Below, in pieces: positions 1 to 64,000 of a stretch of 64,000 nucleotides of DNA. A program made the position numbers and the translations under genes. The notes under the pieces are model-generated. The model was not told the origin of the DNA. It saw only the letters and a list, made by a program, of their open reading frames with translations, and did no database searches. Origin of the DNA: a virus; IMG/VR virus record IMGVR_UViG_3300023094_000009, positions 32,001 to 96,000 of that record. The stretch is one strand, 5' to 3'. Numbering within the stretch: the first letter of the stretch is position 1; each line of letters starts with the position of its first letter.

Positions 1-253
1 TGAATACCGATATGAATCACTTGTATCATGCTAGAACAAATATGTTGATGGACATTGCAAAAATTAAAGAAAAATCTGATAACCTAACTGCTGAAGTACT
101 AGATAATGGCTTGAACAATATAGCTCATGCAACTTTAACTGGTCTAACGAGAGTTGCTAAAACAACTGGTGGAAGAAGGCCTTCTATAACTTGGGCAGGA
201 TAAAACTGAAAATAAAACCCTTGAAGTGTAAACCAAATTAAAATCGTAAAGTA

Positions 254-697
254 ATGAATCTAAAGAAAAATAGTTGGCATTCAGCCTTAGTACAATCAAC
301 GTATGGAGAGGGTTCGTTGCCTCAGAGTTTATGCCCTTATTTCTGGAAACTTTTATTTGCGATTTTAGTCATTCCTTTTACATTTATAGCGCATATTGTA
401 AATTTAATTTGTAGAGATTATGTGGTTAACGGCACTCCTTCAGTTATCTTTCTATTTCTCACTCTTGCTTTTAGTAATTTTTATGTTCCAAAAGGAGTTA
501 CATACTTTAGTTTTTGGTGGGTTTTGTGGGGATTTTTAACTCTATGTGCTGTGGTAGGAGTAGTTGCCCTAATTATATGGTTATTTTGTATTCTAGAAGA
601 AAGATCTGAACGAAAACAAGCTAAAAAGCCGAACATCCTAGTCGAATCATTCAAAGCCTTCAAAGGGAAATATTGTCCTAAAATTACTTGGAAATGA
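254..697 (+). CDS. hypothetical membrane protein
   Basis: 147 aa ORF with about 3 hydrophobic segments. Confidence 0.7.
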   Translation: MNLKKNSWHSALVQSTYGEGSLPQSLCPYFWKLLFAILVIPFTFIAHIVNLICRDYVVNGTPSVIFLFLTLAFSNFYVPKGVTYFSFWWVLWGFLTLCAVVGVVALIIWLFCILEERSERKQAKKPNILVESFKAFKGKYCPKITWK

Positions 698-948
698 TTT
701 ACAGATGGCTACCATTAATATTTGTTGTTTCAACAGTTTTGTTTTTGATGTGTTTATCTCTTTTGCCAGAAAAGAAACTGTATCAGTACAAGGGGAAAAC
801 ATACAAGATTAAGAAACAATACTACAAAGCACTCAAACATCCTACAACACGAGAATGGGTGGATTTTGTAGAGTACAAACAAATAGAGAGCGGAGAGACT
901 TATTTCCGTGAAGCAGAAGAGTTTTTTAAGTTATTTCAAGAGATGTAA
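688..948 (+). CDS. membrane-anchored protein with DUF1653-like domain
   Basis: N-terminal TM segment, then YQYKGKTY...VEYKQ...YFREAEEFFKLF resembling the DUF1653 pattern. Confidence 0.45.
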   Translation: MEMIYRWLPLIFVVSTVLFLMCLSLLPEKKLYQYKGKTYKIKKQYYKALKHPTTREWVDFVEYKQIESGETYFREAEEFFKLFQEM

Positions 949-1162
949 TTATGGCAACATATAGATATGGTAAGTGGGAAAGTTGGGATGGATTTAAATA
1001 TTTCTCAATTGAACGGAAAACACTATTTGGCTGGAAAGAAGAAAAGTATTGGGGTCTATCACATTTCGACTCTCACTCGCCAGAGACAGAAGAACAACAA
1101 AAGAAATTAATGATGGAATCTGTAGAAAGATTAGTTAGAGCAGGTCATACAGTTTTGTAAAT

Positions 1163-1879
1163 ATGAAAAAGATTATCATTGGCTCAACAGCCATTAAGCA
1201 TTGGTATCCCGATTTCAATAGAGAGCCTAAAGATTTGGATTATGCTGTTGATTGTCCCCAAGCCAGAAGTGAAGAGAAAGGCATGGAATACTTGTATAAT
1301 CCGATTTTATTTTACTCTGGCGAATACTTGAATCCATCTGCTCTATTGACATTAAAAGTGAGCCACTTATTCTGGGAGACAAACTTTGACAAGCATATGT
1401 GGGACGTTCAGTTTCTACTTGGTAAAGGTTTAGAGTGGGACTTGGAACTGATGAATAAGCTTATGACTTTTTGGGATAATTATTTACCGCAAGTAAAGAG
1501 AAGTAAACTGAATTCAAGCAAGGAAGATTTCTTCACAAACGCCATAAACAAGGATGAAGATGAACACGACTCTCTGCACGAAAAGCTAGCTGAATTTCCG
1601 GCATACAAAAAAATTCTAAAACCAAACTGTGAAGTAGAAGTATGTGAAGAGAAATGGAACAACCTGACAGAGCAAGAAAAAAGAGATGTGATTGAAGAGG
1701 AAACCTACGTCATGCAACATGAAAGGTACAATGGAAAATTACACCACATTCCTGCTTACAGAAGGCAATTAAGGGATAATATTATAAAGCACTTTCCGAA
1801 ATTTGTAGCTTTATATGCAATCAAGAATTTTAAAACTTTTATAAACCCGCCTCAAGCTTTTGAAGGCAAATTAGATTAA
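1163..1879 (+). CDS. phage nucleotidyltransferase-like protein
   Basis: N-terminal IIIGSTAIKHW...PKDLDY matches the hGS...DxD Pol-beta superfamily motif. Confidence 0.6.
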   Translation: MKKIIIGSTAIKHWYPDFNREPKDLDYAVDCPQARSEEKGMEYLYNPILFYSGEYLNPSALLTLKVSHLFWETNFDKHMWDVQFLLGKGLEWDLELMNKLMTFWDNYLPQVKRSKLNSSKEDFFTNAINKDEDEHDSLHEKLAEFPAYKKILKPNCEVEVCEEKWNNLTEQEKRDVIEEETYVMQHERYNGKLHHIPAYRRQLRDNIIKHFPKFVALYAIKNFKTFINPPQAFEGKLD

Positions 1880-1882
1880 CAA

Positions 1883-2167
1883 ATGGTAGACTACAAAAAG
1901 TTGAATGAAGTATTTTCTATCCTAAATTCTTACTCATTAGGGAGGAGGTACAGACAAGTGGCTTCTGATGAAGATTCTAAGTATGGAGGTTCTCTGGATC
2001 AAGGAGAGATGGCAGAAAAGTGGTCAGTTTTTGATATTGGAGATCCTGATGGATATTTCCTTAAAATCACAGAACAGACGAATTCTTATGGTGAGGAAAG
2101 GGGTGTAAGCAAAATTGAATTTGTAAAAGGCAAAGAAAAAACTGTAATAACTTATGAGTATGAATAA
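1883..2167 (+). CDS. hypothetical protein (paralogous family A)
   Basis: C-terminal EFVKGKEKTVITYE motif shared with the two following ORFs. Confidence 0.7.
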   Translation: MVDYKKLNEVFSILNSYSLGRRYRQVASDEDSKYGGSLDQGEMAEKWSVFDIGDPDGYFLKITEQTNSYGEERGVSKIEFVKGKEKTVITYEYE

Positions 2168-2480
2168 GGAAACAATAGAACAAGCAATCAAAGATAATTT
2201 TGAGGATAATTGGAGTTTTCACTATTCAGACTACAGTTTGGAAAATTCTGATTACGCCAAATTTGCAGAAATAACAGAATTGGAATTTGTCTCCAACGAA
2301 GATGTAGAAGAGTATGATTCCTATGGCAGTGAAGATTCAACTTTGAAGAGAGTCTTTAGGCACATTCCATCTGATACATATTTCATGTTCAAAGGAACGC
2401 GATGCTCTTATCAGGGAGAAGAATGGAATGATATTGTAGAAGTGCAACCAAAAACTAAAACAACAACAATTTATGAATAA
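2160..2480 (+). CDS. hypothetical protein (paralogous family A)
   Basis: GTRCSYQG...EVQPKTKTTTIYE. Confidence 0.7.
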   Translation: MNKETIEQAIKDNFEDNWSFHYSDYSLENSDYAKFAEITELEFVSNEDVEEYDSYGSEDSTLKRVFRHIPSDTYFMFKGTRCSYQGEEWNDIVEVQPKTKTTTIYE

Positions 2481-2940
2481 GCTGACAGCAGAAGAGATTC
2501 TTAAAATCGTAGAAGAGAATTATTCAATAGATGACTTCGCACATGGTGAGTGGCTAGAGTGTGAGACAGAGGTTGAAACATCAGATCTTAAAGAGTTGGA
2601 TGAGAAGAGAAGCACTTTTCACACAGAGAACATAAAAAACAAGAATATTCCTTACAATTCAGAGAATGAAGTTTGGAAATCCTATCAAAGTATGCCTCGC
2701 TCATATGATGTTCATAAGCAACGAATTCTAGAAAAACTTGGACTAGGTAAAATTGTTGAAATAGATCAAGTTGGAGGTGAATCTATGGGAGATCACTGGC
2801 ACTCTGTTAAGCATTTTGTTGACCATGATGTTTATATCAAAACCATTGGGACTTATTCATCCTATGAAGGGACAAGTTTTTATAACGGATATGGAAAGGA
2901 AGTCAAACCACAAGAAAAGACAATTACAGTTTATAATTAA
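2473..2940 (+). CDS. hypothetical protein (paralogous family A)
   Basis: GTYSSYEG...EVKPQEKTITVYN. Confidence 0.7.
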   Translation: MNKLTAEEILKIVEENYSIDDFAHGEWLECETEVETSDLKELDEKRSTFHTENIKNKNIPYNSENEVWKSYQSMPRSYDVHKQRILEKLGLGKIVEIDQVGGESMGDHWHSVKHFVDHDVYIKTIGTYSSYEGTSFYNGYGKEVKPQEKTITVYN

Positions 2941-2950
2941 TCAAATAAAG

Positions 2951-3328
2951 ATGCAAGAAGAAAAAGACCAAAATCCGGCAAAAGAAAAAGGAAAATCTGA
3001 GATTTTACCCTCTGAAAAACAAACATCTGTATCAGAAATGACAGAACTAATTGACAAAAGAGTAGAGAAACTATTCCAAGACAATCCAGAACTACAAGAA
3101 CTGGAAAAGACAATGTATGATCCAAAAGAGAAAGTGGTTGTCACAGGAGAGTTCATGAATACATTGATTAATATTTTGTCCAATAAAGATACGCAGAAGC
3201 AGAATATGAGTTTGGCTTTTGGAGGTCTTTATAGACAAATTGAGATCAATGAACTAGCTGACTCTTCTTTGACCGAATTGGCTTTGACAGAGCACGTGAA
3301 AAACTTGAAAAAGAAGAAGTTTAAGTAA
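2951..3328 (+). CDS. hypothetical protein
   Basis: ATG at 2951 follows the previous stop; in frame with track ORF 2771..3328. Confidence 0.6.
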   Translation: MQEEKDQNPAKEKGKSEILPSEKQTSVSEMTELIDKRVEKLFQDNPELQELEKTMYDPKEKVVVTGEFMNTLINILSNKDTQKQNMSLAFGGLYRQIEINELADSSLTELALTEHVKNLKKKKFK

Positions 3329-3899
3329 CATGTGGGAGCTAAGAAAGACAGGAGATGAGAATTTCTTGAAAACATCCGCAGAAGTTGGTTGGGTGGAGTT
3401 TAATGAAAGCGGTATGTTTAAAGAAAAACATGATACTCCTAAAATCGCGACGTCTCTCCTCATGTCTCCTTTCAATGTTTATTTCACTTGGCAGACTACT
3501 TTAGTGAAGGAAATTATTTCGGTGAGTGAAGAAAGAATCCATTTCAGGACGGAGAATAGTGAGTATGAATTGAGATTTACAGGTGTATGACAGATAATCA
3601 TGGAAATAAGATAGGTACTATGAAGCCTAATACAAAGTACTTAATGGTGAAAGATATTTATTTTCCATCTGTGGGTGTTGACCTAAAAAAGGGAGAAACG
3701 TATACAACTGATAACGAAGGCCTTCTAACATCCTCTAAGATAAAGGGCATTAACTTCAGTTATATACAGGAAGTCAGTACTACAATTCCGGCAGAAGAAA
3801 CTGAAAAATAAACTTTTCAATAAATTTGCCAAAACGAGAAAGATTGTTTAACTTAGTAGCCCCTATTAAAATTCTTTGGTGGGGGCTTAATTATTTATA

Positions 3900-4142
3900 A
3901 TGGGGCTGATAAAATTTGAAAAAGAAGGATGTGCACCTTGCAAAGCATTAACAGAATGGCTTAAAGAAAACAATATAGAATACGCTTCTTACAACATCAT
4001 GGATAATCTACGTATGGTAAAACAGTATAACTTGAAGTCAGTTCCTGTCTTGATTAGTCTGGACGGAGAATTTGAGAATGGACGAGTGATAGGATTTAGT
4101 GAAAGTAAAATAGAAGAAATTAAAACTTTGGTGGGACTATGA
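3900..4142 (+). CDS. thioredoxin/glutaredoxin-like (NrdH-like) redoxin
   Basis: CAPC active site, cis-Pro motif SVP, adjacent to the RNR genes. Confidence 0.85.
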   Translation: MGLIKFEKEGCAPCKALTEWLKENNIEYASYNIMDNLRMVKQYNLKSVPVLISLDGEFENGRVIGFSESKIEEIKTLVGL

Positions 4143-5113
4143 AAGACATATTTAGAAAAGAGGAATCCTTAGCAGAAGATGATTACCCAGATTTGATTAA
4201 ATATGCACATGCTATACACGAAAGTTTTTGGACTCCTGAGCATTTTAAATATGATAGAGATGTAAGCGATTTCAATATTGTTTTAAATGATAATGAAAAG
4301 CAAGTAATGCAACGGTTGATGCTTGCTATTGCAAACGTGGAAAACAAGGTGAAAACTATGTGGGCGCGTTTAGATATGAGAATCCCAAAAGGAACTATTG
4401 CTGATGTTGCTCATACTTTTGCGGGGAACGAATGTATCCACAAAATGACATATGCAAAACTACTTGATTTACTGGGACTTAGAGAAAGTTTTAAGACTCT
4501 TGGAGAAGTTCCTTGTATGGAAGGTAGGGCAAAATACTTAACAAAATATTTGGAAGGGCTTAGTTCTAGATCAAATAAAGAGTTTACAAAATCTTTGATA
4601 CTCTTTATATCCCTCATAGAAAATTCATCTCTCTTCTCACAATTTGCTTGCATAGCTTCTTTTAGTAGGTACAAGAATATCATGAGTAATTTCAACACTG
4701 TGGTTTCCGCGACGGGACGTGAGGAGCAACTTCATGGGCAATTTGGAGCAGAGCTAATAAAGATTATTCGTACTGAAAATCCTGAGTGGTTTGACGAGGA
4801 AATGGAAGCTAAAATCAGGCGAAATATTAGAAAAGCTTACAAAGCAGAATGCGAAGTACTTGATTGGGTCTTTGAAGGTGGGGAACTAGACTTCCTAAGT
4901 AAAGAGGAATTAGTAGAGTATTTAAAATACAGATTCAATGTAAGTTTGAAGCAGTTAGGTTATGAGGCAGAATATGAAATAAACGAGGAGAAACTTTCAA
5001 AGTTAGAGTTTTTTGAAAGGCAGACAAAATGTTCCATAAGTTTTGACTTTTTTGACAGCAAATCAAGTGAATACTCAGAAACAAATATGATAACAGAAGA
5101 TGACTGGAACTAA
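4139..5113 (+). CDS. nrdB: ribonucleotide reductase beta subunit (class Id-like)
   Basis: ferritin-like ligands E68, E98-x-x-H101, Y105, SLIEN, REEQLH; FWTPE motif. Confidence 0.93.
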   Translation: MKDIFRKEESLAEDDYPDLIKYAHAIHESFWTPEHFKYDRDVSDFNIVLNDNEKQVMQRLMLAIANVENKVKTMWARLDMRIPKGTIADVAHTFAGNECIHKMTYAKLLDLLGLRESFKTLGEVPCMEGRAKYLTKYLEGLSSRSNKEFTKSLILFISLIENSSLFSQFACIASFSRYKNIMSNFNTVVSATGREEQLHGQFGAELIKIIRTENPEWFDEEMEAKIRRNIRKAYKAECEVLDWVFEGGELDFLSKEELVEYLKYRFNVSLKQLGYEAEYEINEEKLSKLEFFERQTKCSISFDFFDSKSSEYSETNMITEDDWN

Positions 5114-5117
5114 AATT

Positions 5118-6812
5118 ATGAAATTAGATTGGATAAAGGATGACCAACGTACTTTTTTAGAAAGGGGGTATTTAGATGCAGGAGAATCTCCTGAGCAAAG
5201 ACTCCAAACTATTTGTGATACTGTCCAAAAGTATTGTGATCAGATGGGTAAAACAGAGTACACTAATAACATTGGTGAAAGATTTGTAAACTATTTTGAA
5301 AAAGGATGGGTGTCCTTGTCGACCCCTGTACTGAAGAATTTTGGTAAAGTAGATAATTTACCCATATCTTGTAATTTTAGCATTCTTGATGATAGTCTAG
5401 ATGACATTTATAAAGGATTACATGAGGTAGGGATGTTGGCTAAACACGGAGCAGGTACGGCAGTTAATTTTTCTGATATTCGTCCTGAAGGTAGCGATAT
5501 TTCAACAGGAGGTAAATCTAATACAGTTTTGGATTGGATTGAGTTATATGCTGACATGATGTCCAAAACTGCTCAAAACTCAGCTAGGAGAGGCTTTCTA
5601 ACTGCGTATTTAAGTGTAGATCACCCAGAGATAATGAATTTTCTAGATATCGGCACAAGAAGAATCCCTACGGAAAAGCAAAGATTTTTTCAAACAATCA
5701 CTACAGCAGTAACTTTACCAGAAGGTTGGAGAGAGGATGTTAAGACCAATGCTAAAAAAAGGGAAATTTTTACAAAGATTCTGAATACAAGGAAGGAAGC
5801 AGGATTTCCTTATATCTTGGACGAAACAAACTGTAATAAAGGTATTTGCCAGGCTTACTTAGATAAAGGGCTGAAAATTCGATCTAGTAATATTTGTATT
5901 GAGGCTATGGAATATGCTGATTACGAAAAGACTTTTGCTTGTTGCCTATCCTCTGTAAATTTGTATTACTACGATGATTGGAAAGGTTCTGAGACTTTTA
6001 TTAAGGATATGTCAATTCTTTTGGATTGTGTAATAGAAGAATACATTGAAAAGGGTTCGCATCTTCCGGGACTAGAAAAAGCTATAAAATTTTCTAAAGA
6101 ACATAGAGCCACTGGCTTAGGTGTGACAGCTTTTGTTTCTTATCTGCAAAAAAATAGTATTCCTTTTGGATCTCTTGAAAGTTTTGCTCTAAACGATGAA
6201 ATCTTTTCTCTTTTAAGAAGAGAGTCTGATAAAGCTTCGAAATGGATGGCAGAAGTTTGGGGGGAACCTGAAATCCTTAAAGGTTATGGCGAAAGGAATA
6301 CTAGTCGAATGGCACAAGCTCCTAAAAAAAGCACTACATTTATTGATGGGGGTTCATTCTTATCTTTAAGTGAAGGTATAGAACCTCATAAAAGTAATTA
6401 CAACGAGAAAAAATTGGCAAAAATTCAAGTTGAATTTAAAAATCGAGAGTTGCAGAAAATTCTCCAAGATTTAGGAAAAGATAGTCGTGATGTTTGGGAA
6501 TCTATTATGGAAAACAATGGATCTGTGCAACACTTGGATTTTTTATCTGAGCATCATAAAGATGTATTTAAAACTTTTAGCGAAATATCACAGGTAGATG
6601 TAATAGATTTGGCTGCTCAAAGAGGTAAATATATAGACATGGGACAATCTGTAAACATTATGATACACCCTGACACTCCTGCTAAAGATGTAATTAAATT
6701 GCATTTAGATAGCTTTGAAAAAGGTTTGAAATCCTTATACTATCAGTATAGTATAAATTCAGCTCAGGAGTTTAATAAAAATTTAACTACTTGTTCAACT
6801 TGTGAAGGATAG
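5118..6812 (+). CDS. nrdA: ribonucleotide reductase alpha subunit (no ATP cone)
   Basis: STPVL, PISCN, SNICIE (NxCxE), KSLYY, C-terminal CSTCEG. Confidence 0.95.
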   Translation: MKLDWIKDDQRTFLERGYLDAGESPEQRLQTICDTVQKYCDQMGKTEYTNNIGERFVNYFEKGWVSLSTPVLKNFGKVDNLPISCNFSILDDSLDDIYKGLHEVGMLAKHGAGTAVNFSDIRPEGSDISTGGKSNTVLDWIELYADMMSKTAQNSARRGFLTAYLSVDHPEIMNFLDIGTRRIPTEKQRFFQTITTAVTLPEGWREDVKTNAKKREIFTKILNTRKEAGFPYILDETNCNKGICQAYLDKGLKIRSSNICIEAMEYADYEKTFACCLSSVNLYYYDDWKGSETFIKDMSILLDCVIEEYIEKGSHLPGLEKAIKFSKEHRATGLGVTAFVSYLQKNSIPFGSLESFALNDEIFSLLRRESDKASKWMAEVWGEPEILKGYGERNTSRMAQAPKKSTTFIDGGSFLSLSEGIEPHKSNYNEKKLAKIQVEFKNRELQKILQDLGKDSRDVWESIMENNGSVQHLDFLSEHHKDVFKTFSEISQVDVIDLAAQRGKYIDMGQSVNIMIHPDTPAKDVIKLHLDSFEKGLKSLYYQYSINSAQEFNKNLTTCSTCEG

Positions 6813-7695
6813 TGGGAGAATTTGTGGTATATACAAGATAATCTCTCCTAGTAATAGAGTTTACATAGGTCAGAGTGTGGATGTAAAATCTAGATGGCGT
6901 ACTTATCTTTCCCTTAGTACAGGAAATAAAGGGCAAATACTTCTTTACAAATCATTGACTAAGTATTCTCCAGAAAAGCACACATTTGAAATTATAGAAG
7001 AGTGTTCAGTAGAAGATTTGAATTGTCGTGAAAGATACTGGCAGGATTTTTATGATGTCTTGAATGGAGGATTGAATTTGGTTCTACAGGAGTGTGGGGA
7101 GCAGAGGCGAATTTTTTCACAAGAATCATCAGAAAGAAAAAGTATAGCATCTTCAGGAGAAAGAAATGGTATGTACGGAAGATGCGGAGAATTGAATCCT
7201 AATTGGGGTAAAATTGTTTCAGAGGAGATTAGGAAACAACAATCAGAACGTATGAAAGGTAAATACACAGGTACTAAAAATCCTTTTTATGGAAAAGAGC
7301 ACACAAGTGAAACAAAAGAGCTTTTATCTGAGAATGCTAAGAAAAAAGTAGGAGTACTTAATCCTTTCTATGGTAAGTCCCATACAGAGGATTACAAAAT
7401 TAAATCCTCTAAAAGAACTTCTGAATTTTTCAAAAATAATCCCCACGCAAAACAACATCTCAAAGAATTGTATTCTATAGGCGTTTACCACACCCCGCAA
7501 GGTGAGTTTATATCTCAAAGAGATGCTGCTAGAGGAAATAATGTTACAAGAAATCTTATAAAAAGTAGGTGTGTAAAAAATTCAGACAAACCTGTAGGTT
7601 TCAATTATCAAACGCCTGTCGAGTTTAGAGGAGAAAAAACTTGGAAACAACATGGTTGGTATTTTACAGGAAAAGAAACTTCCTGTGCTGACTAA
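6802..7695 (+). CDS. GIY-YIG homing endonuclease with NUMOD3 repeats
   Basis: CGIYKI...VYIGQS...R; repeated NPFYGKxH motifs; lies directly after nrdA. Confidence 0.9.
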   Translation: MKDSGRICGIYKIISPSNRVYIGQSVDVKSRWRTYLSLSTGNKGQILLYKSLTKYSPEKHTFEIIEECSVEDLNCRERYWQDFYDVLNGGLNLVLQECGEQRRIFSQESSERKSIASSGERNGMYGRCGELNPNWGKIVSEEIRKQQSERMKGKYTGTKNPFYGKEHTSETKELLSENAKKKVGVLNPFYGKSHTEDYKIKSSKRTSEFFKNNPHAKQHLKELYSIGVYHTPQGEFISQRDAARGNNVTRNLIKSRCVKNSDKPVGFNYQTPVEFRGEKTWKQHGWYFTGKETSCAD

Positions 7696-7720
7696 AAGTG
7701 TTTACTACTACTTTACCTAC

Positions 7721-7756
7721 AAGCCTTCTCTATTCATTTAGGGAGGGCTTTTATTT
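7721..7756 (+). terminator. intrinsic terminator
   Basis: AAGCCTTCTCTA/TAGGGAGGGCTT stem followed by a T-rich tail. Confidence 0.75.
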
Positions 7757-7793
7757 GCTTTGTTTTCAGTGTTTTACGCCGAAATCTTAGTAA

Positions 7794-7839
7794 TTAACAT
7801 CTCGTTAACATTTCCAACAAGTATTTGTACATACCTTTG
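7794..7839 (+). promoter_or_regulatory. promoter: TTAAC-N6-TTAAC box plus Bacteroidota -7 element
   Basis: TTAACatctcgTTAACA, 21 nt, TACCTTTG. Confidence 0.7.
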
Positions 7840-7854
7840 TAAAAAAGAAAGATC

Positions 7855-8034
7855 ATGGAACTCTTAGAAGAAATTCAAGATAGGATAAGTAGGCATTATG
7901 TTAATTGCCCTGATTGCGAAGATGTGTATTCTGATGATCAATATACTTGCACAACTTGTTGGAATCAAGGCGGACAAGGTGAGATTAATGTACTAGACTT
8001 TATCAAAAATAACCCTGAAATATTAGAACTGTGA
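7855..8034 (+). CDS. small zinc-finger protein
   Basis: 59 aa, below the track cutoff; CPDC...CTTC; first gene after the promoter. Confidence 0.6.
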   Translation: MELLEEIQDRISRHYVNCPDCEDVYSDDQYTCTTCWNQGGQGEINVLDFIKNNPEILEL

Positions 8035-8207
8035 AACACAAAACAAATACTCAGGTTTTAGAAAGAGCTAGAGAAGTAGCAGAAGCTCTTTATAATATTC
8101 AGTAAGAAGCAAACACGCTTAAAATAGAACTGAATAAAAGAAAATTTACGCAAGATCAAGAAGAAAAATACGACTTGTTAAGTTTACTAGAAGAATTAGA
8201 TTACTAA
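8031..8207 (+). pseudogene. interrupted paralog of 8957..9139
   Basis: aligns along its length with the 60 aa ORF; in-frame TAA at 8103-8105 where the paralog has Gln. Confidence 0.7.
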
Positions 8208-8956
8208 AAAACAAAACGCTATGGAATATTCTACAAAAAGAGACGAAGAACAAACTGAGGTAAAAAGACTAACAATTTACATTGGTGAGGACAGATACCA
8301 TTTAGAAGAATCTGTTGATGGAAAGTTGAACATAACCAAGATTTCAGATGGAGGTACAGACAGGATGAATGTTAATCCAAGGTATTCTAATCAAATTGAA
8401 TTATCATGAAAAATGATCAATTAGTGACATCTAAAATCGCTTACTTAGCTAAAGAGAAAGGATTTGACCTTAGAACCAAGTCTTACTATATAGAGGAAAA
8501 GTTAATTGATTATGCAACAACCATGGATGGAGTAATTGTAGAGTCTTGGGATCATAATCATTCCTTTTTAGATAGAGCTTCTGCTCCTACGATACAAGAA
8601 TTACAAGATTGGCTGAGGGAAGAATTTGAGCAAAGGCTAAGATCAGAAGAAGGTCTAACCAAACTAATAAAAAGACTGAAATAAAGCACTATGGAAAATT
8701 ATTCAATCACACTAGCAGATAGTGGAATCTATATGCTGATATTTAATACAACGGAGAGATGGACAGATTACCACAGATATTCAAACACTGTGTATGACAT
8801 TGGAAGTACTACTTATTTAGAGATAGAAGAGTTTCTTCCTGGTAATGTTAAATATGTAGTTACGAATGTTCAAGATAAAGATCAGATTGTGTTTTACTTT
8901 ATTCCACGTGATTTGGTTTTGAAAGGGCGGAAAGTTTTATTTACATCAAACAAACT

Positions 8957-9139
8957 ATGAAAGAGAAAACTAATATTGAAATTCTGAAAAGATCCCGAGA
9001 AGTGGCGGAACAGTTATACAATTTAAGACAAGAGTCTTATCAGCTATCACGAGAATTAGAGAGTAGGAAATTTACTCAAAAGCAGGAAGAAGATTATGAT
9101 TTGTTAAGTCTTATGGATGAGTTAAATTTTGAATTATGA
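8957..9139 (+). CDS. hypothetical protein
   Basis: 60 aa ORF; intact paralog of 8031..8207. Confidence 0.65.
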   Translation: MKEKTNIEILKRSREVAEQLYNLRQESYQLSRELESRKFTQKQEEDYDLLSLMDELNFEL

Positions 9140-9594
9140 CAGAAATAGTAGAAATTAAAGGAAATATTATAACTGTTAAATGGACACCAAACAAACTCCT
9201 AAAATTATTTGGCTTCAAAGAAAAGACAACCACCTACTTACATAGAGGGGAAACTTATATTTTTGGTGGAGGTTATGTATGGTATGAAAAAGAAACTGGT
9301 AAGATGTACGGTAAGTGTGAATATCTTGATACTGCATTAAGAAAACAAAATTGGAATTAGATGAATAAAAACAGACTAAGAAAAGAAAATGTACACAGGC
9401 TTTACAAGAAAGAAATTGAAAGTTTCTGGAATGCATTGTCTGTTGGAAGGAAAGAAGGAGATAAGCGTGTTATGAGAGTATCTGATAATGGTGTTCTTTG
9501 TATAAAGTTTTTTGTTAATGAGGAGTGGGATTGAATAGGGAAAATTTATAATTTTCTTTTCCAGTTCTTTTTATTGCCGAAATTTAGATAAAGT

Positions 9595-10476
9595 ATGAAA
9601 AAAGAAGAAGTATGTGTGTTTATTGACAGCCTGTCTGAACGTGAAGAAGCTATCAAAATTTTGCAAAAAGCGGGATTAAAAATGGGCGATATGACCCTGA
9701 CCTATGATTATAGTTATCTTAGAACAGATGAGGGGGATGATGTATGGTATATTGCTTGTGAAACTTTAGGTCGTATAAAAATAACTTTGAGTCAATTTGA
9801 AGAAATATTATCAAAGGATCAAGATGAGTACGAAACAGAATTGATGATAAATACTTGTGAGCGTGCAGCAAAAAACAAAAGTGAATACAGAGTCAAAACC
9901 AAAGAAGAGTTTGAAGCTACTTGCGAAAGAACTATTGACGGAAGTGATTCCTATGTATGCGGAGAATCCAAGTTTCATCTTGAAGATATGTCACATTTAT
10001 GTGGCTTAAATTTGACCTTAGAGCAATCTGATCCCCTCTTACAAGCAGGTGAACCTATTAGTCTTAAAGGTATGGGTAACTGGTATTTTACAAAAGAAAT
10101 GATTACACCGATCCTAAATGTTGATTTAGTTGATACCGAAAAATTTCAAAACATAACACCAAGTACAAGTTGTAAGATTAGTAGGTTGGATGAAAGTTGG
10201 GGCAAAAAAGAAACTGAAAACAAGGTAGACTACTCAGAAATAAACCTAGACATTCTAGACCTAATGGCTAAGAGAATGAATGCCAATAAGCATAAATATC
10301 CAGAAGGAAATAGTAAGAGAGAATTGAACGTAAAAGATCTGGAATGGGCTTTATTCAGACATCTAAAGAAAATGATTAAACCTATAGAAGGAGATGTAGA
10401 GAGTTATGAAGATCATTTGAGTGCTATTTTATGTAATGCGTCTATGATATTGGATCAATTGCAGAGGAAGGGTTGA
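9595..10476 (+). CDS. multidomain protein with C-terminal dATP/dGTP diphosphohydrolase-like (DUF5664) domain
   Basis: KVDYS...KYPEGN...ALFRHL...DHLSAILCNA pattern. Confidence 0.65.
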   Translation: MKKEEVCVFIDSLSEREEAIKILQKAGLKMGDMTLTYDYSYLRTDEGDDVWYIACETLGRIKITLSQFEEILSKDQDEYETELMINTCERAAKNKSEYRVKTKEEFEATCERTIDGSDSYVCGESKFHLEDMSHLCGLNLTLEQSDPLLQAGEPISLKGMGNWYFTKEMITPILNVDLVDTEKFQNITPSTSCKISRLDESWGKKETENKVDYSEINLDILDLMAKRMNANKHKYPEGNSKRELNVKDLEWALFRHLKKMIKPIEGDVESYEDHLSAILCNASMILDQLQRKG

Positions 10477-10612
10477 TTATGGGAAATTTAAGTTTCCTTT
10501 TCAGTCTTTACTCCCCGCGAAACCTGAGTACCTCTAAAGTTAAATAGATGTTAACGATCTTTAGAATCAAAATAAAGTAAGTAAATTTGTAAAACAAAAT
10601 AAAAGTAAAATT

Positions 10613-10897
10613 ATGAAAAGAGAAGAACTAATGAATGCCTTGTCAGCAGAGAACGACGACAAAATGTTGATTGCTGATATTCTTGAAGCAGATGTAGATT
10701 TCCTAGACAGACAAATTAAGGATATCGAATATTCTATCAAGGACAGCGAAAAAGAATTGAAGAAAAGACTTCGTGCTAAGACAGAGATTGATTCTTCGGT
10801 TGTTGAAGTAATGTATTCTGGATTATCAGCTCTAAAGTCTAAAGTTGATTTGTACAAGAATTTCAAAAAAGAATACTTTACTAATGAAGCACGTTAG
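10613..10897 (+). CDS. hypothetical coiled-coil protein
   Basis: 94 aa ORF after TAAATTTG at 10582. Confidence 0.65.
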   Translation: MKREELMNALSAENDDKMLIADILEADVDFLDRQIKDIEYSIKDSEKELKKRLRAKTEIDSSVVEVMYSGLSALKSKVDLYKNFKKEYFTNEAR

Positions 10898-12206
10898 TTT
10901 TGTAACTCCTACGGAGCTTTCCTATATTGATTTAATCTCTATGGGAGGCTCCGAAAAGTTAGGAGATGAGTCAAAATTAGGTCAATTTTGTTCTGGATTG
11001 AAGTATGCTATTGCTCTCATTCTAAGAAACAGCATTGAGTTTAAAGCTGTTGTGCGAGGTAATCACTTTATTGGAGGGCATGACCGAGATGTGACTACAA
11101 TTTTTGGAACTTACACTTATCTTGAGGTTGACGAGTTAAGTGGAAAAGAGAAAGAACTTATTGGCTTCACTGTGTCAAGAGATTACGAGTCTTTTAATTC
11201 TTTACATTGTGAGGACATTTTTGAAGCTGCTGGAGATGAAAATTTGCAGACAGGATTTTCAAAAGAATTAGGTTACAACTGGAGTCCGTGGATGATTCTT
11301 AGAGAGCTTTATTCTAACATGCTTGATGAAGGAGGATACTATGTAGAAGGAGTTCCTCCAACAATTGGTAAGTGTGGTACAGTGATTACTTTGTCTTTTG
11401 AAGAAAATTCAATATTTGATACTATCTGGGAAAACAGGCACTTGTACATAAATGAATCGGATGATACACTAGAAGTGTCTTATAGGGTTAAGGCTGTTCT
11501 AAACACAGACAAATACCTTAGAATCTACAAACAAAATATCCTTGTTTATGAAGACAAAGAAATGTTCAGCGAGTACTCATACATTATTAACTTCGGTGAG
11601 ATTGATGAGCGCAGGATTTTAAGTGATTACAGCAGTGTAAGACATGATATCCTTTACGATATTTTGAGTTGTGAAAATGAAGAGTTCATTAAGGGACTAT
11701 TCAGACCAGACTTTGAAGAAGTAAAAGGTGCATTCTTATCTCGTGGTGGTGTTTATGGGACTTGTTCAGATACAATTCACAAATTAGTACAAGAGAATGT
11801 AGAAAAATATGATTCTTTCAATACTTATGAATGGTTGGTTAACAAAGCTAAGGACAGAAAAGACTGTAAACTTCCCGGAAAAAAGATTCAAACAGTAGAA
11901 GATAGTTTGTGGTCATATTCTTCAACTGTAGTTGTTGAAAGTATTCCAGAGGAAGTTAAATTGTCAATCAAAGATAATATCTGTAAAAAGTATGATCTAG
12001 ATCTCTCTGAAATAAGTGTAAAGGAATCCCCTCTAACAGGCGCAAAGGTGGTAGCAGACAAGTTCAACAATTGTTTGATTTTGTCTCCCGAGTTTAAGAT
12101 TGAAGATGATATCGCTGAGTTTATTGTGGAATACTACACTCTAAAGCAGAAAGGAAATATTGTTAAAACTTTAAGCACTGTCTTGGCGCAAAGACTGAAA
12201 AAATAA
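10884..12206 (+). CDS. GHKL (HATPase)-like ATPase with permuted motif order
   Basis: LGQFCSGLKYA (G2-like), LRELYSNMLDEGG (N-box-like), GTVITL. Confidence 0.6.
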   Translation: MKHVSFVTPTELSYIDLISMGGSEKLGDESKLGQFCSGLKYAIALILRNSIEFKAVVRGNHFIGGHDRDVTTIFGTYTYLEVDELSGKEKELIGFTVSRDYESFNSLHCEDIFEAAGDENLQTGFSKELGYNWSPWMILRELYSNMLDEGGYYVEGVPPTIGKCGTVITLSFEENSIFDTIWENRHLYINESDDTLEVSYRVKAVLNTDKYLRIYKQNILVYEDKEMFSEYSYIINFGEIDERRILSDYSSVRHDILYDILSCENEEFIKGLFRPDFEEVKGAFLSRGGVYGTCSDTIHKLVQENVEKYDSFNTYEWLVNKAKDRKDCKLPGKKIQTVEDSLWSYSSTVVVESIPEEVKLSIKDNICKKYDLDLSEISVKESPLTGAKVVADKFNNCLILSPEFKIEDDIAEFIVEYYTLKQKGNIVKTLSTVLAQRLKK

Positions 12207-14242
12207 AAAATTAGAAATTTATCCTAAATGGAAAATAAAATACAGGAAGTTTACAACTATTTCAAAGAGAAGATTATTTCAGGAGATTACATTGTAATAG
12301 AAAAAGAAAAGTTAGCTTGGAGTGTAATAATTGATGGTAAATACAAATTTGATTTGTGGATTGGAGGTAATTGGGATATGTTTTCTGTTGGCGGAATATT
12401 CACAGAAGCATTCATGACAATTGAATTTACAGATGATGAAAAGAAACTTGCTTGGGCTTCACTTGAACCTCTTCTAACAGAATGGGAACATTTACAAGGT
12501 TTGCCAGAAAGAAAGAAGAAATATGAAGAACTCAAAAAAGAATTTGAAGGATGAAAAAAGAAAGTGGATGTCAATTTATTCCTAATGGAGAAGTTGAAAA
12601 AAGATGTTTGAAATGTGGATATGTTATTTGGAGAAGCACTATCAAATCTGATCATGAAGTTGTCAAGGATATGATCGAGTTGGACTATCCTAAACCAGAT
12701 TGTTATAATGAATCAAAGTTGTATTAAGATTATGAAATTACTAAAATTAAACATAGTACCTGTTGCATTTCTTATTTTAGCAGGATTTCTGGCTTATTTC
12801 GATAAGTCAGGTTCAGGTTGGTGTATATTTGGAGCAATTATTACTTATGACTAGACTGACAGATGAGGAAGTAGAGGCACAATTTGAGGAGAAGTTTGGC
12901 AAATGGCCGGGAAAACAAACTGAAAAGGAAAATTTACAAAAAGTAATCTGCAAAATCAACACTCCTCAACACAAGAAAGGAGAGGTTGTAGACCGTTTTG
13001 ACCTAGAAATAGATAGATTGGAGTACCCTGACGTTTATATGCCCACAGATATGCTCTCATTACGTTTCAGAGGATCTAAATCCATGTTCGCTCTATCACA
13101 ATTAATTTGGGAAACAAATAAAGAAAAAGAATCATGAAAGAAAAATTTGCACAAATGACGCTGGAACAGAAATTAGATTTCCTTCCACTTAAAGAGAGTT
13201 TAGAATTATTGAATTCAGGAATAAAACTGAAAACAAGATTTAGCTGGGTTGTAATGACTGAAGAGCTAGGTGATAATCCTGAAAGTATGTCGATAGAGGA
13301 AATTCTTGAGGCACATGCAGAGATGTATGGAGAGGAAGATCAAAATTATTTGAGAGTTGGAAAAGCTTATGACGAGTTCGATGAATTTACTTTAGAGCTT
13401 TGCCCTGCCCCTACGTATACTGACTTAATTAGGTAAGATGAAAGCAAGAAACGATTTTGAAACAGATGATGAATACAATATTTATCTTCGATATTATTAT
13501 GCTGGGCAAAGTTTGAGTGCTATTGCTTTGGTTGATGTAAAAGGAGAGTATTTAAAGAAAGTTCCCACGCAATGTATTCAATACGCTGATGAATTAATTT
13601 CACAACTACAGGATGGCAGATAGAAAACACATCATACACTTACTGGAAAATTCCTTGTTGGACTTTGAGATGTTGTACAAGAAGTATGTTGAAGAGAAAG
13701 GTGCTATTCCTTTTGATGTCTTTACAGAAGTTATGGGCGTATATGCTCAAAGAGTTGGTTTGTTTTCAGTTTATTCTTGTTTCGCGGAAATTAATGTATT
13801 GAGGAATAAAGAGGGAGTGGTAATTAAATATTGTTGATTATGAGAGATGAAATTGACGAGATCATAGAAATGTTTGAAAAATATTAACTGTCATGGAAGG
13901 AATTGAAGACTACGAAGATAAACTCAGAAATGAGGAAGAACAGACTGAAAAATGGTTTGGATTTGTCAACAGAACCATTTACCTCCTGCACAAGCTTGGG
14001 TATGGGATAGGGCGGAAAAAGAATATAATAAAGCGAAAGAAGATGGAAAAAGAAATTGAAAACAGGTTTAAAGAATTACGTCAAGAGCTACTTGAAATAA
14101 GGGAGGAAGTTGGTGGATTAATAAATCAATTACCTGAACAAGACTTTTTTAATAAAGGTATTTATAGGGTGGATCATATTCTTAGCAATTTTGGAATTTC
14201 TATCAGTGCTTGTGAGTTTGATATATTAGATATTCTTGAAAA

Positions 14243-14818
14243 ATGAATTACATTAACACTAAATTCTTATCCAGTTCAGGCTTTACTTGGGACGATGCTT
14301 ACACTTTACTTCTCATTAAGCAAGGTCAAGCAGAGGAATTAGAGAAAGAGTGGACGGAAAAACTTTTGGAAGTGGGACTAATAAAACTGATTAAACCAAA
14401 GAATAAAGCTGAAAGCGAGTTGAGCAGACTTAGACTTGATAAGAAGGGAAGGGAATTTTTGGAGAAGTTGAGTGAAGCAGAAATTGAGGAGGAGGATAAT
14501 CGGGTATTAATTTGGCTTTCAGACTTATATAAGTCTTTGGGGAAAGAAATAGGAAGCAAGAATAAAACTTTATACTATCTAAAAGAGTTTCGGGTAAAAA
14601 GTGGAATCGACAAGAACAAACTTGTTAACTTAATAACTGTTCTAACTAATGACGAAAATCAAATGGAGTGGAGTAAGGTGTTACAATATTTGATATTCAA
14701 ACCCCAGAATGTTTACAATACAAAATTCAATTTGGACGAATCAAAATTGTGGAATTACTATTTGAAGCATCAAAACTACTTTGACAAAGAGTGGGAGAAA
14801 GAAAAATATCAAAACTAA
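14243..14818 (+). CDS. hypothetical protein, possible replication initiator/helicase loader
   Basis: 191 aa ORF immediately upstream of the DnaB-like helicase; function inferred from position only. Confidence 0.4.
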   Translation: MNYINTKFLSSSGFTWDDAYTLLLIKQGQAEELEKEWTEKLLEVGLIKLIKPKNKAESELSRLRLDKKGREFLEKLSEAEIEEEDNRVLIWLSDLYKSLGKEIGSKNKTLYYLKEFRVKSGIDKNKLVNLITVLTNDENQMEWSKVLQYLIFKPQNVYNTKFNLDESKLWNYYLKHQNYFDKEWEKEKYQN

Positions 14819-14834
14819 AATTGGAGAGTTTTAA

Positions 14835-16019
14835 ATGGAGTTAAGTGAGAATGCTACAAAAATAAAAGAAAAACTTTTTGCCACCACTTCTGAAGCTGAT
14901 GATGCTTTCAATGAACTACTAAATTTACAAAAAGGAGTTGATAATGTTATATACACAGGATTAAGTTTTTTGGATGAAAATCTCATTGGTGGATTATGTA
15001 ACAAGCTGATTTTCATTGGTTCACGACCTTCACAGGGTAAGTCTCACAATGCTGCAACTATCCTGAAGAACCTTTTTTCTGAAGAGATTAACCCGAACCA
15101 AAAGATTCAGGCATTACGTTTAAATTTGGAAATGGTTACTCAGTCTCTTCTGCTAAGAGCTTTGAAGCCAGCCTTGAACAAGTCACTTAAAAGTATAATT
15201 TCGCAAGAGTTTACTCCTAGTGAATTGGTAAAAGCCGAGGAAGTATTGAATGAATTCAAAGACCCTAGAATTCTTGACTTTTCTAAAGCTGTAAAGGGAA
15301 ATGATTTGAAGGACTTGTTAGATGCTTTTCGTGTGGGTGTGTGGGAGAAAGATAATGCAGAGTATATCCGGCTAGGAAAACCAAAAGGGTTCAAAAAGAC
15401 CAAAAAGGTAGTTATTGTAGACCATTTACATGTATATGATAGTAAAGAGTCTATTGATAATGTTTTGCAGATTTGCAACGAGTATAAGATGATTGATAAA
15501 GATTTGTCCTTTATATTCTACTTTCAATTCAACAGAACAATTGAAGATGTGTGGCGGGAGTCTAAGGAAAAGAAAGGACATAACTTTAATATGCTTCCCT
15601 CATCAAAGTATATCTACCTTACAGATTTACTAATGCAGTATGCAGATATTGTGATGAGTCTGACTATCCCACAAGTGATCGGATTAGAGTCTTTTGCTTC
15701 TGTTCACAAGGAGAGGTGTTCTCACTTGAAGGATCATTTTCTGGAAGATGGGAAAGAGGGGAATTATGTTAAGTTGAAAGCTTTAAATAGGATATACTAT
15801 GACTTCTTGAAAATACGTATGAACGATTCCTTTGATGATCCAAGACTATTCTGTGAAATACTTGACCCCAGCAAAGAAGAAACTGTAAACAAAATTTATC
15901 AAGAAAATCAAACACCCTCCATAGCTCCACCACAATTTAATTCACATCCGCCCACTTTCTTTTCTGATGCTTTGAATAATGCTAAAGGAGTGGAGTTTGA
16001 GGATCAGCCACCGTTTTAA
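14835..16019 (+). CDS. DnaB-like replicative helicase
   Basis: Walker A GSRPSQGKS, LEM motif, Walker B VVIVDHLH, QFNR motif. Confidence 0.85.
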   Translation: MELSENATKIKEKLFATTSEADDAFNELLNLQKGVDNVIYTGLSFLDENLIGGLCNKLIFIGSRPSQGKSHNAATILKNLFSEEINPNQKIQALRLNLEMVTQSLLLRALKPALNKSLKSIISQEFTPSELVKAEEVLNEFKDPRILDFSKAVKGNDLKDLLDAFRVGVWEKDNAEYIRLGKPKGFKKTKKVVIVDHLHVYDSKESIDNVLQICNEYKMIDKDLSFIFYFQFNRTIEDVWRESKEKKGHNFNMLPSSKYIYLTDLLMQYADIVMSLTIPQVIGLESFASVHKERCSHLKDHFLEDGKEGNYVKLKALNRIYYDFLKIRMNDSFDDPRLFCEILDPSKEETVNKIYQENQTPSIAPPQFNSHPPTFFSDALNNAKGVEFEDQPPF

Positions 16020-16227
16020 AGACTTATTTTGCGCGAAAATTAAATAATAAACTATGACAGAATACAGAAAGAAAGAGTTAATTAAGGATTTGATGGGTCA
16101 CTATTCCTTTCCAGATCATTTAGATACTGTTGAGTGGAGGGATGTACTAATCCTACTACTTGATAAGATGGAGAGTATTAACCCGCAGGATCTGGAGGAA
16201 TTTTTAACAAATAAATAAAAAATAAGT

Positions 16228-16524
16228 ATGGAGACAGACGAACTACTCAGAAAGGTAGAGTTAGGAGAAAAGCTAAATGAGTATGAGCTTAGAGAACTTG
16301 TAGAATTTGAGTATCGAAGAGAAGAGGGTGATGACAGACGTTGGAGCAAAAGCATAAGTTCTTATTTTAAGCTGGAAAATAGTGACAGGACTTTCTGCTT
16401 AGAGTGGGAACAAGGCTTGACAGAAAATCAAGAGAACCAATTTTATGATCAGCCTTACGAAGTGATTGAAACAATTGAAGAAAGAGTAATAACAACCAAA
16501 ATTTTTAATTATAAAAGAGTATGA
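16228..16524 (+). CDS. hypothetical phage protein (family A-like)
   Basis: RRWS...GLTENQENQF...PYEV C-terminal pattern. Confidence 0.6.
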   Translation: METDELLRKVELGEKLNEYELRELVEFEYRREEGDDRRWSKSISSYFKLENSDRTFCLEWEQGLTENQENQFYDQPYEVIETIEERVITTKIFNYKRV

Positions 16525-16949
16525 AAAATTACATGATAGCAACCGCATCCTATACGAAGTTGGTAGGAGAGAACACTTATAAAAAGGTAAAAGAACCTTT
16601 CTTGATCGCCTCCAGTACCTTCACTGAAGGAGAAACTTTTATGTATGAGAAAGTAGCTGAAGGAATTCGAGGAGAATTTGAAGTGAATGGTTTGGTAAAA
16701 GAACAAGTTGATGGTATTTTTTATGCTGACAAAGAAGTGCAAAGCTTCTGGTATAAATCGAAAGCAACAACTCCTGATCCAGATTCGGAAAAAGAGAAAT
16801 CTATTAACTTGGTTTACTATGTAAATGCTGACAGTGTTAGAATAGCTACGGAGACTTTGGAAGAGAACTTGTCTAATTTGTGGTCTGAATCAGAAGTTAA
16901 GTCAGTCACAATTAGTAAGATTGTGGATGTTTTTGAAAACGAGAATTGA
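16521..16949 (+). CDS. DUF4494-like protein
   Basis: YKKVKEPFLI.S.TFTEGE...WYKSK...YYVNA...SKIVDVF resembles the Bacteroidota DUF4494 family. Confidence 0.7.
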   Translation: MKNYMIATASYTKLVGENTYKKVKEPFLIASSTFTEGETFMYEKVAEGIRGEFEVNGLVKEQVDGIFYADKEVQSFWYKSKATTPDPDSEKEKSINLVYYVNADSVRIATETLEENLSNLWSESEVKSVTISKIVDVFENEN

Positions 16950-17014
16950 TTCGAGTAGACTTATTTTGTTTTCAGTTTTGTTTGCCGAGATTTGGTTAAT
17001 TAAGTGTTAAATGG

Positions 17015-17055
17015 TGGAGGGTTGGTAACGGCTCTCCATTTTTTGTTTAAATTTG
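17015..17055 (+). terminator. terminator overlapping a -7 promoter element
   Basis: TGGAGGGTT/GGCTCTCCA stem plus T-run, then TAAATTTG (17048-55) 4 nt before ATG 17060. Confidence 0.65.
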
Positions 17056-18242
17056 TCTCATGAAAAAAGAAGAGTTATTATTCAATAAATACATCCACAA
17101 TTTTGTATTCAAAAATTGGGAGGATATAGACCTTAATCGGGCAGAGATTAAACAAAGCAAGGAAGACTTTTTAAAAGAAGTTCTTAGTAATGTTGAAACT
17201 TCTGTTTGGGTTCTGATGGAAGTTTGCCTTCACTATATGAAGAGTAACGAGGGCAAAAAATTCTATAAATCTATTGAGGTTGAAACAGAAGATTGTGATT
17301 TTTATGTATTTAAAATAGACAACAATTACTATAAAGTTCACTATTATTACACTGATCCAGTAACAATAGATTTTGTAAAACCTAAGTTTAAGAAAGTAAT
17401 GTATTTTTAAATATGAAAAAATCAATTGATAAAGACAAATTTATAGAGTTCATGCTGACAGGTCAAGTCGTCTGGACTAGTCAAGAAATAGAAGAACTCT
17501 TTAGAGTGGATCTTCTGTCAATTGAAGAGATTATGAAAATGAGAGAAGACGTCTTTTATCAAGAACTAACTTGTGAAGAGATACTGGAAAGGTATAGAGA
17601 CTCACTAACGGAGCAAGGTAAAAGAAAATTAATTCAAATTGCAGGAAAATGAGAGATTTCAAATCAGAATTAATTGAACATCTGAAAACAAAGCTTATAT
17701 CGAATATAGATTCTTTGTGGGGAGAAACTAAATCTTATTACAAAGCCAGACTTATTGAAATGGGAGGTTGCTATGCTTCGTTTGGAGAGGATATTTCTGT
17801 TTGGTTACTTATTGATAAAGAACAGCAGATGAGTTTAAAATTTAGTGTGTCTTTAGATGAAGTGGTTAAATTCACAAGTTTAGTTGACAAAATGAAACCT
17901 TTACAAAAATTAGAAAATCAACGTACTTTTGTTAGAGATGTTATGGCAGAATATGCAGATGAACATCATGAGTTTGTAGTTAAGAGGATAATGGAAGGAC
18001 TAAGAATATCTTGGGACGAAGCATTTAGTCTCTTTGATAACGAGCACTTGAGTAGATACTTCTCGCCGGAAAAGAAGAACTGAAAACAAATAAAACAGAA
18101 AATTAATGAGCACAATACTACTAATAGCAATCGTAACAACAGGAGTTATAATTGAATACACTCTATCGCCTAGAATAGATAAAACAATTGAAGGAGAAAC
18201 ACTCCTCTGGTATGGAAGAAACAAAAGGAAATTTATTAAGTT

Positions 18243-19613
18243 ATGAGAAAATTCAAACATATCAAAACAGGTTTGATTGCAACAGAATCAGAATTCCACT
18301 ATAATCTAGAAAATAACTGTGGAGATGTAAAAGAGATTCCAAAATGTATTGTAGAAGATTGTCAGGATTGGAAAATATTCTATGTCTGTGAAGTAGGTAC
18401 TAAGATTAAGGATAACACTTACGGAAATATCATTACCAAAACAGAAGGTGGTTGGTCTTACCCTTGGGAGAATGACCCTGATTTTGTTGAGAGAGGAATT
18501 GGATCAAGGTTTTCTTTGATAGGAGATGAAGAGGTAAAAGAAGATGCCTTTCAGATTTTGTCTTTTAAGAGAGTACTTGGAAAAGATCCCCTTTACACCT
18601 TTAATGAGAGTACGGGTTTATATAGAGAAGGACTTACTTTGGATTGCCTAAGAAACTCCGTTAAAAATGGAAGTTTTATTATACATTCCATTCGTCGCAA
18701 TTCTGATGGAGAGATTTTTACTGTTGGGGATAGGTGTCATCCTAAAGAGTCTCCATCAAATAGAGATAAAATCAGGGAATTTAGATTGGTTCAGCATGGT
18801 TCAGGTTTATATGTTTGCTCTGTTAATAAAGCTTGGGGGCAAGATTTAAATAATATCCAAAAAGTACGTACTGAAAACTACAGAATCACAACTCTTCATT
18901 GGGTAACAGATCAAGATAATTTGATTAAATACAATGAACCTACACAAGCATGGCGTAAAGGTTTTAAGGAGGATTTTAATTCTAATATTACTGAAGAAGA
19001 ATTCATTGAGTCTTACCTTGAAAGTGGTTTGTGGAAGATACATACAATTATTTGTGAAGATAAAACTTTCTCTGTTGGAGATAAGGTTGTTTGGGATTGG
19101 AGTAGAAACAATGTAAAATATTTTACAATTAAATCTTTTCAAGAGTCTGCTAAATACGGAATTGAGTTTTCTCCCAAAGAACATGATTGTGAAAGTTGGT
19201 TCGATATAATAGGGTTATTGAAGAGATTGGATCTCAGACATTATAAAGAGTCACTATTCACCACTTACGATCAAGTTGAAATTTTTGAAGGTGATGAATA
19301 TTTTTATGTTATAGGTGGAGAGATGCAAGGTCACTCATGGAGAGTTAATTGTCATATCTGTAATTGGAGTAACACTGATGAAATTCCTTTAGGATATTGG
19401 CAATTCGCGGAAAAGAAAAATGCAGAAGCATACATACTGAGAAACAAACCTTGTCTAAGTGTAGAAGAAGTATTGGATGCTTTGGAAAGTGAAGGAGTTC
19501 CGGAATGGGGCTGGGACAGAACATGTAAAGAGCGTGTAAATAAGTTGGAAGGTTTGGTTCAAAAGAAGATTGGTTCTGATTATGTTTTCGCCGAGAATCT
19601 AAAAATTAGGTAG
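18243..19613 (+). CDS. hypothetical protein with internal repeats
   Basis: two IH(S/T)I...F(T/S)VGD repeats. Confidence 0.75.
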   Translation: MRKFKHIKTGLIATESEFHYNLENNCGDVKEIPKCIVEDCQDWKIFYVCEVGTKIKDNTYGNIITKTEGGWSYPWENDPDFVERGIGSRFSLIGDEEVKEDAFQILSFKRVLGKDPLYTFNESTGLYREGLTLDCLRNSVKNGSFIIHSIRRNSDGEIFTVGDRCHPKESPSNRDKIREFRLVQHGSGLYVCSVNKAWGQDLNNIQKVRTENYRITTLHWVTDQDNLIKYNEPTQAWRKGFKEDFNSNITEEEFIESYLESGLWKIHTIICEDKTFSVGDKVVWDWSRNNVKYFTIKSFQESAKYGIEFSPKEHDCESWFDIIGLLKRLDLRHYKESLFTTYDQVEIFEGDEYFYVIGGEMQGHSWRVNCHICNWSNTDEIPLGYWQFAEKKNAEAYILRNKPCLSVEEVLDALESEGVPEWGWDRTCKERVNKLEGLVQKKIGSDYVFAENLKIR

Positions 19614-20563
19614 AAGTATGGGATATTATGTAAAGTTTGAAAGTAAGAAGATTTGTTTAAGGAAAGACATCCCTGAATGGTTGATTCAGTTCTTTTTAGA
19701 TACAGATGTCAGCAAAGTAGAAAATCCTGACCATGCTTTATTTAAAACAGACAGATGCTCAAGTTTGTTCTGCAATCATTCTGTCATTAGACCTTATTTA
19801 TTCAGGAAAGGAAATAACGGATACTATGAACTTTCCCTTTATTGTGAAATCAAATACGGTTGGGATGAGATTAGAGCATTTGCTGATTGGATTACACCTT
19901 TTGTTGCGGGACATAAAAAGAAAGAATACATTGGCTGGATGCAAGGCGAAGGACGAAATTACAGAGAAAATATTTATATTGAACGATTATGAATATTTCG
20001 GAGAAAGAAAAAGCTAAAGAACTACTTCTAAAATTTATGGATGAAGTCTATTCTCCAAATAATCTGGAGCATGTGTTAGCAAAGGCTTGTGCAATACTCT
20101 GTGTAAACCAAATAATTGATTTCCATAAAGAATATACAGGAGATGAGATTAGTGATTGGATTATATACTGGAATGAAGTTAAATTACATTTAGAAATACT
20201 ATGACAGAAAAACAAATTGAGGCTTATAATGCCGTGAAAAAGATTAATGAAGAATTGGCAGAAAAGTATCTGAGAAAAGATAAAAAAGATGACTACAAAG
20301 ATTGGATTTCCTTGCAACCTTCTTTAACTTTTGTAGTGAATGAATACAGGCTGTTCATTTCTCTCTCTATTCCTTCAACATCAAGACTAGCTTTGCCAGA
20401 AATTACTTTGTACAATTCCTTGGAAGACGACAGGATTTACTATGAGAAATCTGATAAGTACGAGACTTTTTATAAATTTTTAAAGCGGAAATTTATAGAA
20501 GTTAAAGAAGAGATTTATGCAATTAAGTTGTAATTTCCGCGAAATAAAAAACTGAAAAATAAG

Positions 20564-20827
20564 ATGAAAATATACCAAAGCACAACACACGTACAAGAAC
20601 CAATAGGAACAAGGTACTACCAGTTAAATGTGATAAGTCAATGGGATTGGCATAGAAAAGCTTGCTGTTACAAAGGAGACATAAGCTATTCCTTGTGGAA
20701 GTGTGTACGTATATCTGACACTGAGAGTCGTATTGAAATAGTTTCTGATTTGACAAATGAAATTCGGGAGGAGTTGATTGAGATGGGTTACACTTTGGCG
20801 GGAAGAGAAAATTGGAAGAAATTATGA
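20564..20827 (+). CDS. hypothetical protein (paralogous family B)
   Basis: similar N- and C-termini to 21079..21321. Confidence 0.65.
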   Translation: MKIYQSTTHVQEPIGTRYYQLNVISQWDWHRKACCYKGDISYSLWKCVRISDTESRIEIVSDLTNEIREELIEMGYTLAGRENWKKL

Positions 20828-21078
20828 CACTTAGAGAAGAATTTGAAGATACAGTTAAAACTGAAAAAGGCGGAATTTCAGTGCTATTTGAAACAAGTAA
20901 TCAGCACTATATTGAATGGTTGGAGAATCAAATAAACAAACTTCGTCAAGATGCTGTCCAAGGTCGTTTTTGTTCAGAAGAAGAGATAGAAACACTCAAG
21001 GAAGAATGCTATCAAGATGGGTTTGAAGATGGCCAAATGAGAGACTACTAATTTCGAGAAACTGAAAACAAAGACTTT

Positions 21079-21321
21079 ATGAAAATACACAACTCAACAG
21101 AATACATAGAAGAACAAGAATATCTTCAACTATCCGTAATAAACAAATTTGATTTCTCAACACCAATTCATTGTTACGAAATGAATAATGGGTATCTGAT
21201 TAGCTATTGTGTGAAGAAATGGGCGGAAGGTAATGGATGTATGAAGTCAGAAATCGTTGCCTTGACAGAGGAGATGAAAAGTGAGCTTTTGAAAATGGGG
21301 TATAAATTGACTAAGAATTAA
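21079..21321 (+). CDS. hypothetical protein (paralogous family B)
   Basis: LTEEMKSELLKMGYKL vs LTNEIREELIEMGYTL. Confidence 0.65.
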   Translation: MKIHNSTEYIEEQEYLQLSVINKFDFSTPIHCYEMNNGYLISYCVKKWAEGNGCMKSEIVALTEEMKSELLKMGYKLTKN

Positions 21322-21325
21322 TAAA

Positions 21326-21958
21326 ATGAAGTTGGAAGATATACATATCGGAGAAATTATCAAACAGGAGATAAATAAAGCAGGTATTAAAACGCCAGAA
21401 ATTTCTATGAAGCTAGATGTTACGGAAAGGTATATGTATCTTATCTATAAGAAACCGTCTATTGAAACGGCTTTGCTTGTAAAACTGTCAAACATTATTG
21501 GAGTTAATTTTTTCTCAAAATTCGAAGAGGAAATGAAACCAAAGTGTAGAAAAGACTTGGAGGAGAGAAAATTGTTTAGCGATATTTATATCCAAGGAAA
21601 ATCCAATTATAGTTTCAGCTTTCTTAAGAAATCTCCAGCAATTTATGGAATACTGAATATTCAATCTGGAAAGGTTTATATAGGATCAACCTCTAATATT
21701 AGGACAAGGGCTGGAGTTCATTTTAATAAACTGAAATCAGGTTATCACGAAAGGAAAAATATGCAAACCGATTTTAATATATTGGGATGTGATAATTTTG
21801 AAATCATCGTCTTTAAATATTGCAATAAAGAAGATTTGAGTAGGCTGGGGGAAGAGTTTTTTCAAGCATACAAAGAGAATTGCTATAATATTAGAATTCA
21901 CACTCAATCTAATAAAGGTAGTAAAGTGGCAAGTAAAAGTTTAATTAAATGGACTTAA
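21326..21958 (+). CDS. XRE-like HTH fused to GIY-YIG nuclease
   Basis: N-terminal HIGEIIK...LLVKLSNIIGVNFF HTH; AIYGI...VYIGST...R. Confidence 0.8.
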   Translation: MKLEDIHIGEIIKQEINKAGIKTPEISMKLDVTERYMYLIYKKPSIETALLVKLSNIIGVNFFSKFEEEMKPKCRKDLEERKLFSDIYIQGKSNYSFSFLKKSPAIYGILNIQSGKVYIGSTSNIRTRAGVHFNKLKSGYHERKNMQTDFNILGCDNFEIIVFKYCNKEDLSRLGEEFFQAYKENCYNIRIHTQSNKGSKVASKSLIKWT

Positions 21959-23907
21959 ATAATGTGTATGTGGCTGATATTGAGACTACTGGCTTTATAG
22001 AGGAAATTAATTCCTTTGATGATCTGCATGTACTTTCTGTGGGCTATAAGAATAAAGCAGGTGAATGGCAAATTAAATCTACCAATAAACGAGAAGAAGT
22101 TCAGAAGTTTTTTGGAAATCCCGAGAATGTTGTGGTGATGCACAATGGCGCGGTCTATGACGCGAGAGTCCTTAAAAAGATGGGTATTATTATTAATGCA
22201 ACTATTATAGACAGTCTTTTTATCTCTTGGGCTTTATTTCCCGGTTTATTGAAGTATGGTTTAGAATTTTTCGGACAAACTTACGGGGTTCAAAAGGTCT
22301 CAATTTCTGATTGGACTTCTCTTACTTATGCACAGTATGTTGAAAGATGTGAGGAGGACGTAAAAATTAATATATTTTTGTGGGAAGATTTACTCAAGAA
22401 ATACAGGACTTTATATGAAGATGAACCTGAAAAAATAATTTCTAACATCAAATTCCTAACAGAAATTTCTATAATTGCTGCCAATCAAGAAGATTATGGT
22501 ATTAAATTAGACATAGCTAAATGTAGAATCCATTTAAAGATACTAGAAGATCTCGCAGAAGGTAAAATAAAAGAGTTGAAAGAGATTATGCCAAAGATAC
22601 CTATTAAGGTTCTTAAACGTAAGCCTACGACCTTATATAAGAAAAACGGGGATTTATCCTTAGCAGGGGAGAATTGGGTGATGATGTTGAAGCAACTTGA
22701 TCTTCCTATGGACTATGATGATGAAATAGAGGTAATTAGGGGATTTAGCGAGCCCAACCCTGTCTCAATTTCACAGGTCAAAAATTATCTACACACGCTC
22801 GGATGGTGTCCTGAAATATACGTAGAGTCTATCAACACTAAAGGTGAAATTAATAAAGTAGAACAAATCAAGGATAAAGAGAAAAATCTTTGTAAAAGTG
22901 TCCTAAAACTGGTAGAAAAAGAGCCTAAACTTATAGCTTTAAATGATCTATCGGTAATACTACATAGAAAATCCTATTTAGAGAGTTTCCTGAAGAATGT
23001 TAGAGAGGATGGTTATATAACTGCCCGAGTTGGTGGCTTAACAAATACGATTCGCTTAAAACACAGAAACTTAGTAAATTTACCCTCTGTCTCTGCCCCT
23101 TATGGTGAGTATGTTAGAAGTGTACTATCTTGTGAAGATGATGAAGTTTTTGTAGGATCGGATCTGTCCTCTCTTGAGAATTACACAAGAACCCACTTTA
23201 TTGCACCATTTCAGCCAGAAGCTATTGATATCCTTTCTGATAAAGAGTACGATAGCCACACCCAATTGGCAATTTTTGCAGGTATGATGACAGAAAACGA
23301 GGAGAAGTTTTTTAAGTGGTTCAAAGCAGATGGTAAGGATTTAACTAAGCTACCAGAAGAATTCCAAACATTATCTTCTGAGGATATTAAAAGTAAGTAT
23401 GAGGCATTGGGAACAATAAGACAGAAAGCCAAAACTACCTCATATTCAGCACTTTATGGAATCGGCAAGGCTAAATTAGCTAGAGAGTTAAAAATTAGTG
23501 AGAAAGAAGCTCAACAACTTTTGGAGGGCTACTGGCGATTGAATCAAGCTGTGAAAACCTTTGTAGAGACTTGTGAAGTTAAAACTATTGAAGGTCAAAT
23601 GTGGGTTAGGAATCCTCTAAATAGATTCTGGTACTCATTACGCAAAGAGTCAGATATCTTTTCTACGGTGAATCAAGGGTGCGGAAGTTACCTCCACATT
23701 TTGTGGTGTAGCAACCTAAGAAAACTAGGTATTAAAATCAGAGGTAATTTTCATGATGAGATTGTAACTACTTGTAAATCTGAACATTATGAAGAAACTA
23801 AAGCGTTATTGTTAAAAGCAATAGATTTAACAAACAAACAAAGCAGAATTAGAGTACCACTAAAGATAGATATTCAGAAAGGTGGGAATTATGGAGAGGT
23901 TCATTAA
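21949..23907 (+). CDS. polA: family A DNA polymerase with 3'-5' exonuclease
   Basis: ExoI ADIET, HNG..YD; motif A DLSSLE; motif B RQKAKTTSYSALYG; motif C HDE. Confidence 0.95.
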   Translation: MDLNNVYVADIETTGFIEEINSFDDLHVLSVGYKNKAGEWQIKSTNKREEVQKFFGNPENVVVMHNGAVYDARVLKKMGIIINATIIDSLFISWALFPGLLKYGLEFFGQTYGVQKVSISDWTSLTYAQYVERCEEDVKINIFLWEDLLKKYRTLYEDEPEKIISNIKFLTEISIIAANQEDYGIKLDIAKCRIHLKILEDLAEGKIKELKEIMPKIPIKVLKRKPTTLYKKNGDLSLAGENWVMMLKQLDLPMDYDDEIEVIRGFSEPNPVSISQVKNYLHTLGWCPEIYVESINTKGEINKVEQIKDKEKNLCKSVLKLVEKEPKLIALNDLSVILHRKSYLESFLKNVREDGYITARVGGLTNTIRLKHRNLVNLPSVSAPYGEYVRSVLSCEDDEVFVGSDLSSLENYTRTHFIAPFQPEAIDILSDKEYDSHTQLAIFAGMMTENEEKFFKWFKADGKDLTKLPEEFQTLSSEDIKSKYEALGTIRQKAKTTSYSALYGIGKAKLARELKISEKEAQQLLEGYWRLNQAVKTFVETCEVKTIEGQMWVRNPLNRFWYSLRKESDIFSTVNQGCGSYLHILWCSNLRKLGIKIRGNFHDEIVTTCKSEHYEETKALLLKAIDLTNKQSRIRVPLKIDIQKGGNYGEVH

Positions 23908-24010
23908 TATGTACAAAAAAATACATAAATTTTCGTAAGCAAAATTTTGGAGTTACCTTTATAGGGTTATTAGTCTCAAACTATAAGGATAACATCTAAA
24001 ATATTGAATT

Positions 24011-24068
24011 GTCCCTTGAAAGGAGAATGTTGCTTGAGACTCAACATTTAATTTTTAAGGGACTTTTT
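24011..24068 (+). terminator. long hairpin/terminator in the leader of an endonuclease gene
   Basis: GTCCCTTGAAA...TTTAAGGGAC plus T-run, with inner AATGTTG/CAACATT stem. Confidence 0.65.
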
Positions 24069-24081
24069 ATTTTATTTAATT

Positions 24082-25281
24082 GTGAATAAAAAAGTAACCA
24101 CAGAAGATTTTATAGCTAAGGCTAAACTTGTACATAAAGATAAATATGATTACTCAAAAGCTATTTACACTAGAGGTCGGGACTTTATAATAATAATTTG
24201 CCCTATTCATCATACCTTTCAACAACGTGCAAATTGCCACACAAGTGGTAAGGGGTGTAAAGAATGTGCAGTAATTAATAGAGCAAAGAAGAAAACTTAT
24301 TCGAAGGAGAAGTTTGTAGAAAAAGCTAATAAAGTATTTGGTAATAAATACAGTTATGAGAATACAGTTTATAAGGATTCTAAATCTCTAGTTACAATAA
24401 ATTGCCCAATTCATGGAGAATTCAACAAGAACGCCGCTCATCACTTAAACGGTCAAGGTTGTCTCACTTGCTCCAACTTAAATCATAAGGGAACTTTTAA
24501 AGCTAAGGATACAGAATACTTCAAATCTAAAGCCTATCAAATACATGGCGATAAGTATGATTACTCTCTATCTGAATACAAAGCTGCTATCCAACCTATA
24601 AAGATAATATGTAAGATTCATGGGGAATTTATGCAAACTCCTCATACCCATTTAAACGGTTCTGGTTGTAATGAATGTGGAATCTTAGCAACCACTCATA
24701 AAAGAAGGTCAACTTTGGATTATTTTATACTAAAAGCTAATGAAGTACATACTAATAAGTATGTCTATGACAATGTTATTTACAAGAATACAAACACCAA
24801 AATTGAAATCACATGTCCTTCACATGGAAATTTTAAACAAACAGGAGGATCACATTTATCTGGAAATGGTTGTCCAATTTGTGCCCGAGAGGCTACAACC
24901 AGATACAGCCAAGAAAATCCACTAGGTTGGTCATACTCAAAATGGCTTGAAACTTCAAAAACTTCTTCTGATTTTGATTCGTTCAAATTGTATATAATAA
25001 GGTGTTGGGATGAAAATGAAGAATTCTATAAGATAGGTAGAACTTTCAAAAAAATTAAAAAGAGGTTTGATGATAAGAGAACTATGCCTTACAATTATGA
25101 AATCTCTTATGAATTCTGTGCAGATGGTTCTTATATTTGTGATTTAGAAGTAAAACTAAAGAAAACTTACAAAAAGGTTAAGTATGTACCTTCTATACAA
25201 TTCTCAGGATCTACTGAATGTTTCACCACTGATCTACCGATTGCAGAAATTATTGCAAAGTACTTTGAAGTTCAAAGTTGA
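24082..25281 (+). CDS. putative homing endonuclease: four DUF723-like Zn repeats plus a C-terminal GIY-YIG-like domain
   Basis: 4x C.IHG.F.Q...HL.G.GC..C; LYIIRC...FYKIGRT. Confidence 0.8.
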   Translation: MNKKVTTEDFIAKAKLVHKDKYDYSKAIYTRGRDFIIIICPIHHTFQQRANCHTSGKGCKECAVINRAKKKTYSKEKFVEKANKVFGNKYSYENTVYKDSKSLVTINCPIHGEFNKNAAHHLNGQGCLTCSNLNHKGTFKAKDTEYFKSKAYQIHGDKYDYSLSEYKAAIQPIKIICKIHGEFMQTPHTHLNGSGCNECGILATTHKRRSTLDYFILKANEVHTNKYVYDNVIYKNTNTKIEITCPSHGNFKQTGGSHLSGNGCPICAREATTRYSQENPLGWSYSKWLETSKTSSDFDSFKLYIIRCWDENEEFYKIGRTFKKIKKRFDDKRTMPYNYEISYEFCADGSYICDLEVKLKKTYKKVKYVPSIQFSGSTECFTTDLPIAEIIAKYFEVQS

Positions 25282-25319
25282 AAGGTTTGTTTCAGTTCTT
25301 TTTCCGGCGAATCCTACCT

Positions 25320-25366
25320 TTAACATCTCATTAACATTCCACATCCAAAATAAATGCCTACCTTTG
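25320..25366 (+). promoter_or_regulatory. promoter with TTAAC-N6-TTAAC box
   Basis: TTAACatctcaTTAACA, 22 nt, TACCTTTG. Confidence 0.7.
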
Positions 25367-25416
25367 TGGAGAAGATTGGTTTCAGTCTTTTTATTGCCGA
25401 AATTAAAATGTAAACT

Positions 25417-26112
25417 ATGAAAACAAAACTGATTAAGACTGAAGGTTATCTTTGGCTTGTAGATTTAGAGGCTGAGATTAAAGAGAATGATTATTTTTAT
25501 AGTCCTGCCCTCCAAGAAGTATTATTTGCTTCGAGAGATATGTTGTCATGGAATTTTGATAAATCTCAAGAACAAAAAGGTTGGTTAAAATGTTTAGCGT
25601 ATTTTCCCCTGCAAAGTGATTCTAAGGTTTTGGATTTACCCCTTTTGCCGAATCCTTGGAGAGAACGTATTGATCCTGATGATATTGTAGAAGAATTGGA
25701 TAATAAACTTGTCAGGTACTCCACTGAGGAATCGGACTTATGGAATGCTTGGCAGATAGGAGTAAAAGATGGGTATAAAACTGCACAATTGAAAGGTAGT
25801 TATAGTTTAGAAGATATGGAGAGAGCAATTGACATGTCCAGAAAAGCTAATAGTGACCAAGGTGTTATAGATTTAGATGCTATTTACCCCTACTCTGATG
25901 ATTTCACTAATATCAATACTGTTTATACGAGGTATGAAATTATTAAGTCCCTATCTTCTCCTATTCTTCCTAAAGACTTCATTCTATCCAACTCAGGTAA
26001 TTCTATTGTCGTAGGACATAATGGCTTGAATAATGAATTTGGAACTCTTATATACTCCGTCACTTTTAATGAGAATGGTAAGAGTGTTATTGAAGGGGAG
26101 TATGTCTATTAA
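25417..26112 (+). CDS. hypothetical protein
   Basis: 231 aa ORF downstream of the promoter. Confidence 0.7.
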   Translation: MKTKLIKTEGYLWLVDLEAEIKENDYFYSPALQEVLFASRDMLSWNFDKSQEQKGWLKCLAYFPLQSDSKVLDLPLLPNPWRERIDPDDIVEELDNKLVRYSTEESDLWNAWQIGVKDGYKTAQLKGSYSLEDMERAIDMSRKANSDQGVIDLDAIYPYSDDFTNINTVYTRYEIIKSLSSPILPKDFILSNSGNSIVVGHNGLNNEFGTLIYSVTFNENGKSVIEGEYVY

Positions 26113-27823
26113 GTTGTTTTTCAGTTTTATTCGCGCGAAAATTTAAATTAAATAAAAATTATGATTACAGTAGTAGCAAATGCAGAACAATTAAGAAAAG
26201 CATTAAAACAAATTGAAAGAGCCGAATCAAACGGATTTAACTATTGCTTAGCAGTATTCGACTTAGTGGAATGTGGCAGTAGTGTATCTGATTGCAAAAT
26301 TGAGTTTGATGGTATACTTGAAAAAGCACATCCAACAGATGGAAACCTTAATTGGGGTAGAGGACAAAGAGTAACAGAACGAAACAGATTTGTAGATGGT
26401 AAATTGATACCAATAGAAGAGTAAATTATGGCATATATAGAAGTAGATTTATCTCTAATTGACGATTACGACTTAGAGGGAGAAATTGTAAAAAGATTAA
26501 GTAGGGGAGATAATGGCAATATTCAAGAAGTCACCCTAACTGATGATCTGAATTTTATGTCAGAAATTGTAGCTACGGATATTGACCAGCTTAGTGAACA
26601 TCATAAAAGAAATCTACTTTATGCCTTAACTGGCGGTGAAATGGAAACCAATATGTATGACAATCTAAAAAGAGAGCATATAGAAAGTGTTTTTGATAAG
26701 TATTCTTTGGATGAATTGTATAGACTAATACCTTGAAATTTTATTTTCTTTTTCAGTTCTTTTTCCGGAATTGTGCTATATTTACGAAAAAATTTAAGTT
26801 ATGAAAAATAAAATCTACATTGTAGTCGCTTACAGGTGGGGAGAAAGAAGTAATCACTCTTACACTGTTGGAGCATTTGAAACAAAAGAGGAAGCCATTG
26901 TTTGTGCAGATGGTCATAGAGACTATCGAGGTGGTAAGTATAGCTGTGAAGTCGAGGAAATTATTATTGGCGGATACGATGAAGACATGGATAATTATGC
27001 AGAAAGTGTTTATCACGCTAATGGAATGTGCGAGATATGAACGACTCCCTCATTTCCCTTAGCTACGCTTTAGCATCCACTAAGATGATAACCTACCCCG
27101 ACAAAGTGGCAATACTCGATATTCCATTTCCAGAGTTATTAGAAGAACTTAAAAATTACAATCCTATGAACAGAAAGAACGAAATAAAGAGAGCTCTTTA
27201 CAGAGAAAAGCCTATGGCAAAATATTACCCAATCTGGAAATCGCTGGGAAAGGACTATGATTATGTAGATTATAGGAGTGAATTAGCCGATGGAACTCAA
27301 GTTCATTTCAGAGTTCCTAAAGAGGAACACAGTGATTTATTTACGGGTACTATGCCAGCCCTTCTTCTTATCAAGTGGATGGTTGATTTTTTCAAAATAA
27401 CGGTGAGATGATATGGAATGGATATTAATAATTTGCGTCATTGTCTCTGGTATTGGGGTAATGATGAACAGTGATTTTAATTATGATGAAGAGGATAGGA
27501 ATTAGTAGTTGAAATAACGAGGTATGAAAAAAGAACAGATGCTCAAAGAAGCTTATGGCGAATTTTGGGAAAAATTGGAGGAAGGTGTCAATGGATATGG
27601 ATGGTGTATTTTAAAGGATTCCCATCCCATTTTCAATACTGTACCTATGCAGAGAATGAATAAGTACTACGCTAGACCTGCCTCCCTGAAAGGTATTGAA
27701 CTTATAAAGTTTATTTACTAATCCTACGGAAGCTCATTTGCTTATTCGGTGGATGGTTGATTAATTTTTTTATTTTCAGTTTTTATTCCGGCGAAATTTA
27801 AAAATTACATTATCTTTGTACCT

Positions 27824-28219
27824 ATGACAAGAATAAACGCATCCATTCCACCTGCAAAGCTCAGTAATAAACATCTGTTGAGTGAAGCTCGTGAGATTAA
27901 AAGAATTCCGAATTGCATTAAATCAGGAAGATACGACATGAAAGGTCAGCCTAATAAGTTCACTTTAGGTACTGGTCACGTCAAGTTCTTCTATGACAAA
28001 CTCCTTTACTTATACAATAGGTATCAAGCTATTCACACCGAGTGTTTAAAGAGAGAGTTTAATGTAACTGATTATTCTGATGCTTGGGATGGTTTATCTT
28101 CTTTTCCGCACCTCTGGAATGATTGGGAAGAGACTCTAGAAGCTAAGATTTTGATTAGTGAACGCATTAATTTGAGGCTTGGATTGTCAGGTGATGTAAA
28201 CGATTGGAGAGAATGTTAA
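27824..28219 (+). CDS. denV: pyrimidine dimer DNA glycosylase / endonuclease V
   Basis: MTRIN start (catalytic Thr2), HLLSEAREIKR, FTLGTGHVKFFYDKL. Confidence 0.93.
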   Translation: MTRINASIPPAKLSNKHLLSEAREIKRIPNCIKSGRYDMKGQPNKFTLGTGHVKFFYDKLLYLYNRYQAIHTECLKREFNVTDYSDAWDGLSSFPHLWNDWEETLEAKILISERINLRLGLSGDVNDWREC

Positions 28220-28675
28220 GAGAAAAGATTATTCATGCTTGGGGTTCAACAAGAATATCAAATCCAAAAACTTTGCAAAATTGGATTGATCGAGGTTGGT
28301 TTCAAAAACAGCTTGATGAAGGTTATAACTTCTATTCTGGCTGTGGTAGATTTCGTACAGAAGTTTGTTCTTGTAGCAAATGTAGAAAGAATCCTCGTCC
28401 AGATTTAGATGAAATTGTAAATAAAAGAATATGAGCGAAATACTAGATAATGAGGTTTTTAATCTTAAAACAAAAGAAGAGTTTAAAGAATTGGAGAAGA
28501 CAAGGTTTTCCAATAATTTTTCTAAGTCAACTCTAAATTTTATGTATGGTAATTTTAAGGAAGATACTTATTTTTACTTTTACGAGCCAGAAACCTACTA
28601 CATAATTAGTGGTGATAAAGCTGACAAATATGGATTTGAGAAGAGAACTTTTGAAGACTTTAAAAAGAAATATTT

Positions 28676-29404
28676 ATGAACAAGAAGAAAACAACAGAAG
28701 AGTTCATCAAAGATGCTTGTAAAGTACATGGCGACAAATACCTGTATGATAAAGTCATGTACGAAGGTTGGGATAAAAAAGTAACCATAGTGTGTAAGTC
28801 CCATTCAGAATTTGTGCAATCTCCAAATAGCCACCTGAATGGCGGTGGTTGTCCTGTTTGTGCTCAAATATCAAGATCCGAAGCGTATAAAAATACTATT
28901 GGAAGAAAAAAGGATAACTTTACGTATGACTTCACATCAGATACCTCTAAGGTTATACCCCTCACAGAGAAATTTTTTGCTATTGTTGACAATGAAGATT
29001 TTGATAGAGTATCAGAGCACAATTGGCATCTAAGTATTAACTACGCTTCTAATCCCAAATTAGGACTTCTTCATAGATACATACTAAATGTAAATGATCG
29101 TAAAGTCTATGTAGATCACAAGAATCACAATGGTTTTGACAACAGAAAATCAAACTTAAGGCTTTGCAGTCAGAAAGAAAACGCGTCAAATCAGTTAATA
29201 CAGAACAGAGAAAAATCAAGTATCTACAAGGGAGTGACTTGGGATAAAAGTAGGAATAAATGGGCAGGAAGGATAAAACATCATGGAAAAGGAATATTTC
29301 TAGGTCGTTTTTTAAATGAGATAGACGCAGCTTTAGCTTATGATGTGAAAGCTAAAGAGTTGTTTGGTGAATTTGCATGGTTAAATATAAAAGATTCAGA
29401 ATGA
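28676..29404 (+). CDS. HNH homing endonuclease with DUF723-like and AP2 domains
   Basis: Zn repeat; VDHKNHNGFDNRKSNLR; SSIYKGV.W...W...I...LGRF...AALAYD. Confidence 0.9.
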   Translation: MNKKKTTEEFIKDACKVHGDKYLYDKVMYEGWDKKVTIVCKSHSEFVQSPNSHLNGGGCPVCAQISRSEAYKNTIGRKKDNFTYDFTSDTSKVIPLTEKFFAIVDNEDFDRVSEHNWHLSINYASNPKLGLLHRYILNVNDRKVYVDHKNHNGFDNRKSNLRLCSQKENASNQLIQNREKSSIYKGVTWDKSRNKWAGRIKHHGKGIFLGRFLNEIDAALAYDVKAKELFGEFAWLNIKDSE

Positions 29405-29876
29405 AAGTACCAATATACTTAAAAACATTATTTTCACCCTTCAAGCCCTTAAAGCTCAAATTCTACTTCGGTAAGGTTGCTTTGGGATGTCCTTATTTTC
29501 TACCAAGACGCTTCGTGAAGTCTAAAGACAAACCCGGCTACAAAGTCCCCATTGCCAAGAAAGTAGGGTTTGATTTTGTTAAGCTTGGCTGGAAAACTAA
29601 GTGGAGTGGTAGGGATTATAGGTTCGAATGGTCTCCTAAGTGGTCATTTGTTTTCTTTGGATTTCAGTTTTGTATTTCTTTTATTGCGCCGGAACAGGAT
29701 CACTATTGGGAATGCTGGCTTTATTATGACAATAATACTGACAAAAGTAAATCTAAAAGGGAAAGAATTAAACAATGCAGAGAAGAGCATCCTTGTAGTT
29801 GGACAAGCTATTCAAAAGCTGGAGAGAAAGAAGAAATTGATTATTACGAATTTATCTTAAAGAATAAATATCTAAA

Positions 29877-29922
29877 ATAACAAGTCATTAACATTCCGAA
29901 CAGAATAATACTATTACCTTTA
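29877..29922 (+). promoter_or_regulatory. promoter with (A/T)TAAC-N6-TTAAC box
   Basis: ATAACaagtcaTTAACA, 21 nt, TACCTTTA. Confidence 0.6.
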
Positions 29923-31473
29923 CAGAAAAGTTAGAAAGCATGGAACACAAAGTAATGATTCACGGTTCACATCACTACACAATTAAAGTTAAAGGAAATA
30001 AGAAAACCTTATACTTTTCTTGCGAGGATTTTTGGGCAGAGGCGTCACAAGGCAAGAAGATAGCTTCAATAAAGAATACGGGGAATGGTATCAAGATAAA
30101 AAGATTCAATAAATTCTTGGGATATGGTGATGCTCTGGAATTGAACATCCTTCTTACTTGTGAATTAGGAACTAAATTTGAAATACTATGACAATCCAAG
30201 AATTTTGTGAAGAAAAAAGAGGAACTTACGATAAGTTCTACACCATGTATGAAGTGTGCAAGAGTTTAAGTTTTGTAGATTTGAATGTTGACCCCATCCA
30301 AGCTATCAGAGAGGTTTGTAAACTTTTTATGGAGCATCCTTTATATGGAGAAGGTGTTATTGATGTTTCAGTTTCTTATGGCGATCCCTTTGAAGGAGAT
30401 TGCAGGTTGGATGAGGAGTCATTGAATTTCTTTGTTTATGATTTAGAAGAGTTTGTTGATCCTCTTTCTGGCGAAATTGTGAAACCAAGCATGAATAAAC
30501 TGGATGTTAGATTCATCATCAAAAAGTTTGCGGAAGACTCAGAAGAAAATATTTTAGCACAGGAATTAGACAAATGTAGAAGTCTTTCTTACTTTTACAA
30601 TAACTATGTCAAACTTGATGTTCAAGCAGACGTTTCAGATGAAGATATTCAGAATCTAATCAAAAATACACTTAAATTAAGAGGAAGATTATGACTAAAT
30701 TAGAGTTCTACAGGAAAACATATAGAGCCTATTGGTTATCTCAATTTTTACCTTCAAAGTGGTTAAATCCTCACAGAGGATTTTGTCATTTTTGGCGAAG
30801 CAGGAGTATGGGAGAATCTTTTAAAGTGACAGACCTATACTTATTAGCTGTAGCTCATCCTGAATTTTCAAATATGGGGTATTGGTTTGAGCGTGGGAAA
30901 ATAAAACCAAGATTACAAGTTTTAAAAACAGCAATTAAAAATTTAGAAAAATGACAGAAGAAGAAAAATTAAATGAAAGACTAGAATGGTTAGAGGGTAA
31001 CTATGATATGTCTGAAGACGAGAGAAGATCTGTATTACGTGCAATGGTTGAATTTGCTAATTTTCATGTAGGAGAAGCTTTGCAGGAGGCTAGTGAAAAA
31101 GCCACCATGAAACTTGAATATCCTGATGAGGCATATCAGGAGTCAAATGAAACTGGATTGAAGTTTGCCTGTGCTGATGATATTAGTAGAGGAGGAGAGT
31201 ATGGATCTGTAGAAATAGAAGAAGATTCAATTTTAAACGCTTATCCACTATCTAAGATCAAATAATTATGAAAATTAAAGAAACTGAATACTACAACCTC
31301 ATAGAGGGAGAAGACGAAAATGGTGAATGGGCTATCCAGTTGAATAAAGCCAAAAGGGTTTGTCAATTAACATTGGAATCTGATGGTAATGATACTTATG
31401 TGAACCTTGACAAGAAAGAACTTCTCTTAGTTAGAGATTTGATTGATATACAACTTTTAAATATGTAATTTTT

Positions 31474-33072
31474 ATGAAAAATTTATTATTAATTTTCTTT
31501 GTTTTCAGTTTGTTTTGCGCGAATTGTCAGCCATATGTTCACACTACGGGATCTGTAACAACATGTTCCGGTTTATTTTATGATAACGGTAACACTGGTA
31601 ATTACCTAAATAACAGTAATGTAACTCAAACCTTTGTGCCACCTTCCTCTTGCTCTGCACTAAGTGTGACGTTTTCAGCATTTAATGTAGAGGCGGGTTA
31701 TGATTTTCTATATGTATATAATGGAAATTCCACAAGTGCTCCTTTGATAGGGACTTATACTGGAACTACCCTCCCTTCAACCATAGTTTCTTCCTCAACT
31801 GATGGTTCTTTAACTTTTAGGTTCACATCAGATAATACCCAACGTAGAGCTGGGTGGGTGGCTTCTTTCTCCTGTATCACAAAACTAACCTTAAATGCAG
31901 GAGTTGATAAAACAGTAAGTTGTCACGGTAATACTACTATGTCAGCAACTGCAACAACTTTAGGTTTCACTGGTTCCACAACTTACCAACAAAATCTAAT
32001 GCCTGTCGGAAGTTATGTAACAGATGCTTCAAATACAGAAGTTGGAGTTACTTTAAGTGGAGCACCTGTAGGAGCAACTATCACAAGTGTTACTTTTACT
32101 CCTCAATCATATGTTACTCCTTGTACTTTTCCTTGCGGATTTACTTTGTGTTACCAGTATAACTCTTGGGTGAGAATGGAATATTGGAACGGATCTTCGT
32201 GGATAGTCATAACTACATGCAATTCCCCTGTAACTATTAGTAATTTTAATGGTAATGCTGTAAACGGTCAAAACATTAAAATAAGGACTATTAATATTGA
32301 TGCTTTTTCAGACTATGTCTACACTGATTTATCTAATGTTACTGCAACCTATCAATACAACCCCACTATTACTTATTCTTGGTCACCCAATACTGTAAAC
32401 GGATACACCACTCTTTCTAGTGTTACAATACTTAACCCAACTGTCACTCCTGCTAATACAACACTCTACACTTTAACTGCAACATCAAATGGATGTTCTG
32501 CGTCTGATGCTGTCCTCATCACTATGCCTTGTGCATTACCTGTTGAACTTACTAATTTTTCAGCTCATTGTCAAAGTGGGATTTCTTTTATTAAGTGGGA
32601 AACAGCTTCTGAGAGTAATTCTGATTATTTTTTAGTGGAAAATTCAAGGGATGGGGAAAGTTGGACAGTGGTTAATTCTGTGGGGGGGGCTGGTAATTCA
32701 AATAGTCCTAATTCTTATGAAACTGTTGATTATTCTTTTCGCGGAGAAACAAGTTACTACAGACTTAGGCAAGTTGACTTTGATGGAAATTTTGAAGTGT
32801 TTGAGCCTGTAAGTGTTTCTTGTGAGGAAGAGGAAGACAGAATCTCAATTCATCCAAATCCTAACACTGGAAAATTCTTTTTGGAAATATACTCAGAGAA
32901 AGATAAGGGAATGCAAGATGTAAACTTAATAGACAATACTGGACGACTAGTTAAGACTAGGAAGATTGACATTAATAATGGAACGACAGTGGTTAATTTT
33001 ACCATTGATTTACCAAGCGGAGTTTACTTACTTTCTGTTTCAGGAATGAATCAAAAATTTATAATTGAATGA
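31474..33072 (+). CDS. secreted CUB-domain protein with T9SS type A C-terminal sorting domain
   Basis: signal peptide; CUB (CSGLFYD.G...YDFLYVYNG...LTFRFTSD...GWVA); LPVELTNF module; HPNP...GRLV...LPSGVYLL...KFIIE. Confidence 0.9.
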   Translation: MKNLLLIFFVFSLFCANCQPYVHTTGSVTTCSGLFYDNGNTGNYLNNSNVTQTFVPPSSCSALSVTFSAFNVEAGYDFLYVYNGNSTSAPLIGTYTGTTLPSTIVSSSTDGSLTFRFTSDNTQRRAGWVASFSCITKLTLNAGVDKTVSCHGNTTMSATATTLGFTGSTTYQQNLMPVGSYVTDASNTEVGVTLSGAPVGATITSVTFTPQSYVTPCTFPCGFTLCYQYNSWVRMEYWNGSSWIVITTCNSPVTISNFNGNAVNGQNIKIRTINIDAFSDYVYTDLSNVTATYQYNPTITYSWSPNTVNGYTTLSSVTILNPTVTPANTTLYTLTATSNGCSASDAVLITMPCALPVELTNFSAHCQSGISFIKWETASESNSDYFLVENSRDGESWTVVNSVGGAGNSNSPNSYETVDYSFRGETSYYRLRQVDFDGNFEVFEPVSVSCEEEEDRISIHPNPNTGKFFLEIYSEKDKGMQDVNLIDNTGRLVKTRKIDINNGTTVVNFTIDLPSGVYLLSVSGMNQKFIIE

Positions 33073-33372
33073 AATTAAAAAACTTATTCAGAAAAAAAGG
33101 TTCTGGAACCACTTCCTGTAATTCTAAAAGAAACTAAATACAATATTCTTCTAGAGATTTTTGAAAAGACAGAACTTGAATTAGAAATTGACAGATATTT
33201 TGGGCGTGAAGGCAAAAATACAATTCTTTACAACAATGTAAGAAAGACCTATGAAAAATATATGTGGGAGTATGCAAGCGAGAGCATAACAATTTTAACA
33301 AACCAACTTCCCACGCAAATTTGGAAAGTAATGAATCACACAATACAAATTAAAAACACAAATAATGAATAA
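33069..33372 (+). pseudogene. frameshifted ~100 aa gene
   Basis: ATGA-coupled start; removing one A from the A7 tract (33092-98) gives a continuous ORF ending at TAA 33370-72. Confidence 0.55.
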
Positions 33373-33976
33373 AGAAAATTACATCGCACAAAAAGAGCTA
33401 ATTCTAGAGAAACAAAGAGCCTTGACAAAAGAACTGTCTGATCTAAAGGAGAAGTACATTAAAGAGTGTGCTCCATGCAAAATTGATGAAAGAGTAAAAG
33501 TGGTACACAATTCTGGAAGAACTGAAAATATGGTTGTGAAAGGATTTGGAATTTTTAAAGATGAAGTTTACATAGAGAAATTCAACAAAATTAAATCAGA
33601 CGGAGATGCGGAATCAACTTTCCGTTACATTTCAACAGGACATGGGAAGATTGAAAAGCTATAATGACGGAGTAATTGCTGTGATGCACGTACAGATTGA
33701 TGTTAAAGGAAAGAATTATATTGAAGCCAATTACGATGTGGAAAATGATTCTTACTATGGAGTGTATCTGAGGGTAGGTAAGAGGTGGAATGCTGATAGT
33801 GAATATTGGATTTTTAACTCTTTTTTGCCGATTTTGAAAAGGTTTAAGAAGAGGCGTTTAACAGAAGATGATAAATATCAGATGAAAAGATTTGACATAG
33901 ATTTTATCACAGAAGACAATGTTAGAGATTTCCTTCAAGCGTTTAAGTTATTTTTGAAAATGACAAATTACGAATT

Positions 33977-34033
33977 TTAACTGATTATTAACAAGCCTTG
34001 CAGATTTTTGTGAGGCTTTTTTGTTTAACTTTG
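33977..34033 (+). promoter_or_regulatory. TTAAC box, terminator hairpin and -7 element
   Basis: TTAACtgattaTTAACA, AAGCCT..AGGCTT hairpin, TAACTTTG 4 nt before ATG 34038. Confidence 0.65.
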
Positions 34034-34303
34034 TGGTATGAAGAATTTAACACCAATCTTAGAAGCGATTGAACATACGAGAAAAAGAATACATTTTTTG
34101 ATTGATACTAATACATTAACCATTGATTCAATTGTGATAAATGAATTGAAATGTCAAATTGAAATGCTGGAATCCCTCTTGCCAAAGGAGCGGGAAGTTA
34201 TTGAATCAGCCTTTGAATCAGCAATTCATTGTATTGAGGGTCATGACTGGGAGTATACAAAAGATCGAACAGAATATTTCAACGAAACATTCAACACAGA
34301 GTT

Positions 34304-35218
34304 ATGAGCTTAGAGTCTATCAAGTTCCAATATTTTTCTGCGAATGTGTATGATACTTCTGTTTTGGGAAAAGTTTCTTTGTCTGACTTCATTAGAGCCA
34401 ATAAAAATCCTAAGCCTCGAGTAAAGGAAATCTTCAAGCAAATTGAGGAAGCGACTCTGGCGGGGGATTTAAAACTGAAAGGTAAACTAAAAACAGAAAA
34501 TCTTGTTTACTTTTGTCCTGCTTGTATGTTCCAATCGAGAAGGAGAAATGATGACATTATTTCAATAAATCCTATACTAGTTTTGGATTTTGACGGCTTA
34601 GACAATGCAGAGGAATTTAAGCAGTTCTTATTTGACTCTTGTTCTTTTATTATTTGTTGCTATTTATCACCCTCAAAATCAGGAGTTAAGGCATTGGTCT
34701 TGTTAGAAGATGGTATTGAAACTATAGAGGAGTGGAAAAGTTATTACTATGGATTAGCTTACTATATGTGTAAATACAAAGGCTTTGATTCCTCCTCCTC
34801 CTCAATATCGTTGCCTCTTTTCCTCTCCTATGATGAAAATCTCCTATATAGAGAAAATCCTACAACATGGACTCAAAAAGGAAAGAAAATAAATGAATTT
34901 GATTATAAGAGTGATGTTGAATTAACTTTTGAGGGAGAGAGAACTGAATATGAAAAGAACATTGTAAAAAAGAAAATTCGTACAATGATCGAGACTATTG
35001 AGGACAACGCGCACCCAACCGTCAGAAGCGTTTCCATACTCTGCGGAGGATACTGTGCATTTGGATACTTGACAGAGCAAGAAGCTAAAGAATTAATTTA
35101 TCAATTGATTGATGAAAATTCTTATACTTGTCAGAAGGCTAACAACTATAAAAAAACTGTTGATAAATTTCTAGTAGATGGTATGAAGCGACCTCTAGAA
35201 TTAGAACTAAACAATTGA
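34304..35218 (+). CDS. BT4734/BF3469-like (VirE N-terminal) primase-like protein
   Basis: LK..L.YF.P...VLDFDGL...YLSPSKSGVKALV...FLSYD. Confidence 0.75.
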   Translation: MSLESIKFQYFSANVYDTSVLGKVSLSDFIRANKNPKPRVKEIFKQIEEATLAGDLKLKGKLKTENLVYFCPACMFQSRRRNDDIISINPILVLDFDGLDNAEEFKQFLFDSCSFIICCYLSPSKSGVKALVLLEDGIETIEEWKSYYYGLAYYMCKYKGFDSSSSSISLPLFLSYDENLLYRENPTTWTQKGKKINEFDYKSDVELTFEGERTEYEKNIVKKKIRTMIETIEDNAHPTVRSVSILCGGYCAFGYLTEQEAKELIYQLIDENSYTCQKANNYKKTVDKFLVDGMKRPLELELNN

Positions 35219-35453
35219 AAATATGACGTCACCACTAAGATTGTATCTCGTAGATTCTGTAACAGGAAAATGTACAGGTAAGAAAAGAGATTATCCTTCA
35301 GAAGCTCACTTCATTAAATATGGACGTGAAACTTATGAAAGGTATAACCGAGAGTACTACTACACTGACAAGCCCACTCACACCAAGGCTAAACTTTGTT
35401 TCCTCAATGAAGAGGGTAAATGGGAAGAAGCTAGTGAGGAGCAATTAAAAATT

Positions 35454-35499
35454 TTAACAACCCATTAACATTTTATCCAGTAAATAAACGTTAACTTTG
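35454..35499 (+). promoter_or_regulatory. promoter with TTAAC-N6-TTAAC box
   Basis: TTAACaacccaTTAACA, 21 nt, TAACTTTG. Confidence 0.7.
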
Positions 35500-35528
35500 T
35501 ACAAGGAAAATTTAAAATTTTACCAAAC

Positions 35529-36137
35529 ATGAAAAAAGAAGAAATATATGTCATAATTGACAGTGAGGAAAAGAAAAATAGGGCTGTTGAAATCCTCGAA
35601 AATGCAGGGGAGAAAATTTGGGATTCAGCAGATGCTTTAAGGTTTGATGATAATGATTGGTTTATAACGCATAGAGTAGAAGGTGAAGAAATTACCCTCG
35701 ATCAATTGGAAGAGTTGTTGATGCCTAAACTAGAATCAGAATACCCTCAAGAAATGCTTGTCTGGGACGAAATCGAAGAGCTTAAAATTCAAAAGACTGT
35801 TTTAGGCTTATTCAATGATCAATATGTAGTGTTTGATCCTTCTACAGATGGAGCTACTTATCTCACTTACTTGAATGCTTCTCCTATTGTTGAAGAACAG
35901 ATTCCCTTGATGACTTATACTTGTGGTAGGGGCGATATTAGTATTGGAGTTGGTGAGGATTATATTTCTTTTTCAGTTCTTTCTTCGCCCCGAAAAGTTG
36001 GTGAAGATATTACAGGAATGTATTTACCAGAGAGCGATTTAACAAAAGTGTATTTTGAAAATGTAGAATCTCTAGAAGTTTTGCAAGAGAAAGTTGATAC
36101 ATTGAGAAGATGGTTGCTCAGAAACAAAAAACAATAA
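35529..36137 (+). CDS. hypothetical protein sharing its N-terminal domain with 9595..10476
   Basis: MKKEEIYVIIDS...AVEILENAG...ITLDQLEELL. Confidence 0.7.
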   Translation: MKKEEIYVIIDSEEKKNRAVEILENAGEKIWDSADALRFDDNDWFITHRVEGEEITLDQLEELLMPKLESEYPQEMLVWDEIEELKIQKTVLGLFNDQYVVFDPSTDGATYLTYLNASPIVEEQIPLMTYTCGRGDISIGVGEDYISFSVLSSPRKVGEDITGMYLPESDLTKVYFENVESLEVLQEKVDTLRRWLLRNKKQ

Positions 36138-37348
36138 TTATGGAAAAATTAATTACATTTTTAACAGTAATTTCTTGGATTTCGGGGATTATTTCGACTA
36201 TCTGGTTCTTTAGTATTTTGATTAAAGTATCAAAGTATGAGGATTCTTTTCGAGGAATGGTTGATAGACGTTTAGGCGTTGACAGGACTTCTGAAGCTTA
36301 CACGTATGCGAGAAAGTGTTTTGTAGTTGCAATAGTATGTTGGACTTTTATCATTGTGTTTTAGTTATGAAAAGTTTAGAGGAAATAAAAAGAATTGTGA
36401 TGAAGTGGTCAGGGTTTGAACTTGAAGGAGAAACAGAGGCAGACTTAATCCGTAGTGTTGGTGACATATCCTACCAGTTACAATGTGAAATTTCTGATCA
36501 AGAAAAAGGTATTAGAAAATTAATTCAAGAATTAGATATAGAAGAAGGCGTATGAGAAAAGAGGATTTTTACGCACCAGACTGGCAGGAAAAACAAAAGA
36601 AATACAAACTGATTATTCCCTGCAAGCTTTGTCAGATTGAAGAGTTTAAACCTATTAAAGTTAAAAGAAAATGAGAATCAAAATTACAAAATTAAAAGAA
36701 TTGCCAGATGCACTTAATCCTAACAACATTGAAGAAGGATGGAGCAAAGAGTTTGAAATTCCTACAGAATATTGGAGAGAGCCTTGTGTGGGAGAAAGAT
36801 TCTATGCCTCTCTTTCATGGTCTACTAGCGGAATTCAGGAGATTATTGATGATAAGACATTTAGAACTTATAGCTCTATTTACAGATGGGAGATCTTAGA
36901 AAATGTTTACTCCTTTTATGCACATTCAAAAGATGGAATTTTATGAGAAAAGGGTTTATTGCATTCATTTTTATTTGGATTTTTGTTTGGCTACTATCCT
37001 ATCCTACAAGTTATGTTGGGAGTTTAGGTGTTTATATATTTGGTAACTATTGTTTGTATTTATTCGTTCTTTTTTCAGTTTTGTTTGCCGGAATTTTGAT
37101 TGATCACCTAACGCCAAAGAAATGAAGAAATGTTTCAGGTGTAAGCTACAAAAATCTCTTTCAGCATTCGATGTAGACAGAAGGAAATACCAACTACCAT
37201 CGGATCTTGGCACTTGTAAGGTTTGTATCAAATGTAACTTAGAAAGAGCATTAAAGGACTTGTCTACCATTAAATTTAACTTTGAAGATAATAAATTTGA
37301 AGTGAAAAAGTTTGAAAATAAAGAAGAAGCAATCAAATATTTTGACAA

Positions 37349-37675
37349 ATGAAAATACTCTTTATATGCACAGCCAACAAAGATAGAAGTAGAACTGCGG
37401 AAATACACTTTCAAAATAAATACCCTCAATACATTTTCAGAAGTGCAGGGATAAACAAATATCTCAGTGAAAAACATGGAGGTATTTATGTACAAGAATA
37501 TATGCTTGAAGCAACAGACAGAATTATTTGCATGGAAGATATTCATGCCAAATGGTTAGATGTAACTTATGAAGGTAAATATTCTAATAAGATAGAAACT
37601 CTTTACCTTGGAGATACAGAAACTTTCATGTCGGAATCTTTAATTGAGCTTCTAGAAAATAAATTAACTATATAA
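37349..37675 (+). CDS. low-molecular-weight protein tyrosine phosphatase
   Basis: P-loop ILFICTANKDRS (Cx5R), RSAG, DRIICME. Confidence 0.88.
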   Translation: MKILFICTANKDRSRTAEIHFQNKYPQYIFRSAGINKYLSEKHGGIYVQEYMLEATDRIICMEDIHAKWLDVTYEGKYSNKIETLYLGDTETFMSESLIELLENKLTI

Positions 37676-37720
37676 TAACATCCTCACTGAATTTTGGTGG
37701 GGATTTTTTGTTTAACTTTG
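37664..37720 (+). promoter_or_regulatory. TTAAC box, terminator hairpin and -7 element
   Basis: TTAACtatataATAACA, ATCCTCAC..GTGGGGAT hairpin, TAACTTTG 4 nt before ATG 37725. Confidence 0.65.
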
Positions 37721-37724
37721 TGGT

Positions 37725-38258
37725 ATGGAAAAAGAGAAAGTACACATTAAAGACATCAAGGAAGACACTATCAATGAACCTCGTAAGATATTTGTCGTTG
37801 GAGATAAAAAGTATTATGCTGATAGGATTAGCAAGGCTCAGTTATCAACACATGTCGATTGCGAGTTATGCTCAAAAGAATTTGAGAAACCTTACACCCA
37901 TTCTAAATTTTGTCCTGAATGTAAAATTAAGGTGGACAATGAGAAATTCTTGGCACTTCCACTAGTTGAGTGGGATGAAGAGTGTCCTTTAGTTATTTGG
38001 GGGGATGATAAGTGGTTTTATAGCAGAGAAGATATAGAAGAGTTTTGTGATGAACATGAGATTGAACTATCAGATTTACAACTGGTAACATCCTATAAAA
38101 CCTCTTTTTCTGAAATTGATTTTGAATATTGGGCTGATAATCTTCATGAAGATTGGGATGATAAAGTTTTTGACGAGAAATTGAAAGAATTTAATAAATT
38201 CCTAAGGGAACACGATACAAACACGTGGATGCCAACAAATAAACGAGTAGAATTATGA
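37725..38258 (+). CDS. hypothetical Zn-ribbon protein
   Basis: CELC...CPEC. Confidence 0.7.
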   Translation: MEKEKVHIKDIKEDTINEPRKIFVVGDKKYYADRISKAQLSTHVDCELCSKEFEKPYTHSKFCPECKIKVDNEKFLALPLVEWDEECPLVIWGDDKWFYSREDIEEFCDEHEIELSDLQLVTSYKTSFSEIDFEYWADNLHEDWDDKVFDEKLKEFNKFLREHDTNTWMPTNKRVEL

Positions 38259-39907
38259 AGAGATTAACATCAGAAGATCTATTCTCACTCCAATATGGAG
38301 ACAGAGTTTACCACAGAAAAAGTTCCTCCTACTGTGATGCTTTTAGATATGTAGGACGTATGCCTTCCTCAGAGAGATATTTAATATTCTCAGAAGGTGA
38401 AAAGCTAAAACACCTATATATTAATCAGGATGGTACTTTTAGAGGAGAGTGGTATTCGGGTGATTACGATGATAAATTTATTATTCAAGTAAGAATAGTA
38501 GAACTGGAAAAAGAGTTAGAGACTTTAAGAAAAGAACTCCATGTTTGAAGACGAAGAAATAATTGAAGGTGATGATAGCTTGTCTCTAAGAGAATACATC
38601 AACAGTTTTAGGTTTGCCTTTGAAGGAGAGAAGAAGTTTATTCAAGAGAATGATTGGTCTACTTTGTCTTCTGTGAGTGATAGAAAGAGTTTGTATGATT
38701 TGCAGGAACAGTTTGTTTCTACTATTCTTTCACGCGCCGAAGAGATAATCAAGAAATCCAAAGGTGCTCTGTCTCCTACAACAGAAGAGTTGGTTAAAAC
38801 TTTAGCTGGATTGGGTGATATTCATAAAGACAGGATTCAAGGCTTTATCAAGGACAAGGATTGGGCATCAAAGTTTGACATAAACAACATCAAGGACTTT
38901 GCTTCAGAAGGAGAGTTTATTGCCAAGTTGAATACCTCTTTGGAGCAGATAAAAAAGAAACTGTCTAAGATTAAAATAAAGGAATATGAGTTTGATATTC
39001 CTCTAAGAAAAGGACAATATGTTGCGCTTCCAATGATGGAACGATTTGTCGCACAATTTCCTGAGATAGAGGAAAAACTTAAATTGAAACCCGTTGAGGA
39101 AGTTAAGGCTGAGAAGAAAGTACCCATAAAACGTAAAACTACTAAAAAGAAAACAGATGTTAAAAATACTTAGGATAGGAAAAGGTAAAAATATGAGTGT
39201 TCCAAAAGCAGCTCTTGTATTCTACTTCTCAGAGTATGAAGGATCTGTACTTACATATGGACATATGGATGAGATGCACCGAATTATTGATATTGCAGGT
39301 GCTAAACATCAAAGCATGCTTTCCCCTACTCAAGTTATTAGTTCTCTTAGAAATTCTCCCTATTGGGATTGTAATCTGATTAGGGGCTTTTACCCTGGAC
39401 TTGCAGGACATGGAGGGGCGTGTGTCTGTAAACCTTCCAAGAAAGGAGAACAATTATATAAGTTAAAACTGATTAAAGATGAAGAAATACAGAATTAAGC
39501 AAGTAGGTAATAAATTTTATCCCCCAAGAAAATTTCTTTTTCTTTTGGGAAAATCTAACAGATAAAGATGGGATAGATGTTATCAGATTTGACTTAGAAG
39601 ATGCAAAGTATTTCATAGAAAAATATATAGAAGACTCAAAAACAATATTCCACAAATATCCATGAAATACATAACAGACACAATCCGTGAGAATGCTACT
39701 AAATTTTTTCCAAAAGGAACTGTTTTCAACAATGATGAGCTGTGCCATATGGATTTAGACCCTTGTAAAGGGATAGATAAAACAATAGTTGATCCCTATA
39801 TTATGGTTAAAGGGGAAACACTTGTTGCGCTAGGTAGGATAGAAAATGATCTTACTTATTACTGTACTATTTATGACCTTAAAAGGGGTTGGGCTAAAAT
39901 CGTTTAG

Positions 39908-41374
39908 ATGAAATACGAATTATTTAATTTTCAAAAGAAAGCCCTTGCATTGTGTGAGGGCTTTTTGTTTGATTCACCTCTGAAAAGTGGATTGTGTATA
40001 ATACCTACCGCTGGGGGTAAATCCGTCATCAATGCTAAACTTTGCGCTTCGCTTAGAGGTGTTCCTACTTTGGTGGTTGTTCCTTCTGAGGAATTACTTA
40101 GACAGAATTATGATGCTATGGTTAAGGAAGGGTTGGAAGTTTCTATCTATTCTGCTTCCATGAACTCAAAGGTTATTTCTTCTCTTACTATTGCTACAAT
40201 AGGATCTTTGAAGGATAAAGGGAAAGAGTTTAAAGACTTTGGTGTTAAGTTTGTTTTTATAGATGAGGCTCATTTTAAGTTTTCTTCTTTCAGTTTTTTG
40301 AGGAGCTCCCCTCTTTCCGGCGATTCTGGTGAAGTGCGAGATGCAATATTCAAAGGATTCATGAAGGATTTGAAACCCAAGAAACTTTTAGGCTTTACAG
40401 CTACGCCTTTCATATTGTCAACTGTTGGTGGAATGGCTTCGCTTAAATCTCTCATAAATGTCAGAGGAGGATTCTTTAAGGATATCATACACCTTACACA
40501 AATTCAGGAAGTGATCAAGGAAGGACGTTGGGGTGAGATTAAATACGATCTCCACCCCGTCAAAGATTACCAACTGAAAGTAAATACTTCGGGAGCTGAA
40601 TACTCCAAAGAATCGATAGATCTGTTCTTGAAAGAGAATGAGGTGAATAACCGTGTCTGTCTTCTATTAAAGCAACACCAAGCGACAAAGACACTCACAT
40701 TTGTAGAATCTGTTGATGTTGCTAACAAGATTAAAGAATGGTACAATTCTAAGCTGTTTAAGGGACGATGCGAAGTTGTTTCAGGTGATACTCCCAAAAA
40801 AGAGAGAAAAGCCATTATTGAGGCTTACAAGGACATAAATAGCGATTTATTACACTTAATCAATTACGGTACTTTGACAACAGGTTTTGACTTTCCTCAG
40901 CTTAGTGTTGTAATTGGTGCAAGACCTACAATGTCTTTGGCTTTATATTATCAGATGCTTGGTAGGCTTACCAGAGTACATAAGGATAAAGAGTTTGGAT
41001 TATATATTGATTTGGTGGGTAATTGTTCTAAGTTTGGTTTTATTGAAGACTTGAATTTTGATAGTGTAGGAAAGTTTGTTTTCAGTTGTTTTTCCGGCGA
41101 AAAGTTGCTCACAGATATTCCTCTTACCTTTCCTTATCCTGTGACAAAATCAACAATCAGAAATCCTCCTAAAAGAAAGGCTGTTGCAAATAGGGATATG
41201 AAAATATGGTTTGGCAAGTTTGATGGACAATTAGTAACAAGACTTCCAAAGTGGTACAGAGAATATCTTTTACAGGGAGATTCTTCGGATTTTCCTCTAA
41301 ACGAAAAAAGAGAAGCCCTTATGGAACTCCTCTCTTCACTGAAATATAATGAGTATACTTCTATTCTTACTTAG
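39908..41374 (+). CDS. SF2 DEAH helicase (RadD/UvsW-like)
   Basis: PTAGGKS, DEAH, FTATP, LTTGFD, QMLGRLTR. Confidence 0.93.
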   Translation: MKYELFNFQKKALALCEGFLFDSPLKSGLCIIPTAGGKSVINAKLCASLRGVPTLVVVPSEELLRQNYDAMVKEGLEVSIYSASMNSKVISSLTIATIGSLKDKGKEFKDFGVKFVFIDEAHFKFSSFSFLRSSPLSGDSGEVRDAIFKGFMKDLKPKKLLGFTATPFILSTVGGMASLKSLINVRGGFFKDIIHLTQIQEVIKEGRWGEIKYDLHPVKDYQLKVNTSGAEYSKESIDLFLKENEVNNRVCLLLKQHQATKTLTFVESVDVANKIKEWYNSKLFKGRCEVVSGDTPKKERKAIIEAYKDINSDLLHLINYGTLTTGFDFPQLSVVIGARPTMSLALYYQMLGRLTRVHKDKEFGLYIDLVGNCSKFGFIEDLNFDSVGKFVFSCFSGEKLLTDIPLTFPYPVTKSTIRNPPKRKAVANRDMKIWFGKFDGQLVTRLPKWYREYLLQGDSSDFPLNEKREALMELLSSLKYNEYTSILT

Positions 41375-41802
41375 ATCATTACTCTTTCAAATAAATCTTG
41401 TAGCCACTTTTGTCTAGGTTTTAATCCTGACCACTTCCACCACTTTTTACATTCTTTACACTCGTAAATGAAGCAAATTCCGTCACCATATTCATTATTG
41501 AAAGGATGGTCTTTTGCTAATTCACCATTCTCAACTGTTCGTTGATGAACCGCTTCTATAACCTCCATTAACAGACCATTTTGATGATTACACTTTGGTA
41601 CTTCAATTCGTTTTATTGCATCAATATGTGTGTGCATATGATGTGCGGGATTAAAGTAGAATTTTTGAAAGGATGGTTTCTTAGTAGTCCCAAAATTTAC
41701 GTGTACAGCTTCATCGGTGACTTTGTAAACTTTGCCCTCTTTATTAAGCGAATATCCACTTGAAGAAATAACCGTCATTCCCCTTTTAAAATGTTGCTTC
41801 AT
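41371..41802 (-). CDS. hypothetical protein
   Basis: ATG at 41802 just downstream of the - strand promoter; convergent with the helicase. Confidence 0.65.
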   Translation of the reverse strand: MKQHFKRGMTVISSSGYSLNKEGKVYKVTDEAVHVNFGTTKKPSFQKFYFNPAHHMHTHIDAIKRIEVPKCNHQNGLLMEVIEAVHQRTVENGELAKDHPFNNEYGDGICFIYECKECKKWWKWSGLKPRQKWLQDLFERVMI

Positions 41803-41814
41803 GCTATTTTTTGA

Positions 41815-41860
41815 CAAAGGTAATACCAATCTTGTAACAAAAGTGTTAAAAATTTGTTAC
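41815..41860 (-). promoter_or_regulatory. promoter with TAAC-N6-TTAAC box
   Basis: minus strand GTAACaaatttTTAACA, 21 nt, TACCTTTG. Confidence 0.7.
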
Positions 41861-41861
41861 A

Positions 41862-44800
41862 TTAATCCTTTGGTTCTTTGTAAATCCTACCCATCGTTTC
41901 CTGATTGAAGTATAGCCAATCCTGTGTTGTTGCATCTACACCTTTTTCAAAGATTTGATCATAGCTTTTTGCCCCCACCAATTTTCTAAGATTCGGAGCA
42001 ACATCATCCTCTTTATCATTGTAAGTGGATTCGATGGTTTTTCCTATGTTAGTCCATAGAGATGTCATCACAACAGGTTGCTTAACTGCTTCCTGAATGC
42101 TTCGGAACATACCTGATGGTGTGATGGCTGAAGTTTCTCCATAAGTTCTGTAGGTGATGTACCTTCCAAAATCTTCTGCAAATGTGTCATCATCGTCATC
42201 TCCACCTTTCATAAGCAAAGCCAGATAGAAAACAATATTGAGCATCACCATCTGTAATCCAACACGCTTCAAGTTCTGCTTGCTCAATTCATCCAGATTA
42301 CCAAAAGCATTTACAAAGTTACCTTTAGCTAGAAGTACATCCTTGGCAAAACTGATTGCTGAATAATACGTTCCCTCTTCTTCAATTGCGGTTTGATAGT
42401 TGTAGTGCCTTCCTTTAAACATTCGTGCGACATTGATGAAAAGCCAACCCCTGTGTTGCATCATAAGGTTTAGGATGATGTTCCTGTTAGCTGCCAACTT
42501 ATCCGCTTCAGAAAGCTGACCATCCACCGCTTGTGCAAGATTCTTTGCCTTGGAGGAAATTTCATTCATAGTAGCTTCAAGCCTGTCTTCTGTAAGTTTT
42601 TCTCTTACACTCTCCTTAACACTCACTGTTCCTCCATCTATTTCCAGAGCATCGAAGAATGTGTCATTTTGTAAGGCACTCCATTTATTTTTTATTTCAG
42701 TTTGGTTTATCTGCGGGTTTAGTGTTTTCTGATAAGTTACGAAGGATGGATGAGACATATATTGTCCATCTACAAATCTGTAGTCATACAGAATAGTGTA
42801 CAAGATTTGAGGAACAACAGGTAAGTTGGCAAATCTATCCATAGCGAACGGAGATCGTAAAGCAACTCTTCCTGCCCTCCCAGCGACACTGTTACGTAAC
42901 CTGTCTGTCGTATCCGTTAGTCCAAACTTTTCCATGAGTGCAGAGATGCGGGAGGTATTGTTTATTTTACCACCTTGTGCTGTGAATGACCCCATGTCAG
43001 CAATTACTTTTCCTGTGGCTTTTCTCACCGAATCCCTATCATAGTGCTGACCAATTATGGTGTTTTCCAAGTTATTGTAAACCCCTGTTGCAAGAGAGGT
43101 TGCAGCAATAAAAGGACTGAAAGCAAGGTTTGAAATATTAGACAATCTTTGCATCTTGATAATGAAGGGTGTCAAATCCACCTCCATTCCTCCCATGTTG
43201 ACTTGCAATTTCAATGTCTGCCTGACCCCATACAAGTGATAATCCGCAGCTTCATTGTAGGCTTTCAAGGTATCACTAACCTGCCCTTTCACTGTGATCT
43301 TGCCTTTTGTCAAACCTGTCTGAAAGGTTGATCCAATAAGTTTGTTTCTTAGAGCATCTACCTTATGTTTCGTCTTCATGCGATTTTCATAGAGGTAGGC
43401 TTCTTTGAGCAATAGCATGGAAGCAGAGAAAGTGTCTTCTGATAAAAGAGATGCTTGTTCAAGTTTCCTTCTGAACATTTTAGGCGGAAGTTTTGCTCCA
43501 ATTTCTGCCAGCTCTTGACTACCATATTCCAATACATCTATCCTATCAGTGAAAAACTCCTTAACTGTTTCTACAACATTATCCTTGACACCTTTCAGCT
43601 TTAATGCTGCTTTCACCTTTTCCAGATTAGTCTTGGAAATCTGTGGTCTTAGGAAAATATTATCTGCGCTATTTGTTTTCTCGTTGTTAATTTGATTTAT
43701 GTTAGTTACCGCTTGTAAAAGGTTGAACTCTTCAATATTGTTTCTTGCCGTAAGTTCAGAAGGACTTGCTGATTCAAGCCATTCCTGTTCTGTAATTCCA
43801 TACTTAGAAAAATAGTCTGCATTTCTGTATTTACTTAAACGTGGTGTTCTTCCTTTTTTTGGGTTATATTCAGGATCAAGTAAGGCATTATTTCCGTCAT
43901 TTTCCGTCCACTGGAAATTAGGATTCAATTGGAAATTTTCCGTGCTTGTTGGAGCCTCCGAAAGCTTACCTTGCCAGTTGGTTAAATCAGAAATCAATCT
44001 TTCCCTTTCAGCAGGTATTTTATAAGAGTACATATAGGAAGCAAGATTCCTCTCAGCAAATAAATCTGCTAAAACCTGCAACCCTTCATCCTCTGTAATA
44101 TTATCAGGACTGAATAAACCTTCCTCAAACACTTCTGCCAGAAAGTCTTCAAATTCGGGAACGGAAAACACATCAGACACACGCGACCTTTCAAGGTAGT
44201 TCTTAAAACCTTCTGTCCTCACCCTGTTTTCAGCAGTCATGTGTTCCAAAGCAAAATCAAATGAAGTTTTACCACTTTCTCTTCTCATACTTTCATAGGA
44301 AGCGCCTAATGTTTTTTCCGTATTGGACGAAAATTCAAGTTCCGCTTTTAGATTGATGATTCTTCTTAGACGCGTAGTTTCCTGATCAATTTCAATCACT
44401 CTATTTCTCAGAATAGCTGTCAAGTCTTCAACCTTTATTTCGGTGGAATCCTTTGTATCCTTGTAAGCTTTCAGAATCTCTCTTCTTTGTGAAGTAATGT
44501 CTTTATATCTGTCAAGTGCTTCTTGGCGTTTCTGCCTTTTAAGTTCATCTTGCTCTTGATTAATCTCTTCCTGCGCCAGAGAAATATAATCAGGACTTCC
44601 TGAATCTATTGAATCATAGTAGTTGTCAGAATAAGTGATACGGGAATTGTCCAGATAAAACTTAATAGCTTCCTGCCTCCCTTGAGTTGCATCAATCTCA
44701 TCAATCCTATTTCTGAATTCTTGTGAAGCCTCTCTTTCAAATGAAATTCCTTTGCTCTTGTTCTCCATTCTTCGAGCCATACCGATATTGAATGAATCCA

Positions 44801-47549
44801 ATACAAACCGTGCATCAATTGATAAGTCCTCTAAACTGGAACCTTCTGATAAAACTGTAAAAACCCCCGTATAATCTTCAGGATTAAAGTTTTCACCATT
44901 AGTAGCCAATTGCATCCTGTTAATAGATTCCTGCTCTTGAGAAGAAAGTTCATTCCACTTAGCAACTCTCAATCCTGGATAGAATCCTCCAGAATTGTCA
45001 ACAGGTGATTTTTTAACTTTTTCCGCCCTATTGATTTCATCAAGCATAGCTTTTTCTCTTTCACTAAGCCTTGACATATCCAACTTGCCATCTACAATTC
45101 CTGAACTGGTGGCTTCTGATCGCATTCTTCTGAAACGAGACATGTCAGACAAAGAATCAGGTGAGACATTTGCTATCTGTTCAAGTCTTCTTAAATCATC
45201 ATAATATTCCTTTTTCCATCGGGAAGTGTTGTTTTCCAGCTCCCATTCCTGCATTTGATCTTGGAAGGACTTAACTTCTGACTTTATTTGTTCAGTTGTT
45301 TTTTCTGGGTCTATGTTTCTTAATACTTCCTGTACATTGTGTTGATTAAATTCTTTTTCTAGGTCTTCTCTCTTTGCTTGGGGTCTTAGCCTTTGAAGGA
45401 TGTCGAGTTGATTTGTTAGCCTGTTATCCTCCATCAATTGCCTGTCCACACCATCTTCAAAATAGTAGGTAGCATTTCCCTTTTCATCACGCGCAATGAT
45501 ACTTTTCTCAAACCTTCTCCAATTCTGTGCTTCATAGGATGTAGTGTAACCTTGAACCACATTCTTAAACATGGAAGAAGTTTGGGTGTACATATCCTGA
45601 ATAAACTTACCCAAAATCCCTAAGAAAGGACTTGCGCTCTGACTTAAAGGAGAAAACAATTTATGGAAAAATCCTACATCCTTGCTCACAGCATCCAGAT
45701 TATTTATGGTATTCTGTTTTTCCTGTTCAGACATGGTGGAATTATCAAGAAGATCATTCACCACTTCATCAGATACACCTGCCTTACTTTCGTCCATTTC
45801 GATCTGCATAGTACCCATACGGCTCAAGATGTCATTGATATCCCTAACTACTGAATCAGCAGATTTCTTCTCGTTTGTCGTATTAAATTCAGTTTGTTCT
45901 GCCCACCTTCTTAGTTCATTCAAGACTTGTGGGATATTGGTGTTATAAGCTTCAAAAATAGTGTAGTCCATTAGAGACATACCATTTGTTGGGATTCCGT
46001 TTGAAGTGGTAGTTTGGTTATCCTTATTTAAAATGTTGAGATTAGCTTTGATTGTGGAGTTTAGGCTATTTATGTTTTCGAGCTTTGTCAGATTAGAAGA
46101 ATCCTCTTCAACTCTTTCCAAAGTACCTATTAGATCTCCTGCGTTATGTTTCTTGAAGGTTTGCTGAATTTTATTCAACTCATTAAATCCTTTATTTATG
46201 TCGCTGGCAATTTTATCATTAACAGTCAAGGAAAAATAAACATCATCCCCCAAATTAGATTCAGAGAAATTTGTATAATTTTCATTGAGAATGTCTTTCC
46301 TTATGTTATTTACAAGATTGTTCAGAACGCTCTTATGTCTTTGAGTAAATCTGCTTGAAATGAAATCCAAAAATCTCTGCCACAATGTTGCAACTTCGGA
46401 CGTGAAAACATCTTCCTGAATGCTACGAGCCAAAACTTTCCCAAGAATCTCTTTTCTTACCTTGTTTTCAAGTTCAATCCCTGAATACTCATCTGAATAC
46501 TTGTTTCTGTAAACTTCTGCCCAATCCCTGTATTCTTGAGTGTCTTCCACCTCCATCATGGCAGATATGATAGAAGCCTGATCATTGTAAGCTTCAACTG
46601 CTAGGTGGGCAACTTCCTCTGTAATGACATCTTGGATATTGACACCTTCTGCCAAAGCAACCACACGATTGCTTAAATCAATAAGTCCTGCTACATCTGT
46701 ATCTTGTCCATGTCTCACAGTAAATGAGGCTCTATAATTATCCATAGTTGTTATGGAGATACCTAGAGAAGATAGGAAATTTATCAGCTTAACTGTGTTC
46801 AGTTTGTTTTTAGGCGCGTTTGTGTTGTCTCTTATCTGATCAAATGTACGTGTCAGTAAGTCATTGGCTCGAAGATACAAGTCCTCTTTGTAGAGTACAT
46901 CATCACGCTCCAATACTTTTTTAAGTTCAGTCTTGGAAACAACTTCAATCCCGCCATCTCTAGTGTAAACTGAAACGTAATCAGAAACAGGGTTTTCAAT
47001 TGTAATGCTTCCGTCCTGTTCTACCATCACGTAGTTACCCAAAACTGAAGAAGCTTCATCTTGAAAAACTCGTGCCATCAAAACTTTATCACGTACATAG
47101 TTTCCCTTACCCATCATTTTACCTTGGGTAAGTTTGTCTTCAATAACACCTTTTGCTATTTGGGAAGTGATGAATTTGTTGGTGGGGGTAAGCGATGTAT
47201 TGAAAGTAGCTACACGTAAGAAACTGTTGTCTTGTGGATTAACAAAACCCAAGTCAAGTCGCCCTTCATTACCTGCAATAATAATGTCTTCCAGATCTTC
47301 CAGAGTATTACCTTTCAAGTCTCTGAAATAAATCTTAGGCTCTCCTGTTGGGTAAGTGTTTGCACTTCCTGAATTATACAGAGCTTTCACTTCATCCGAA
47401 TACGCATTGGAATATATTTGAAGAGCTATTTCAGGCGAATTGAAATAGATGTTGGAATTGATTGCTTCAAACAATTGGGATTCTTGTCCATCTTCTGTTT
47501 GTACAGAAATTATTTGACCTTGATTATTTCTTTCTACTCGACACGCCAT
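41862..47549 (-). CDS. giant putative virion/ejection protein with a degenerate zincin-like motif
   Basis: 1895 aa, mostly helical; TEEVAH...KEILGK; in a cluster of giant genes. Confidence 0.65.
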   Translation of the reverse strand: MACRVERNNQGQIISVQTEDGQESQLFEAINSNIYFNSPEIALQIYSNAYSDEVKALYNSGSANTYPTGEPKIYFRDLKGNTLEDLEDIIIAGNEGRLDLGFVNPQDNSFLRVATFNTSLTPTNKFITSQIAKGVIEDKLTQGKMMGKGNYVRDKVLMARVFQDEASSVLGNYVMVEQDGSITIENPVSDYVSVYTRDGGIEVVSKTELKKVLERDDVLYKEDLYLRANDLLTRTFDQIRDNTNAPKNKLNTVKLINFLSSLGISITTMDNYRASFTVRHGQDTDVAGLIDLSNRVVALAEGVNIQDVITEEVAHLAVEAYNDQASIISAMMEVEDTQEYRDWAEVYRNKYSDEYSGIELENKVRKEILGKVLARSIQEDVFTSEVATLWQRFLDFISSRFTQRHKSVLNNLVNNIRKDILNENYTNFSESNLGDDVYFSLTVNDKIASDINKGFNELNKIQQTFKKHNAGDLIGTLERVEEDSSNLTKLENINSLNSTIKANLNILNKDNQTTTSNGIPTNGMSLMDYTIFEAYNTNIPQVLNELRRWAEQTEFNTTNEKKSADSVVRDINDILSRMGTMQIEMDESKAGVSDEVVNDLLDNSTMSEQEKQNTINNLDAVSKDVGFFHKLFSPLSQSASPFLGILGKFIQDMYTQTSSMFKNVVQGYTTSYEAQNWRRFEKSIIARDEKGNATYYFEDGVDRQLMEDNRLTNQLDILQRLRPQAKREDLEKEFNQHNVQEVLRNIDPEKTTEQIKSEVKSFQDQMQEWELENNTSRWKKEYYDDLRRLEQIANVSPDSLSDMSRFRRMRSEATSSGIVDGKLDMSRLSEREKAMLDEINRAEKVKKSPVDNSGGFYPGLRVAKWNELSSQEQESINRMQLATNGENFNPEDYTGVFTVLSEGSSLEDLSIDARFVLDSFNIGMARRMENKSKGISFEREASQEFRNRIDEIDATQGRQEAIKFYLDNSRITYSDNYYDSIDSGSPDYISLAQEEINQEQDELKRQKRQEALDRYKDITSQRREILKAYKDTKDSTEIKVEDLTAILRNRVIEIDQETTRLRRIINLKAELEFSSNTEKTLGASYESMRRESGKTSFDFALEHMTAENRVRTEGFKNYLERSRVSDVFSVPEFEDFLAEVFEEGLFSPDNITEDEGLQVLADLFAERNLASYMYSYKIPAERERLISDLTNWQGKLSEAPTSTENFQLNPNFQWTENDGNNALLDPEYNPKKGRTPRLSKYRNADYFSKYGITEQEWLESASPSELTARNNIEEFNLLQAVTNINQINNEKTNSADNIFLRPQISKTNLEKVKAALKLKGVKDNVVETVKEFFTDRIDVLEYGSQELAEIGAKLPPKMFRRKLEQASLLSEDTFSASMLLLKEAYLYENRMKTKHKVDALRNKLIGSTFQTGLTKGKITVKGQVSDTLKAYNEAADYHLYGVRQTLKLQVNMGGMEVDLTPFIIKMQRLSNISNLAFSPFIAATSLATGVYNNLENTIIGQHYDRDSVRKATGKVIADMGSFTAQGGKINNTSRISALMEKFGLTDTTDRLRNSVAGRAGRVALRSPFAMDRFANLPVVPQILYTILYDYRFVDGQYMSHPSFVTYQKTLNPQINQTEIKNKWSALQNDTFFDALEIDGGTVSVKESVREKLTEDRLEATMNEISSKAKNLAQAVDGQLSEADKLAANRNIILNLMMQHRGWLFINVARMFKGRHYNYQTAIEEEGTYYSAISFAKDVLLAKGNFVNAFGNLDELSKQNLKRVGLQMVMLNIVFYLALLMKGGDDDDDTFAEDFGRYITYRTYGETSAITPSGMFRSIQEAVKQPVVMTSLWTNIGKTIESTYNDKEDDVAPNLRKLVGAKSYDQIFEKGVDATTQDWLYFNQETMGRIYKEPKD

Positions 47550-47552
47550 CTG

Positions 47553-47939
47553 TTATAAATTATTTGCGATTGCCAGAACTTCTGCTTCTGTTTTTCTTGT
47601 GATTATTTTTACTTTTGCGCCGATTTTGGCGTTGTCCTCGTCTACTGTACTGAACAAGTTTCCACAAACTTTCCTTATTTCGTATTTTGGCATGTTTGTT
47701 GTTTTAGAGAATCCCTTTTCGCGGATTATCCGGTATTTTAGATTCAATTTACCTATGGAAATAACTTCGCCTTTATTGAGGAAAGTCTTTAAGGTAATCA
47801 CCCACTTTCCCTTTTCTAAATCCATTTCCTCTGCAACGTAAGTAATGTTCAAGCCAACTCTGCTGTCAACTAAAACGGTACGAGATGGGTAATAGTTCCC
47901 AGTGTAAACAATTACAGGATCTTTTTTACATTCTTCCAT
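47553..47939 (-). CDS. hypothetical protein
   Basis: 128 aa ORF with its own -7 element TAAATTTG (47947-54). Confidence 0.6.
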   Translation of the reverse strand: MEECKKDPVIVYTGNYYPSRTVLVDSRVGLNITYVAEEMDLEKGKWVITLKTFLNKGEVISIGKLNLKYRIIREKGFSKTTNMPKYEIRKVCGNLFSTVDEDNAKIGAKVKIITRKTEAEVLAIANNL

Positions 47940-47969
47940 TTGTTTGCAAATTTAATGAAATTAATTGAA

Positions 47970-50135
47970 TTACAATGCACATTCGTTGAATTCTTTTTGG
48001 ATATTTTCTAATTCCGATTGAGGGTACAAATTGGTCATCTCTAAATTCGTGTCATTAACTGATTGCTTTGTGGTGACTTCTAATGTCTCCATATTCACTT
48101 CTTGTGGAAGGATAGGCTCAATACTCCTGACAGCTGAATTCAGTTTTTGTTCTGCTCGGTTTCTGTTGAAAGAGAAATTTGTATTTGTGTCGAAATAAAC
48201 ATTATTTTCCTCGACTCTGATTTGACCATAGATAGAGCCATCCACTGAATCCAAAAGTTTTCGGTAAATATTCTCTCCTGTTCTCAGGTACAAGTCTGTA
48301 TTTGGAGCTGTTATAATGAACTCTTCATCTGAAATAAAATTACCCATCTGCAACTCCTTTACAGAATCTGGGTTATTTAAAGCTTCTAAATCTTCATTAA
48401 TGTAGTCGTCTGTCTCTGTCAAAGTCTTGATTATTCCCTCTTTCTTTAGCTTTGCGTAATCTCTCAACTCTTTTTCAAAGCGGATTCCTGTTACATCGAC
48501 ATTTGGATTACTTAAAGTTATGTCTGCATCTGTTATTGAAAAATATTTCAATATTTTATTGTAGACAGGTGTGTTGTTTGACTTCTGCTCCAATTGGTAA
48601 GCATAAAAATCAGATACGAATTCTGTTTTAAGATATTCAGGATTCTCCGCAAAGCTGGCTTGATTTGTACCTAAAGGAGAGTGGTCAAAAATAACTTGAT
48701 AAAGAGAGATTTCTTCACCAAAACTGGAATCAAAGCCTATTTCTCTTGACTGTATAAACCTTCTTATTCCCTCTCTTGTGAATATTTCGTTTTCTGCAAG
48801 TTTTAGGTTTTCTGTGTCAAAATACTTTGGATCAATATTAATGGTGTTTTCAAGGTATGCCCTATAAACTGCATCATAAAGATTTTCCAGTGAAGTTCTT
48901 TGAACTCTTTGATATAGTCCTGAGTTGTCAATTCTTATTAGTCCTGAATTTTCGAATAGCGCATCCTCACTAAAGTTTGTATCTACCCTTACAATGTTCA
49001 GGGGTTTGTATTTTTCTGGAAGTGTTTCAAGTACGCTGTTCATAGGAGGTACTATCAGGGAATCTTTAATTAAGGAAAAGCTGTTAATATTTTCGTCCAC
49101 CGGATTATTCAGCATACCAACTGTTGATCTTACCAAGTCAATTACTCCTTGCCTGTTTGAAAAGTTTTGTTCTATTCCTACTACATCAACATTGTATTGG
49201 AGGAGTTCACTTGTAGTTTCTTTTAACAGTTTTTTAATTGCCGACTTTTTATCATCCCAAACTTCCTCTTCAATGCTCTCTAGGAAATCTAGAGTTTCCT
49301 CTAATTCAACCGTATCTACATTTGCCAGAATAGTATTTCTTGTTGTGGTGAAGGTAGAAAGATTCCTTGAAGTGAATGTATTCCCATCAAAAAATAAGAC
49401 AGGTACGTTAGTCTTGTCTTGAAGATAGTTAGTGATGCGATTGATAAAACTGCTTGAATCCAGTAACGCTGAAAACGCTGAATCAGCAATTGCTTTAACT
49501 AAAGAAGGCTTGGAAAAATCTCCATTAGCTGTATCAGAAATTGTTTTTATAATGTCTTGTTCATTGACAAAAGGAAATGTTCCAAATATTGTTTTTTCGG
49601 CTTCTGTGTCCTTGAACTTTGTGGTAGAAGTGAAGATTCGTGTATTGTCTGAAAATACATCAAAGTCCAGATTATAAACATTCATTCTGGCAAGCAGATC
49701 CCTCATCTTATTAGGGTTGAGTGCTTCAATTTCTTCTTGTGAATAAATCCCACTTTTCAGGAGTCTTTTCTCATCAATTTCAAAGTACCCGTTAGGTTGG
49801 AACAGGGAGTTCATTCTTGTTGTCAAAGTGAATAAACTATCCATGCCCAAATCATTCATCATCATTCTTGATTGCTGAAGCTCAGATTCGGATAGAGTTT
49901 GAGTATTGTCAAAGTTGTCAATGTAACGTAGAACTTCTTCTACGCTTGGTATCATATCATCACCAAACATTTCACTCCACCCATCCGTCTGAGTAACTGC
50001 CCATATTCTGAGAGCTTGGTCTGTGTCGCCAGTGAAGTCTAATGCTTGTTGGTATAAAGGAGAAATGGAGCCTTCCATATCAAATACAGAAACAGCTCCA
50101 TTAGTATTTACAACTCGACAACTTTTTATCATCAT
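47970..50135 (-). CDS. large putative virion protein
   Basis: 721 aa; N-terminus similar to that of the 1895 aa protein. Confidence 0.6.
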   Translation of the reverse strand: MMIKSCRVVNTNGAVSVFDMEGSISPLYQQALDFTGDTDQALRIWAVTQTDGWSEMFGDDMIPSVEEVLRYIDNFDNTQTLSESELQQSRMMMNDLGMDSLFTLTTRMNSLFQPNGYFEIDEKRLLKSGIYSQEEIEALNPNKMRDLLARMNVYNLDFDVFSDNTRIFTSTTKFKDTEAEKTIFGTFPFVNEQDIIKTISDTANGDFSKPSLVKAIADSAFSALLDSSSFINRITNYLQDKTNVPVLFFDGNTFTSRNLSTFTTTRNTILANVDTVELEETLDFLESIEEEVWDDKKSAIKKLLKETTSELLQYNVDVVGIEQNFSNRQGVIDLVRSTVGMLNNPVDENINSFSLIKDSLIVPPMNSVLETLPEKYKPLNIVRVDTNFSEDALFENSGLIRIDNSGLYQRVQRTSLENLYDAVYRAYLENTINIDPKYFDTENLKLAENEIFTREGIRRFIQSREIGFDSSFGEEISLYQVIFDHSPLGTNQASFAENPEYLKTEFVSDFYAYQLEQKSNNTPVYNKILKYFSITDADITLSNPNVDVTGIRFEKELRDYAKLKKEGIIKTLTETDDYINEDLEALNNPDSVKELQMGNFISDEEFIITAPNTDLYLRTGENIYRKLLDSVDGSIYGQIRVEENNVYFDTNTNFSFNRNRAEQKLNSAVRSIEPILPQEVNMETLEVTTKQSVNDTNLEMTNLYPQSELENIQKEFNECAL

Positions 50136-53100
50136 TTACAAAAATTGAAATTTTTAAGTCCTGCTTTTTCATTTACAGTGTTGACTGCTGATTGTGTTGC
50201 TGACTTTTTCTTTTTATCCTGTGTTTCGGGCGTTTCCTCGATAACAGTTTCAATTGAAGCCAAGTCAAACTTGATTTTAGGACTTACAAAAGGGGCAGAC
50301 ATGTCCAGACTTATTGTTACATTTCCTATCAACGCCTCTGCAATGGAAGTTCTAGAATCATTCCACCCATCTACACTGCTAAGATACTGCTTTTCGCTCA
50401 ATTGGGAAAATAAGTTGTCAAAAGCTTCACTGCTCAATCCGTTGCCTAAATCAATGAAGGCATTCCCTGTCTGTGTTACATCTATTCCAGCTCTGGCTAA
50501 AATTGAATTAAGTCGTATGGCTTTCTCTGATCCTTCCAAAGTCTCATTGTTGAACAACCCTTGGAATTCATTCAAATCAATTGGAGAAGCATTCCTAGAC
50601 ACTCTCACAGGGAAAGCAATATGTTTCACTCCTTGACGGATAATGACAACAGGTGTTTTTGAACTTCTGTTTGCAATAACTGCTGTGTTGATGAAAGTCT
50701 TGTCTATACTGTCAATGCTTGTTCTAGTGTAAAGCTTTCCATTCTGTACATAACCAATATCAGCAATCTTGTCTAGGTCTTGCTCCCTGATTGGTCTTGA
50801 TTGTCTTAGAACCACATCTTCATCAATGATTGTATTGAAGTTAGGAAGTCCTGCATAGACGTTTTTAACCTTGATTGTGTATTCAGAAGGGGTTTCGTTA
50901 TTGTTCAATATTAAGCTCATAAGAAAAGCATCATCGTTTGCAATTTCCCTTCTTAGAGATGCAAACTTTGAATCATCGCCCTTGAATCTTCCTGTATCGT
51001 CTCCTTTTGTTCCTTTCAATACTTGAACGTTGGCTGTATCTGCATTCATTGCTGTTATTCTCAGCTCTGTTGCAATTCTTGTCCTTAGTTCAGGAGAGAT
51101 TCTTAAAGTTGTCGATTGGCTTTCCTTTGCCTCAATCGTGTTTTCTGCTTTCTCCCTGATTGTCGCCGTCAAATCCCTTACTTGTTGCGTCTTCTTGTTT
51201 ATCTTGGATTGGTTTGCTGTTGTCTTTGGAAGATTGTTCAGACTAAGAAGTTCAGCTTGTAATTTTATTACAGTTTTGTTTTTATTAAGGTTTTTCTGGA
51301 ATTCCAGTTCTATTGCGTTCTCTCTCTGCTCATCCGTTATGATACTATTTGCATTCTCTCTGATTATGGCATCAAAGATAGACCTATTCCAATCATTGTT
51401 TGGATCAACAGCTAGTGTGAGGATCTCTCCGTCCCTTACATTGAAAACATCTTCCCTGCTTATATCATTATCGTAATCTGAATTGAGCGGAACCCAAGAT
51501 TGAACTCCATCCATGGAAGTTACACTTTTCCTGATCATGGAATAGTAGGTGGAAGTTTCATCCACTGAGCTGGACGTTATCCGAATTTTACCTGCCTGAT
51601 TTATCCTGTCCACAATTTCTCTTGTAATCTTGAAAGCTTTGGTTACAGGATCTTCTTCAACTTCCGTTTCCAGAATTTCCACTCCGGTTAATGCTATGAA
51701 GGCATCTAAAGTGTAGTTGTGAATACTTGTCAATACCACTCCATTCTCTAAAACTTCTTGTGAAACTGCTACTTCATAGTTCTGCCCAACAGCTAGATTC
51801 CTGTTTTGGGATTTATTGACTATTCGTGCATCTTCAATCACTTCTTCGTCTGTTGCTTCTACTACATCAGGAGCGAAATCCACAGGACTGTTTTCAAGAG
51901 CGACCAATTGTTTTATCAAGTCTGAAAGTTCAAGCTGATCCCTTGTTGTACCTAAAATAGATATCCACTGATTAACTTGATTCTCTAGAGTTTCAAATTC
52001 ATCCTGTTCGTCCAGAGTTAATGTTCCTTGATTTACTCTTTTCTTTAGTAGCTTTAGATAGCTTTTATACCCTTCACTTTCCAAGAATTTAAAAGGAGTT
52101 CTGAGGTCATTGTTTTCAGTTTCTTTTGCTTCGATTTCTTGTCTTCTGCTCTCAATTTCACTTTCGGTGTTAATTGGAACTACGCTGTCAACTACCTCTA
52201 CAACTTCTGAATTTGTGAATAACTCAACCATTTTAGGGTTGGCTCTAAATTCACTTCCATTTCTATCCATTACAATAGTATCACCATCAATAGCTGTCAC
52301 TGTTGAGATCCTACCAGTGACATCTCTTAGAGTCTGTCCAACTTGAACTTCACTTGCATTTTCAATAGCTTGAGGTTGTCCTATTTGTGTTATCTCAAAT
52401 GTGGCACTCCTTCCATCACGGCTAACCTCTGTCAATAAACCTTTATCAACTGCTCTTTGGTGCATTGCTTGTGCTCCATCTCCTGCCGAAACTGTAGAAA
52501 TGGTTGTCACGCCTTGATTACTCATAAGCTCAATCAGAGCTTCAAACATAATGCTTCCAGAGCCTTGACCCACTTCATTGGCTGAAATACCGTCAATCCT
52601 GAATTCTGTTGGAGAAATTAGTACTCCCGAAAGAAGTCCCAATTCATTCCTGAACTCATACAATGTGCCATCTTCTACTTCTGTGGTTATTGGTTCTCCT
52701 AGAATATTAGATTGCTCCTCGTCTACTTGAGGAGTTACTATTCCATTTTCAATGTCAGAAATCTCTTTCTGCAATTCCTCTATTCGAGATTGGTTTTCTC
52801 GTATTTTTCTTAAATTTTCGAGCGTAGGCTTGTTTGTAATTATATCAATTTCGTTGGTGATATCTTCAATAAGACTGCTTAATTCCTCAATGTTGTTAAT
52901 TGCGATTCGTGCATTTGTTGGTGCAGATTCTATGCTGTCACCTGTATCCTCTATAGTAACTTCTTCTAATGGTAAAATTGCTTGTTGGCTTTCTTCTACC
53001 CGTCTTTGTATTGCATCATAAGCAAACTGTGCACGAAGCATTGACTCAATCTTGAATTTTTCCCTTTCAGACAAGTCCGTGTTTTCACTCAATATTTGCT

Positions 53101-55789
53101 CAAACTGAGTGATAAGGTCATCTCCCCTGTATCCAATTTTTTCAAGGATTGGATTGATTGTTGCCTCATTTGCTCTCAGTTCTTTTTTCGCCTCTTCCGA
53201 CATTGAATACGGAGAGCCAAGAATTGAACTTATTAGTCCTTTGCCTTCCCTTGAAGAATAGAAATTGGTTGCTGCCATTCTTCGTATGGTATCTGAAGCA
53301 TTTGCTTCTAAAGCCAAATACCCGTCAAACTGATCTAAAAGAAATTCCAACTCCCTTGCTTCTTTTGTCTTTCCTGTAGCTCTTAGGGTTTCTACATATT
53401 GATTTAGACTTGCATATCTTTCTGATAGTTGATTGATAGTGGGAACTTGTGAAGTTTCACCATAAGATATTGTTTCCAGCCTCTTGTTCAGAGCAGTTTC
53501 TAAAACTTCCTGCCTTGCGGTGCTCTTTATTAGCTGGTTTGATAGAGCAACTTGTTTTTTAGATAACTCCTTTGCCAGCACTTCATTGCCCTCAACTGAT
53601 TGCATCTGTGCTCCAACTTCTGCAATTGCCGTAGTAAGCTCAGCTATTTCATTCTTAGTCTGTTCATATTCTGCATAGGCATTGTCTTGTTCATTCTGTA
53701 ATTCATTGAAGAACTTTAAAGTACTGTAAGCACCTTCCTCTCCTGTCAAGGCAGAAATGTTGTCTCCGATTGTATTTACAATGTCCCCTGCCTTGAAACC
53801 TTGCATAAGAGCCAAAGTGGTAGCATCTTTCAATTCAATTACTTGCCCATTAGGTAGTCTGGAATTTTCAATACCTAAAGATTCAACTGTCTTGTTTGCT
53901 TTCTGGTACAATGTGTAGTCCCTCTGGAATCCAGCCTTTAGGGAATCTTTGTACTCCCGAACCTGTGCTTCACTTTCAAATCCCAAATTTCTTTGCTGTT
54001 CCTGCGTGAATTCCAATCCATCAACAGAAGCTTCGAAATCTGCAATTGTATCTGCATATCCCTTCAATCCTTCGTTTGCTTTTATGAAGGAATAGTTAAT
54101 TGCAGAATCTTCAAGTATAGTAAACTCTGCCTGATTGGTCTCCTTTGTTATCTGAAAATTACCAATTGAGTTTGCCCTGTTCAAGTCACGGAATTTTCCA
54201 ATGTACTTGTTATATTCTTCAACAGACTTGTCAATGGAGTTCAATTGGGATGCGTAGCTGTTTTTACCTAGCCCCTGAACTCCAAAAGATGCGCCTTCCA
54301 TTCCTCTTACACCTAAAGCGGTGAGAGGTTTTGAAATTGCTGCGCCTACATTTCCTCCTGCAAGTCCTATAATACCTCCAATAACCACTTCCTTAAGTCC
54401 TTCCTTGGTTGTATATTGCTCCACAAAAGATTCTTGAAGTGCATTGGCAAAGGAGTGGATATCGGCTGTTTTAGGATCATATTTTGCTTCCAAATACTTG
54501 GACATTGTTTTACCAAAAACTCCTTGCAAGCCTTCTTCAACCACACCCTCCCTTAAAACAGGCTTGGAAACATTTACCGCTCTGCCCAGCATTCTCTGCG
54601 CCTTCGTACCTTTGCTGAACACCTTGGTTCCGTCTGCCATTGTTGTCACTGACCTTCCAAGAATACCATCTTCAATTCCCAGCTTTGGAAACTTGATCAT
54701 TTTCAGATCAAACATTTTTGAATACATTGCAAAGTTTGTAACAGAAAGTAGTGCAGCATTTGCTCCAAATACCTTGTTGGCGGTACTCTCTGCATCTTTC
54801 ATGAAGGTTGTCAGGTCTTCTGCTGTAGGTAATTCTCCATAGGTGGTTTGATAATCACTGACATATTTATCTACAGCATCAGTGTAGCTGTGACGTGCTT
54901 CCATTCCGGCTTCAAATCCAACAGACTGACCCAAGAACCTTGCTGTCTTGAATACTTCCCCTGTACTTGCTCCTACATTTGTAGCTGTTGCAAATTTATC
55001 AATTGAACTTCTATTCAGTCTTCTTAGTGCGCGGGTTCCTATTTCCCTTTCTGCAACTCTTGTTGTTGCGGATATAAGGTCATCTGCATTATTTCTTGCT
55101 ACATTTACAGCTATGTTATCGGCTGATTTTGCAAGTCCTTTAATTCCAAGTCTTGCTCCTGCTTTGGCAAATGAACTTGGTAAAGATGCACCACCAGATA
55201 AAATTGCAAGAGGAACTTCACTCAATACTGTTCCTGCCACAAAAGCAAGCCCATTTCCTACATCATTGAACCAGAAGTTAGCTGTACCCATTTGTCCCAA
55301 AAGACTTTTGGCTTTTTCTTCATTTGAATAATAGTGTGCAAAGTTTCTGTCCAATCTTTTTGATTGCTCGTCAAGAAAATTGGATGCGTCATTATCCCAC
55401 AAAGCAGAAAGCTCTCCCTGTGAGATTGCACTTCCTAGTCCATAGGTTACTGTCGCTAAAGCATCAGCTGCTATGAGTCCTGTTTTTCCTAGGAATTTCG
55501 TTACACCATTTCCTGCTTTTTCTCCCCAGCTTTGTTGTTGGGCTAGACGATCTTCATTATCAAAAGCTCCAAGATAGTTGTCATATTTCAAAGCGGAAAC
55601 CCCGTACCTATCTGTTTCAGCAACAGCAGAGGTGGGAACATCATACTTCACATTCTCAATCCTACCCTTATCCCAAGGCATGTCAAGGACTCCTGAATAT
55701 TGGAAACCTTGGGGTTTTACAGCACCTCTTGTACCTCTTGATTGCAGATCTGCTTGTAGCTTATTTAAAACTTCTTCGTTTGTTGGCAT
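50132..55789 (-). CDS. giant putative virion/ejection protein with coiled coils and a GNAT-like insert
   Basis: 1885 aa; Gly/Ala-rich hydrophobic N-terminal part; coiled coils; GQGSG motif region. Confidence 0.65.
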   Translation of the reverse strand: MPTNEEVLNKLQADLQSRGTRGAVKPQGFQYSGVLDMPWDKGRIENVKYDVPTSAVAETDRYGVSALKYDNYLGAFDNEDRLAQQQSWGEKAGNGVTKFLGKTGLIAADALATVTYGLGSAISQGELSALWDNDASNFLDEQSKRLDRNFAHYYSNEEKAKSLLGQMGTANFWFNDVGNGLAFVAGTVLSEVPLAILSGGASLPSSFAKAGARLGIKGLAKSADNIAVNVARNNADDLISATTRVAEREIGTRALRRLNRSSIDKFATATNVGASTGEVFKTARFLGQSVGFEAGMEARHSYTDAVDKYVSDYQTTYGELPTAEDLTTFMKDAESTANKVFGANAALLSVTNFAMYSKMFDLKMIKFPKLGIEDGILGRSVTTMADGTKVFSKGTKAQRMLGRAVNVSKPVLREGVVEEGLQGVFGKTMSKYLEAKYDPKTADIHSFANALQESFVEQYTTKEGLKEVVIGGIIGLAGGNVGAAISKPLTALGVRGMEGASFGVQGLGKNSYASQLNSIDKSVEEYNKYIGKFRDLNRANSIGNFQITKETNQAEFTILEDSAINYSFIKANEGLKGYADTIADFEASVDGLEFTQEQQRNLGFESEAQVREYKDSLKAGFQRDYTLYQKANKTVESLGIENSRLPNGQVIELKDATTLALMQGFKAGDIVNTIGDNISALTGEEGAYSTLKFFNELQNEQDNAYAEYEQTKNEIAELTTAIAEVGAQMQSVEGNEVLAKELSKKQVALSNQLIKSTARQEVLETALNKRLETISYGETSQVPTINQLSERYASLNQYVETLRATGKTKEARELEFLLDQFDGYLALEANASDTIRRMAATNFYSSREGKGLISSILGSPYSMSEEAKKELRANEATINPILEKIGYRGDDLITQFEQILSENTDLSEREKFKIESMLRAQFAYDAIQRRVEESQQAILPLEEVTIEDTGDSIESAPTNARIAINNIEELSSLIEDITNEIDIITNKPTLENLRKIRENQSRIEELQKEISDIENGIVTPQVDEEQSNILGEPITTEVEDGTLYEFRNELGLLSGVLISPTEFRIDGISANEVGQGSGSIMFEALIELMSNQGVTTISTVSAGDGAQAMHQRAVDKGLLTEVSRDGRSATFEITQIGQPQAIENASEVQVGQTLRDVTGRISTVTAIDGDTIVMDRNGSEFRANPKMVELFTNSEVVEVVDSVVPINTESEIESRRQEIEAKETENNDLRTPFKFLESEGYKSYLKLLKKRVNQGTLTLDEQDEFETLENQVNQWISILGTTRDQLELSDLIKQLVALENSPVDFAPDVVEATDEEVIEDARIVNKSQNRNLAVGQNYEVAVSQEVLENGVVLTSIHNYTLDAFIALTGVEILETEVEEDPVTKAFKITREIVDRINQAGKIRITSSSVDETSTYYSMIRKSVTSMDGVQSWVPLNSDYDNDISREDVFNVRDGEILTLAVDPNNDWNRSIFDAIIRENANSIITDEQRENAIELEFQKNLNKNKTVIKLQAELLSLNNLPKTTANQSKINKKTQQVRDLTATIREKAENTIEAKESQSTTLRISPELRTRIATELRITAMNADTANVQVLKGTKGDDTGRFKGDDSKFASLRREIANDDAFLMSLILNNNETPSEYTIKVKNVYAGLPNFNTIIDEDVVLRQSRPIREQDLDKIADIGYVQNGKLYTRTSIDSIDKTFINTAVIANRSSKTPVVIIRQGVKHIAFPVRVSRNASPIDLNEFQGLFNNETLEGSEKAIRLNSILARAGIDVTQTGNAFIDLGNGLSSEAFDNLFSQLSEKQYLSSVDGWNDSRTSIAEALIGNVTISLDMSAPFVSPKIKFDLASIETVIEETPETQDKKKKSATQSAVNTVNEKAGLKNFNFCK

Positions 55790-55798
55790 AGTTATTTT

Positions 55799-55828
55799 CC
55801 CTTTGGCATTAAATCACTAAAATGTACC
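55799..55828 (+). repeat. left terminal inverted repeat
   Basis: CCCTTTGGCATTAAATCACTAAAATGTACC. Confidence 0.75.
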
Positions 55829-55886
55829 AGACAAAATGCTGATTTTTAGTCTTTTATGCGTATTTTTTTGAATAAAGTTATTAATT

Positions 55887-56297
55887 TTATCTGATAAATC
55901 TGCCAAAAAAGACATTTCTTTCAGAGTTTATCGGATGTTTTTTTATCCATTCATCATATGTTTCTAACGAATCAAGTCTTTTTTCGAACTTGTCCATCCC
56001 TGAAGTGACAAATTCTTCTGAGTAATCCTGAAGGCATACATTATCTTCTCCCTGAATAAGCATGTCCATGCTGTCAACCTTGAATTTGTAAGATTCTCCC
56101 AAGTAATGAAATTCGTATTCTGTCAGTTCTTTATATTTAACCTTGTTTTCTATTTCCCGCGCCAGAGAAGAAAGTTTGTCAGCATCGTAACTTTCCTGTT
56201 TGCTTCTATGTAGTATTGTTCTTAAAATGCTACTTTTAAGTCCAGATTCCCGATCTTTGAACTGTCGGCGTACACTAACTGTAAATTTATTTTCCAT
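55887..56297 (-). CDS. hypothetical passenger protein
   Basis: 136 aa ORF. Confidence 0.55.
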   Translation of the reverse strand: MENKFTVSVRRQFKDRESGLKSSILRTILHRSKQESYDADKLSSLAREIENKVKYKELTEYEFHYLGESYKFKVDSMDMLIQGEDNVCLQDYSEEFVTSGMDKFEKRLDSLETYDEWIKKHPINSERNVFFGRFIR

Positions 56298-56595
56298 GAA
56301 TGATTATGTTAAAGAAAGAGATGTTGAAAAAGCCACTGGCCTGAGAGCTATACACTATTCCTATCCTTCTGGACAAGGGCTCTTATACCTAACTGGTTAT
56401 TTCATTGTAGAGAGATTTAAGATCTCCTCTAAGCTAAGTCTGGATTATAAGCTGACTCAAATTCTCGATGTTGTTGATTATATCGAAACAGGTGTAGTTA
56501 AAAGTACAAAGGTATATTCTTTAGAAGGCGATGAACTGCTATTGTCATCTCAGAATCCCCTTCCACTATTACCTGAATATGTTGTAAAAGAATAG
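56296..56595 (+). CDS. hypothetical passenger protein
   Basis: 99 aa from ATG 56296, in frame with track ORF 56200..56595. Confidence 0.45.
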   Translation: MNDYVKERDVEKATGLRAIHYSYPSGQGLLYLTGYFIVERFKISSKLSLDYKLTQILDVVDYIETGVVKSTKVYSLEGDELLLSSQNPLPLLPEYVVKE

Positions 56596-56622
56596 CAACT
56601 ACATTCTGTTGTCTTAAGGCGG

Positions 56623-56673
56623 GGTGTGAGATCACTTAAATGTACCAGCTAAGATACTGGTTTTTAGTTTTTA
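56623..56673 (+). repeat. internal degenerate copy of the left element end
   Basis: direct repeat of about 55805-55856 (ATCACTwAAATGTACCAG...TTTTTAGT). Confidence 0.7.
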
Positions 56674-57615
56674 AGATTTATTCTGAATAGTGCTATTTTT
56701 TAACCAAATTTTGAAATGATTACTGCCAATGAATTTAAGGACTGTACTTTTGTCAAACAGTATAGTCAATAAGTGGTATGCTGTTAGTACATATTCTTGA
56801 AGATCTTGAGAGTCCTCTAAATCTTCAACACAAAGGCCTTGGCTTTTAGCCTCGATCCGATCAATCCTTCTTCCATGACTTTTCTTTTTGTGACCATCTA
56901 CTGAACCACGGCTAAAGTGTGCAGAGACAGCTTCGCTTTTCTTTTTAGCTCCTGCTATCCCCTTAAATACATAACTCTCCAACCAATCTGCTACAATTTG
57001 TTCAGAATATTCAACAGCGTTTTGGGACTCTTGAAGCAATGCTGGCCCCATTGTTGAGAGTGTGGGTGCCCATAAGTGAGCTTGAACGCTATTTTCTAAA
57101 ATATCCTGCTTTGCTCTTTCAAACTGATCAATTATGGCTAAAGCAGAAACAAAGCGTCCGTTAAGGTTCATTTGTGGATCAATTGGCCCTAATTGGCTTT
57201 GCCTTCCCATAATGATTCTATCACAAGAAAGACTTATCATAGTACCTGCGGACATCGCATAAGTAGGTATAATTACTTCAATATCCTTAAATTTGGATCT
57301 AAGATACGAAACAATAGTTTCTGTCGCATTTGTAACTCCTCCAGGTGTATGGAGTAGTATGGTTAGACCTTTTGTGAAATCCATTCCATGTATGACGGAC
57401 ATAAAGCCATTTATGTCCTCTGATGTAATTGATAAAGTCCCTTGATTTGCTGTGGGTTTTTGGAGAAAAGCTGAAGCATAAAAAATCACATTCCTACCTT
57501 CCCTAAGTGTAGAGATTTTGTTAAGCTCTTTTACAAGGTTATCAACTAACCAGTTGACCACGACGTCTTTATCTAAAGTTTCTACCTTGGAAACTAAATC
57601 TGTCCATGAAGGCAT
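56671..57615 (-). CDS. SDH-family ClpP-fold serine peptidase
   Basis: LHTPGG, AMSAGTMISL, LGPIDPQ, SHGRRI. Confidence 0.88.
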   Translation of the reverse strand: MPSWTDLVSKVETLDKDVVVNWLVDNLVKELNKISTLREGRNVIFYASAFLQKPTANQGTLSITSEDINGFMSVIHGMDFTKGLTILLHTPGGVTNATETIVSYLRSKFKDIEVIIPTYAMSAGTMISLSCDRIIMGRQSQLGPIDPQMNLNGRFVSALAIIDQFERAKQDILENSVQAHLWAPTLSTMGPALLQESQNAVEYSEQIVADWLESYVFKGIAGAKKKSEAVSAHFSRGSVDGHKKKSHGRRIDRIEAKSQGLCVEDLEDSQDLQEYVLTAYHLLTILFDKSTVLKFIGSNHFKIWLKNSTIQNKS

Positions 57616-57809
57616 TAGCGTAGTGTGATATTAAGTGGATAACTAGCGTCTCTGTACAACGATTCATCTTGTATACATTCCTTTGTAATTTGTAACAGAT
57701 CATAGGAATTTAATTCAAGATATACATTGTATTGAGCTGATACCTCATTTAGTATCACTGTGATATCTTTATTTTTGGGATATTCTTTATTTGATTCGAG
57801 TGAATTCAT
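57615..57809 (-). CDS. small protein translationally coupled to the SDH peptidase
   Basis: 64 aa; its stop overlaps the peptidase ATG (TAATG). Confidence 0.55.
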   Translation of the reverse strand: MNSLESNKEYPKNKDITVILNEVSAQYNVYLELNSYDLLQITKECIQDESLYRDASYPLNITLR

Positions 57810-57894
57810 GTTATTCAGTGTGTTGGTTTCTGCAAAGAAACAATTTTTAAGTTATTGTTGGACTACCACTCATCACTAATTAATGATATTTCTA

Positions 57895-58029
57895 TTACTT
57901 CTCTTTCTTAGGCTTCACCACAACCTTCTTCAGAACCTCGCTAAAGCCTTCCTTCAGTTCTTTGTCACCATACTTCTTGGTGAGCTGTTCGTCCGATAAA
58001 GCTTCTTTCTTTTTCTTCTTTTCTGCCAT
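57895..58029 (-). CDS. small basic peptide downstream of the transposase
   Basis: 44 aa MAEKKKRKKALSDEQLTKKYG...FSEVLKKVVVKPKKEK. Confidence 0.5.
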   Translation of the reverse strand: MAEKKKKKEALSDEQLTKKYGDKELKEGFSEVLKKVVVKPKKEK

Positions 58030-58135
58030 AGGGCTTAAATTTACTGAATCTGTTGCTTGACAGACATGTATTTAACTTCCATTTAACCTTTTAAAGGTAC
58101 GGATAGTCCTTGTTTATTCCAAATAAATGGCTTTG

Positions 58136-59098
58136 TTATACATTTTTTGAAATGAGGTCTTTGTATTTCAGTCTTTTTTGTGCCATTTTCACGAGAGAGT
58201 TATTAAACTTTTGCCCTGCGTTGTCTTCGCGCCCGTTGAACCGGAAAGACATCTCATCACAATACATCTGAAGATGCTTGCGGGAAACATGGAAATAGGT
58301 TCCCTTGATGCTCCTCTTTAAATGACTCCAGAAATTTTCTACATTGTTGCTTGAGAAACCGCTTTCCGTGGCATACTGTTTCAGGTTGTGGTTTACATAC
58401 TGGTGGTCATAGTCTGCATTAAGTCCTGTGTATCCCATCCATTCATCTGTTACGATTGTAGCTCCGGCTTGCACCAGTTCTTTCACCAGTGGCTTCAAAG
58501 TTTCTCCCTGCGTATTTGGAATAACTCTTGTATATATCTTGTTGTCCTGTATCATTCCAAACACTGGAGTTTTATCCTTGTAGGATCTTCCTTGCGAATT
58601 TTTGACTTTCTTGTTTTTGTGGCGATTTTTGTTGCTGCCTCCTACAAAGCTCTCATCCATTGTAGCAACAGAAAGAGACTTTTCAGGAATAGCCTGAACA
58701 TAGGATGCACGAAGCCTGCTTAACATGAACCAAGCAGTCTTTTGTGTAACTCCAAGGTCTTCTGCAAGCTGATAAGAACTGATTCCACGCTTGTGAGAAG
58801 CGAAAATAAATATGGCGATAAACCATGTCCTTAGAGGAATCGGGGAACTTTCAAATATGGTTCCCACTCTTATGGTGTATCTCTTTTTACATCCTCCGCA
58901 TTTGTATAATCCGTTGAACTCTCCTTTTACATTCAGTTTGTATTGCTTTGTTTCCTTGCAATGAGGACACACTGGATTACCTTGCCAGATTGTGTTCTCA
59001 AGATATTCCCTGCAAGATGTTTCATCTGGCAATTGCTTCAGCATTTGAACTAATGATTTGAACTCTAGATTATACATAACTTCAAGTTTTAAATACAC
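58136..59098 (-). CDS. IS1595-family (ISXO2-like) DDE transposase
   Basis: Zn ribbon CPHC..CGGC; HTH (QKTAWFM); MDESFVGG, VTDEW, NNVENFWS; HVSRKHLQ.Y..E..FRFN. Confidence 0.95.
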   Translation of the reverse strand: MYLKLEVMYNLEFKSLVQMLKQLPDETSCREYLENTIWQGNPVCPHCKETKQYKLNVKGEFNGLYKCGGCKKRYTIRVGTIFESSPIPLRTWFIAIFIFASHKRGISSYQLAEDLGVTQKTAWFMLSRLRASYVQAIPEKSLSVATMDESFVGGSNKNRHKNKKVKNSQGRSYKDKTPVFGMIQDNKIYTRVIPNTQGETLKPLVKELVQAGATIVTDEWMGYTGLNADYDHQYVNHNLKQYATESGFSSNNVENFWSHLKRSIKGTYFHVSRKHLQMYCDEMSFRFNGREDNAGQKFNNSLVKMAQKRLKYKDLISKNV

Positions 59099-59233
59099 TG
59101 AGAAGTTACGATATTTTACTGGAGTTCCCTAGCTTTTTAACATTAGTTACGTGTAATTATAATAAATTGTTATTTATCCACATTTCGTTTTTGATTAATA
59201 TTCTGTCATATCTTTGATGAATAAATCATCCGA

Positions 59234-59830
59234 ATGTGTTATCAAGTAAGACAAACTTCAAGTAAAAAGGATATTGAAAGAAGGTTTAGTGCCGATTTCC
59301 TTACTGTTATTCCTGATTATCAGCGTGAAGAAGTGAGTGGTTTCACGCATCCAAAAATGCCTGTTATTGCTAACAGCATGGTTGACAAAATACAGCTTTT
59401 TCAATGGGGACTGATTCCGCAGAACCAGAAAAATACACTGAATGCAAGAATTGAAACAATAAGGGAAAAACCGTCCTTCAGGAATTTTGTAAACCAGAAA
59501 TGTCTGATACTTGTTAATGGCTTCTATGAGTGGAAGCATGTACCGGGAGAGAGGCATGACAGACATAAATACCTTCTTTCGTTGCCTGACAACGGATCAT
59601 TTGCTCTTGCGGGATTGTGGAGCGAATGGGAATTCCTGAATGGAGAGAAATATAGAACCTTTACCGTCATTACTACAGAAGCCCAAGGTATAATGAGAGA
59701 AATACACAATACTAAGCTCAGGATGCCTGTTATACTCAAAAGGGAAATTGAAATGGATTGGCTTATGGGTAAGCGTACAGCTAAGCTTCATACGGATTTG
59801 GTTGCTACCAAGATTTTCCCTTTATTCTAG
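59234..59830 (+). CDS. SOS response-associated peptidase (SRAP/YedK/HMCES family)
   Basis: Cys2 N-terminus, WGLIP, NARIET, GFYEW, AGLW, IH..RMPVIL. Confidence 0.92.
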   Translation: MCYQVRQTSSKKDIERRFSADFLTVIPDYQREEVSGFTHPKMPVIANSMVDKIQLFQWGLIPQNQKNTLNARIETIREKPSFRNFVNQKCLILVNGFYEWKHVPGERHDRHKYLLSLPDNGSFALAGLWSEWEFLNGEKYRTFTVITTEAQGIMREIHNTKLRMPVILKREIEMDWLMGKRTAKLHTDLVATKIFPLF

Positions 59831-60057
59831 TTAAACAAATCTTTAAGCTCTACGTCCAGCGCTTTTGATATTTTGATAAGAGTCTTTACTGTTGGATTCT
59901 GTTTTCCGCGTTCAATCTCACCTAACTTGGATAATGGTACACCAGAATCAATGGATAAGTCAAGTTGCCTCATATCTTTTTCCATACGAAGAAACTTAAT
60001 CTTGTTCCCAAGATCTAACAAGTAGTGGTCATCATTCATTTGGGTACAATAAAGCAT
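59827..60057 (-). CDS. XRE-family HTH regulator
   Basis: LGNKIKFLR...IERGKQNPT...ISKAL; the true start may be 60039. Confidence 0.9.
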   Translation of the reverse strand: MLYCTQMNDDHYLLDLGNKIKFLRMEKDMRQLDLSIDSGVPLSKLGEIERGKQNPTVKTLIKISKALDVELKDLFN

Positions 60058-60076
60058 ATTTAGTTGAAAGACAACA

Positions 60077-60176
60077 ACCCTTATAAGGAATATAGGCTAA
60101 TTTATATCCATTATTTTTAACACATAAAATAGTAATTTGTTTTATTTTTAACTATTAACACCCTTATAAGGGATAT
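60077..60176. promoter_or_regulatory. pair of palindromic operators CCCTTATAAGG(G/A)
   Basis: 17 bp near-identical copies at 60077-60093 and 60160-60176 between the divergent XRE and lipoprotein genes. Confidence 0.7.
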
Positions 60177-60235
60177 TTGTCTAACTTTGTATAGGTTTGA
60201 CATACTTCAGTGTTAGGCTTTTATTGCCACTTATT

Positions 60236-60475
60236 ATGAAAAAGCTACTTATTATCACTTCAGTTTCTTTATTAATCCTCTCTTCCTGCAACAAGGACTA
60301 CAATTGTGTCTGCTCGCTTTATAACGAACAAGGGCAAACCGTAGCAACTGAAGAATACAATTCAACTCAGTACAAGAAAAAGGATAAAGACGAGGCAGAG
60401 AAGAGTTGCAAGGATCGCGATGTTGCGCCTAATGGGGCGTTCGGTGAAATGGGTCGTAAATGTGAGCTGAGATGA
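60236..60475 (+). CDS. small Cys-rich lipoprotein
   Basis: MKKLLIITSVSLLILSS-C lipobox; 4 further Cys. Confidence 0.8.
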   Translation: MKKLLIITSVSLLILSSCNKDYNCVCSLYNEQGQTVATEEYNSTQYKKKDKDEAEKSCKDRDVAPNGAFGEMGRKCELR

Positions 60476-61044
60476 CATCTACAAAAACTATCAGAAATGA
60501 TTTTACAAACGAGGAAAAACTTGCTTGTCTTACAGTACTTCACCTACTGATTGAATCAAGTGAGCCTCGATTTAAAAATACAAGAAAAGGTGTGCTTATT
60601 CATAATGCCAAACTATTTGGTGTGTATGACTTTATGTTAGAAGAATACATAGAAAATGTGACTTCAGAATCCTTGAAGAAAGACTTATCATTAAGCAACA
60701 CAAAAGTGGAGTATCTTATAGCTATGACTTATGAGATGCTAAACTCAGCAGGGTTTACCAAAAACGATATAGTGAACGCAGAAAATCTATTCCTTAGAGC
60801 TGTAGGTGTAACTCCTGATGAACTTCATGCATCTTTAGAAAGAGTTAGAATTTTTACTAAAAAGTTTAACGAAAGGACTCATGCAAGTCAAGTACATCCT
60901 TCAAACAATGCTGTAAGTCGTACTTATCAAAGAATGGCAATTCAAGCTCAAGATCCTAATCAAAATAGCTTTTCTTTGAACAACATTGTATTCATTATTT
61001 TCACCGCTTTAGCTATTTTGGGTCTTGTAAGTCTGTGTAGCTAA
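60472..61044 (+). CDS. hypothetical protein with C-terminal TM anchor (possibly TerB-like fold)
   Basis: 190 aa; hydrophobic C-terminus; fold guess is weak. Confidence 0.5.
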   Translation: MTSTKTIRNDFTNEEKLACLTVLHLLIESSEPRFKNTRKGVLIHNAKLFGVYDFMLEEYIENVTSESLKKDLSLSNTKVEYLIAMTYEMLNSAGFTKNDIVNAENLFLRAVGVTPDELHASLERVRIFTKKFNERTHASQVHPSNNAVSRTYQRMAIQAQDPNQNSFSLNNIVFIIFTALAILGLVSLCS

Positions 61045-61081
61045 AAGCTTATTTTTGTGATAACTCTAAATAATAATCGCT

Positions 61082-61396
61082 ATGAAAGAAGAAAATTTGA
61101 AAACACTCAATGAAAAATACAACACTATTTTAAACGATTTTAAAACCTTCGCTGAAAATTATGAAGGTAAAAATCTTAGTGAAGATTTCCAATCTGAGTT
61201 TAAGGAGCGGTACGACGATATTAGTTCTAGTTTTTCAGATATTATACGCAGACAAGTTAAAGTATCAAAAGAGGAGGGTGTTCATGTTATAGAAAACCTT
61301 CCAATCTTAAAAAACATACACAGATTAAATAACATTCTTATGATGACATACGAAGCTTATTTAAAGGTCGCCTTCCATGAGAAGGCTGTAAACTAA
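61082..61396 (+). CDS. hypothetical protein
   Basis: 104 aa ORF. Confidence 0.55.
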   Translation: MKEENLKTLNEKYNTILNDFKTFAENYEGKNLSEDFQSEFKERYDDISSSFSDIIRRQVKVSKEEGVHVIENLPILKNIHRLNNILMMTYEAYLKVAFHEKAVN

Positions 61397-61632
61397 CTTA
61401 GGTGTCATAAAAACTCTCATAGGACTGTCTGATTCAATAAGCATCCTGTTCAAGCTAAATACCATATCTTGAATGCGTGTGTGCATCAAGGTTTCTGGTG
61501 AATGTTTTGATTGTTGTTTTTTGATAAACTCTAAATGTTCTTCTGATTCGATTCCAACTGTGAATCTTTCAATATATTTTTCTTCCATTTTTCGGCGAAA
61601 TTCCGGCAAAAAACTGAAAAAACAACTTACGC

Positions 61633-61662
61633 GGTGCTTTTTAGTATATTAGTGCCAAAGGG
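61633..61662 (-). repeat. right terminal inverted repeat
   Basis: reverse complement CCCTTTGGCACTAATATACTAAAAAGCACC. Confidence 0.75.
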
Positions 61663-61683
61663 TTAATATAAATTTTGTTGATG

Positions 61684-61729
61684 CAAAGATATGTATTTAT
61701 CTTTGATGTGGTTGTTAATGAAATGTTAT
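61684..61729 (-). promoter_or_regulatory. promoter with TAAC-N6-TTAAC box pointing into the transposon
   Basis: minus strand ATAACatttcaTTAACA, 21 nt, TATCTTTG. Confidence 0.7.
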
Positions 61730-61733
61730 TTGT

Positions 61734-64000
61734 TTACTCTACTATAAATAAATTTTCCAAATACTTAGAAAATAATTCTTCTTTAATTTGCTTCGACTTT
61801 CCGTATATTTCAGGAACGTCCCCACTGACGGATAGAATCTCTTTACCTGTATCACCAATAGAAATTTCTTGTCCTTGGCTGTTTTTCATTACATAATGGT
61901 AAGTTTCACTACCTTCGATAGGCTTTACGTAAAACTTAGTATTACCGTCATAGAAGTTGTAAACGAGTGTATTGAGTTGTTGTAAGGCTTGTGGATTATT
62001 TGATGCTTGTCTCTGTGCCTCTTGAATATTATTAGTCAACAATGCGCTTGGCTTAGAATTCCTGCTGTCGCCTTTTGGGTAATTGGTGTACCCACTGGCA
62101 CCCAACTCAATACTACCTGCCCTCTCTTTAAGAGTTGTGTTATATGGAGAGTTGTAATAGTCTGCTGCATTTATACCTAATTCCTTTGAAGTAAACATCA
62201 ATGGAGTTGTACCATCTTTCATTGTAACTTTTTGCTTAACAGTCTTTTTTTCTTGACCTGTTCCAGTGGTTACATCTGTCCACAAAGTCCAATTATCCGT
62301 AACTCTCCCATCTTTTATTTCTGGATATAATTGAGGGATTCCTTTCGTATCAATTGCGTATTTGGTGGATATTAGTTTTTCTGTCTTAGATCCTGGTTGT
62401 ATGTTTAGCGGTGTGTAACTTAATTCTACCGATTTATTAGCCATAGCCACAGAGGTCAGTCTGTTTACTGCTGACAATCTGGTATTTAGTGTACCTCCTA
62501 CATCACCCCATCCATCAGTCCACCCCAGACCTGATAGTTCTGTGTCTTGCGTGAATAGTGTTCCATACTCAGGATTATCACCATTATCTCCTATCATATC
62601 TCCTCCGTACCCGTTCAAGCCAGATTCTTCTTTGGGAGGTAAGTATCTGCTTACAGCTGGCATTGTATTTACAGCTTTAACTCCTAATTTTTTTACAACC
62701 TCCTCCTGTAAAGAAGCATACATCTGTTGCTTTTGCCATGTCCCCGCTTTTACACCTTTATCTGATATAATACCTTTGGTTGTATAAGTTTTCAAGGTCA
62801 TTTCCTCTTCAGGAGTTAATTTCAATCCTTTGGTGGATTTGTACATGAGAAGTTTGTAATTGGATGTTTTTGCGCCTGGCATTATTCCATCCTTATATAT
62901 GTAATTTCCATTAGAGGATTTTTCAAAATAGAAATTCTCTTTGGTAAAGTTCAATCTTCTTTGCTGATCCCCACTTTCACTATAATGCTTAACTAAATCA
63001 GCTGTTGTTGCATCTATCAGTTTAGTATATTCCTCCCTTGCCTTTCTTGTAGGGGCAGAACCATCTATCATTGTTTTTTTGAAGTTATCCAATGCAGTAT
63101 AGACCTGTGCCCTATTCTGGTCATTTATGGTTATTTTTTTACCTGCAATTTCTATTTCTTGCAGAGTTCCAATATCTACATTTGTAAGATCCTGTACTAA
63201 TTTCGCGGTGTTACCTTTACCCATAATGCCTCCAACCAAGTCATTCACGCCTTTGACAGCTTCTCTTTGAAATTCTGCCTCTCGTTGAGTTTGACTGTAT
63301 TCCCCCCTTTCTTCACTTCCTATCACTTCAGAGGCTCCATATTGTATGTCACCTAAGTTTACTCCTGTGGCATTAGGATCAGCAAGAGTTCCGTCTTGCA
63401 TTGCTTTTATCATATTAAGCTCTAGTTGTTGAGATCGTATCAACAATCCTTCTCTGCCCTGTTGCTCCATTTCTTGGGCATGTCTGACACTCTCTTCATA
63501 CTTTCGTATATTGAGTTTTACATCTTCAACCTTAGTTTCCGTTATTCGGGGAGGTTGATAATTCAATGAAGTGAGATTTTCAAATTCTACTTCCCTGTTA
63601 AATGTTTTGTATACATTTTGATATTTGACTGGATCTACAAATCCATTTTGGTCTATTACTTCACTGTCAAAGTTCCTTGTCTTGTTATTTTCAAGGGTCT
63701 GTGTCAATTCAGCTATTCTGCTCTGTACTTCTTGCTTGTCCCTTCCTTCAGGTAGTTTTCTCAACTCGCCTTCTAAAATATCTTTTTCCTGAGAAAGGCT
63801 TTTATTCAGATTATCATAGAGGCTGTTATAGTTATTTCGTAGGTTATCTACCACCATAGGATTGCTTTCATCGCCATACTTAGCCCAAGCATTTATATCC
63901 ATTTGTCTTACCCCATCTTCTCCTATCTGAGCTAAAACAGCTTGTTTTAATCGGTTTTTATCTGTTGTTCCTTCATAGGTGTTTACATAGTCGAAATAAT
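61734..64000 (-). CDS. large putative virion protein, 5'-truncated by the window edge
   Basis: frame stays open upstream of ATG 63902 to the window end. Confidence 0.65.
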   Translation of the reverse strand, partial: YFDYVNTYEGTTDKNRLKQAVLAQIGEDGVRQMDINAWAKYGDESNPMVVDNLRNNYNSLYDNLNKSLSQEKDILEGELRKLPEGRDKQEVQSRIAELTQTLENNKTRNFDSEVIDQNGFVDPVKYQNVYKTFNREVEFENLTSLNYQPPRITETKVEDVKLNIRKYEESVRHAQEMEQQGREGLLIRSQQLELNMIKAMQDGTLADPNATGVNLGDIQYGASEVIGSEERGEYSQTQREAEFQREAVKGVNDLVGGIMGKGNTAKLVQDLTNVDIGTLQEIEIAGKKITINDQNRAQVYTALDNFKKTMIDGSAPTRKAREEYTKLIDATTADLVKHYSESGDQQRRLNFTKENFYFEKSSNGNYIYKDGIMPGAKTSNYKLLMYKSTKGLKLTPEEEMTLKTYTTKGIISDKGVKAGTWQKQQMYASLQEEVVKKLGVKAVNTMPAVSRYLPPKEESGLNGYGGDMIGDNGDNPEYGTLFTQDTELSGLGWTDGWGDVGGTLNTRLSAVNRLTSVAMANKSVELSYTPLNIQPGSKTEKLISTKYAIDTKGIPQLYPEIKDGRVTDNWTLWTDVTTGTGQEKKTVKQKVTMKDGTTPLMFTSKELGINAADYYNSPYNTTLKERAGSIELGASGYTNYPKGDSRNSKPSALLTNNIQEAQRQASNNPQALQQLNTLVYNFYDGNTKFYVKPIEGSETYHYVMKNSQGQEISIGDTGKEILSVSGDVPEIYGKSKQIKEELFSKYLENLFIVE

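Follow-up and report, generated by a model that had tools for sequence, protein, structure and literature searches.

The DNA uptake sequences of the Pasteurellaceae and Neisseriaceae have a short specific core with phased A/T-rich tracts after it; they recur about once per kb throughout these bacterial genomes and are upheld by biased uptake in natural transformation, a maintenance process of which we know no phage equivalent. Phage P1, with its asymmetric, dispersed C1 operators, and phiC31, with its conserved inverted repeats, each have one regulator that governs many scattered units through repeated sites of about 17 bp. In Cluster A mycobacteriophages, the stoperators and operators read by L5 gp71 and the TipsytheTRex repressor are two-part asymmetric sites bound by a monomer with two DNA-binding domains; their orientation follows the direction of transcription, and reversal abolishes function (PMC9283540). 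The promoter-early stem-loop (PeSL) cassettes of the T4-type phages RB49 and phi1 combine a host-consensus promoter with a stable stem-loop terminator (Arbiol et al. 2010, PMC2839356).

The repeat described here is a T-rich word of about 27 bases with a short G+C cluster at its end, present in about 50 copies and in both orientations in an uncultured 141-kb Bacteroidota phage (G000), of which the Cellulophaga phages phi4:1 and phi17:2 are distant kin. The window analysed is the 64,000-nt stretch comprising bases 32001-96000 of the virus record. With DNA uptake sequences the motif shares its two orientations and its presence within genes as well as gaps, but it occupies one arm only, whereas they are genome-wide. 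The parallel with P1 and phiC31 lies in repeated sites and, putatively here, in one regulator for many scattered units; unlike the motif, those sites belong to temperate phages, number some 10-20, stand mostly at promoters and are of fixed length. Like stoperators, the motif is an asymmetric site recurring tens of times over the genome, often in short intergenic gaps, and it varies between related phages. The first-pass annotation had offered stoperators as an analogy, which breaks down on orientation, to which stoperators are bound (PMC9283540) and towards which the motif is unbiased, and on site length and spacer, a fixed 13-mer being set against an element of about 27 nt whose spacer spans 4-15 nt and whose G+C cluster is degenerate. 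Stoperators also lie in both arms, whereas the motif is confined to the early arm; and a mismatch of lifestyle is probable, since they serve a lysogenic repressor and no integrase or repressor was found in this genome. PeSL cassettes resemble the motif in numbering about 50 per genome, in being concentrated in hyperplastic regions of small ORFans, and in filling stop-to-start gaps, sometimes flanking plastic replication genes such as that for DNA polymerase (PMC2839356). However, they point the same way as the genes (PMC2839356) and carry a promoter and stem-loop, while the motif runs in both orientations with neither host-type promoter box nor stem-loop (z = -0.08); and recombination between PeSL copies has no demonstrated counterpart here. 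The motif matched no Rfam family, and no published description of it was found in Rfam or the literature searched, in keeping with the earlier view that it is not a recognised element.

Anatomy and abundance of the motif

The full motif comprises box A (TTTTCAGT), a T-rich spacer, a CpG-rich cluster (box B) and AAA. Box A, of consensus yTGTTTTCAGT, is asymmetric, lineage-specific and the most conserved part. The spacer has a modal length of 7 nt; box B is a cluster of 4-7 nt, not fixed in sequence between copies, whose last base is G, and together with the preceding T run it reads nearly identically on both strands. Because spacer and cluster vary, the exact identity common to copies amounts to only about 15 nt. 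No hairpin is present on either strand of the motif, its mean folding energy being -3.86 against -3.80 in shuffles (z = -0.08).

Genome-wide there are 51 full copies, where 40 order-3 Markov simulations gave 1.2 +/- 1.1 (maximum 4). In the window TTTTCAGT occurs 27 times against 8.0 +/- 3.0 (maximum 16) in 100 dinucleotide shuffles, and the box-B pattern by itself is mildly enriched (9 against 3.6 expected); the most over-represented 8-mer of the whole genome is TTTCAGTT, with 79 occurrences for 15.8 expected. The comparison named beforehand as able to refute selection on the DNA was a codon-preserving shuffle: 20 copies lie wholly within ORFs, about ninefold more than the 2.3 (maximum 6) found in 60 such shuffles, and TTTCAGT cores within ORFs number 71 against 38.2 +/- 4.9. 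The repeat is genuine and is selected at the DNA level, as first proposed: it comes in either orientation, lacks a fold, and its frequency in ORFs exceeds what codon usage explains.

All 15 forward and all 8 reverse copies of the first-pass list were recovered, at or within about 25 nt of the positions given there, reverse copies having been denoted by their left ends; the list had overlooked three, at 193-211 (-), 10199-10219 (-) and 30366-30383 (+). Its statement that CpG clusters are otherwise scarce holds for the dinucleotide, whose observed/expected ratio is about 0.5 in either arm, but not for G+C runs containing CpG, of which there are 627 genome-wide, just 45 of them in motif copies.

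Table 1. Copies of the motif, in window coordinates
Copy	Strand	Context
193..211	-	Overlaps end of preceding gene
3788..3806	-	Supplies last codons of ORF 3587-3811
7763..7784	+	TAnnTTTG box 68 nt downstream, two TTAACA boxes between
9557..9582	+	Degenerate, box A with one extra C; precedes dGTP diphosphohydrolase gene
10199..10219	-	In ORF 9595-10476, near residue 208, just ahead of Pfam domain
10499..10519	+	Intergenic; TTAACA/TAAATTTG promoter downstream
12185..12200	-	Short spacer; last codons of ORF 10884-12206
12905..12925	-	Within small ORF
13764..13787	+	12-nt spacer; within small ORF
16970..16987	+	In gap 16950-17059, between DUF4494 gene (next after dnaB) and following gene
18064..18085	-	Overlaps stop codon of ORF 17649-18083
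20537..20557	-	Fills 30-nt gap; stop codon 3 nt before, ATG 6 nt beyond
21052..21068	-	Weak; box A intact, reduced G+C cluster
25290..25309	+	TACCTTTG 69 nt downstream, two TAACA boxes between
25380..25399	+	Inside a 5' leader, as it lies 13 nt past the TACCTTTG -7 box; 17 nt before ATG
26119..26137	+	Within 48-nt gap
26751..26768	+	Within 64-nt gap
27774..27793	+	TATCTTTG and pyrimidine-dimer glycosylase gene downstream
29662..29692	+	17-nt spacer; in ORF 29377-29880; may be chance or weak, as the encoded peptide is kept in relatives
30366..30383	+	Weak; within ORF
31503..31521	+	Signal-peptide codons of T9SS cargo gene
34459..34480	-	Spacer contains A; within primase-like gene
35971..35992	+	Within ORF 35529-36137
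37073..37091	+	In + strand ORF 36886-37125 of mechanical list; placement uncertain (scored non-coding, the greedy gene set having kept an overlapping minus-strand ORF)
41080..41099	+	In helicase gene, 290 nt from convergent junction of the two arms
61603..61619	-	Isolated, in small + strand island of late arm, between convergent genes

Distribution and placement

The early, or replication, arm holds 45 copies and the late arm 6 (p = 7e-7), an uneven distribution as the first reading had it; for non-coding copies the figures are 27 in 10,480 nt and 1 in 3,677 nt (p = 0.004). The giant-gene stretch at 42-55 kb is indeed almost empty, its sole box A (at 52113) being without a G+C cluster. Early-arm copies show no orientation bias, with 25 forward and 20 reverse (p = 0.55), and like orientations are grouped, in 15 runs where 23 were expected (z = -2.5), with at least eight switches of orientation. 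Density is about one copy per kb, and the regularity of one per 1-3 kb claimed earlier gives way to random-like spacing (CV 0.95).

Intergenic, pre-promoter, gene-end and intra-ORF copies, all reported at first, are all represented in the copy table. Twenty-seven of the 45 early-arm copies lie between genes, and most copies fill short gaps from stop codon to ATG. The distance from stop codon to copy is 1-4 nt for reverse and 4-23 nt for forward copies, and that from copy to ATG 6-15 nt and 16-35 nt respectively. At composite promoters the order is motif, about 10 nt, two TTAACA boxes, about 25 nt, and TAnnTTTG. Five sites in G000 have the start of the motif 57-69 nt ahead of a host-type -7 box; TTAACA-type boxes intervene at each of them (just one at the reverse copy), and the relative L225 shows this arrangement too. 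In the gap 16950-17059, a canonical hairpin terminator and a promoter lie downstream of the motif copy.

The recognisable promoters of both arms are all of host type. No phage RNA polymerase, T7-like or other, and no sigma factor or sigma region 2 was found, so that temporal control must act on the host enzyme; this absence is weak evidence, because the PF00940 control gave no match. A DYDND (DxDxD) motif in a 1885-aa protein, considered as a polymerase candidate, was rejected since it is not conserved in phi4:1.

The motif in related phages

Judged by sequence comparison, a variant of the element is common to related phages at family level, which goes beyond the first reading. The variant reads yCTGTTTT-T/C-A-R-T, T run, CpG cluster, AAA. 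Its enrichment is 5-10 fold in L229, L227, L228 and G001 and weak in L225, five phages in all; of three others, L230 and phi4:1 show no enrichment and L231 no clear one (3 against 0.8 expected). In G001 there are 26 early-arm copies against 3 in the late arm, again in both orientations. The family can be traced down to about 40% polymerase identity, and copy number varies widely between close relatives. A BT4734-like primase is encoded by all five element-positive phages, and a Prim-Pol type by two of the three non-enriched ones.

The DNA polymerases of G000 and L225 are 81% identical. Two orthologous junctions were compared for orientation, one ahead of the dGTPase gene and the other in the first long gap after dnaB. 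At each, both phages retain a motif copy in like orientation amid diverged flanks; the L225 copy at the second is forward and directly follows dnaB. One L225 site has a spacer of about 29 nt. Between the polymerase and primase genes, G000 has about 10.4 kb of DNA and about 8 forward copies, whereas in L225 this interval measures about 0.75 kb and has none. In four phages every copy that lies just ahead of the polymerase gene is reverse, and in L228 reverse copies abut the ATG ahead of three consecutive genes. Orientation may therefore matter, given the like-oriented runs and the uniformly reverse copies before the polymerase gene.

The copy in the helicase gene can be compared with its L225 ortholog. 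Eight consecutive bases differ, changing Thr-Asn-Ala to Val-Phe-Ser, and the codons that follow carry three more changes, two synonymous, with which the consensus motif is complete; the gene around it is unchanged in length and its flanks are about 90% identical. The alignment indicates that this copy arose in place through block substitution, which suggests selection or templated copying.

Putative docking sites and other readings

The reading we prefer, with a probability of roughly 40%, is that the copies are putative docking sites for one protein that acts upon the passage of host RNA polymerase through the early arm. A single sequence-specific protein, probably phage-encoded and equipped with two recognition modules or two partners, would dock on double-stranded DNA at each copy and read both boxes. 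The sites would mark the early/replication arm, where binding would block or insulate host RNA polymerase, leading to early shut-off, and would also protect the arm from antisense transcription running in from the convergent late arm; at composite promoters the motif may serve instead as an upstream element. Differences in box A among related phages would reflect co-evolution with the reader protein. An array of sites for one protein stays the best reading, as at first, but its binding protein was not identified: precomputed Pfam hits to called genes, covering most of the early arm, include no helix-turn-helix or other DNA-binding domain, and PHROGs gave nothing useful on candidate proteins. 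Between the options first offered for such an array, namely silencing, loading of an ejected protein and recombination hot spots, the evidence favours none.

Some features sit awkwardly with docking. A spacer of 4-15 nt, reaching about 29 nt at the L225 site, is unusual for one rigid protein; the G+C cluster lacks a fixed sequence; and a non-polar site predicts neither the orientation runs nor the all-reverse group upstream of the polymerase gene.

It is unlikely, although several features fit, that the motif is an unconventional promoter or start site, served either by an unrecognised phage polymerase or by host RNA polymerase that a phage factor has modified. On this view the enzyme would recognise box A, melt the DNA at the T run and start at the G+C cluster with its G-AAA end; such a layout resembles that of single-subunit polymerase promoters, which have a specific box, an easily melted run and a G+C-rich start. 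Forward copies would switch on downstream genes and reverse copies make antisense RNA upstream, as one temporal switch. The distance from cluster to next ATG, 16-35 nt for forward and 22-46 nt for reverse copies, is typical of leaders; many forward copies precede genes without a host-type promoter; box A varies among relatives, as promoter/polymerase pairs do; and one-orientation runs could mark gene blocks sharing a temporal fate. Yet without orientation bias in a one-strand arm, 20 of the 45 copies would fire antisense, the spacer ranges from 4 to 15 nt, and two copies stand in leaders, just downstream of host promoters; the unconserved DYDND and, weakly, the missing polymerase or sigma gene also weigh against it.

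Less probable again is a repeat spread by recombination, a short homology linker at gene boundaries that shuffles small accessory genes as PeSL cassettes do, and/or is copied by gene conversion between ectopic sites, its part in regulation being small or nil. Copy density peaks where small ORFans pile up, as in the polymerase-primase interval of G000 compared with L225, and their number differs widely among close relatives; the eight contiguous bases in the helicase gene resemble a conversion patch, one-orientation runs fit local duplication of gene-plus-motif units, and the genome has several homing-endonuclease-like genes and one for a RecA-like protein. However, some 15 nt of exact identity offers little homology, no insertion or deletion bounded by copies was demonstrated, and the fixed composite arrangement with promoters is left unexplained; retention of motif and orientation at orthologous junctions, in a family reaching down to about 40% polymerase identity, argues for function.

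We regard as improbable a strand-specific signal for DNA processing, either a site-specific nick, as in T5-like or phiKMV-like genomes, or a preferred priming or loading site for the BT4734-like primase and a DnaB-like helicase. An asymmetric site in both orientations and in runs would suit a choice of strand by orientation; density is near one per kb, and the primase accompanies the element in all five phages while two of the three non-enriched ones have Prim-Pol. But that correlation comes from essentially one clade, and L231 has the primase without clear enrichment; no nickase was identified; the late arm must replicate too, yet is almost without copies; and the orientation switches, eight or more, are too many for origin-and-terminus logic.

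Least probable of all is an RNA-level leader element of internal cistrons, whether an unstructured A/U-rich tract acting as standby site or enhancer in Shine-Dalgarno-independent initiation, or the target of a phage RNA-binding protein or nuclease through the near-symmetric U-run, G+C and A-run part, which would be in the mRNA whichever way a copy points: copies of both orientations do lie just upstream of start codons, abutting the ATG of three consecutive genes in L228, and box B is near-identical on both strands, but about 20 copies are inside ORFs far from starts, several precede promoters, where they would escape transcription or end up at the 3' end of a transcript, the motif's level of structure is not below that of shuffles, and box A, its most conserved part, gives unrelated RNA in the two orientations.

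Genome organisation and anatomy of the motif

The window occupies bases 32001-96000 of the 141,284-base IMG/VR record. An identical ENA contig of 141,294 bases begins at another point, and the genome (G000) is therefore circular or circularly permuted. Its genes fall into two arms of opposite strand. The 78-kb early, or replication, arm encodes ribonucleotide reductase, a DnaB-like helicase, DNA polymerase A, a BT4734-like primase and a superfamily-2 helicase, together with GroEL, a RecA-like protein and about 150 small ORFs, while terminase, the portal-region genes and the genes for giant virion proteins belong to the late arm. Among named phages the closest are the Cellulophaga phages phi4:1 and phi17:2 (Lightbulbvirus, 145 kb), which have the structural arm in common with it at 22-39% identity. 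At least seven homing-endonuclease-like genes (GIY-YIG/SegE-like, HNH with NUMOD4, NUMOD3, and DUF723 with zinc fingers) lie among the replication genes, one of them directly before and another directly after the DNA polymerase gene. The sequence GGCC is present at 10 sites in 141 kb, compared with 65-82 for each of CCGG, GCGC and CGCG across the whole genome, a scarcity that suggests avoidance of a HaeIII-type restriction site.

Coordinates of the two arms, of loci bearing the motif and of neighbouring features
Feature	Coordinate system	Position	Strand of genes
Early arm	IMG/VR record	~136.5 kb through record start to 73.4 kb	+
Late arm	IMG/VR record	73.4-136.3 kb	-
Homing-endonuclease-like genes	window	6802-7695, 21326-21958, 24082-25281, 28676-29404	
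Homing-endonuclease-like genes	genome	674-1006, 8902-9528, 26996-28252	
dGTP diphosphohydrolase ORF	window	9595-10476	
Palindrome TTCGCGCGAA, one of its sites	window	16027-16039	
Gap with motif copy, terminator and promoter	window	16950-17059	
Interval from DNA polymerase to BT4734-like primase	window	23908-34303	
TAnnTTTG boxes 4-7 nt before ATG	window	17048, 27811, 30173, 34026, 37713	
TAnnTTTG boxes close to ATG, further sites	genome	1563, 10255, 25877, 139404	
Helicase gene	window	39908-41374	
Hairpin and T run within helicase ORF	window	39936-39966	
Motif copy within helicase gene	window	41079-41102	
Gaps filled by other repeats	L225	451-3102, 13882-14424	
TnpB/Cas12f-like gene	L225	16694-17812	

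The most over-represented 8-mer of the genome is TTTCAGTT (79 occurrences against 15.8 expected), and TTTTCAGT has 27 occurrences in the window where shuffles give 8.0 +/- 3.0. Full copies were required to have TTTCAGT, then a spacer in which pyrimidines make up at least 80%, then a G+C cluster; by this definition there are 51 in the genome, against 1.2 +/- 1.1 in order-3 Markov simulations. The logo consists of a T-rich lead-in, often with TTTG, an invariant TTTCAGT (box A), seven mostly-T positions, four to seven CpG-rich S positions that usually end in G (box B), and finally A-A-a. Since the spacer varies from 4 to 15 nt and the G+C cluster is itself variable in sequence, this is a two-part element without fixed length. 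All the copies listed in the first-pass annotation are present in the window, and the comparison with codon-preserving shuffles that it had proposed beforehand gave 20 copies inside ORFs against 2.3 (maximum 6), an excess beyond codon usage. Its remark that CpG clusters are scarce holds for the dinucleotide, which is depleted in both arms, but not for CpG-containing G+C runs, which are common (n = 627), with only 45 falling within motif copies.

The copies are concentrated in the early arm, as had been anticipated, with 45 there and 6 in the late arm (p = 7e-7); after normalisation to non-coding sequence the split is still 27 to 1 (p = 0.004). The proposed rate of one copy per 1-3 kb gives way to a random-like spacing (mean 1.6 kb, median 1.0 kb, CV 0.95), and regular spacing is rejected by this CV and by large genes that have no copy. 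Placed on Prodigal-type gene calls of the identical ENA contig, the 45 early-arm copies divide into 27 between genes, about 5 that run across a stop codon and about 12 located further inside ORFs. A reverse copy leads with its G+C cluster, 1-4 nt past the stop codon, and leaves 6-15 nt to the next ATG, filling a gap of 30-39 nt; a forward copy leaves 4-23 nt after the stop codon and 16-35 nt ahead of the ATG. Whichever way a copy points, therefore, its G+C cluster comes to lie about 16-46 nt before the start codon. Although all genes of the early arm are on one strand, its copies are divided between 25 forward and 20 reverse (p = 0.55), with a tendency for neighbours to share an orientation (15 runs against 23 expected, z = -2.5). 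The motif is a signal read as DNA, and is tied to the early arm and to gene boundaries.

Forward copies run through the ORFan-rich interval between the polymerase and primase genes, which is about 14-fold longer in G000 than in L225, an uncultured relative with an 81%-identical polymerase: about 10.4 kb with some 25 small genes, against about 0.75 kb with one gene. In three further relatives (L228, L229 and L227) the same interval measures 3.6-6.4 kb, and on this comparison it is a hyperplastic region. The ORF for dGTP diphosphohydrolase is also longer in G000 than in L225 (293 against 184 aa); its Pfam domain begins at about residue 203, with a reverse motif copy close to the same point (about residue 208), so that the ORF may be two genes fused across a former intergenic copy.

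Promoter context and the copy in the helicase gene

In five places a motif copy begins 57-69 nt ahead of TAnnTTTG, the host-type -7 promoter box. Boxes of the TTAACA type lie between the two, a pair of them wherever the copy is forward (four places) and a single one where it is reverse, and the same composite arrangement is found in L225. Two motif copies are located inside leaders, just 3' of a TAnnTTTG box. In one gap of the early arm a motif copy is followed by a canonical hairpin terminator and then by a promoter, and because the terminator is separate the motif cannot be the terminator. The motif is associated with one promoter class, and the phage seems to use only host RNA polymerase. 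Sigma region 2 gave no match in a six-frame search and no phage RNA polymerase was found by PHROGs on large proteins; the lack of a PF00940 match for a T7-like polymerase in six frames is a weak negative, since the positive control was also unmatched. A 1885-aa protein considered as a virion RNA polymerase was rejected because its DYDND, the one DxDxD candidate, is not conserved in phi4:1 gp038, and a sequence search against PDB for such an enzyme returned nothing relevant. Many TAnnTTTG boxes lie only 4-7 nt before an ATG, which implies leaderless mRNAs for a sizeable share of early-arm genes.

The helicase gene carries a consensus motif copy. An alignment with the ortholog in L225, 76% identical in amino acids, shows a block of eight successive base differences by which Thr-Asn-Ala has become Val-Phe-Ser and box A has arisen; three more changes in the following codons, of which two are synonymous, give a sharper G+C cluster. 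Length is unchanged, and the flanks are about 90% identical; the more distant relative L230 has no motif at this position. As the bases are replaced in frame, the copy in this single case arose in place, not by insertion. Its origin would lie either in selection on clustered changes or in templated conversion of a patch, for which a box-B-like stretch already present would have been the seed. The case shows that protein sequence can be overridden by a non-coding signal and, if conversion was responsible, also how such arrays grow. The copy is situated 290 nt from the convergence of the two arms, where the terminal genes overlap by 4 nt and so leave no room for a terminator. This junction, marked in G000 by overlapping stop codons, is occupied in L225 by a TnpB/Cas12f-like gene, which has the helicase gene on one side and the first giant late gene on the other. 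Within the first 60 nt of the helicase ORF there is also a 14-bp hairpin followed by a T run, whose codons are kept in L225, and which could be an attenuator or a chance structure.

Occurrence in related phages

A graded series of uncultured relatives was found through DNA polymerase homologues. Six of them were compared over about 22 kb around the polymerase gene, and G001, a 132-kb IMG/VR record, was compared whole. A generic form of box B, in which a T run is followed by an S run with CpG and then by AA, is enriched in the whole genomes of G000 (59 against 12.6) and G001 (83 against 15.8), in the 22-kb regions of L229 (9 against 0.8), L227 (13 against 0.8) and L228 (15 against 1.3), and weakly in L225 (4 against 0.9). 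It is not enriched in L230, L231 or phi4:1, although the count in L231 (3 against 0.8) is too small to call absent, and k-mer analysis of phi4:1 revealed no dispersed word. The upstream half is lineage-specific: G000 and L225 have TTTTCAGT, the others TTTTTAAT, TTTTTTAG or words like these, and CTG or TTG usually comes before it. The G001 element is likewise confined to the early arm (26 copies against 3), in both orientations (11 and 15). As a family the motif is conserved, with drift in its specific half.

Individual positions are partly shared. G000 and L225 share two copies, one ahead of the dGTP diphosphohydrolase gene and one in the first long gap 3' of dnaB, each with its orientation retained, and the non-coding sequence around these shared copies has diverged. 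Reverse copies also stand just before the polymerase gene in the two phages, at different junctions, and all copies so placed in G000, L225, L227 and L228 are reverse. Intergenic gaps in L225, the closest relative, are filled instead by other repeats, namely CTGCTAACG-containing words and GGCG/CGCC-type hairpins, so that intergenic repeat families evidently turn over quickly in this phage group. Further afield, an exact 21-mer scan of viral contigs gave no match and a looser pattern gave single chance matches only; no close relatives of a 721-aa protein were found in viral contigs, and Rfam had no match within the window.

Comparison with known systems and possible function

The motif resembles the stoperators of Cluster A mycobacteriophages in consisting of many asymmetric sites in short intergenic gaps, and a two-domain reader, a feature of stoperators, is proposed likewise for its predicted reader. 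Stoperators, however, have a fixed length, a strict orientation dependence and a lysogenic context (PMC9283540). Here orientation does not follow transcription, and the fixed 13-bp site is replaced by two parts with a variable spacer and G+C cluster. As to a counterpart of the immunity repressor that reads stoperators in temperate phages, a six-frame search of G000 gave no tyrosine integrase, and the Pfam hits of its early arm include no helix-turn-helix domain. PeSLs of T4-type phages combine a host promoter with a stem-loop, co-oriented with the genes (PMC2839356); they are similar in copy number and in their preference for ORFan-rich plastic regions, but the motif has neither a TAnnTTTG box nor a stable stem-loop. 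On either strand, the mean folding energy of the motif plus flanks equals that of shuffles (z = -0.08), an upstream hairpin accompanies a minority of copies only, and identities as hairpin, cruciform or intrinsic terminator (a G+C-rich hairpin plus T run) are rejected for want of a fold. REP/MITE-type repeats differ in their palindromic hairpins or terminal inverted repeats, and the one helicase copy involved no insertion or deletion. Unlike T7-like or crAss-like polymerase promoters the motif is not co-oriented with genes, and its 15 orientation runs in the early arm contrast with the one strand switch of Chi/KOPS-type polar sequences. The motif is thus a new variant among dispersed phage regulatory words, and a member of neither stoperators nor PeSLs.

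The most economical reading, to which a probability of about 40% is given, is that the copies form an array of predicted docking sites for one putative protein, probably phage-encoded, acting on RNA polymerase traffic. Such a reader would have two modules, or a partner, and would serve as a roadblock or insulator; at the composite promoters it may act as an upstream element. Against this stand the failure to find a reader, the loose spacer and hints that orientation matters. Among the genes common to G000 and G001 and absent from phi4:1 are those for GroEL, the BT4734-like primase and a DenV-like glycosylase, as well as small ORFs without known function; no recognisable DNA-binding regulator is among them. 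A more elaborate reading is doubtful: a virulent Bacteroidota phage without its own polymerase would steer host RNA polymerase over the 78-kb early arm by means of some 50 asymmetric sites, whose orientation would determine whether each works as a sense/antisense promoter or as a polar roadblock to transcription, sense or antisense, and new sites would be written into essential genes, such as that for the helicase, by templated patch conversion where intergenic space is absent.

It is similarly doubtful that the motif is an unconventional promoter firing sense and antisense transcripts. A host-type promoter inside the motif is rejected, there being no TA-nn-TTTG register and no usable -33 spacing, and sigma-70-type matches are not enriched there. 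Somewhat less likely is a recombination- or conversion-driven linker of the PeSL kind. A strand-specific nick or priming signal is improbable; neighbouring copies do tend to agree in orientation, and primase sites as a general requirement are rejected by a late arm nearly empty of copies. Least probable of all is an RNA leader element. Long-range RNA stems between neighbouring forward and reverse copies are unlikely because, by inspection, their spacers and G+C clusters differ.

The timing of gene expression in large virulent Bacteroidota phages is almost unknown, and literature searches brought up no account of this motif, or of how genes are regulated in these phages, a lineage that appears wholly dependent on host RNA polymerase. 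No sequence signal in the genome is stronger than the motif. Restricted to the early arm, and conserved as a family in uncultured phages related to those of Cellulophaga, it therefore offers a concrete handle for a regulator search or for mapping transcript ends. Even an ordinary operator array would be among the few defined regulatory elements of Bacteroidota phages.

Other dispersed words were also encountered. The perfect 10-base palindrome TTCGCGCGAA occurs at five sites in the genome, against about 0.1 expected, lies partly inside motif copies and is also the top k-mer of G001. A second over-represented word, TAAGTCCC, occurs with its complement 13 times in G000 (1.7 expected) and TAAGTCC 19 times in G001 (against 6.2), several copies of these words being located in long non-coding stretches.

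Follow-up and report, generated by a model that had tools for sequence, protein, structure and literature searches.

Does the gene for a putative type IX secretion system (T9SS) cargo protein belong to the phage genome in which it lies and, if so, what would its product do for the phage? The window, i.e., the whole stretch of DNA that was analysed, is 64,000 nt long and corresponds to bases 32001–96000 of a 141,284-bp IMG/VR viral record that is about 95% complete. The record encodes RNR, DNA polymerase, helicase, several HNH endonucleases, a head maturation protease and giant virion proteins. The gene lies at 63.5 kb of the record with phage genes on both sides, and is the sole gene in the 141,284 bp to encode a T9SS C-terminal sorting domain (CTD) and also the sole gene with a CUB domain. 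The reading favoured here, with a probability of roughly 60%, is that it is a host-derived auxiliary gene ('moron') that has become fixed in a large phage of lytic type, the host of which is a member of the Bacteroidota with a T9SS, and that its product is exported and binds something.

Export signals and domain architecture of the cargo protein

The complete cargo gene (31474..33072, + strand, stop codon included) starts with ATG, has zero internal stops and encodes a CUB / T9SS type A CTD protein of 532 aa. A Sec signal peptide is predicted at residues 1–18 (MKNLLLIFFVFSLFCANC; 31474..31527, +), with cleavage before Gln19 (ANC|Q, giving the N-terminus MKNLLLIFFVFSLFCANC|QPY). It was recognised by eye, with a hydropathy script and from a homolog alignment, and shows a basic n-region, a hydrophobic core (hydropathy 3.15 over 10 residues by the script), A-x-C at −3/−1 and Gln at +1. 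The nearest homologs align with ...SYS|QPY and so have Gln at +1 as well. Neither SLF-C15 nor AN-C18 of the cargo protein fits the lipobox [LVI][ASTVI][GAS]C. Two other small ORFs of the phage look lipoprotein-like.

The type A T9SS C-terminal sorting domain occupies residues 459–531 (32848..33066, +). Pfam Por_Secre_tail (PF18962) matches residues 459–531 of 532 over its full length (model 1–75 of 75; E 8.7e-9, 36.0 bits, curated cut-off 27 bits), as does the NCBIfam model for type A sorting domains, TIGR04183 (E 5e-9, 36 bits, cut-off 23), and the motifs HPNPNTG..., IDNTGRLV, SGVYLL and QKFIIE are found within it. NCBIfam and Pfam scans to E 1 gave no match to the type B sorting domain (TIGR04131 / CHU_C), the sorting-domain models found being type A only. 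Judged from the sequence, both signals of T9SS type A cargo, the predicted Sec signal and a complete CTD, are present in the protein. Ser and Thr together make up 25.0% of its residues, compared with 13.2% in the remaining phage proteome, and the mature protein has 12 Cys and a pI of 4.55.

The AlphaFold2 model, built from a 39-sequence alignment, is a beads-on-a-string arrangement with a mean pLDDT of 79.9. Values exceed 90 for the CUB domain (residues 20–137), a seven-stranded 'LPVEL' sandwich (353–452) and the CTD sandwich, and the middle region is poorly defined. The CUB domain (31531..31884, +) is matched by Pfam PF00431 at residues 61–132 (E 8.7e-11, 42.6 bits against a cut-off of 21.4), and by phmmer to cubilin (E 1e-16 for the CUB region). 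Structure comparison by VIA aligned 111–116 residues of the model to PCPE-1, TSG-6 and cubilin (Z 18.0–18.5, rmsd 1.3–1.7 Å), so that the predicted fold is unambiguously that of a CUB domain. Residues E73, D77 and D120 are invariant in homolog alignment A2, and align with the acidic E/D/D of the cubilin and neuropilin-2 CUBs (...LEE..., ...DFLEI..., ...SD...). These may correspond to the calcium-site triad of ligand-binding CUBs (Glu, Asp and Asp), in which case the acidic site would be intact in the phage protein.

The beta-rich middle region (residues 138–300; 31885..32373, +) is rare. Full-length matches among 1.84 billion representatives were restricted to two proteins (P0034 and P0121), a word-index search returned only the query, and no Pfam family was found for residues 138–300. 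Residues 138–352 were refolded separately, with a pLDDT of 82.9, and the resulting model gave only generic Ig/PKD matches by VIA (Z ≤ 9.5 over about 80 residues). Foldseek returned weak beta-glucuronidase and Ig matches for the middle region, and ESM Atlas scores were ≤ 0.79; none of these weak or generic structural matches points to a function. Downstream of this region is an Ig/PKD-like domain (residues 301–352, with the motif YSWSP...NPTVTP...TTLYTLTATSNGC; 32374..32529, +), recognised by homology and Ig/PKD matches and modelled at a pLDDT of 90–95 in the refolded structure. The LPVEL module (32530..32829, +) lies N-terminal of the CTD and is kept in 91 retrieved homologs and 49 viral loci; in 30 proteins from viral contigs, L355, P356, L359, F362, W375, Y415, Y428, L431 and G438 do not vary. 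No Pfam family corresponds to the module, and a phmmer search of LPVEL plus CTD against PDB sequences gave nothing significant.

These results uphold the first-pass annotation in its description of an intact, Thr/Ser-rich protein of 532 aa with a signal peptide, CUB domain, beta-rich middle, LPVEL module and type A CTD, and the profile scan it had proposed (TIGR04183 and CUB) placed both models above their curated cut-offs. Pfam and the structure comparisons revealed no enzyme-like family or fold in the cargo protein. As predicted from sequence and models, the passenger is a string of beta domains without a catalytic domain, which suggests that the job of the protein is to bind something.

Residence in the phage genome and a dispersed element in the signal peptide

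The cargo gene is closely packed with its neighbours. The ATG lies 5 nt beyond the stop codon of the upstream ORF, and the stop codon overlaps the ATG of a small downstream ORF (ATGA; 33069..33372, +), the frame of which is broken at an A7 run. Spacing of the ORFs and the flanking boxes predict a transcription unit at 29940..33980 (+) that contains the cargo gene within a series of small genes, tightly spaced or overlapping. A TAnnTTT-like box precedes position 29940, where the run of small genes starts. No terminator-like site is found directly 3′ of the cargo gene, and a terminator-like hairpin with a T run, followed by a promoter-like box (TAACTTTG) for the next unit, is present at 33993..34018 (+). 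The small ORFs flanking the cargo gene are on the + strand and the run is followed by a primase/helicase-like gene. The cargo gene lies in the replication-side arm; the nearest virion gene is ~10 kb away on the opposite strand. Judged from its position, expression of the cargo gene would be 'early'.

Base composition and codon usage are those of the phage. The GC content of the cargo gene is 0.363, against 0.364 ± 0.029 for the other phage genes, and its codon-usage likelihood ranks 18th of 71; GC3 is somewhat low (0.24 vs 0.31 ± 0.044). The Logan assembly of the sequencing run, made independently, contains a single contig of 141,177 nt that spans the region with 0 differences and without joints at the gene borders. 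No RNA run is listed as containing the region.

The most unusual feature of the case is an element of ~30 nt that is dispersed over the genome and also occurs in the codons of the signal peptide. Its consensus is about TTTGTTTTCAGTTyTTTTTsCCGGCGAAA, and there are about 40 occurrences, most of them intergenic, in the + arm and in both orientations. The commonest 10-mer of the genome is TTTTCAGTTT, with 28 copies. The copy in the cargo gene (TTTGTTTTCAGTTTGTTTTGCGCGAA; 31491..31528, +) encodes the hydrophobic core IFFVFSLFCANC and matches genome positions 7597–7624 at 97%. When scored with a weight matrix derived from 23 intergenic copies, the signal-peptide copy being left out of training, the sequence at codons 7–18 reaches 35.0 bits and ranks 6th of 58 sites. 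This score was compared with three null models. Of 5000 versions of the same peptide with resampled synonymous codons, 0.04% reached 35 bits. Back-translation of the signal peptides from 74 homologs, 200 times each, gave at most 24.7 bits, and in the other 201 phage ORFs the opening 90 nt scored at most 4.9 bits. A further 50 viral loci that encode related cargo were compared: many of their signal peptides are similar at the protein level (MKNLLLSIFVFF...), yet no copy of at least 22 bits occurs at any of these loci.

The element is specific to this phage, and finding it in the codons of the signal peptide rightly counts in favour of residence: a gene that contains the phage's own element has lived in this phage. 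Stitching of a bacterial cargo gene into a phage contig, by faulty assembly or contamination, might be suspected because the sequence is carried by only one DNA run (a 2018 leaf-litter metagenome, probably the source itself). Set against this are the 5-nt gap and the ATGA overlap at the two borders, GC content and codon use that equal those of the phage, the second assembler's recovery of one unbroken 141-kb contig, and a phage-specific element that is absent from the 50 comparable viral loci. An assembly artefact is essentially excluded, and the cargo gene is an integral, intact part of the phage genome. Chimeric junctions, which the first-pass annotation had named as the finding that would overturn its reading, were looked for and do not occur in the second assembly. 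Its statements that the gene is embedded among small phage genes, carries the dispersed motif within its signal-peptide codons and is not a contaminant all agree with the gene borders, composition, codon use, independent assembly and null models.

Copies of the element within genes are not confined to this one: of 41 copies scoring at least 20 bits, 12 lie within called ORFs (a few such ORFs being doubtful), and the six in-ORF copies on the coding strand share one frame, ...F-V/L-F-S-x-F.... The element was considered as an early promoter for a virion RNA polymerase of the crAss type, and this candidate was dropped. In the study of phi14:2, the sequences that precede early transcripts did not share a motif (10.1101/2020.03.07.982082), and a DFDxD regex had no match in the large ORFs of the phage; for these reasons no function is assigned to the element. 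It may be a promoter, a nick or priming site, or a protein-binding site. We put forward, as a speculation of low probability, that the element is deliberately kept in coding DNA in one fixed frame, where in the cargo gene it forms the hydrophobic core of the signal peptide and would act as a dual DNA and export signal. This may have come about by the export signal being rebuilt from the phage DNA element, e.g., by recombination at the element, or the phage may have exploited the tolerance of signal peptides for sequence change to accommodate a required element where the operon leaves no intergenic space. If true, one stretch of DNA would be both a genome-level signal and a protein export signal. 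The position of the element within the signal peptide is a small, testable oddity that bears on how phage DNA signals are fitted into coding sequence.

Origin of the gene and related cargo genes in other viruses

Close relatives of the phage were not found. In GenBank phages, megablast found nothing that matched a 15-kb query, a search via the neighbouring 304-aa primase-like protein detected no relatives, and the best relatives of the phage DNA polymerase are at most 41% identical. None of the three phages closest by DNA polymerase (which include a genome of 132 kb, 92% complete) carries a Por_Secre_tail domain. An unrelated phage (L006) has neither Por_Secre_tail nor a match to the DNA polymerase. 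The 90% cluster of the cargo protein has one member, from one contig.

A search of 5.8 billion protein clusters gave 899 matches to the cargo protein; wherever a match is labelled with a source name or organism, it is a cargo protein of Bacteroidota type. Over the full length the closest are P0002 and P0004, which show 46–48% identity and end in a short tail of ~35 residues, not the 75-residue CTD. They are also the best matches for the CUB domain (55–57% identity) and the Ig-like domain (75%). The middle region is closest to P0034 of Flavobacterium sp. (52%), and both the LPVEL module (65%) and the CTD (45%) are closest to P0038 of Brumimicrobium glaciale. Matches in genomes are assigned to Brumimicrobium, Crocinitomicaceae and other Flavobacteriales. 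At L087 (encoding P0033), which is the best full-length genomic locus, the neighbouring genes are those for FtsH, SecA and a sigma-70 family protein, and the locus is therefore cellular. These cellular Bacteroidota proteins (P0002, P0004, P0033, P0034 and P0038) share the domain vocabulary and order of the phage protein (CUB-...-LPVEL-CTD) and are 45–75% identical to it, domain by domain, but none matches it throughout and none has the phage element. Among about 15 billion proteins there is no close donor. We read the pattern as that of a mosaic gene, captured long ago from a host of Flavobacteriales type, that has since either stayed in the phage for a long time or had its domains shuffled. 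From the same matches, the host of the phage is probably a member of the Flavobacteriales near Crocinitomicaceae/Brumimicrobium, and its cells would be expected to have a T9SS.

CTD proteins were then surveyed in viral databases, a check that the first-pass annotation had itself suggested. IMG/VR was scanned with two peptide patterns from the LPVEL module, which recovered 49 further loci, and nearly all of the ORFs at these loci have a signal peptide. Por_Secre_tail was detected at E ≤ 1e-3 in 13 of 30 non-redundant ORFs. Their passengers include Ig_7, ALK_LTK_GRD and a galactose-binding-like domain; a CUB domain occurs only in the present protein. Viral context was confirmed at the three loci that were checked, by genes for tail sheath, tape measure, tail fibre, RNA ligase and a clamp-loader-like ATPase. 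Tblastn of the cargo protein against GenBank phages matched only four huge uncultured phages, in the LPVEL/CTD part. The best structural matches among predicted viral proteins, by Foldseek against the cargo model, are two BFVD/UniProt entries: A0A6J5NMN5 ('CUB domain', from an uncultured Caudovirales phage; E 4e-23) and A0A6J5M2J1 ('Secretion system C-terminal sorting domain'; E 8e-9). Both domain types are thus already annotated in phages.

Published examples also exist. Three genes of 'Cryophage' end in a type A CTD, like the gene described here, and their authors proposed that the phage hijacks the T9SS of its host, with competition or superinfection exclusion as possible roles (Bellas et al. 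2020; PMC7468147). Cryophage, which like the present phage is linked to Bacteroidota, has a circular 76-kb genome from cryoconite and its cargoes (an endoglucanase, GH39 and PA14) lie in hypervariable islands (PMC7468147), whereas the present case is a single, non-enzymatic binding protein of CUB/Ig type in a 141-kb phage from leaf litter. In gut phage cluster 2, genes with T9SS sorting domains have likewise been described, next to genes for BACON repeats (de Jonge et al. 2019; PMC6949934). Those phages are also uncultured, linked to Bacteroidota and have carbohydrate- or protein-binding beta passengers, but their CTD genes precede the head module and include fusions to BACON repeats (PMC6949934); the present gene has no BACON repeat, carries a CUB passenger and is in the replication-side arm. 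The novelty implied by the first-pass annotation was therefore overstated, given Cryophage, the gut phages, the UniProt viral entries and the IMG/VR loci. The principle of phage-encoded T9SS cargo is already known, and the present gene is a further example.

Possible roles of the cargo protein

Surface proteins that the T9SS delivers have a central part in the gliding of Bacteroidota, in their degradation of polymers and in the adsorption of phages. If the cargo protein follows the type A route, it would be made in the infected cell from the multi-gene transcript of the replication-side arm and cross the inner membrane via Sec, the 18-residue signal peptide being cut off to leave Gln at +1. 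The C-terminal type A sorting domain would direct its passage through the host T9SS translocon and would then be removed, leaving the protein either released or anchored on the cell surface. There it could act as a calcium-dependent binding protein and alter the surface of the infected cell, so that a receptor is covered or occupied, sparing later phages or progeny, or so that adhesion is changed. We infer all of these steps from the sequence together with the known type A T9SS route, and the export, timing, ligand and benefit of the protein in the same conditional sense.

A change to the surface, by receptor occupation and exclusion or by altered adhesion, would most plausibly be its role. 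Such remodelling fits because T9SS and gliding genes control phage susceptibility in Flavobacterium (10.1101/2020.10.02.323337; PMC9804748), a background that the first-pass annotation had invoked and that these studies back. Comparison of the cargo protein with the phage's own proteome by blastp and tblastn found no shared domain, virion proteins included, so that masking of the phage's own receptor gains no support. A functional analogy can be drawn with Llp of phage T5, a small exported lipoprotein that is made before lysis, binds FhuA and blocks both superinfection and the loss of progeny. The likeness is one of function only, the cargo protein having no lipobox and a different predicted route of export.

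Other explanations can be weighed against this one. The gene might be a functionless passenger, i.e., a host gene that is merely carried, neutral or decaying, and the export of which brings no benefit. Its protein cluster being a singleton from one contig, the lack of a related phage that carries the gene and the broken frame of the small ORF directly downstream all agree with such a history. Evidence against it is that the 1.6-kb ORF is fully intact with both export signals, matches the phage in composition and contains a top-scoring copy of the phage's own element; the nearest full-length sequence is also 46–48% identical rather than that of a close donor, and many unrelated phages keep similar cargo genes. 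We consider this explanation rather unlikely. The protein could instead act as a decoy that jams the T9SS, its CTD competing for the translocon or for PorV/PorU and so stopping gliding or the delivery of receptors, with superinfection exclusion as the result. The completeness of the CTD would suit a jammer, as would the phage resistance that follows the loss of T9SS or gliding in flavobacteria (10.1101/2020.10.02.323337; PMC9804748), but the 450 residues of well-folded binding domains that precede the CTD would be needless in a pure decoy and there is no sign of stalling in the translocon, making this improbable.

Finally, the string of beta domains could be a capsid or tail decoration, or an accessory to receptor binding, in which the signal peptide and CTD are relics. 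Ig-like and CUB-like domains decorate many virions, proteins such as Hoc and those of phi29 and a phage tail are among the weak structural matches, and LPVEL/CTD genes adjoin tail genes in two other viral loci. The cargo gene, on the other hand, lies in the replication-side arm, and the virion gene closest to it is ~10 kb away, on the other strand. Both export signals of the cargo protein are intact and canonical, and its 12 cysteines are typical of exported proteins, whereas virion assembly is cytoplasmic. A virion protein is thus very improbable. The preferred reading remains that of a host-derived gene, fixed in the phage, with an exported binding protein as its product.

The case contributes a non-enzymatic cargo of CUB type, its occurrence in a soil or leaf-litter phage, and a residence in the phage genome that can be cleanly argued. 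The presence of the LPVEL-plus-CTD cassette in dozens of viral contigs strengthens the view that the delivery of cargo to the T9SS is a general phage strategy. If the proposed role is correct, phage proteins that are fed into the T9SS would let the virus redress the surface of the infected cell.

The dispersed element and the surroundings of the cargo gene

The dispersed element of about 30 nt consists of TTTTCAGT, followed by a T-rich spacer, a CG cluster and AAA. About 41 copies scoring at least 20 bits are distributed genome-wide, including those at window positions 7752-7789, 16958-16995, 25278-25315, 26107-26144, 27762-27799, 31491-31528 (within the signal-peptide codons of the cargo gene) and 41068-41105. 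Downstream of forward intergenic copies, the next ATG mostly lies 37-53 nt away. Where the element is embedded in coding-strand orientation (six copies), it is always read in the same frame (F-V/L-F-S-x-F). Not far from the cargo operon, the replication arm carries several HNH endonuclease genes (24082-25281 and 28676-29404), the N-terminal modules of which are internally repeated.

A small ORF (33069-33372) directly follows the cargo gene, its start ATG at 33069 overlapping the cargo TGA. The frame opened by this ATG reaches a stop after 22 codons, while the +1 frame is open over 97 codons and is protein-like; the two meet at an A7 run (about 33091-33097). The Logan contig sequence is identical across this region, including the frame break. 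A small gene with a disrupted frame, slippage, or an error in the homopolymer could each account for this arrangement.

Other candidate exported proteins of the phage are two small lipoprotein-like ORFs of 79 and 71 aa with lipobox-like ...SC sequences (window 60236-60475 and, outside the window, genome 20379-20594), and a 601 aa signal-peptide protein in the structural arm (genome 110573-112378, also outside the window), for which no Pfam match was found.

Related proteins in cells and other viruses

The best full-length match among cellular homologs (L087; 833 aa, ORF 7566-10067 of the 43 kb contig JACKGA010000006.1) has a CUB domain, middle region, LPVEL module and type A CTD, and is neighboured by genes for FtsH, SecA and a sigma-70 family protein. 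The contig is assigned to a 'Candidatus Nomurabacteria' (CPR) bin, and finding a T9SS cargo there suggests that it has been mis-binned.

Viral contigs of up to 436 kb in IMG/VR, mostly from lake metagenomes, encode a family of 800-1700 aa proteins (L166-L186) whose members have nearly the same signal peptide (MKNLLLSIFVFFTSFV..SQSCTH), followed by Ig_7 repeats, and all end in an LPVEL module plus CTD. An unrelated large phage (L006, IMGVR_UViG_3300017917_002765; 136.6 kb, 39% complete) carries two adjoining secreted-protein genes at 6238-8618. The product of one (448 aa) combines a signal peptide with collagen-like GPTG repeats, and that of the other (343 aa) has a signal peptide, LPVSL module and short tail.

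The short C-terminal tail

In many cellular and viral relatives, including the best full-length protein relatives of the cargo (P0002 and P0004) and the proteins at loci L188, L195, L196, L198, L199, L204 and L205, a tail of about 35 residues lies right behind the LPVEL module, replacing the 75-residue CTD. This tail, with the pattern ...NxLGQEI...G..I.vY.DGT..K..., may represent a shortened or distinct sorting signal.
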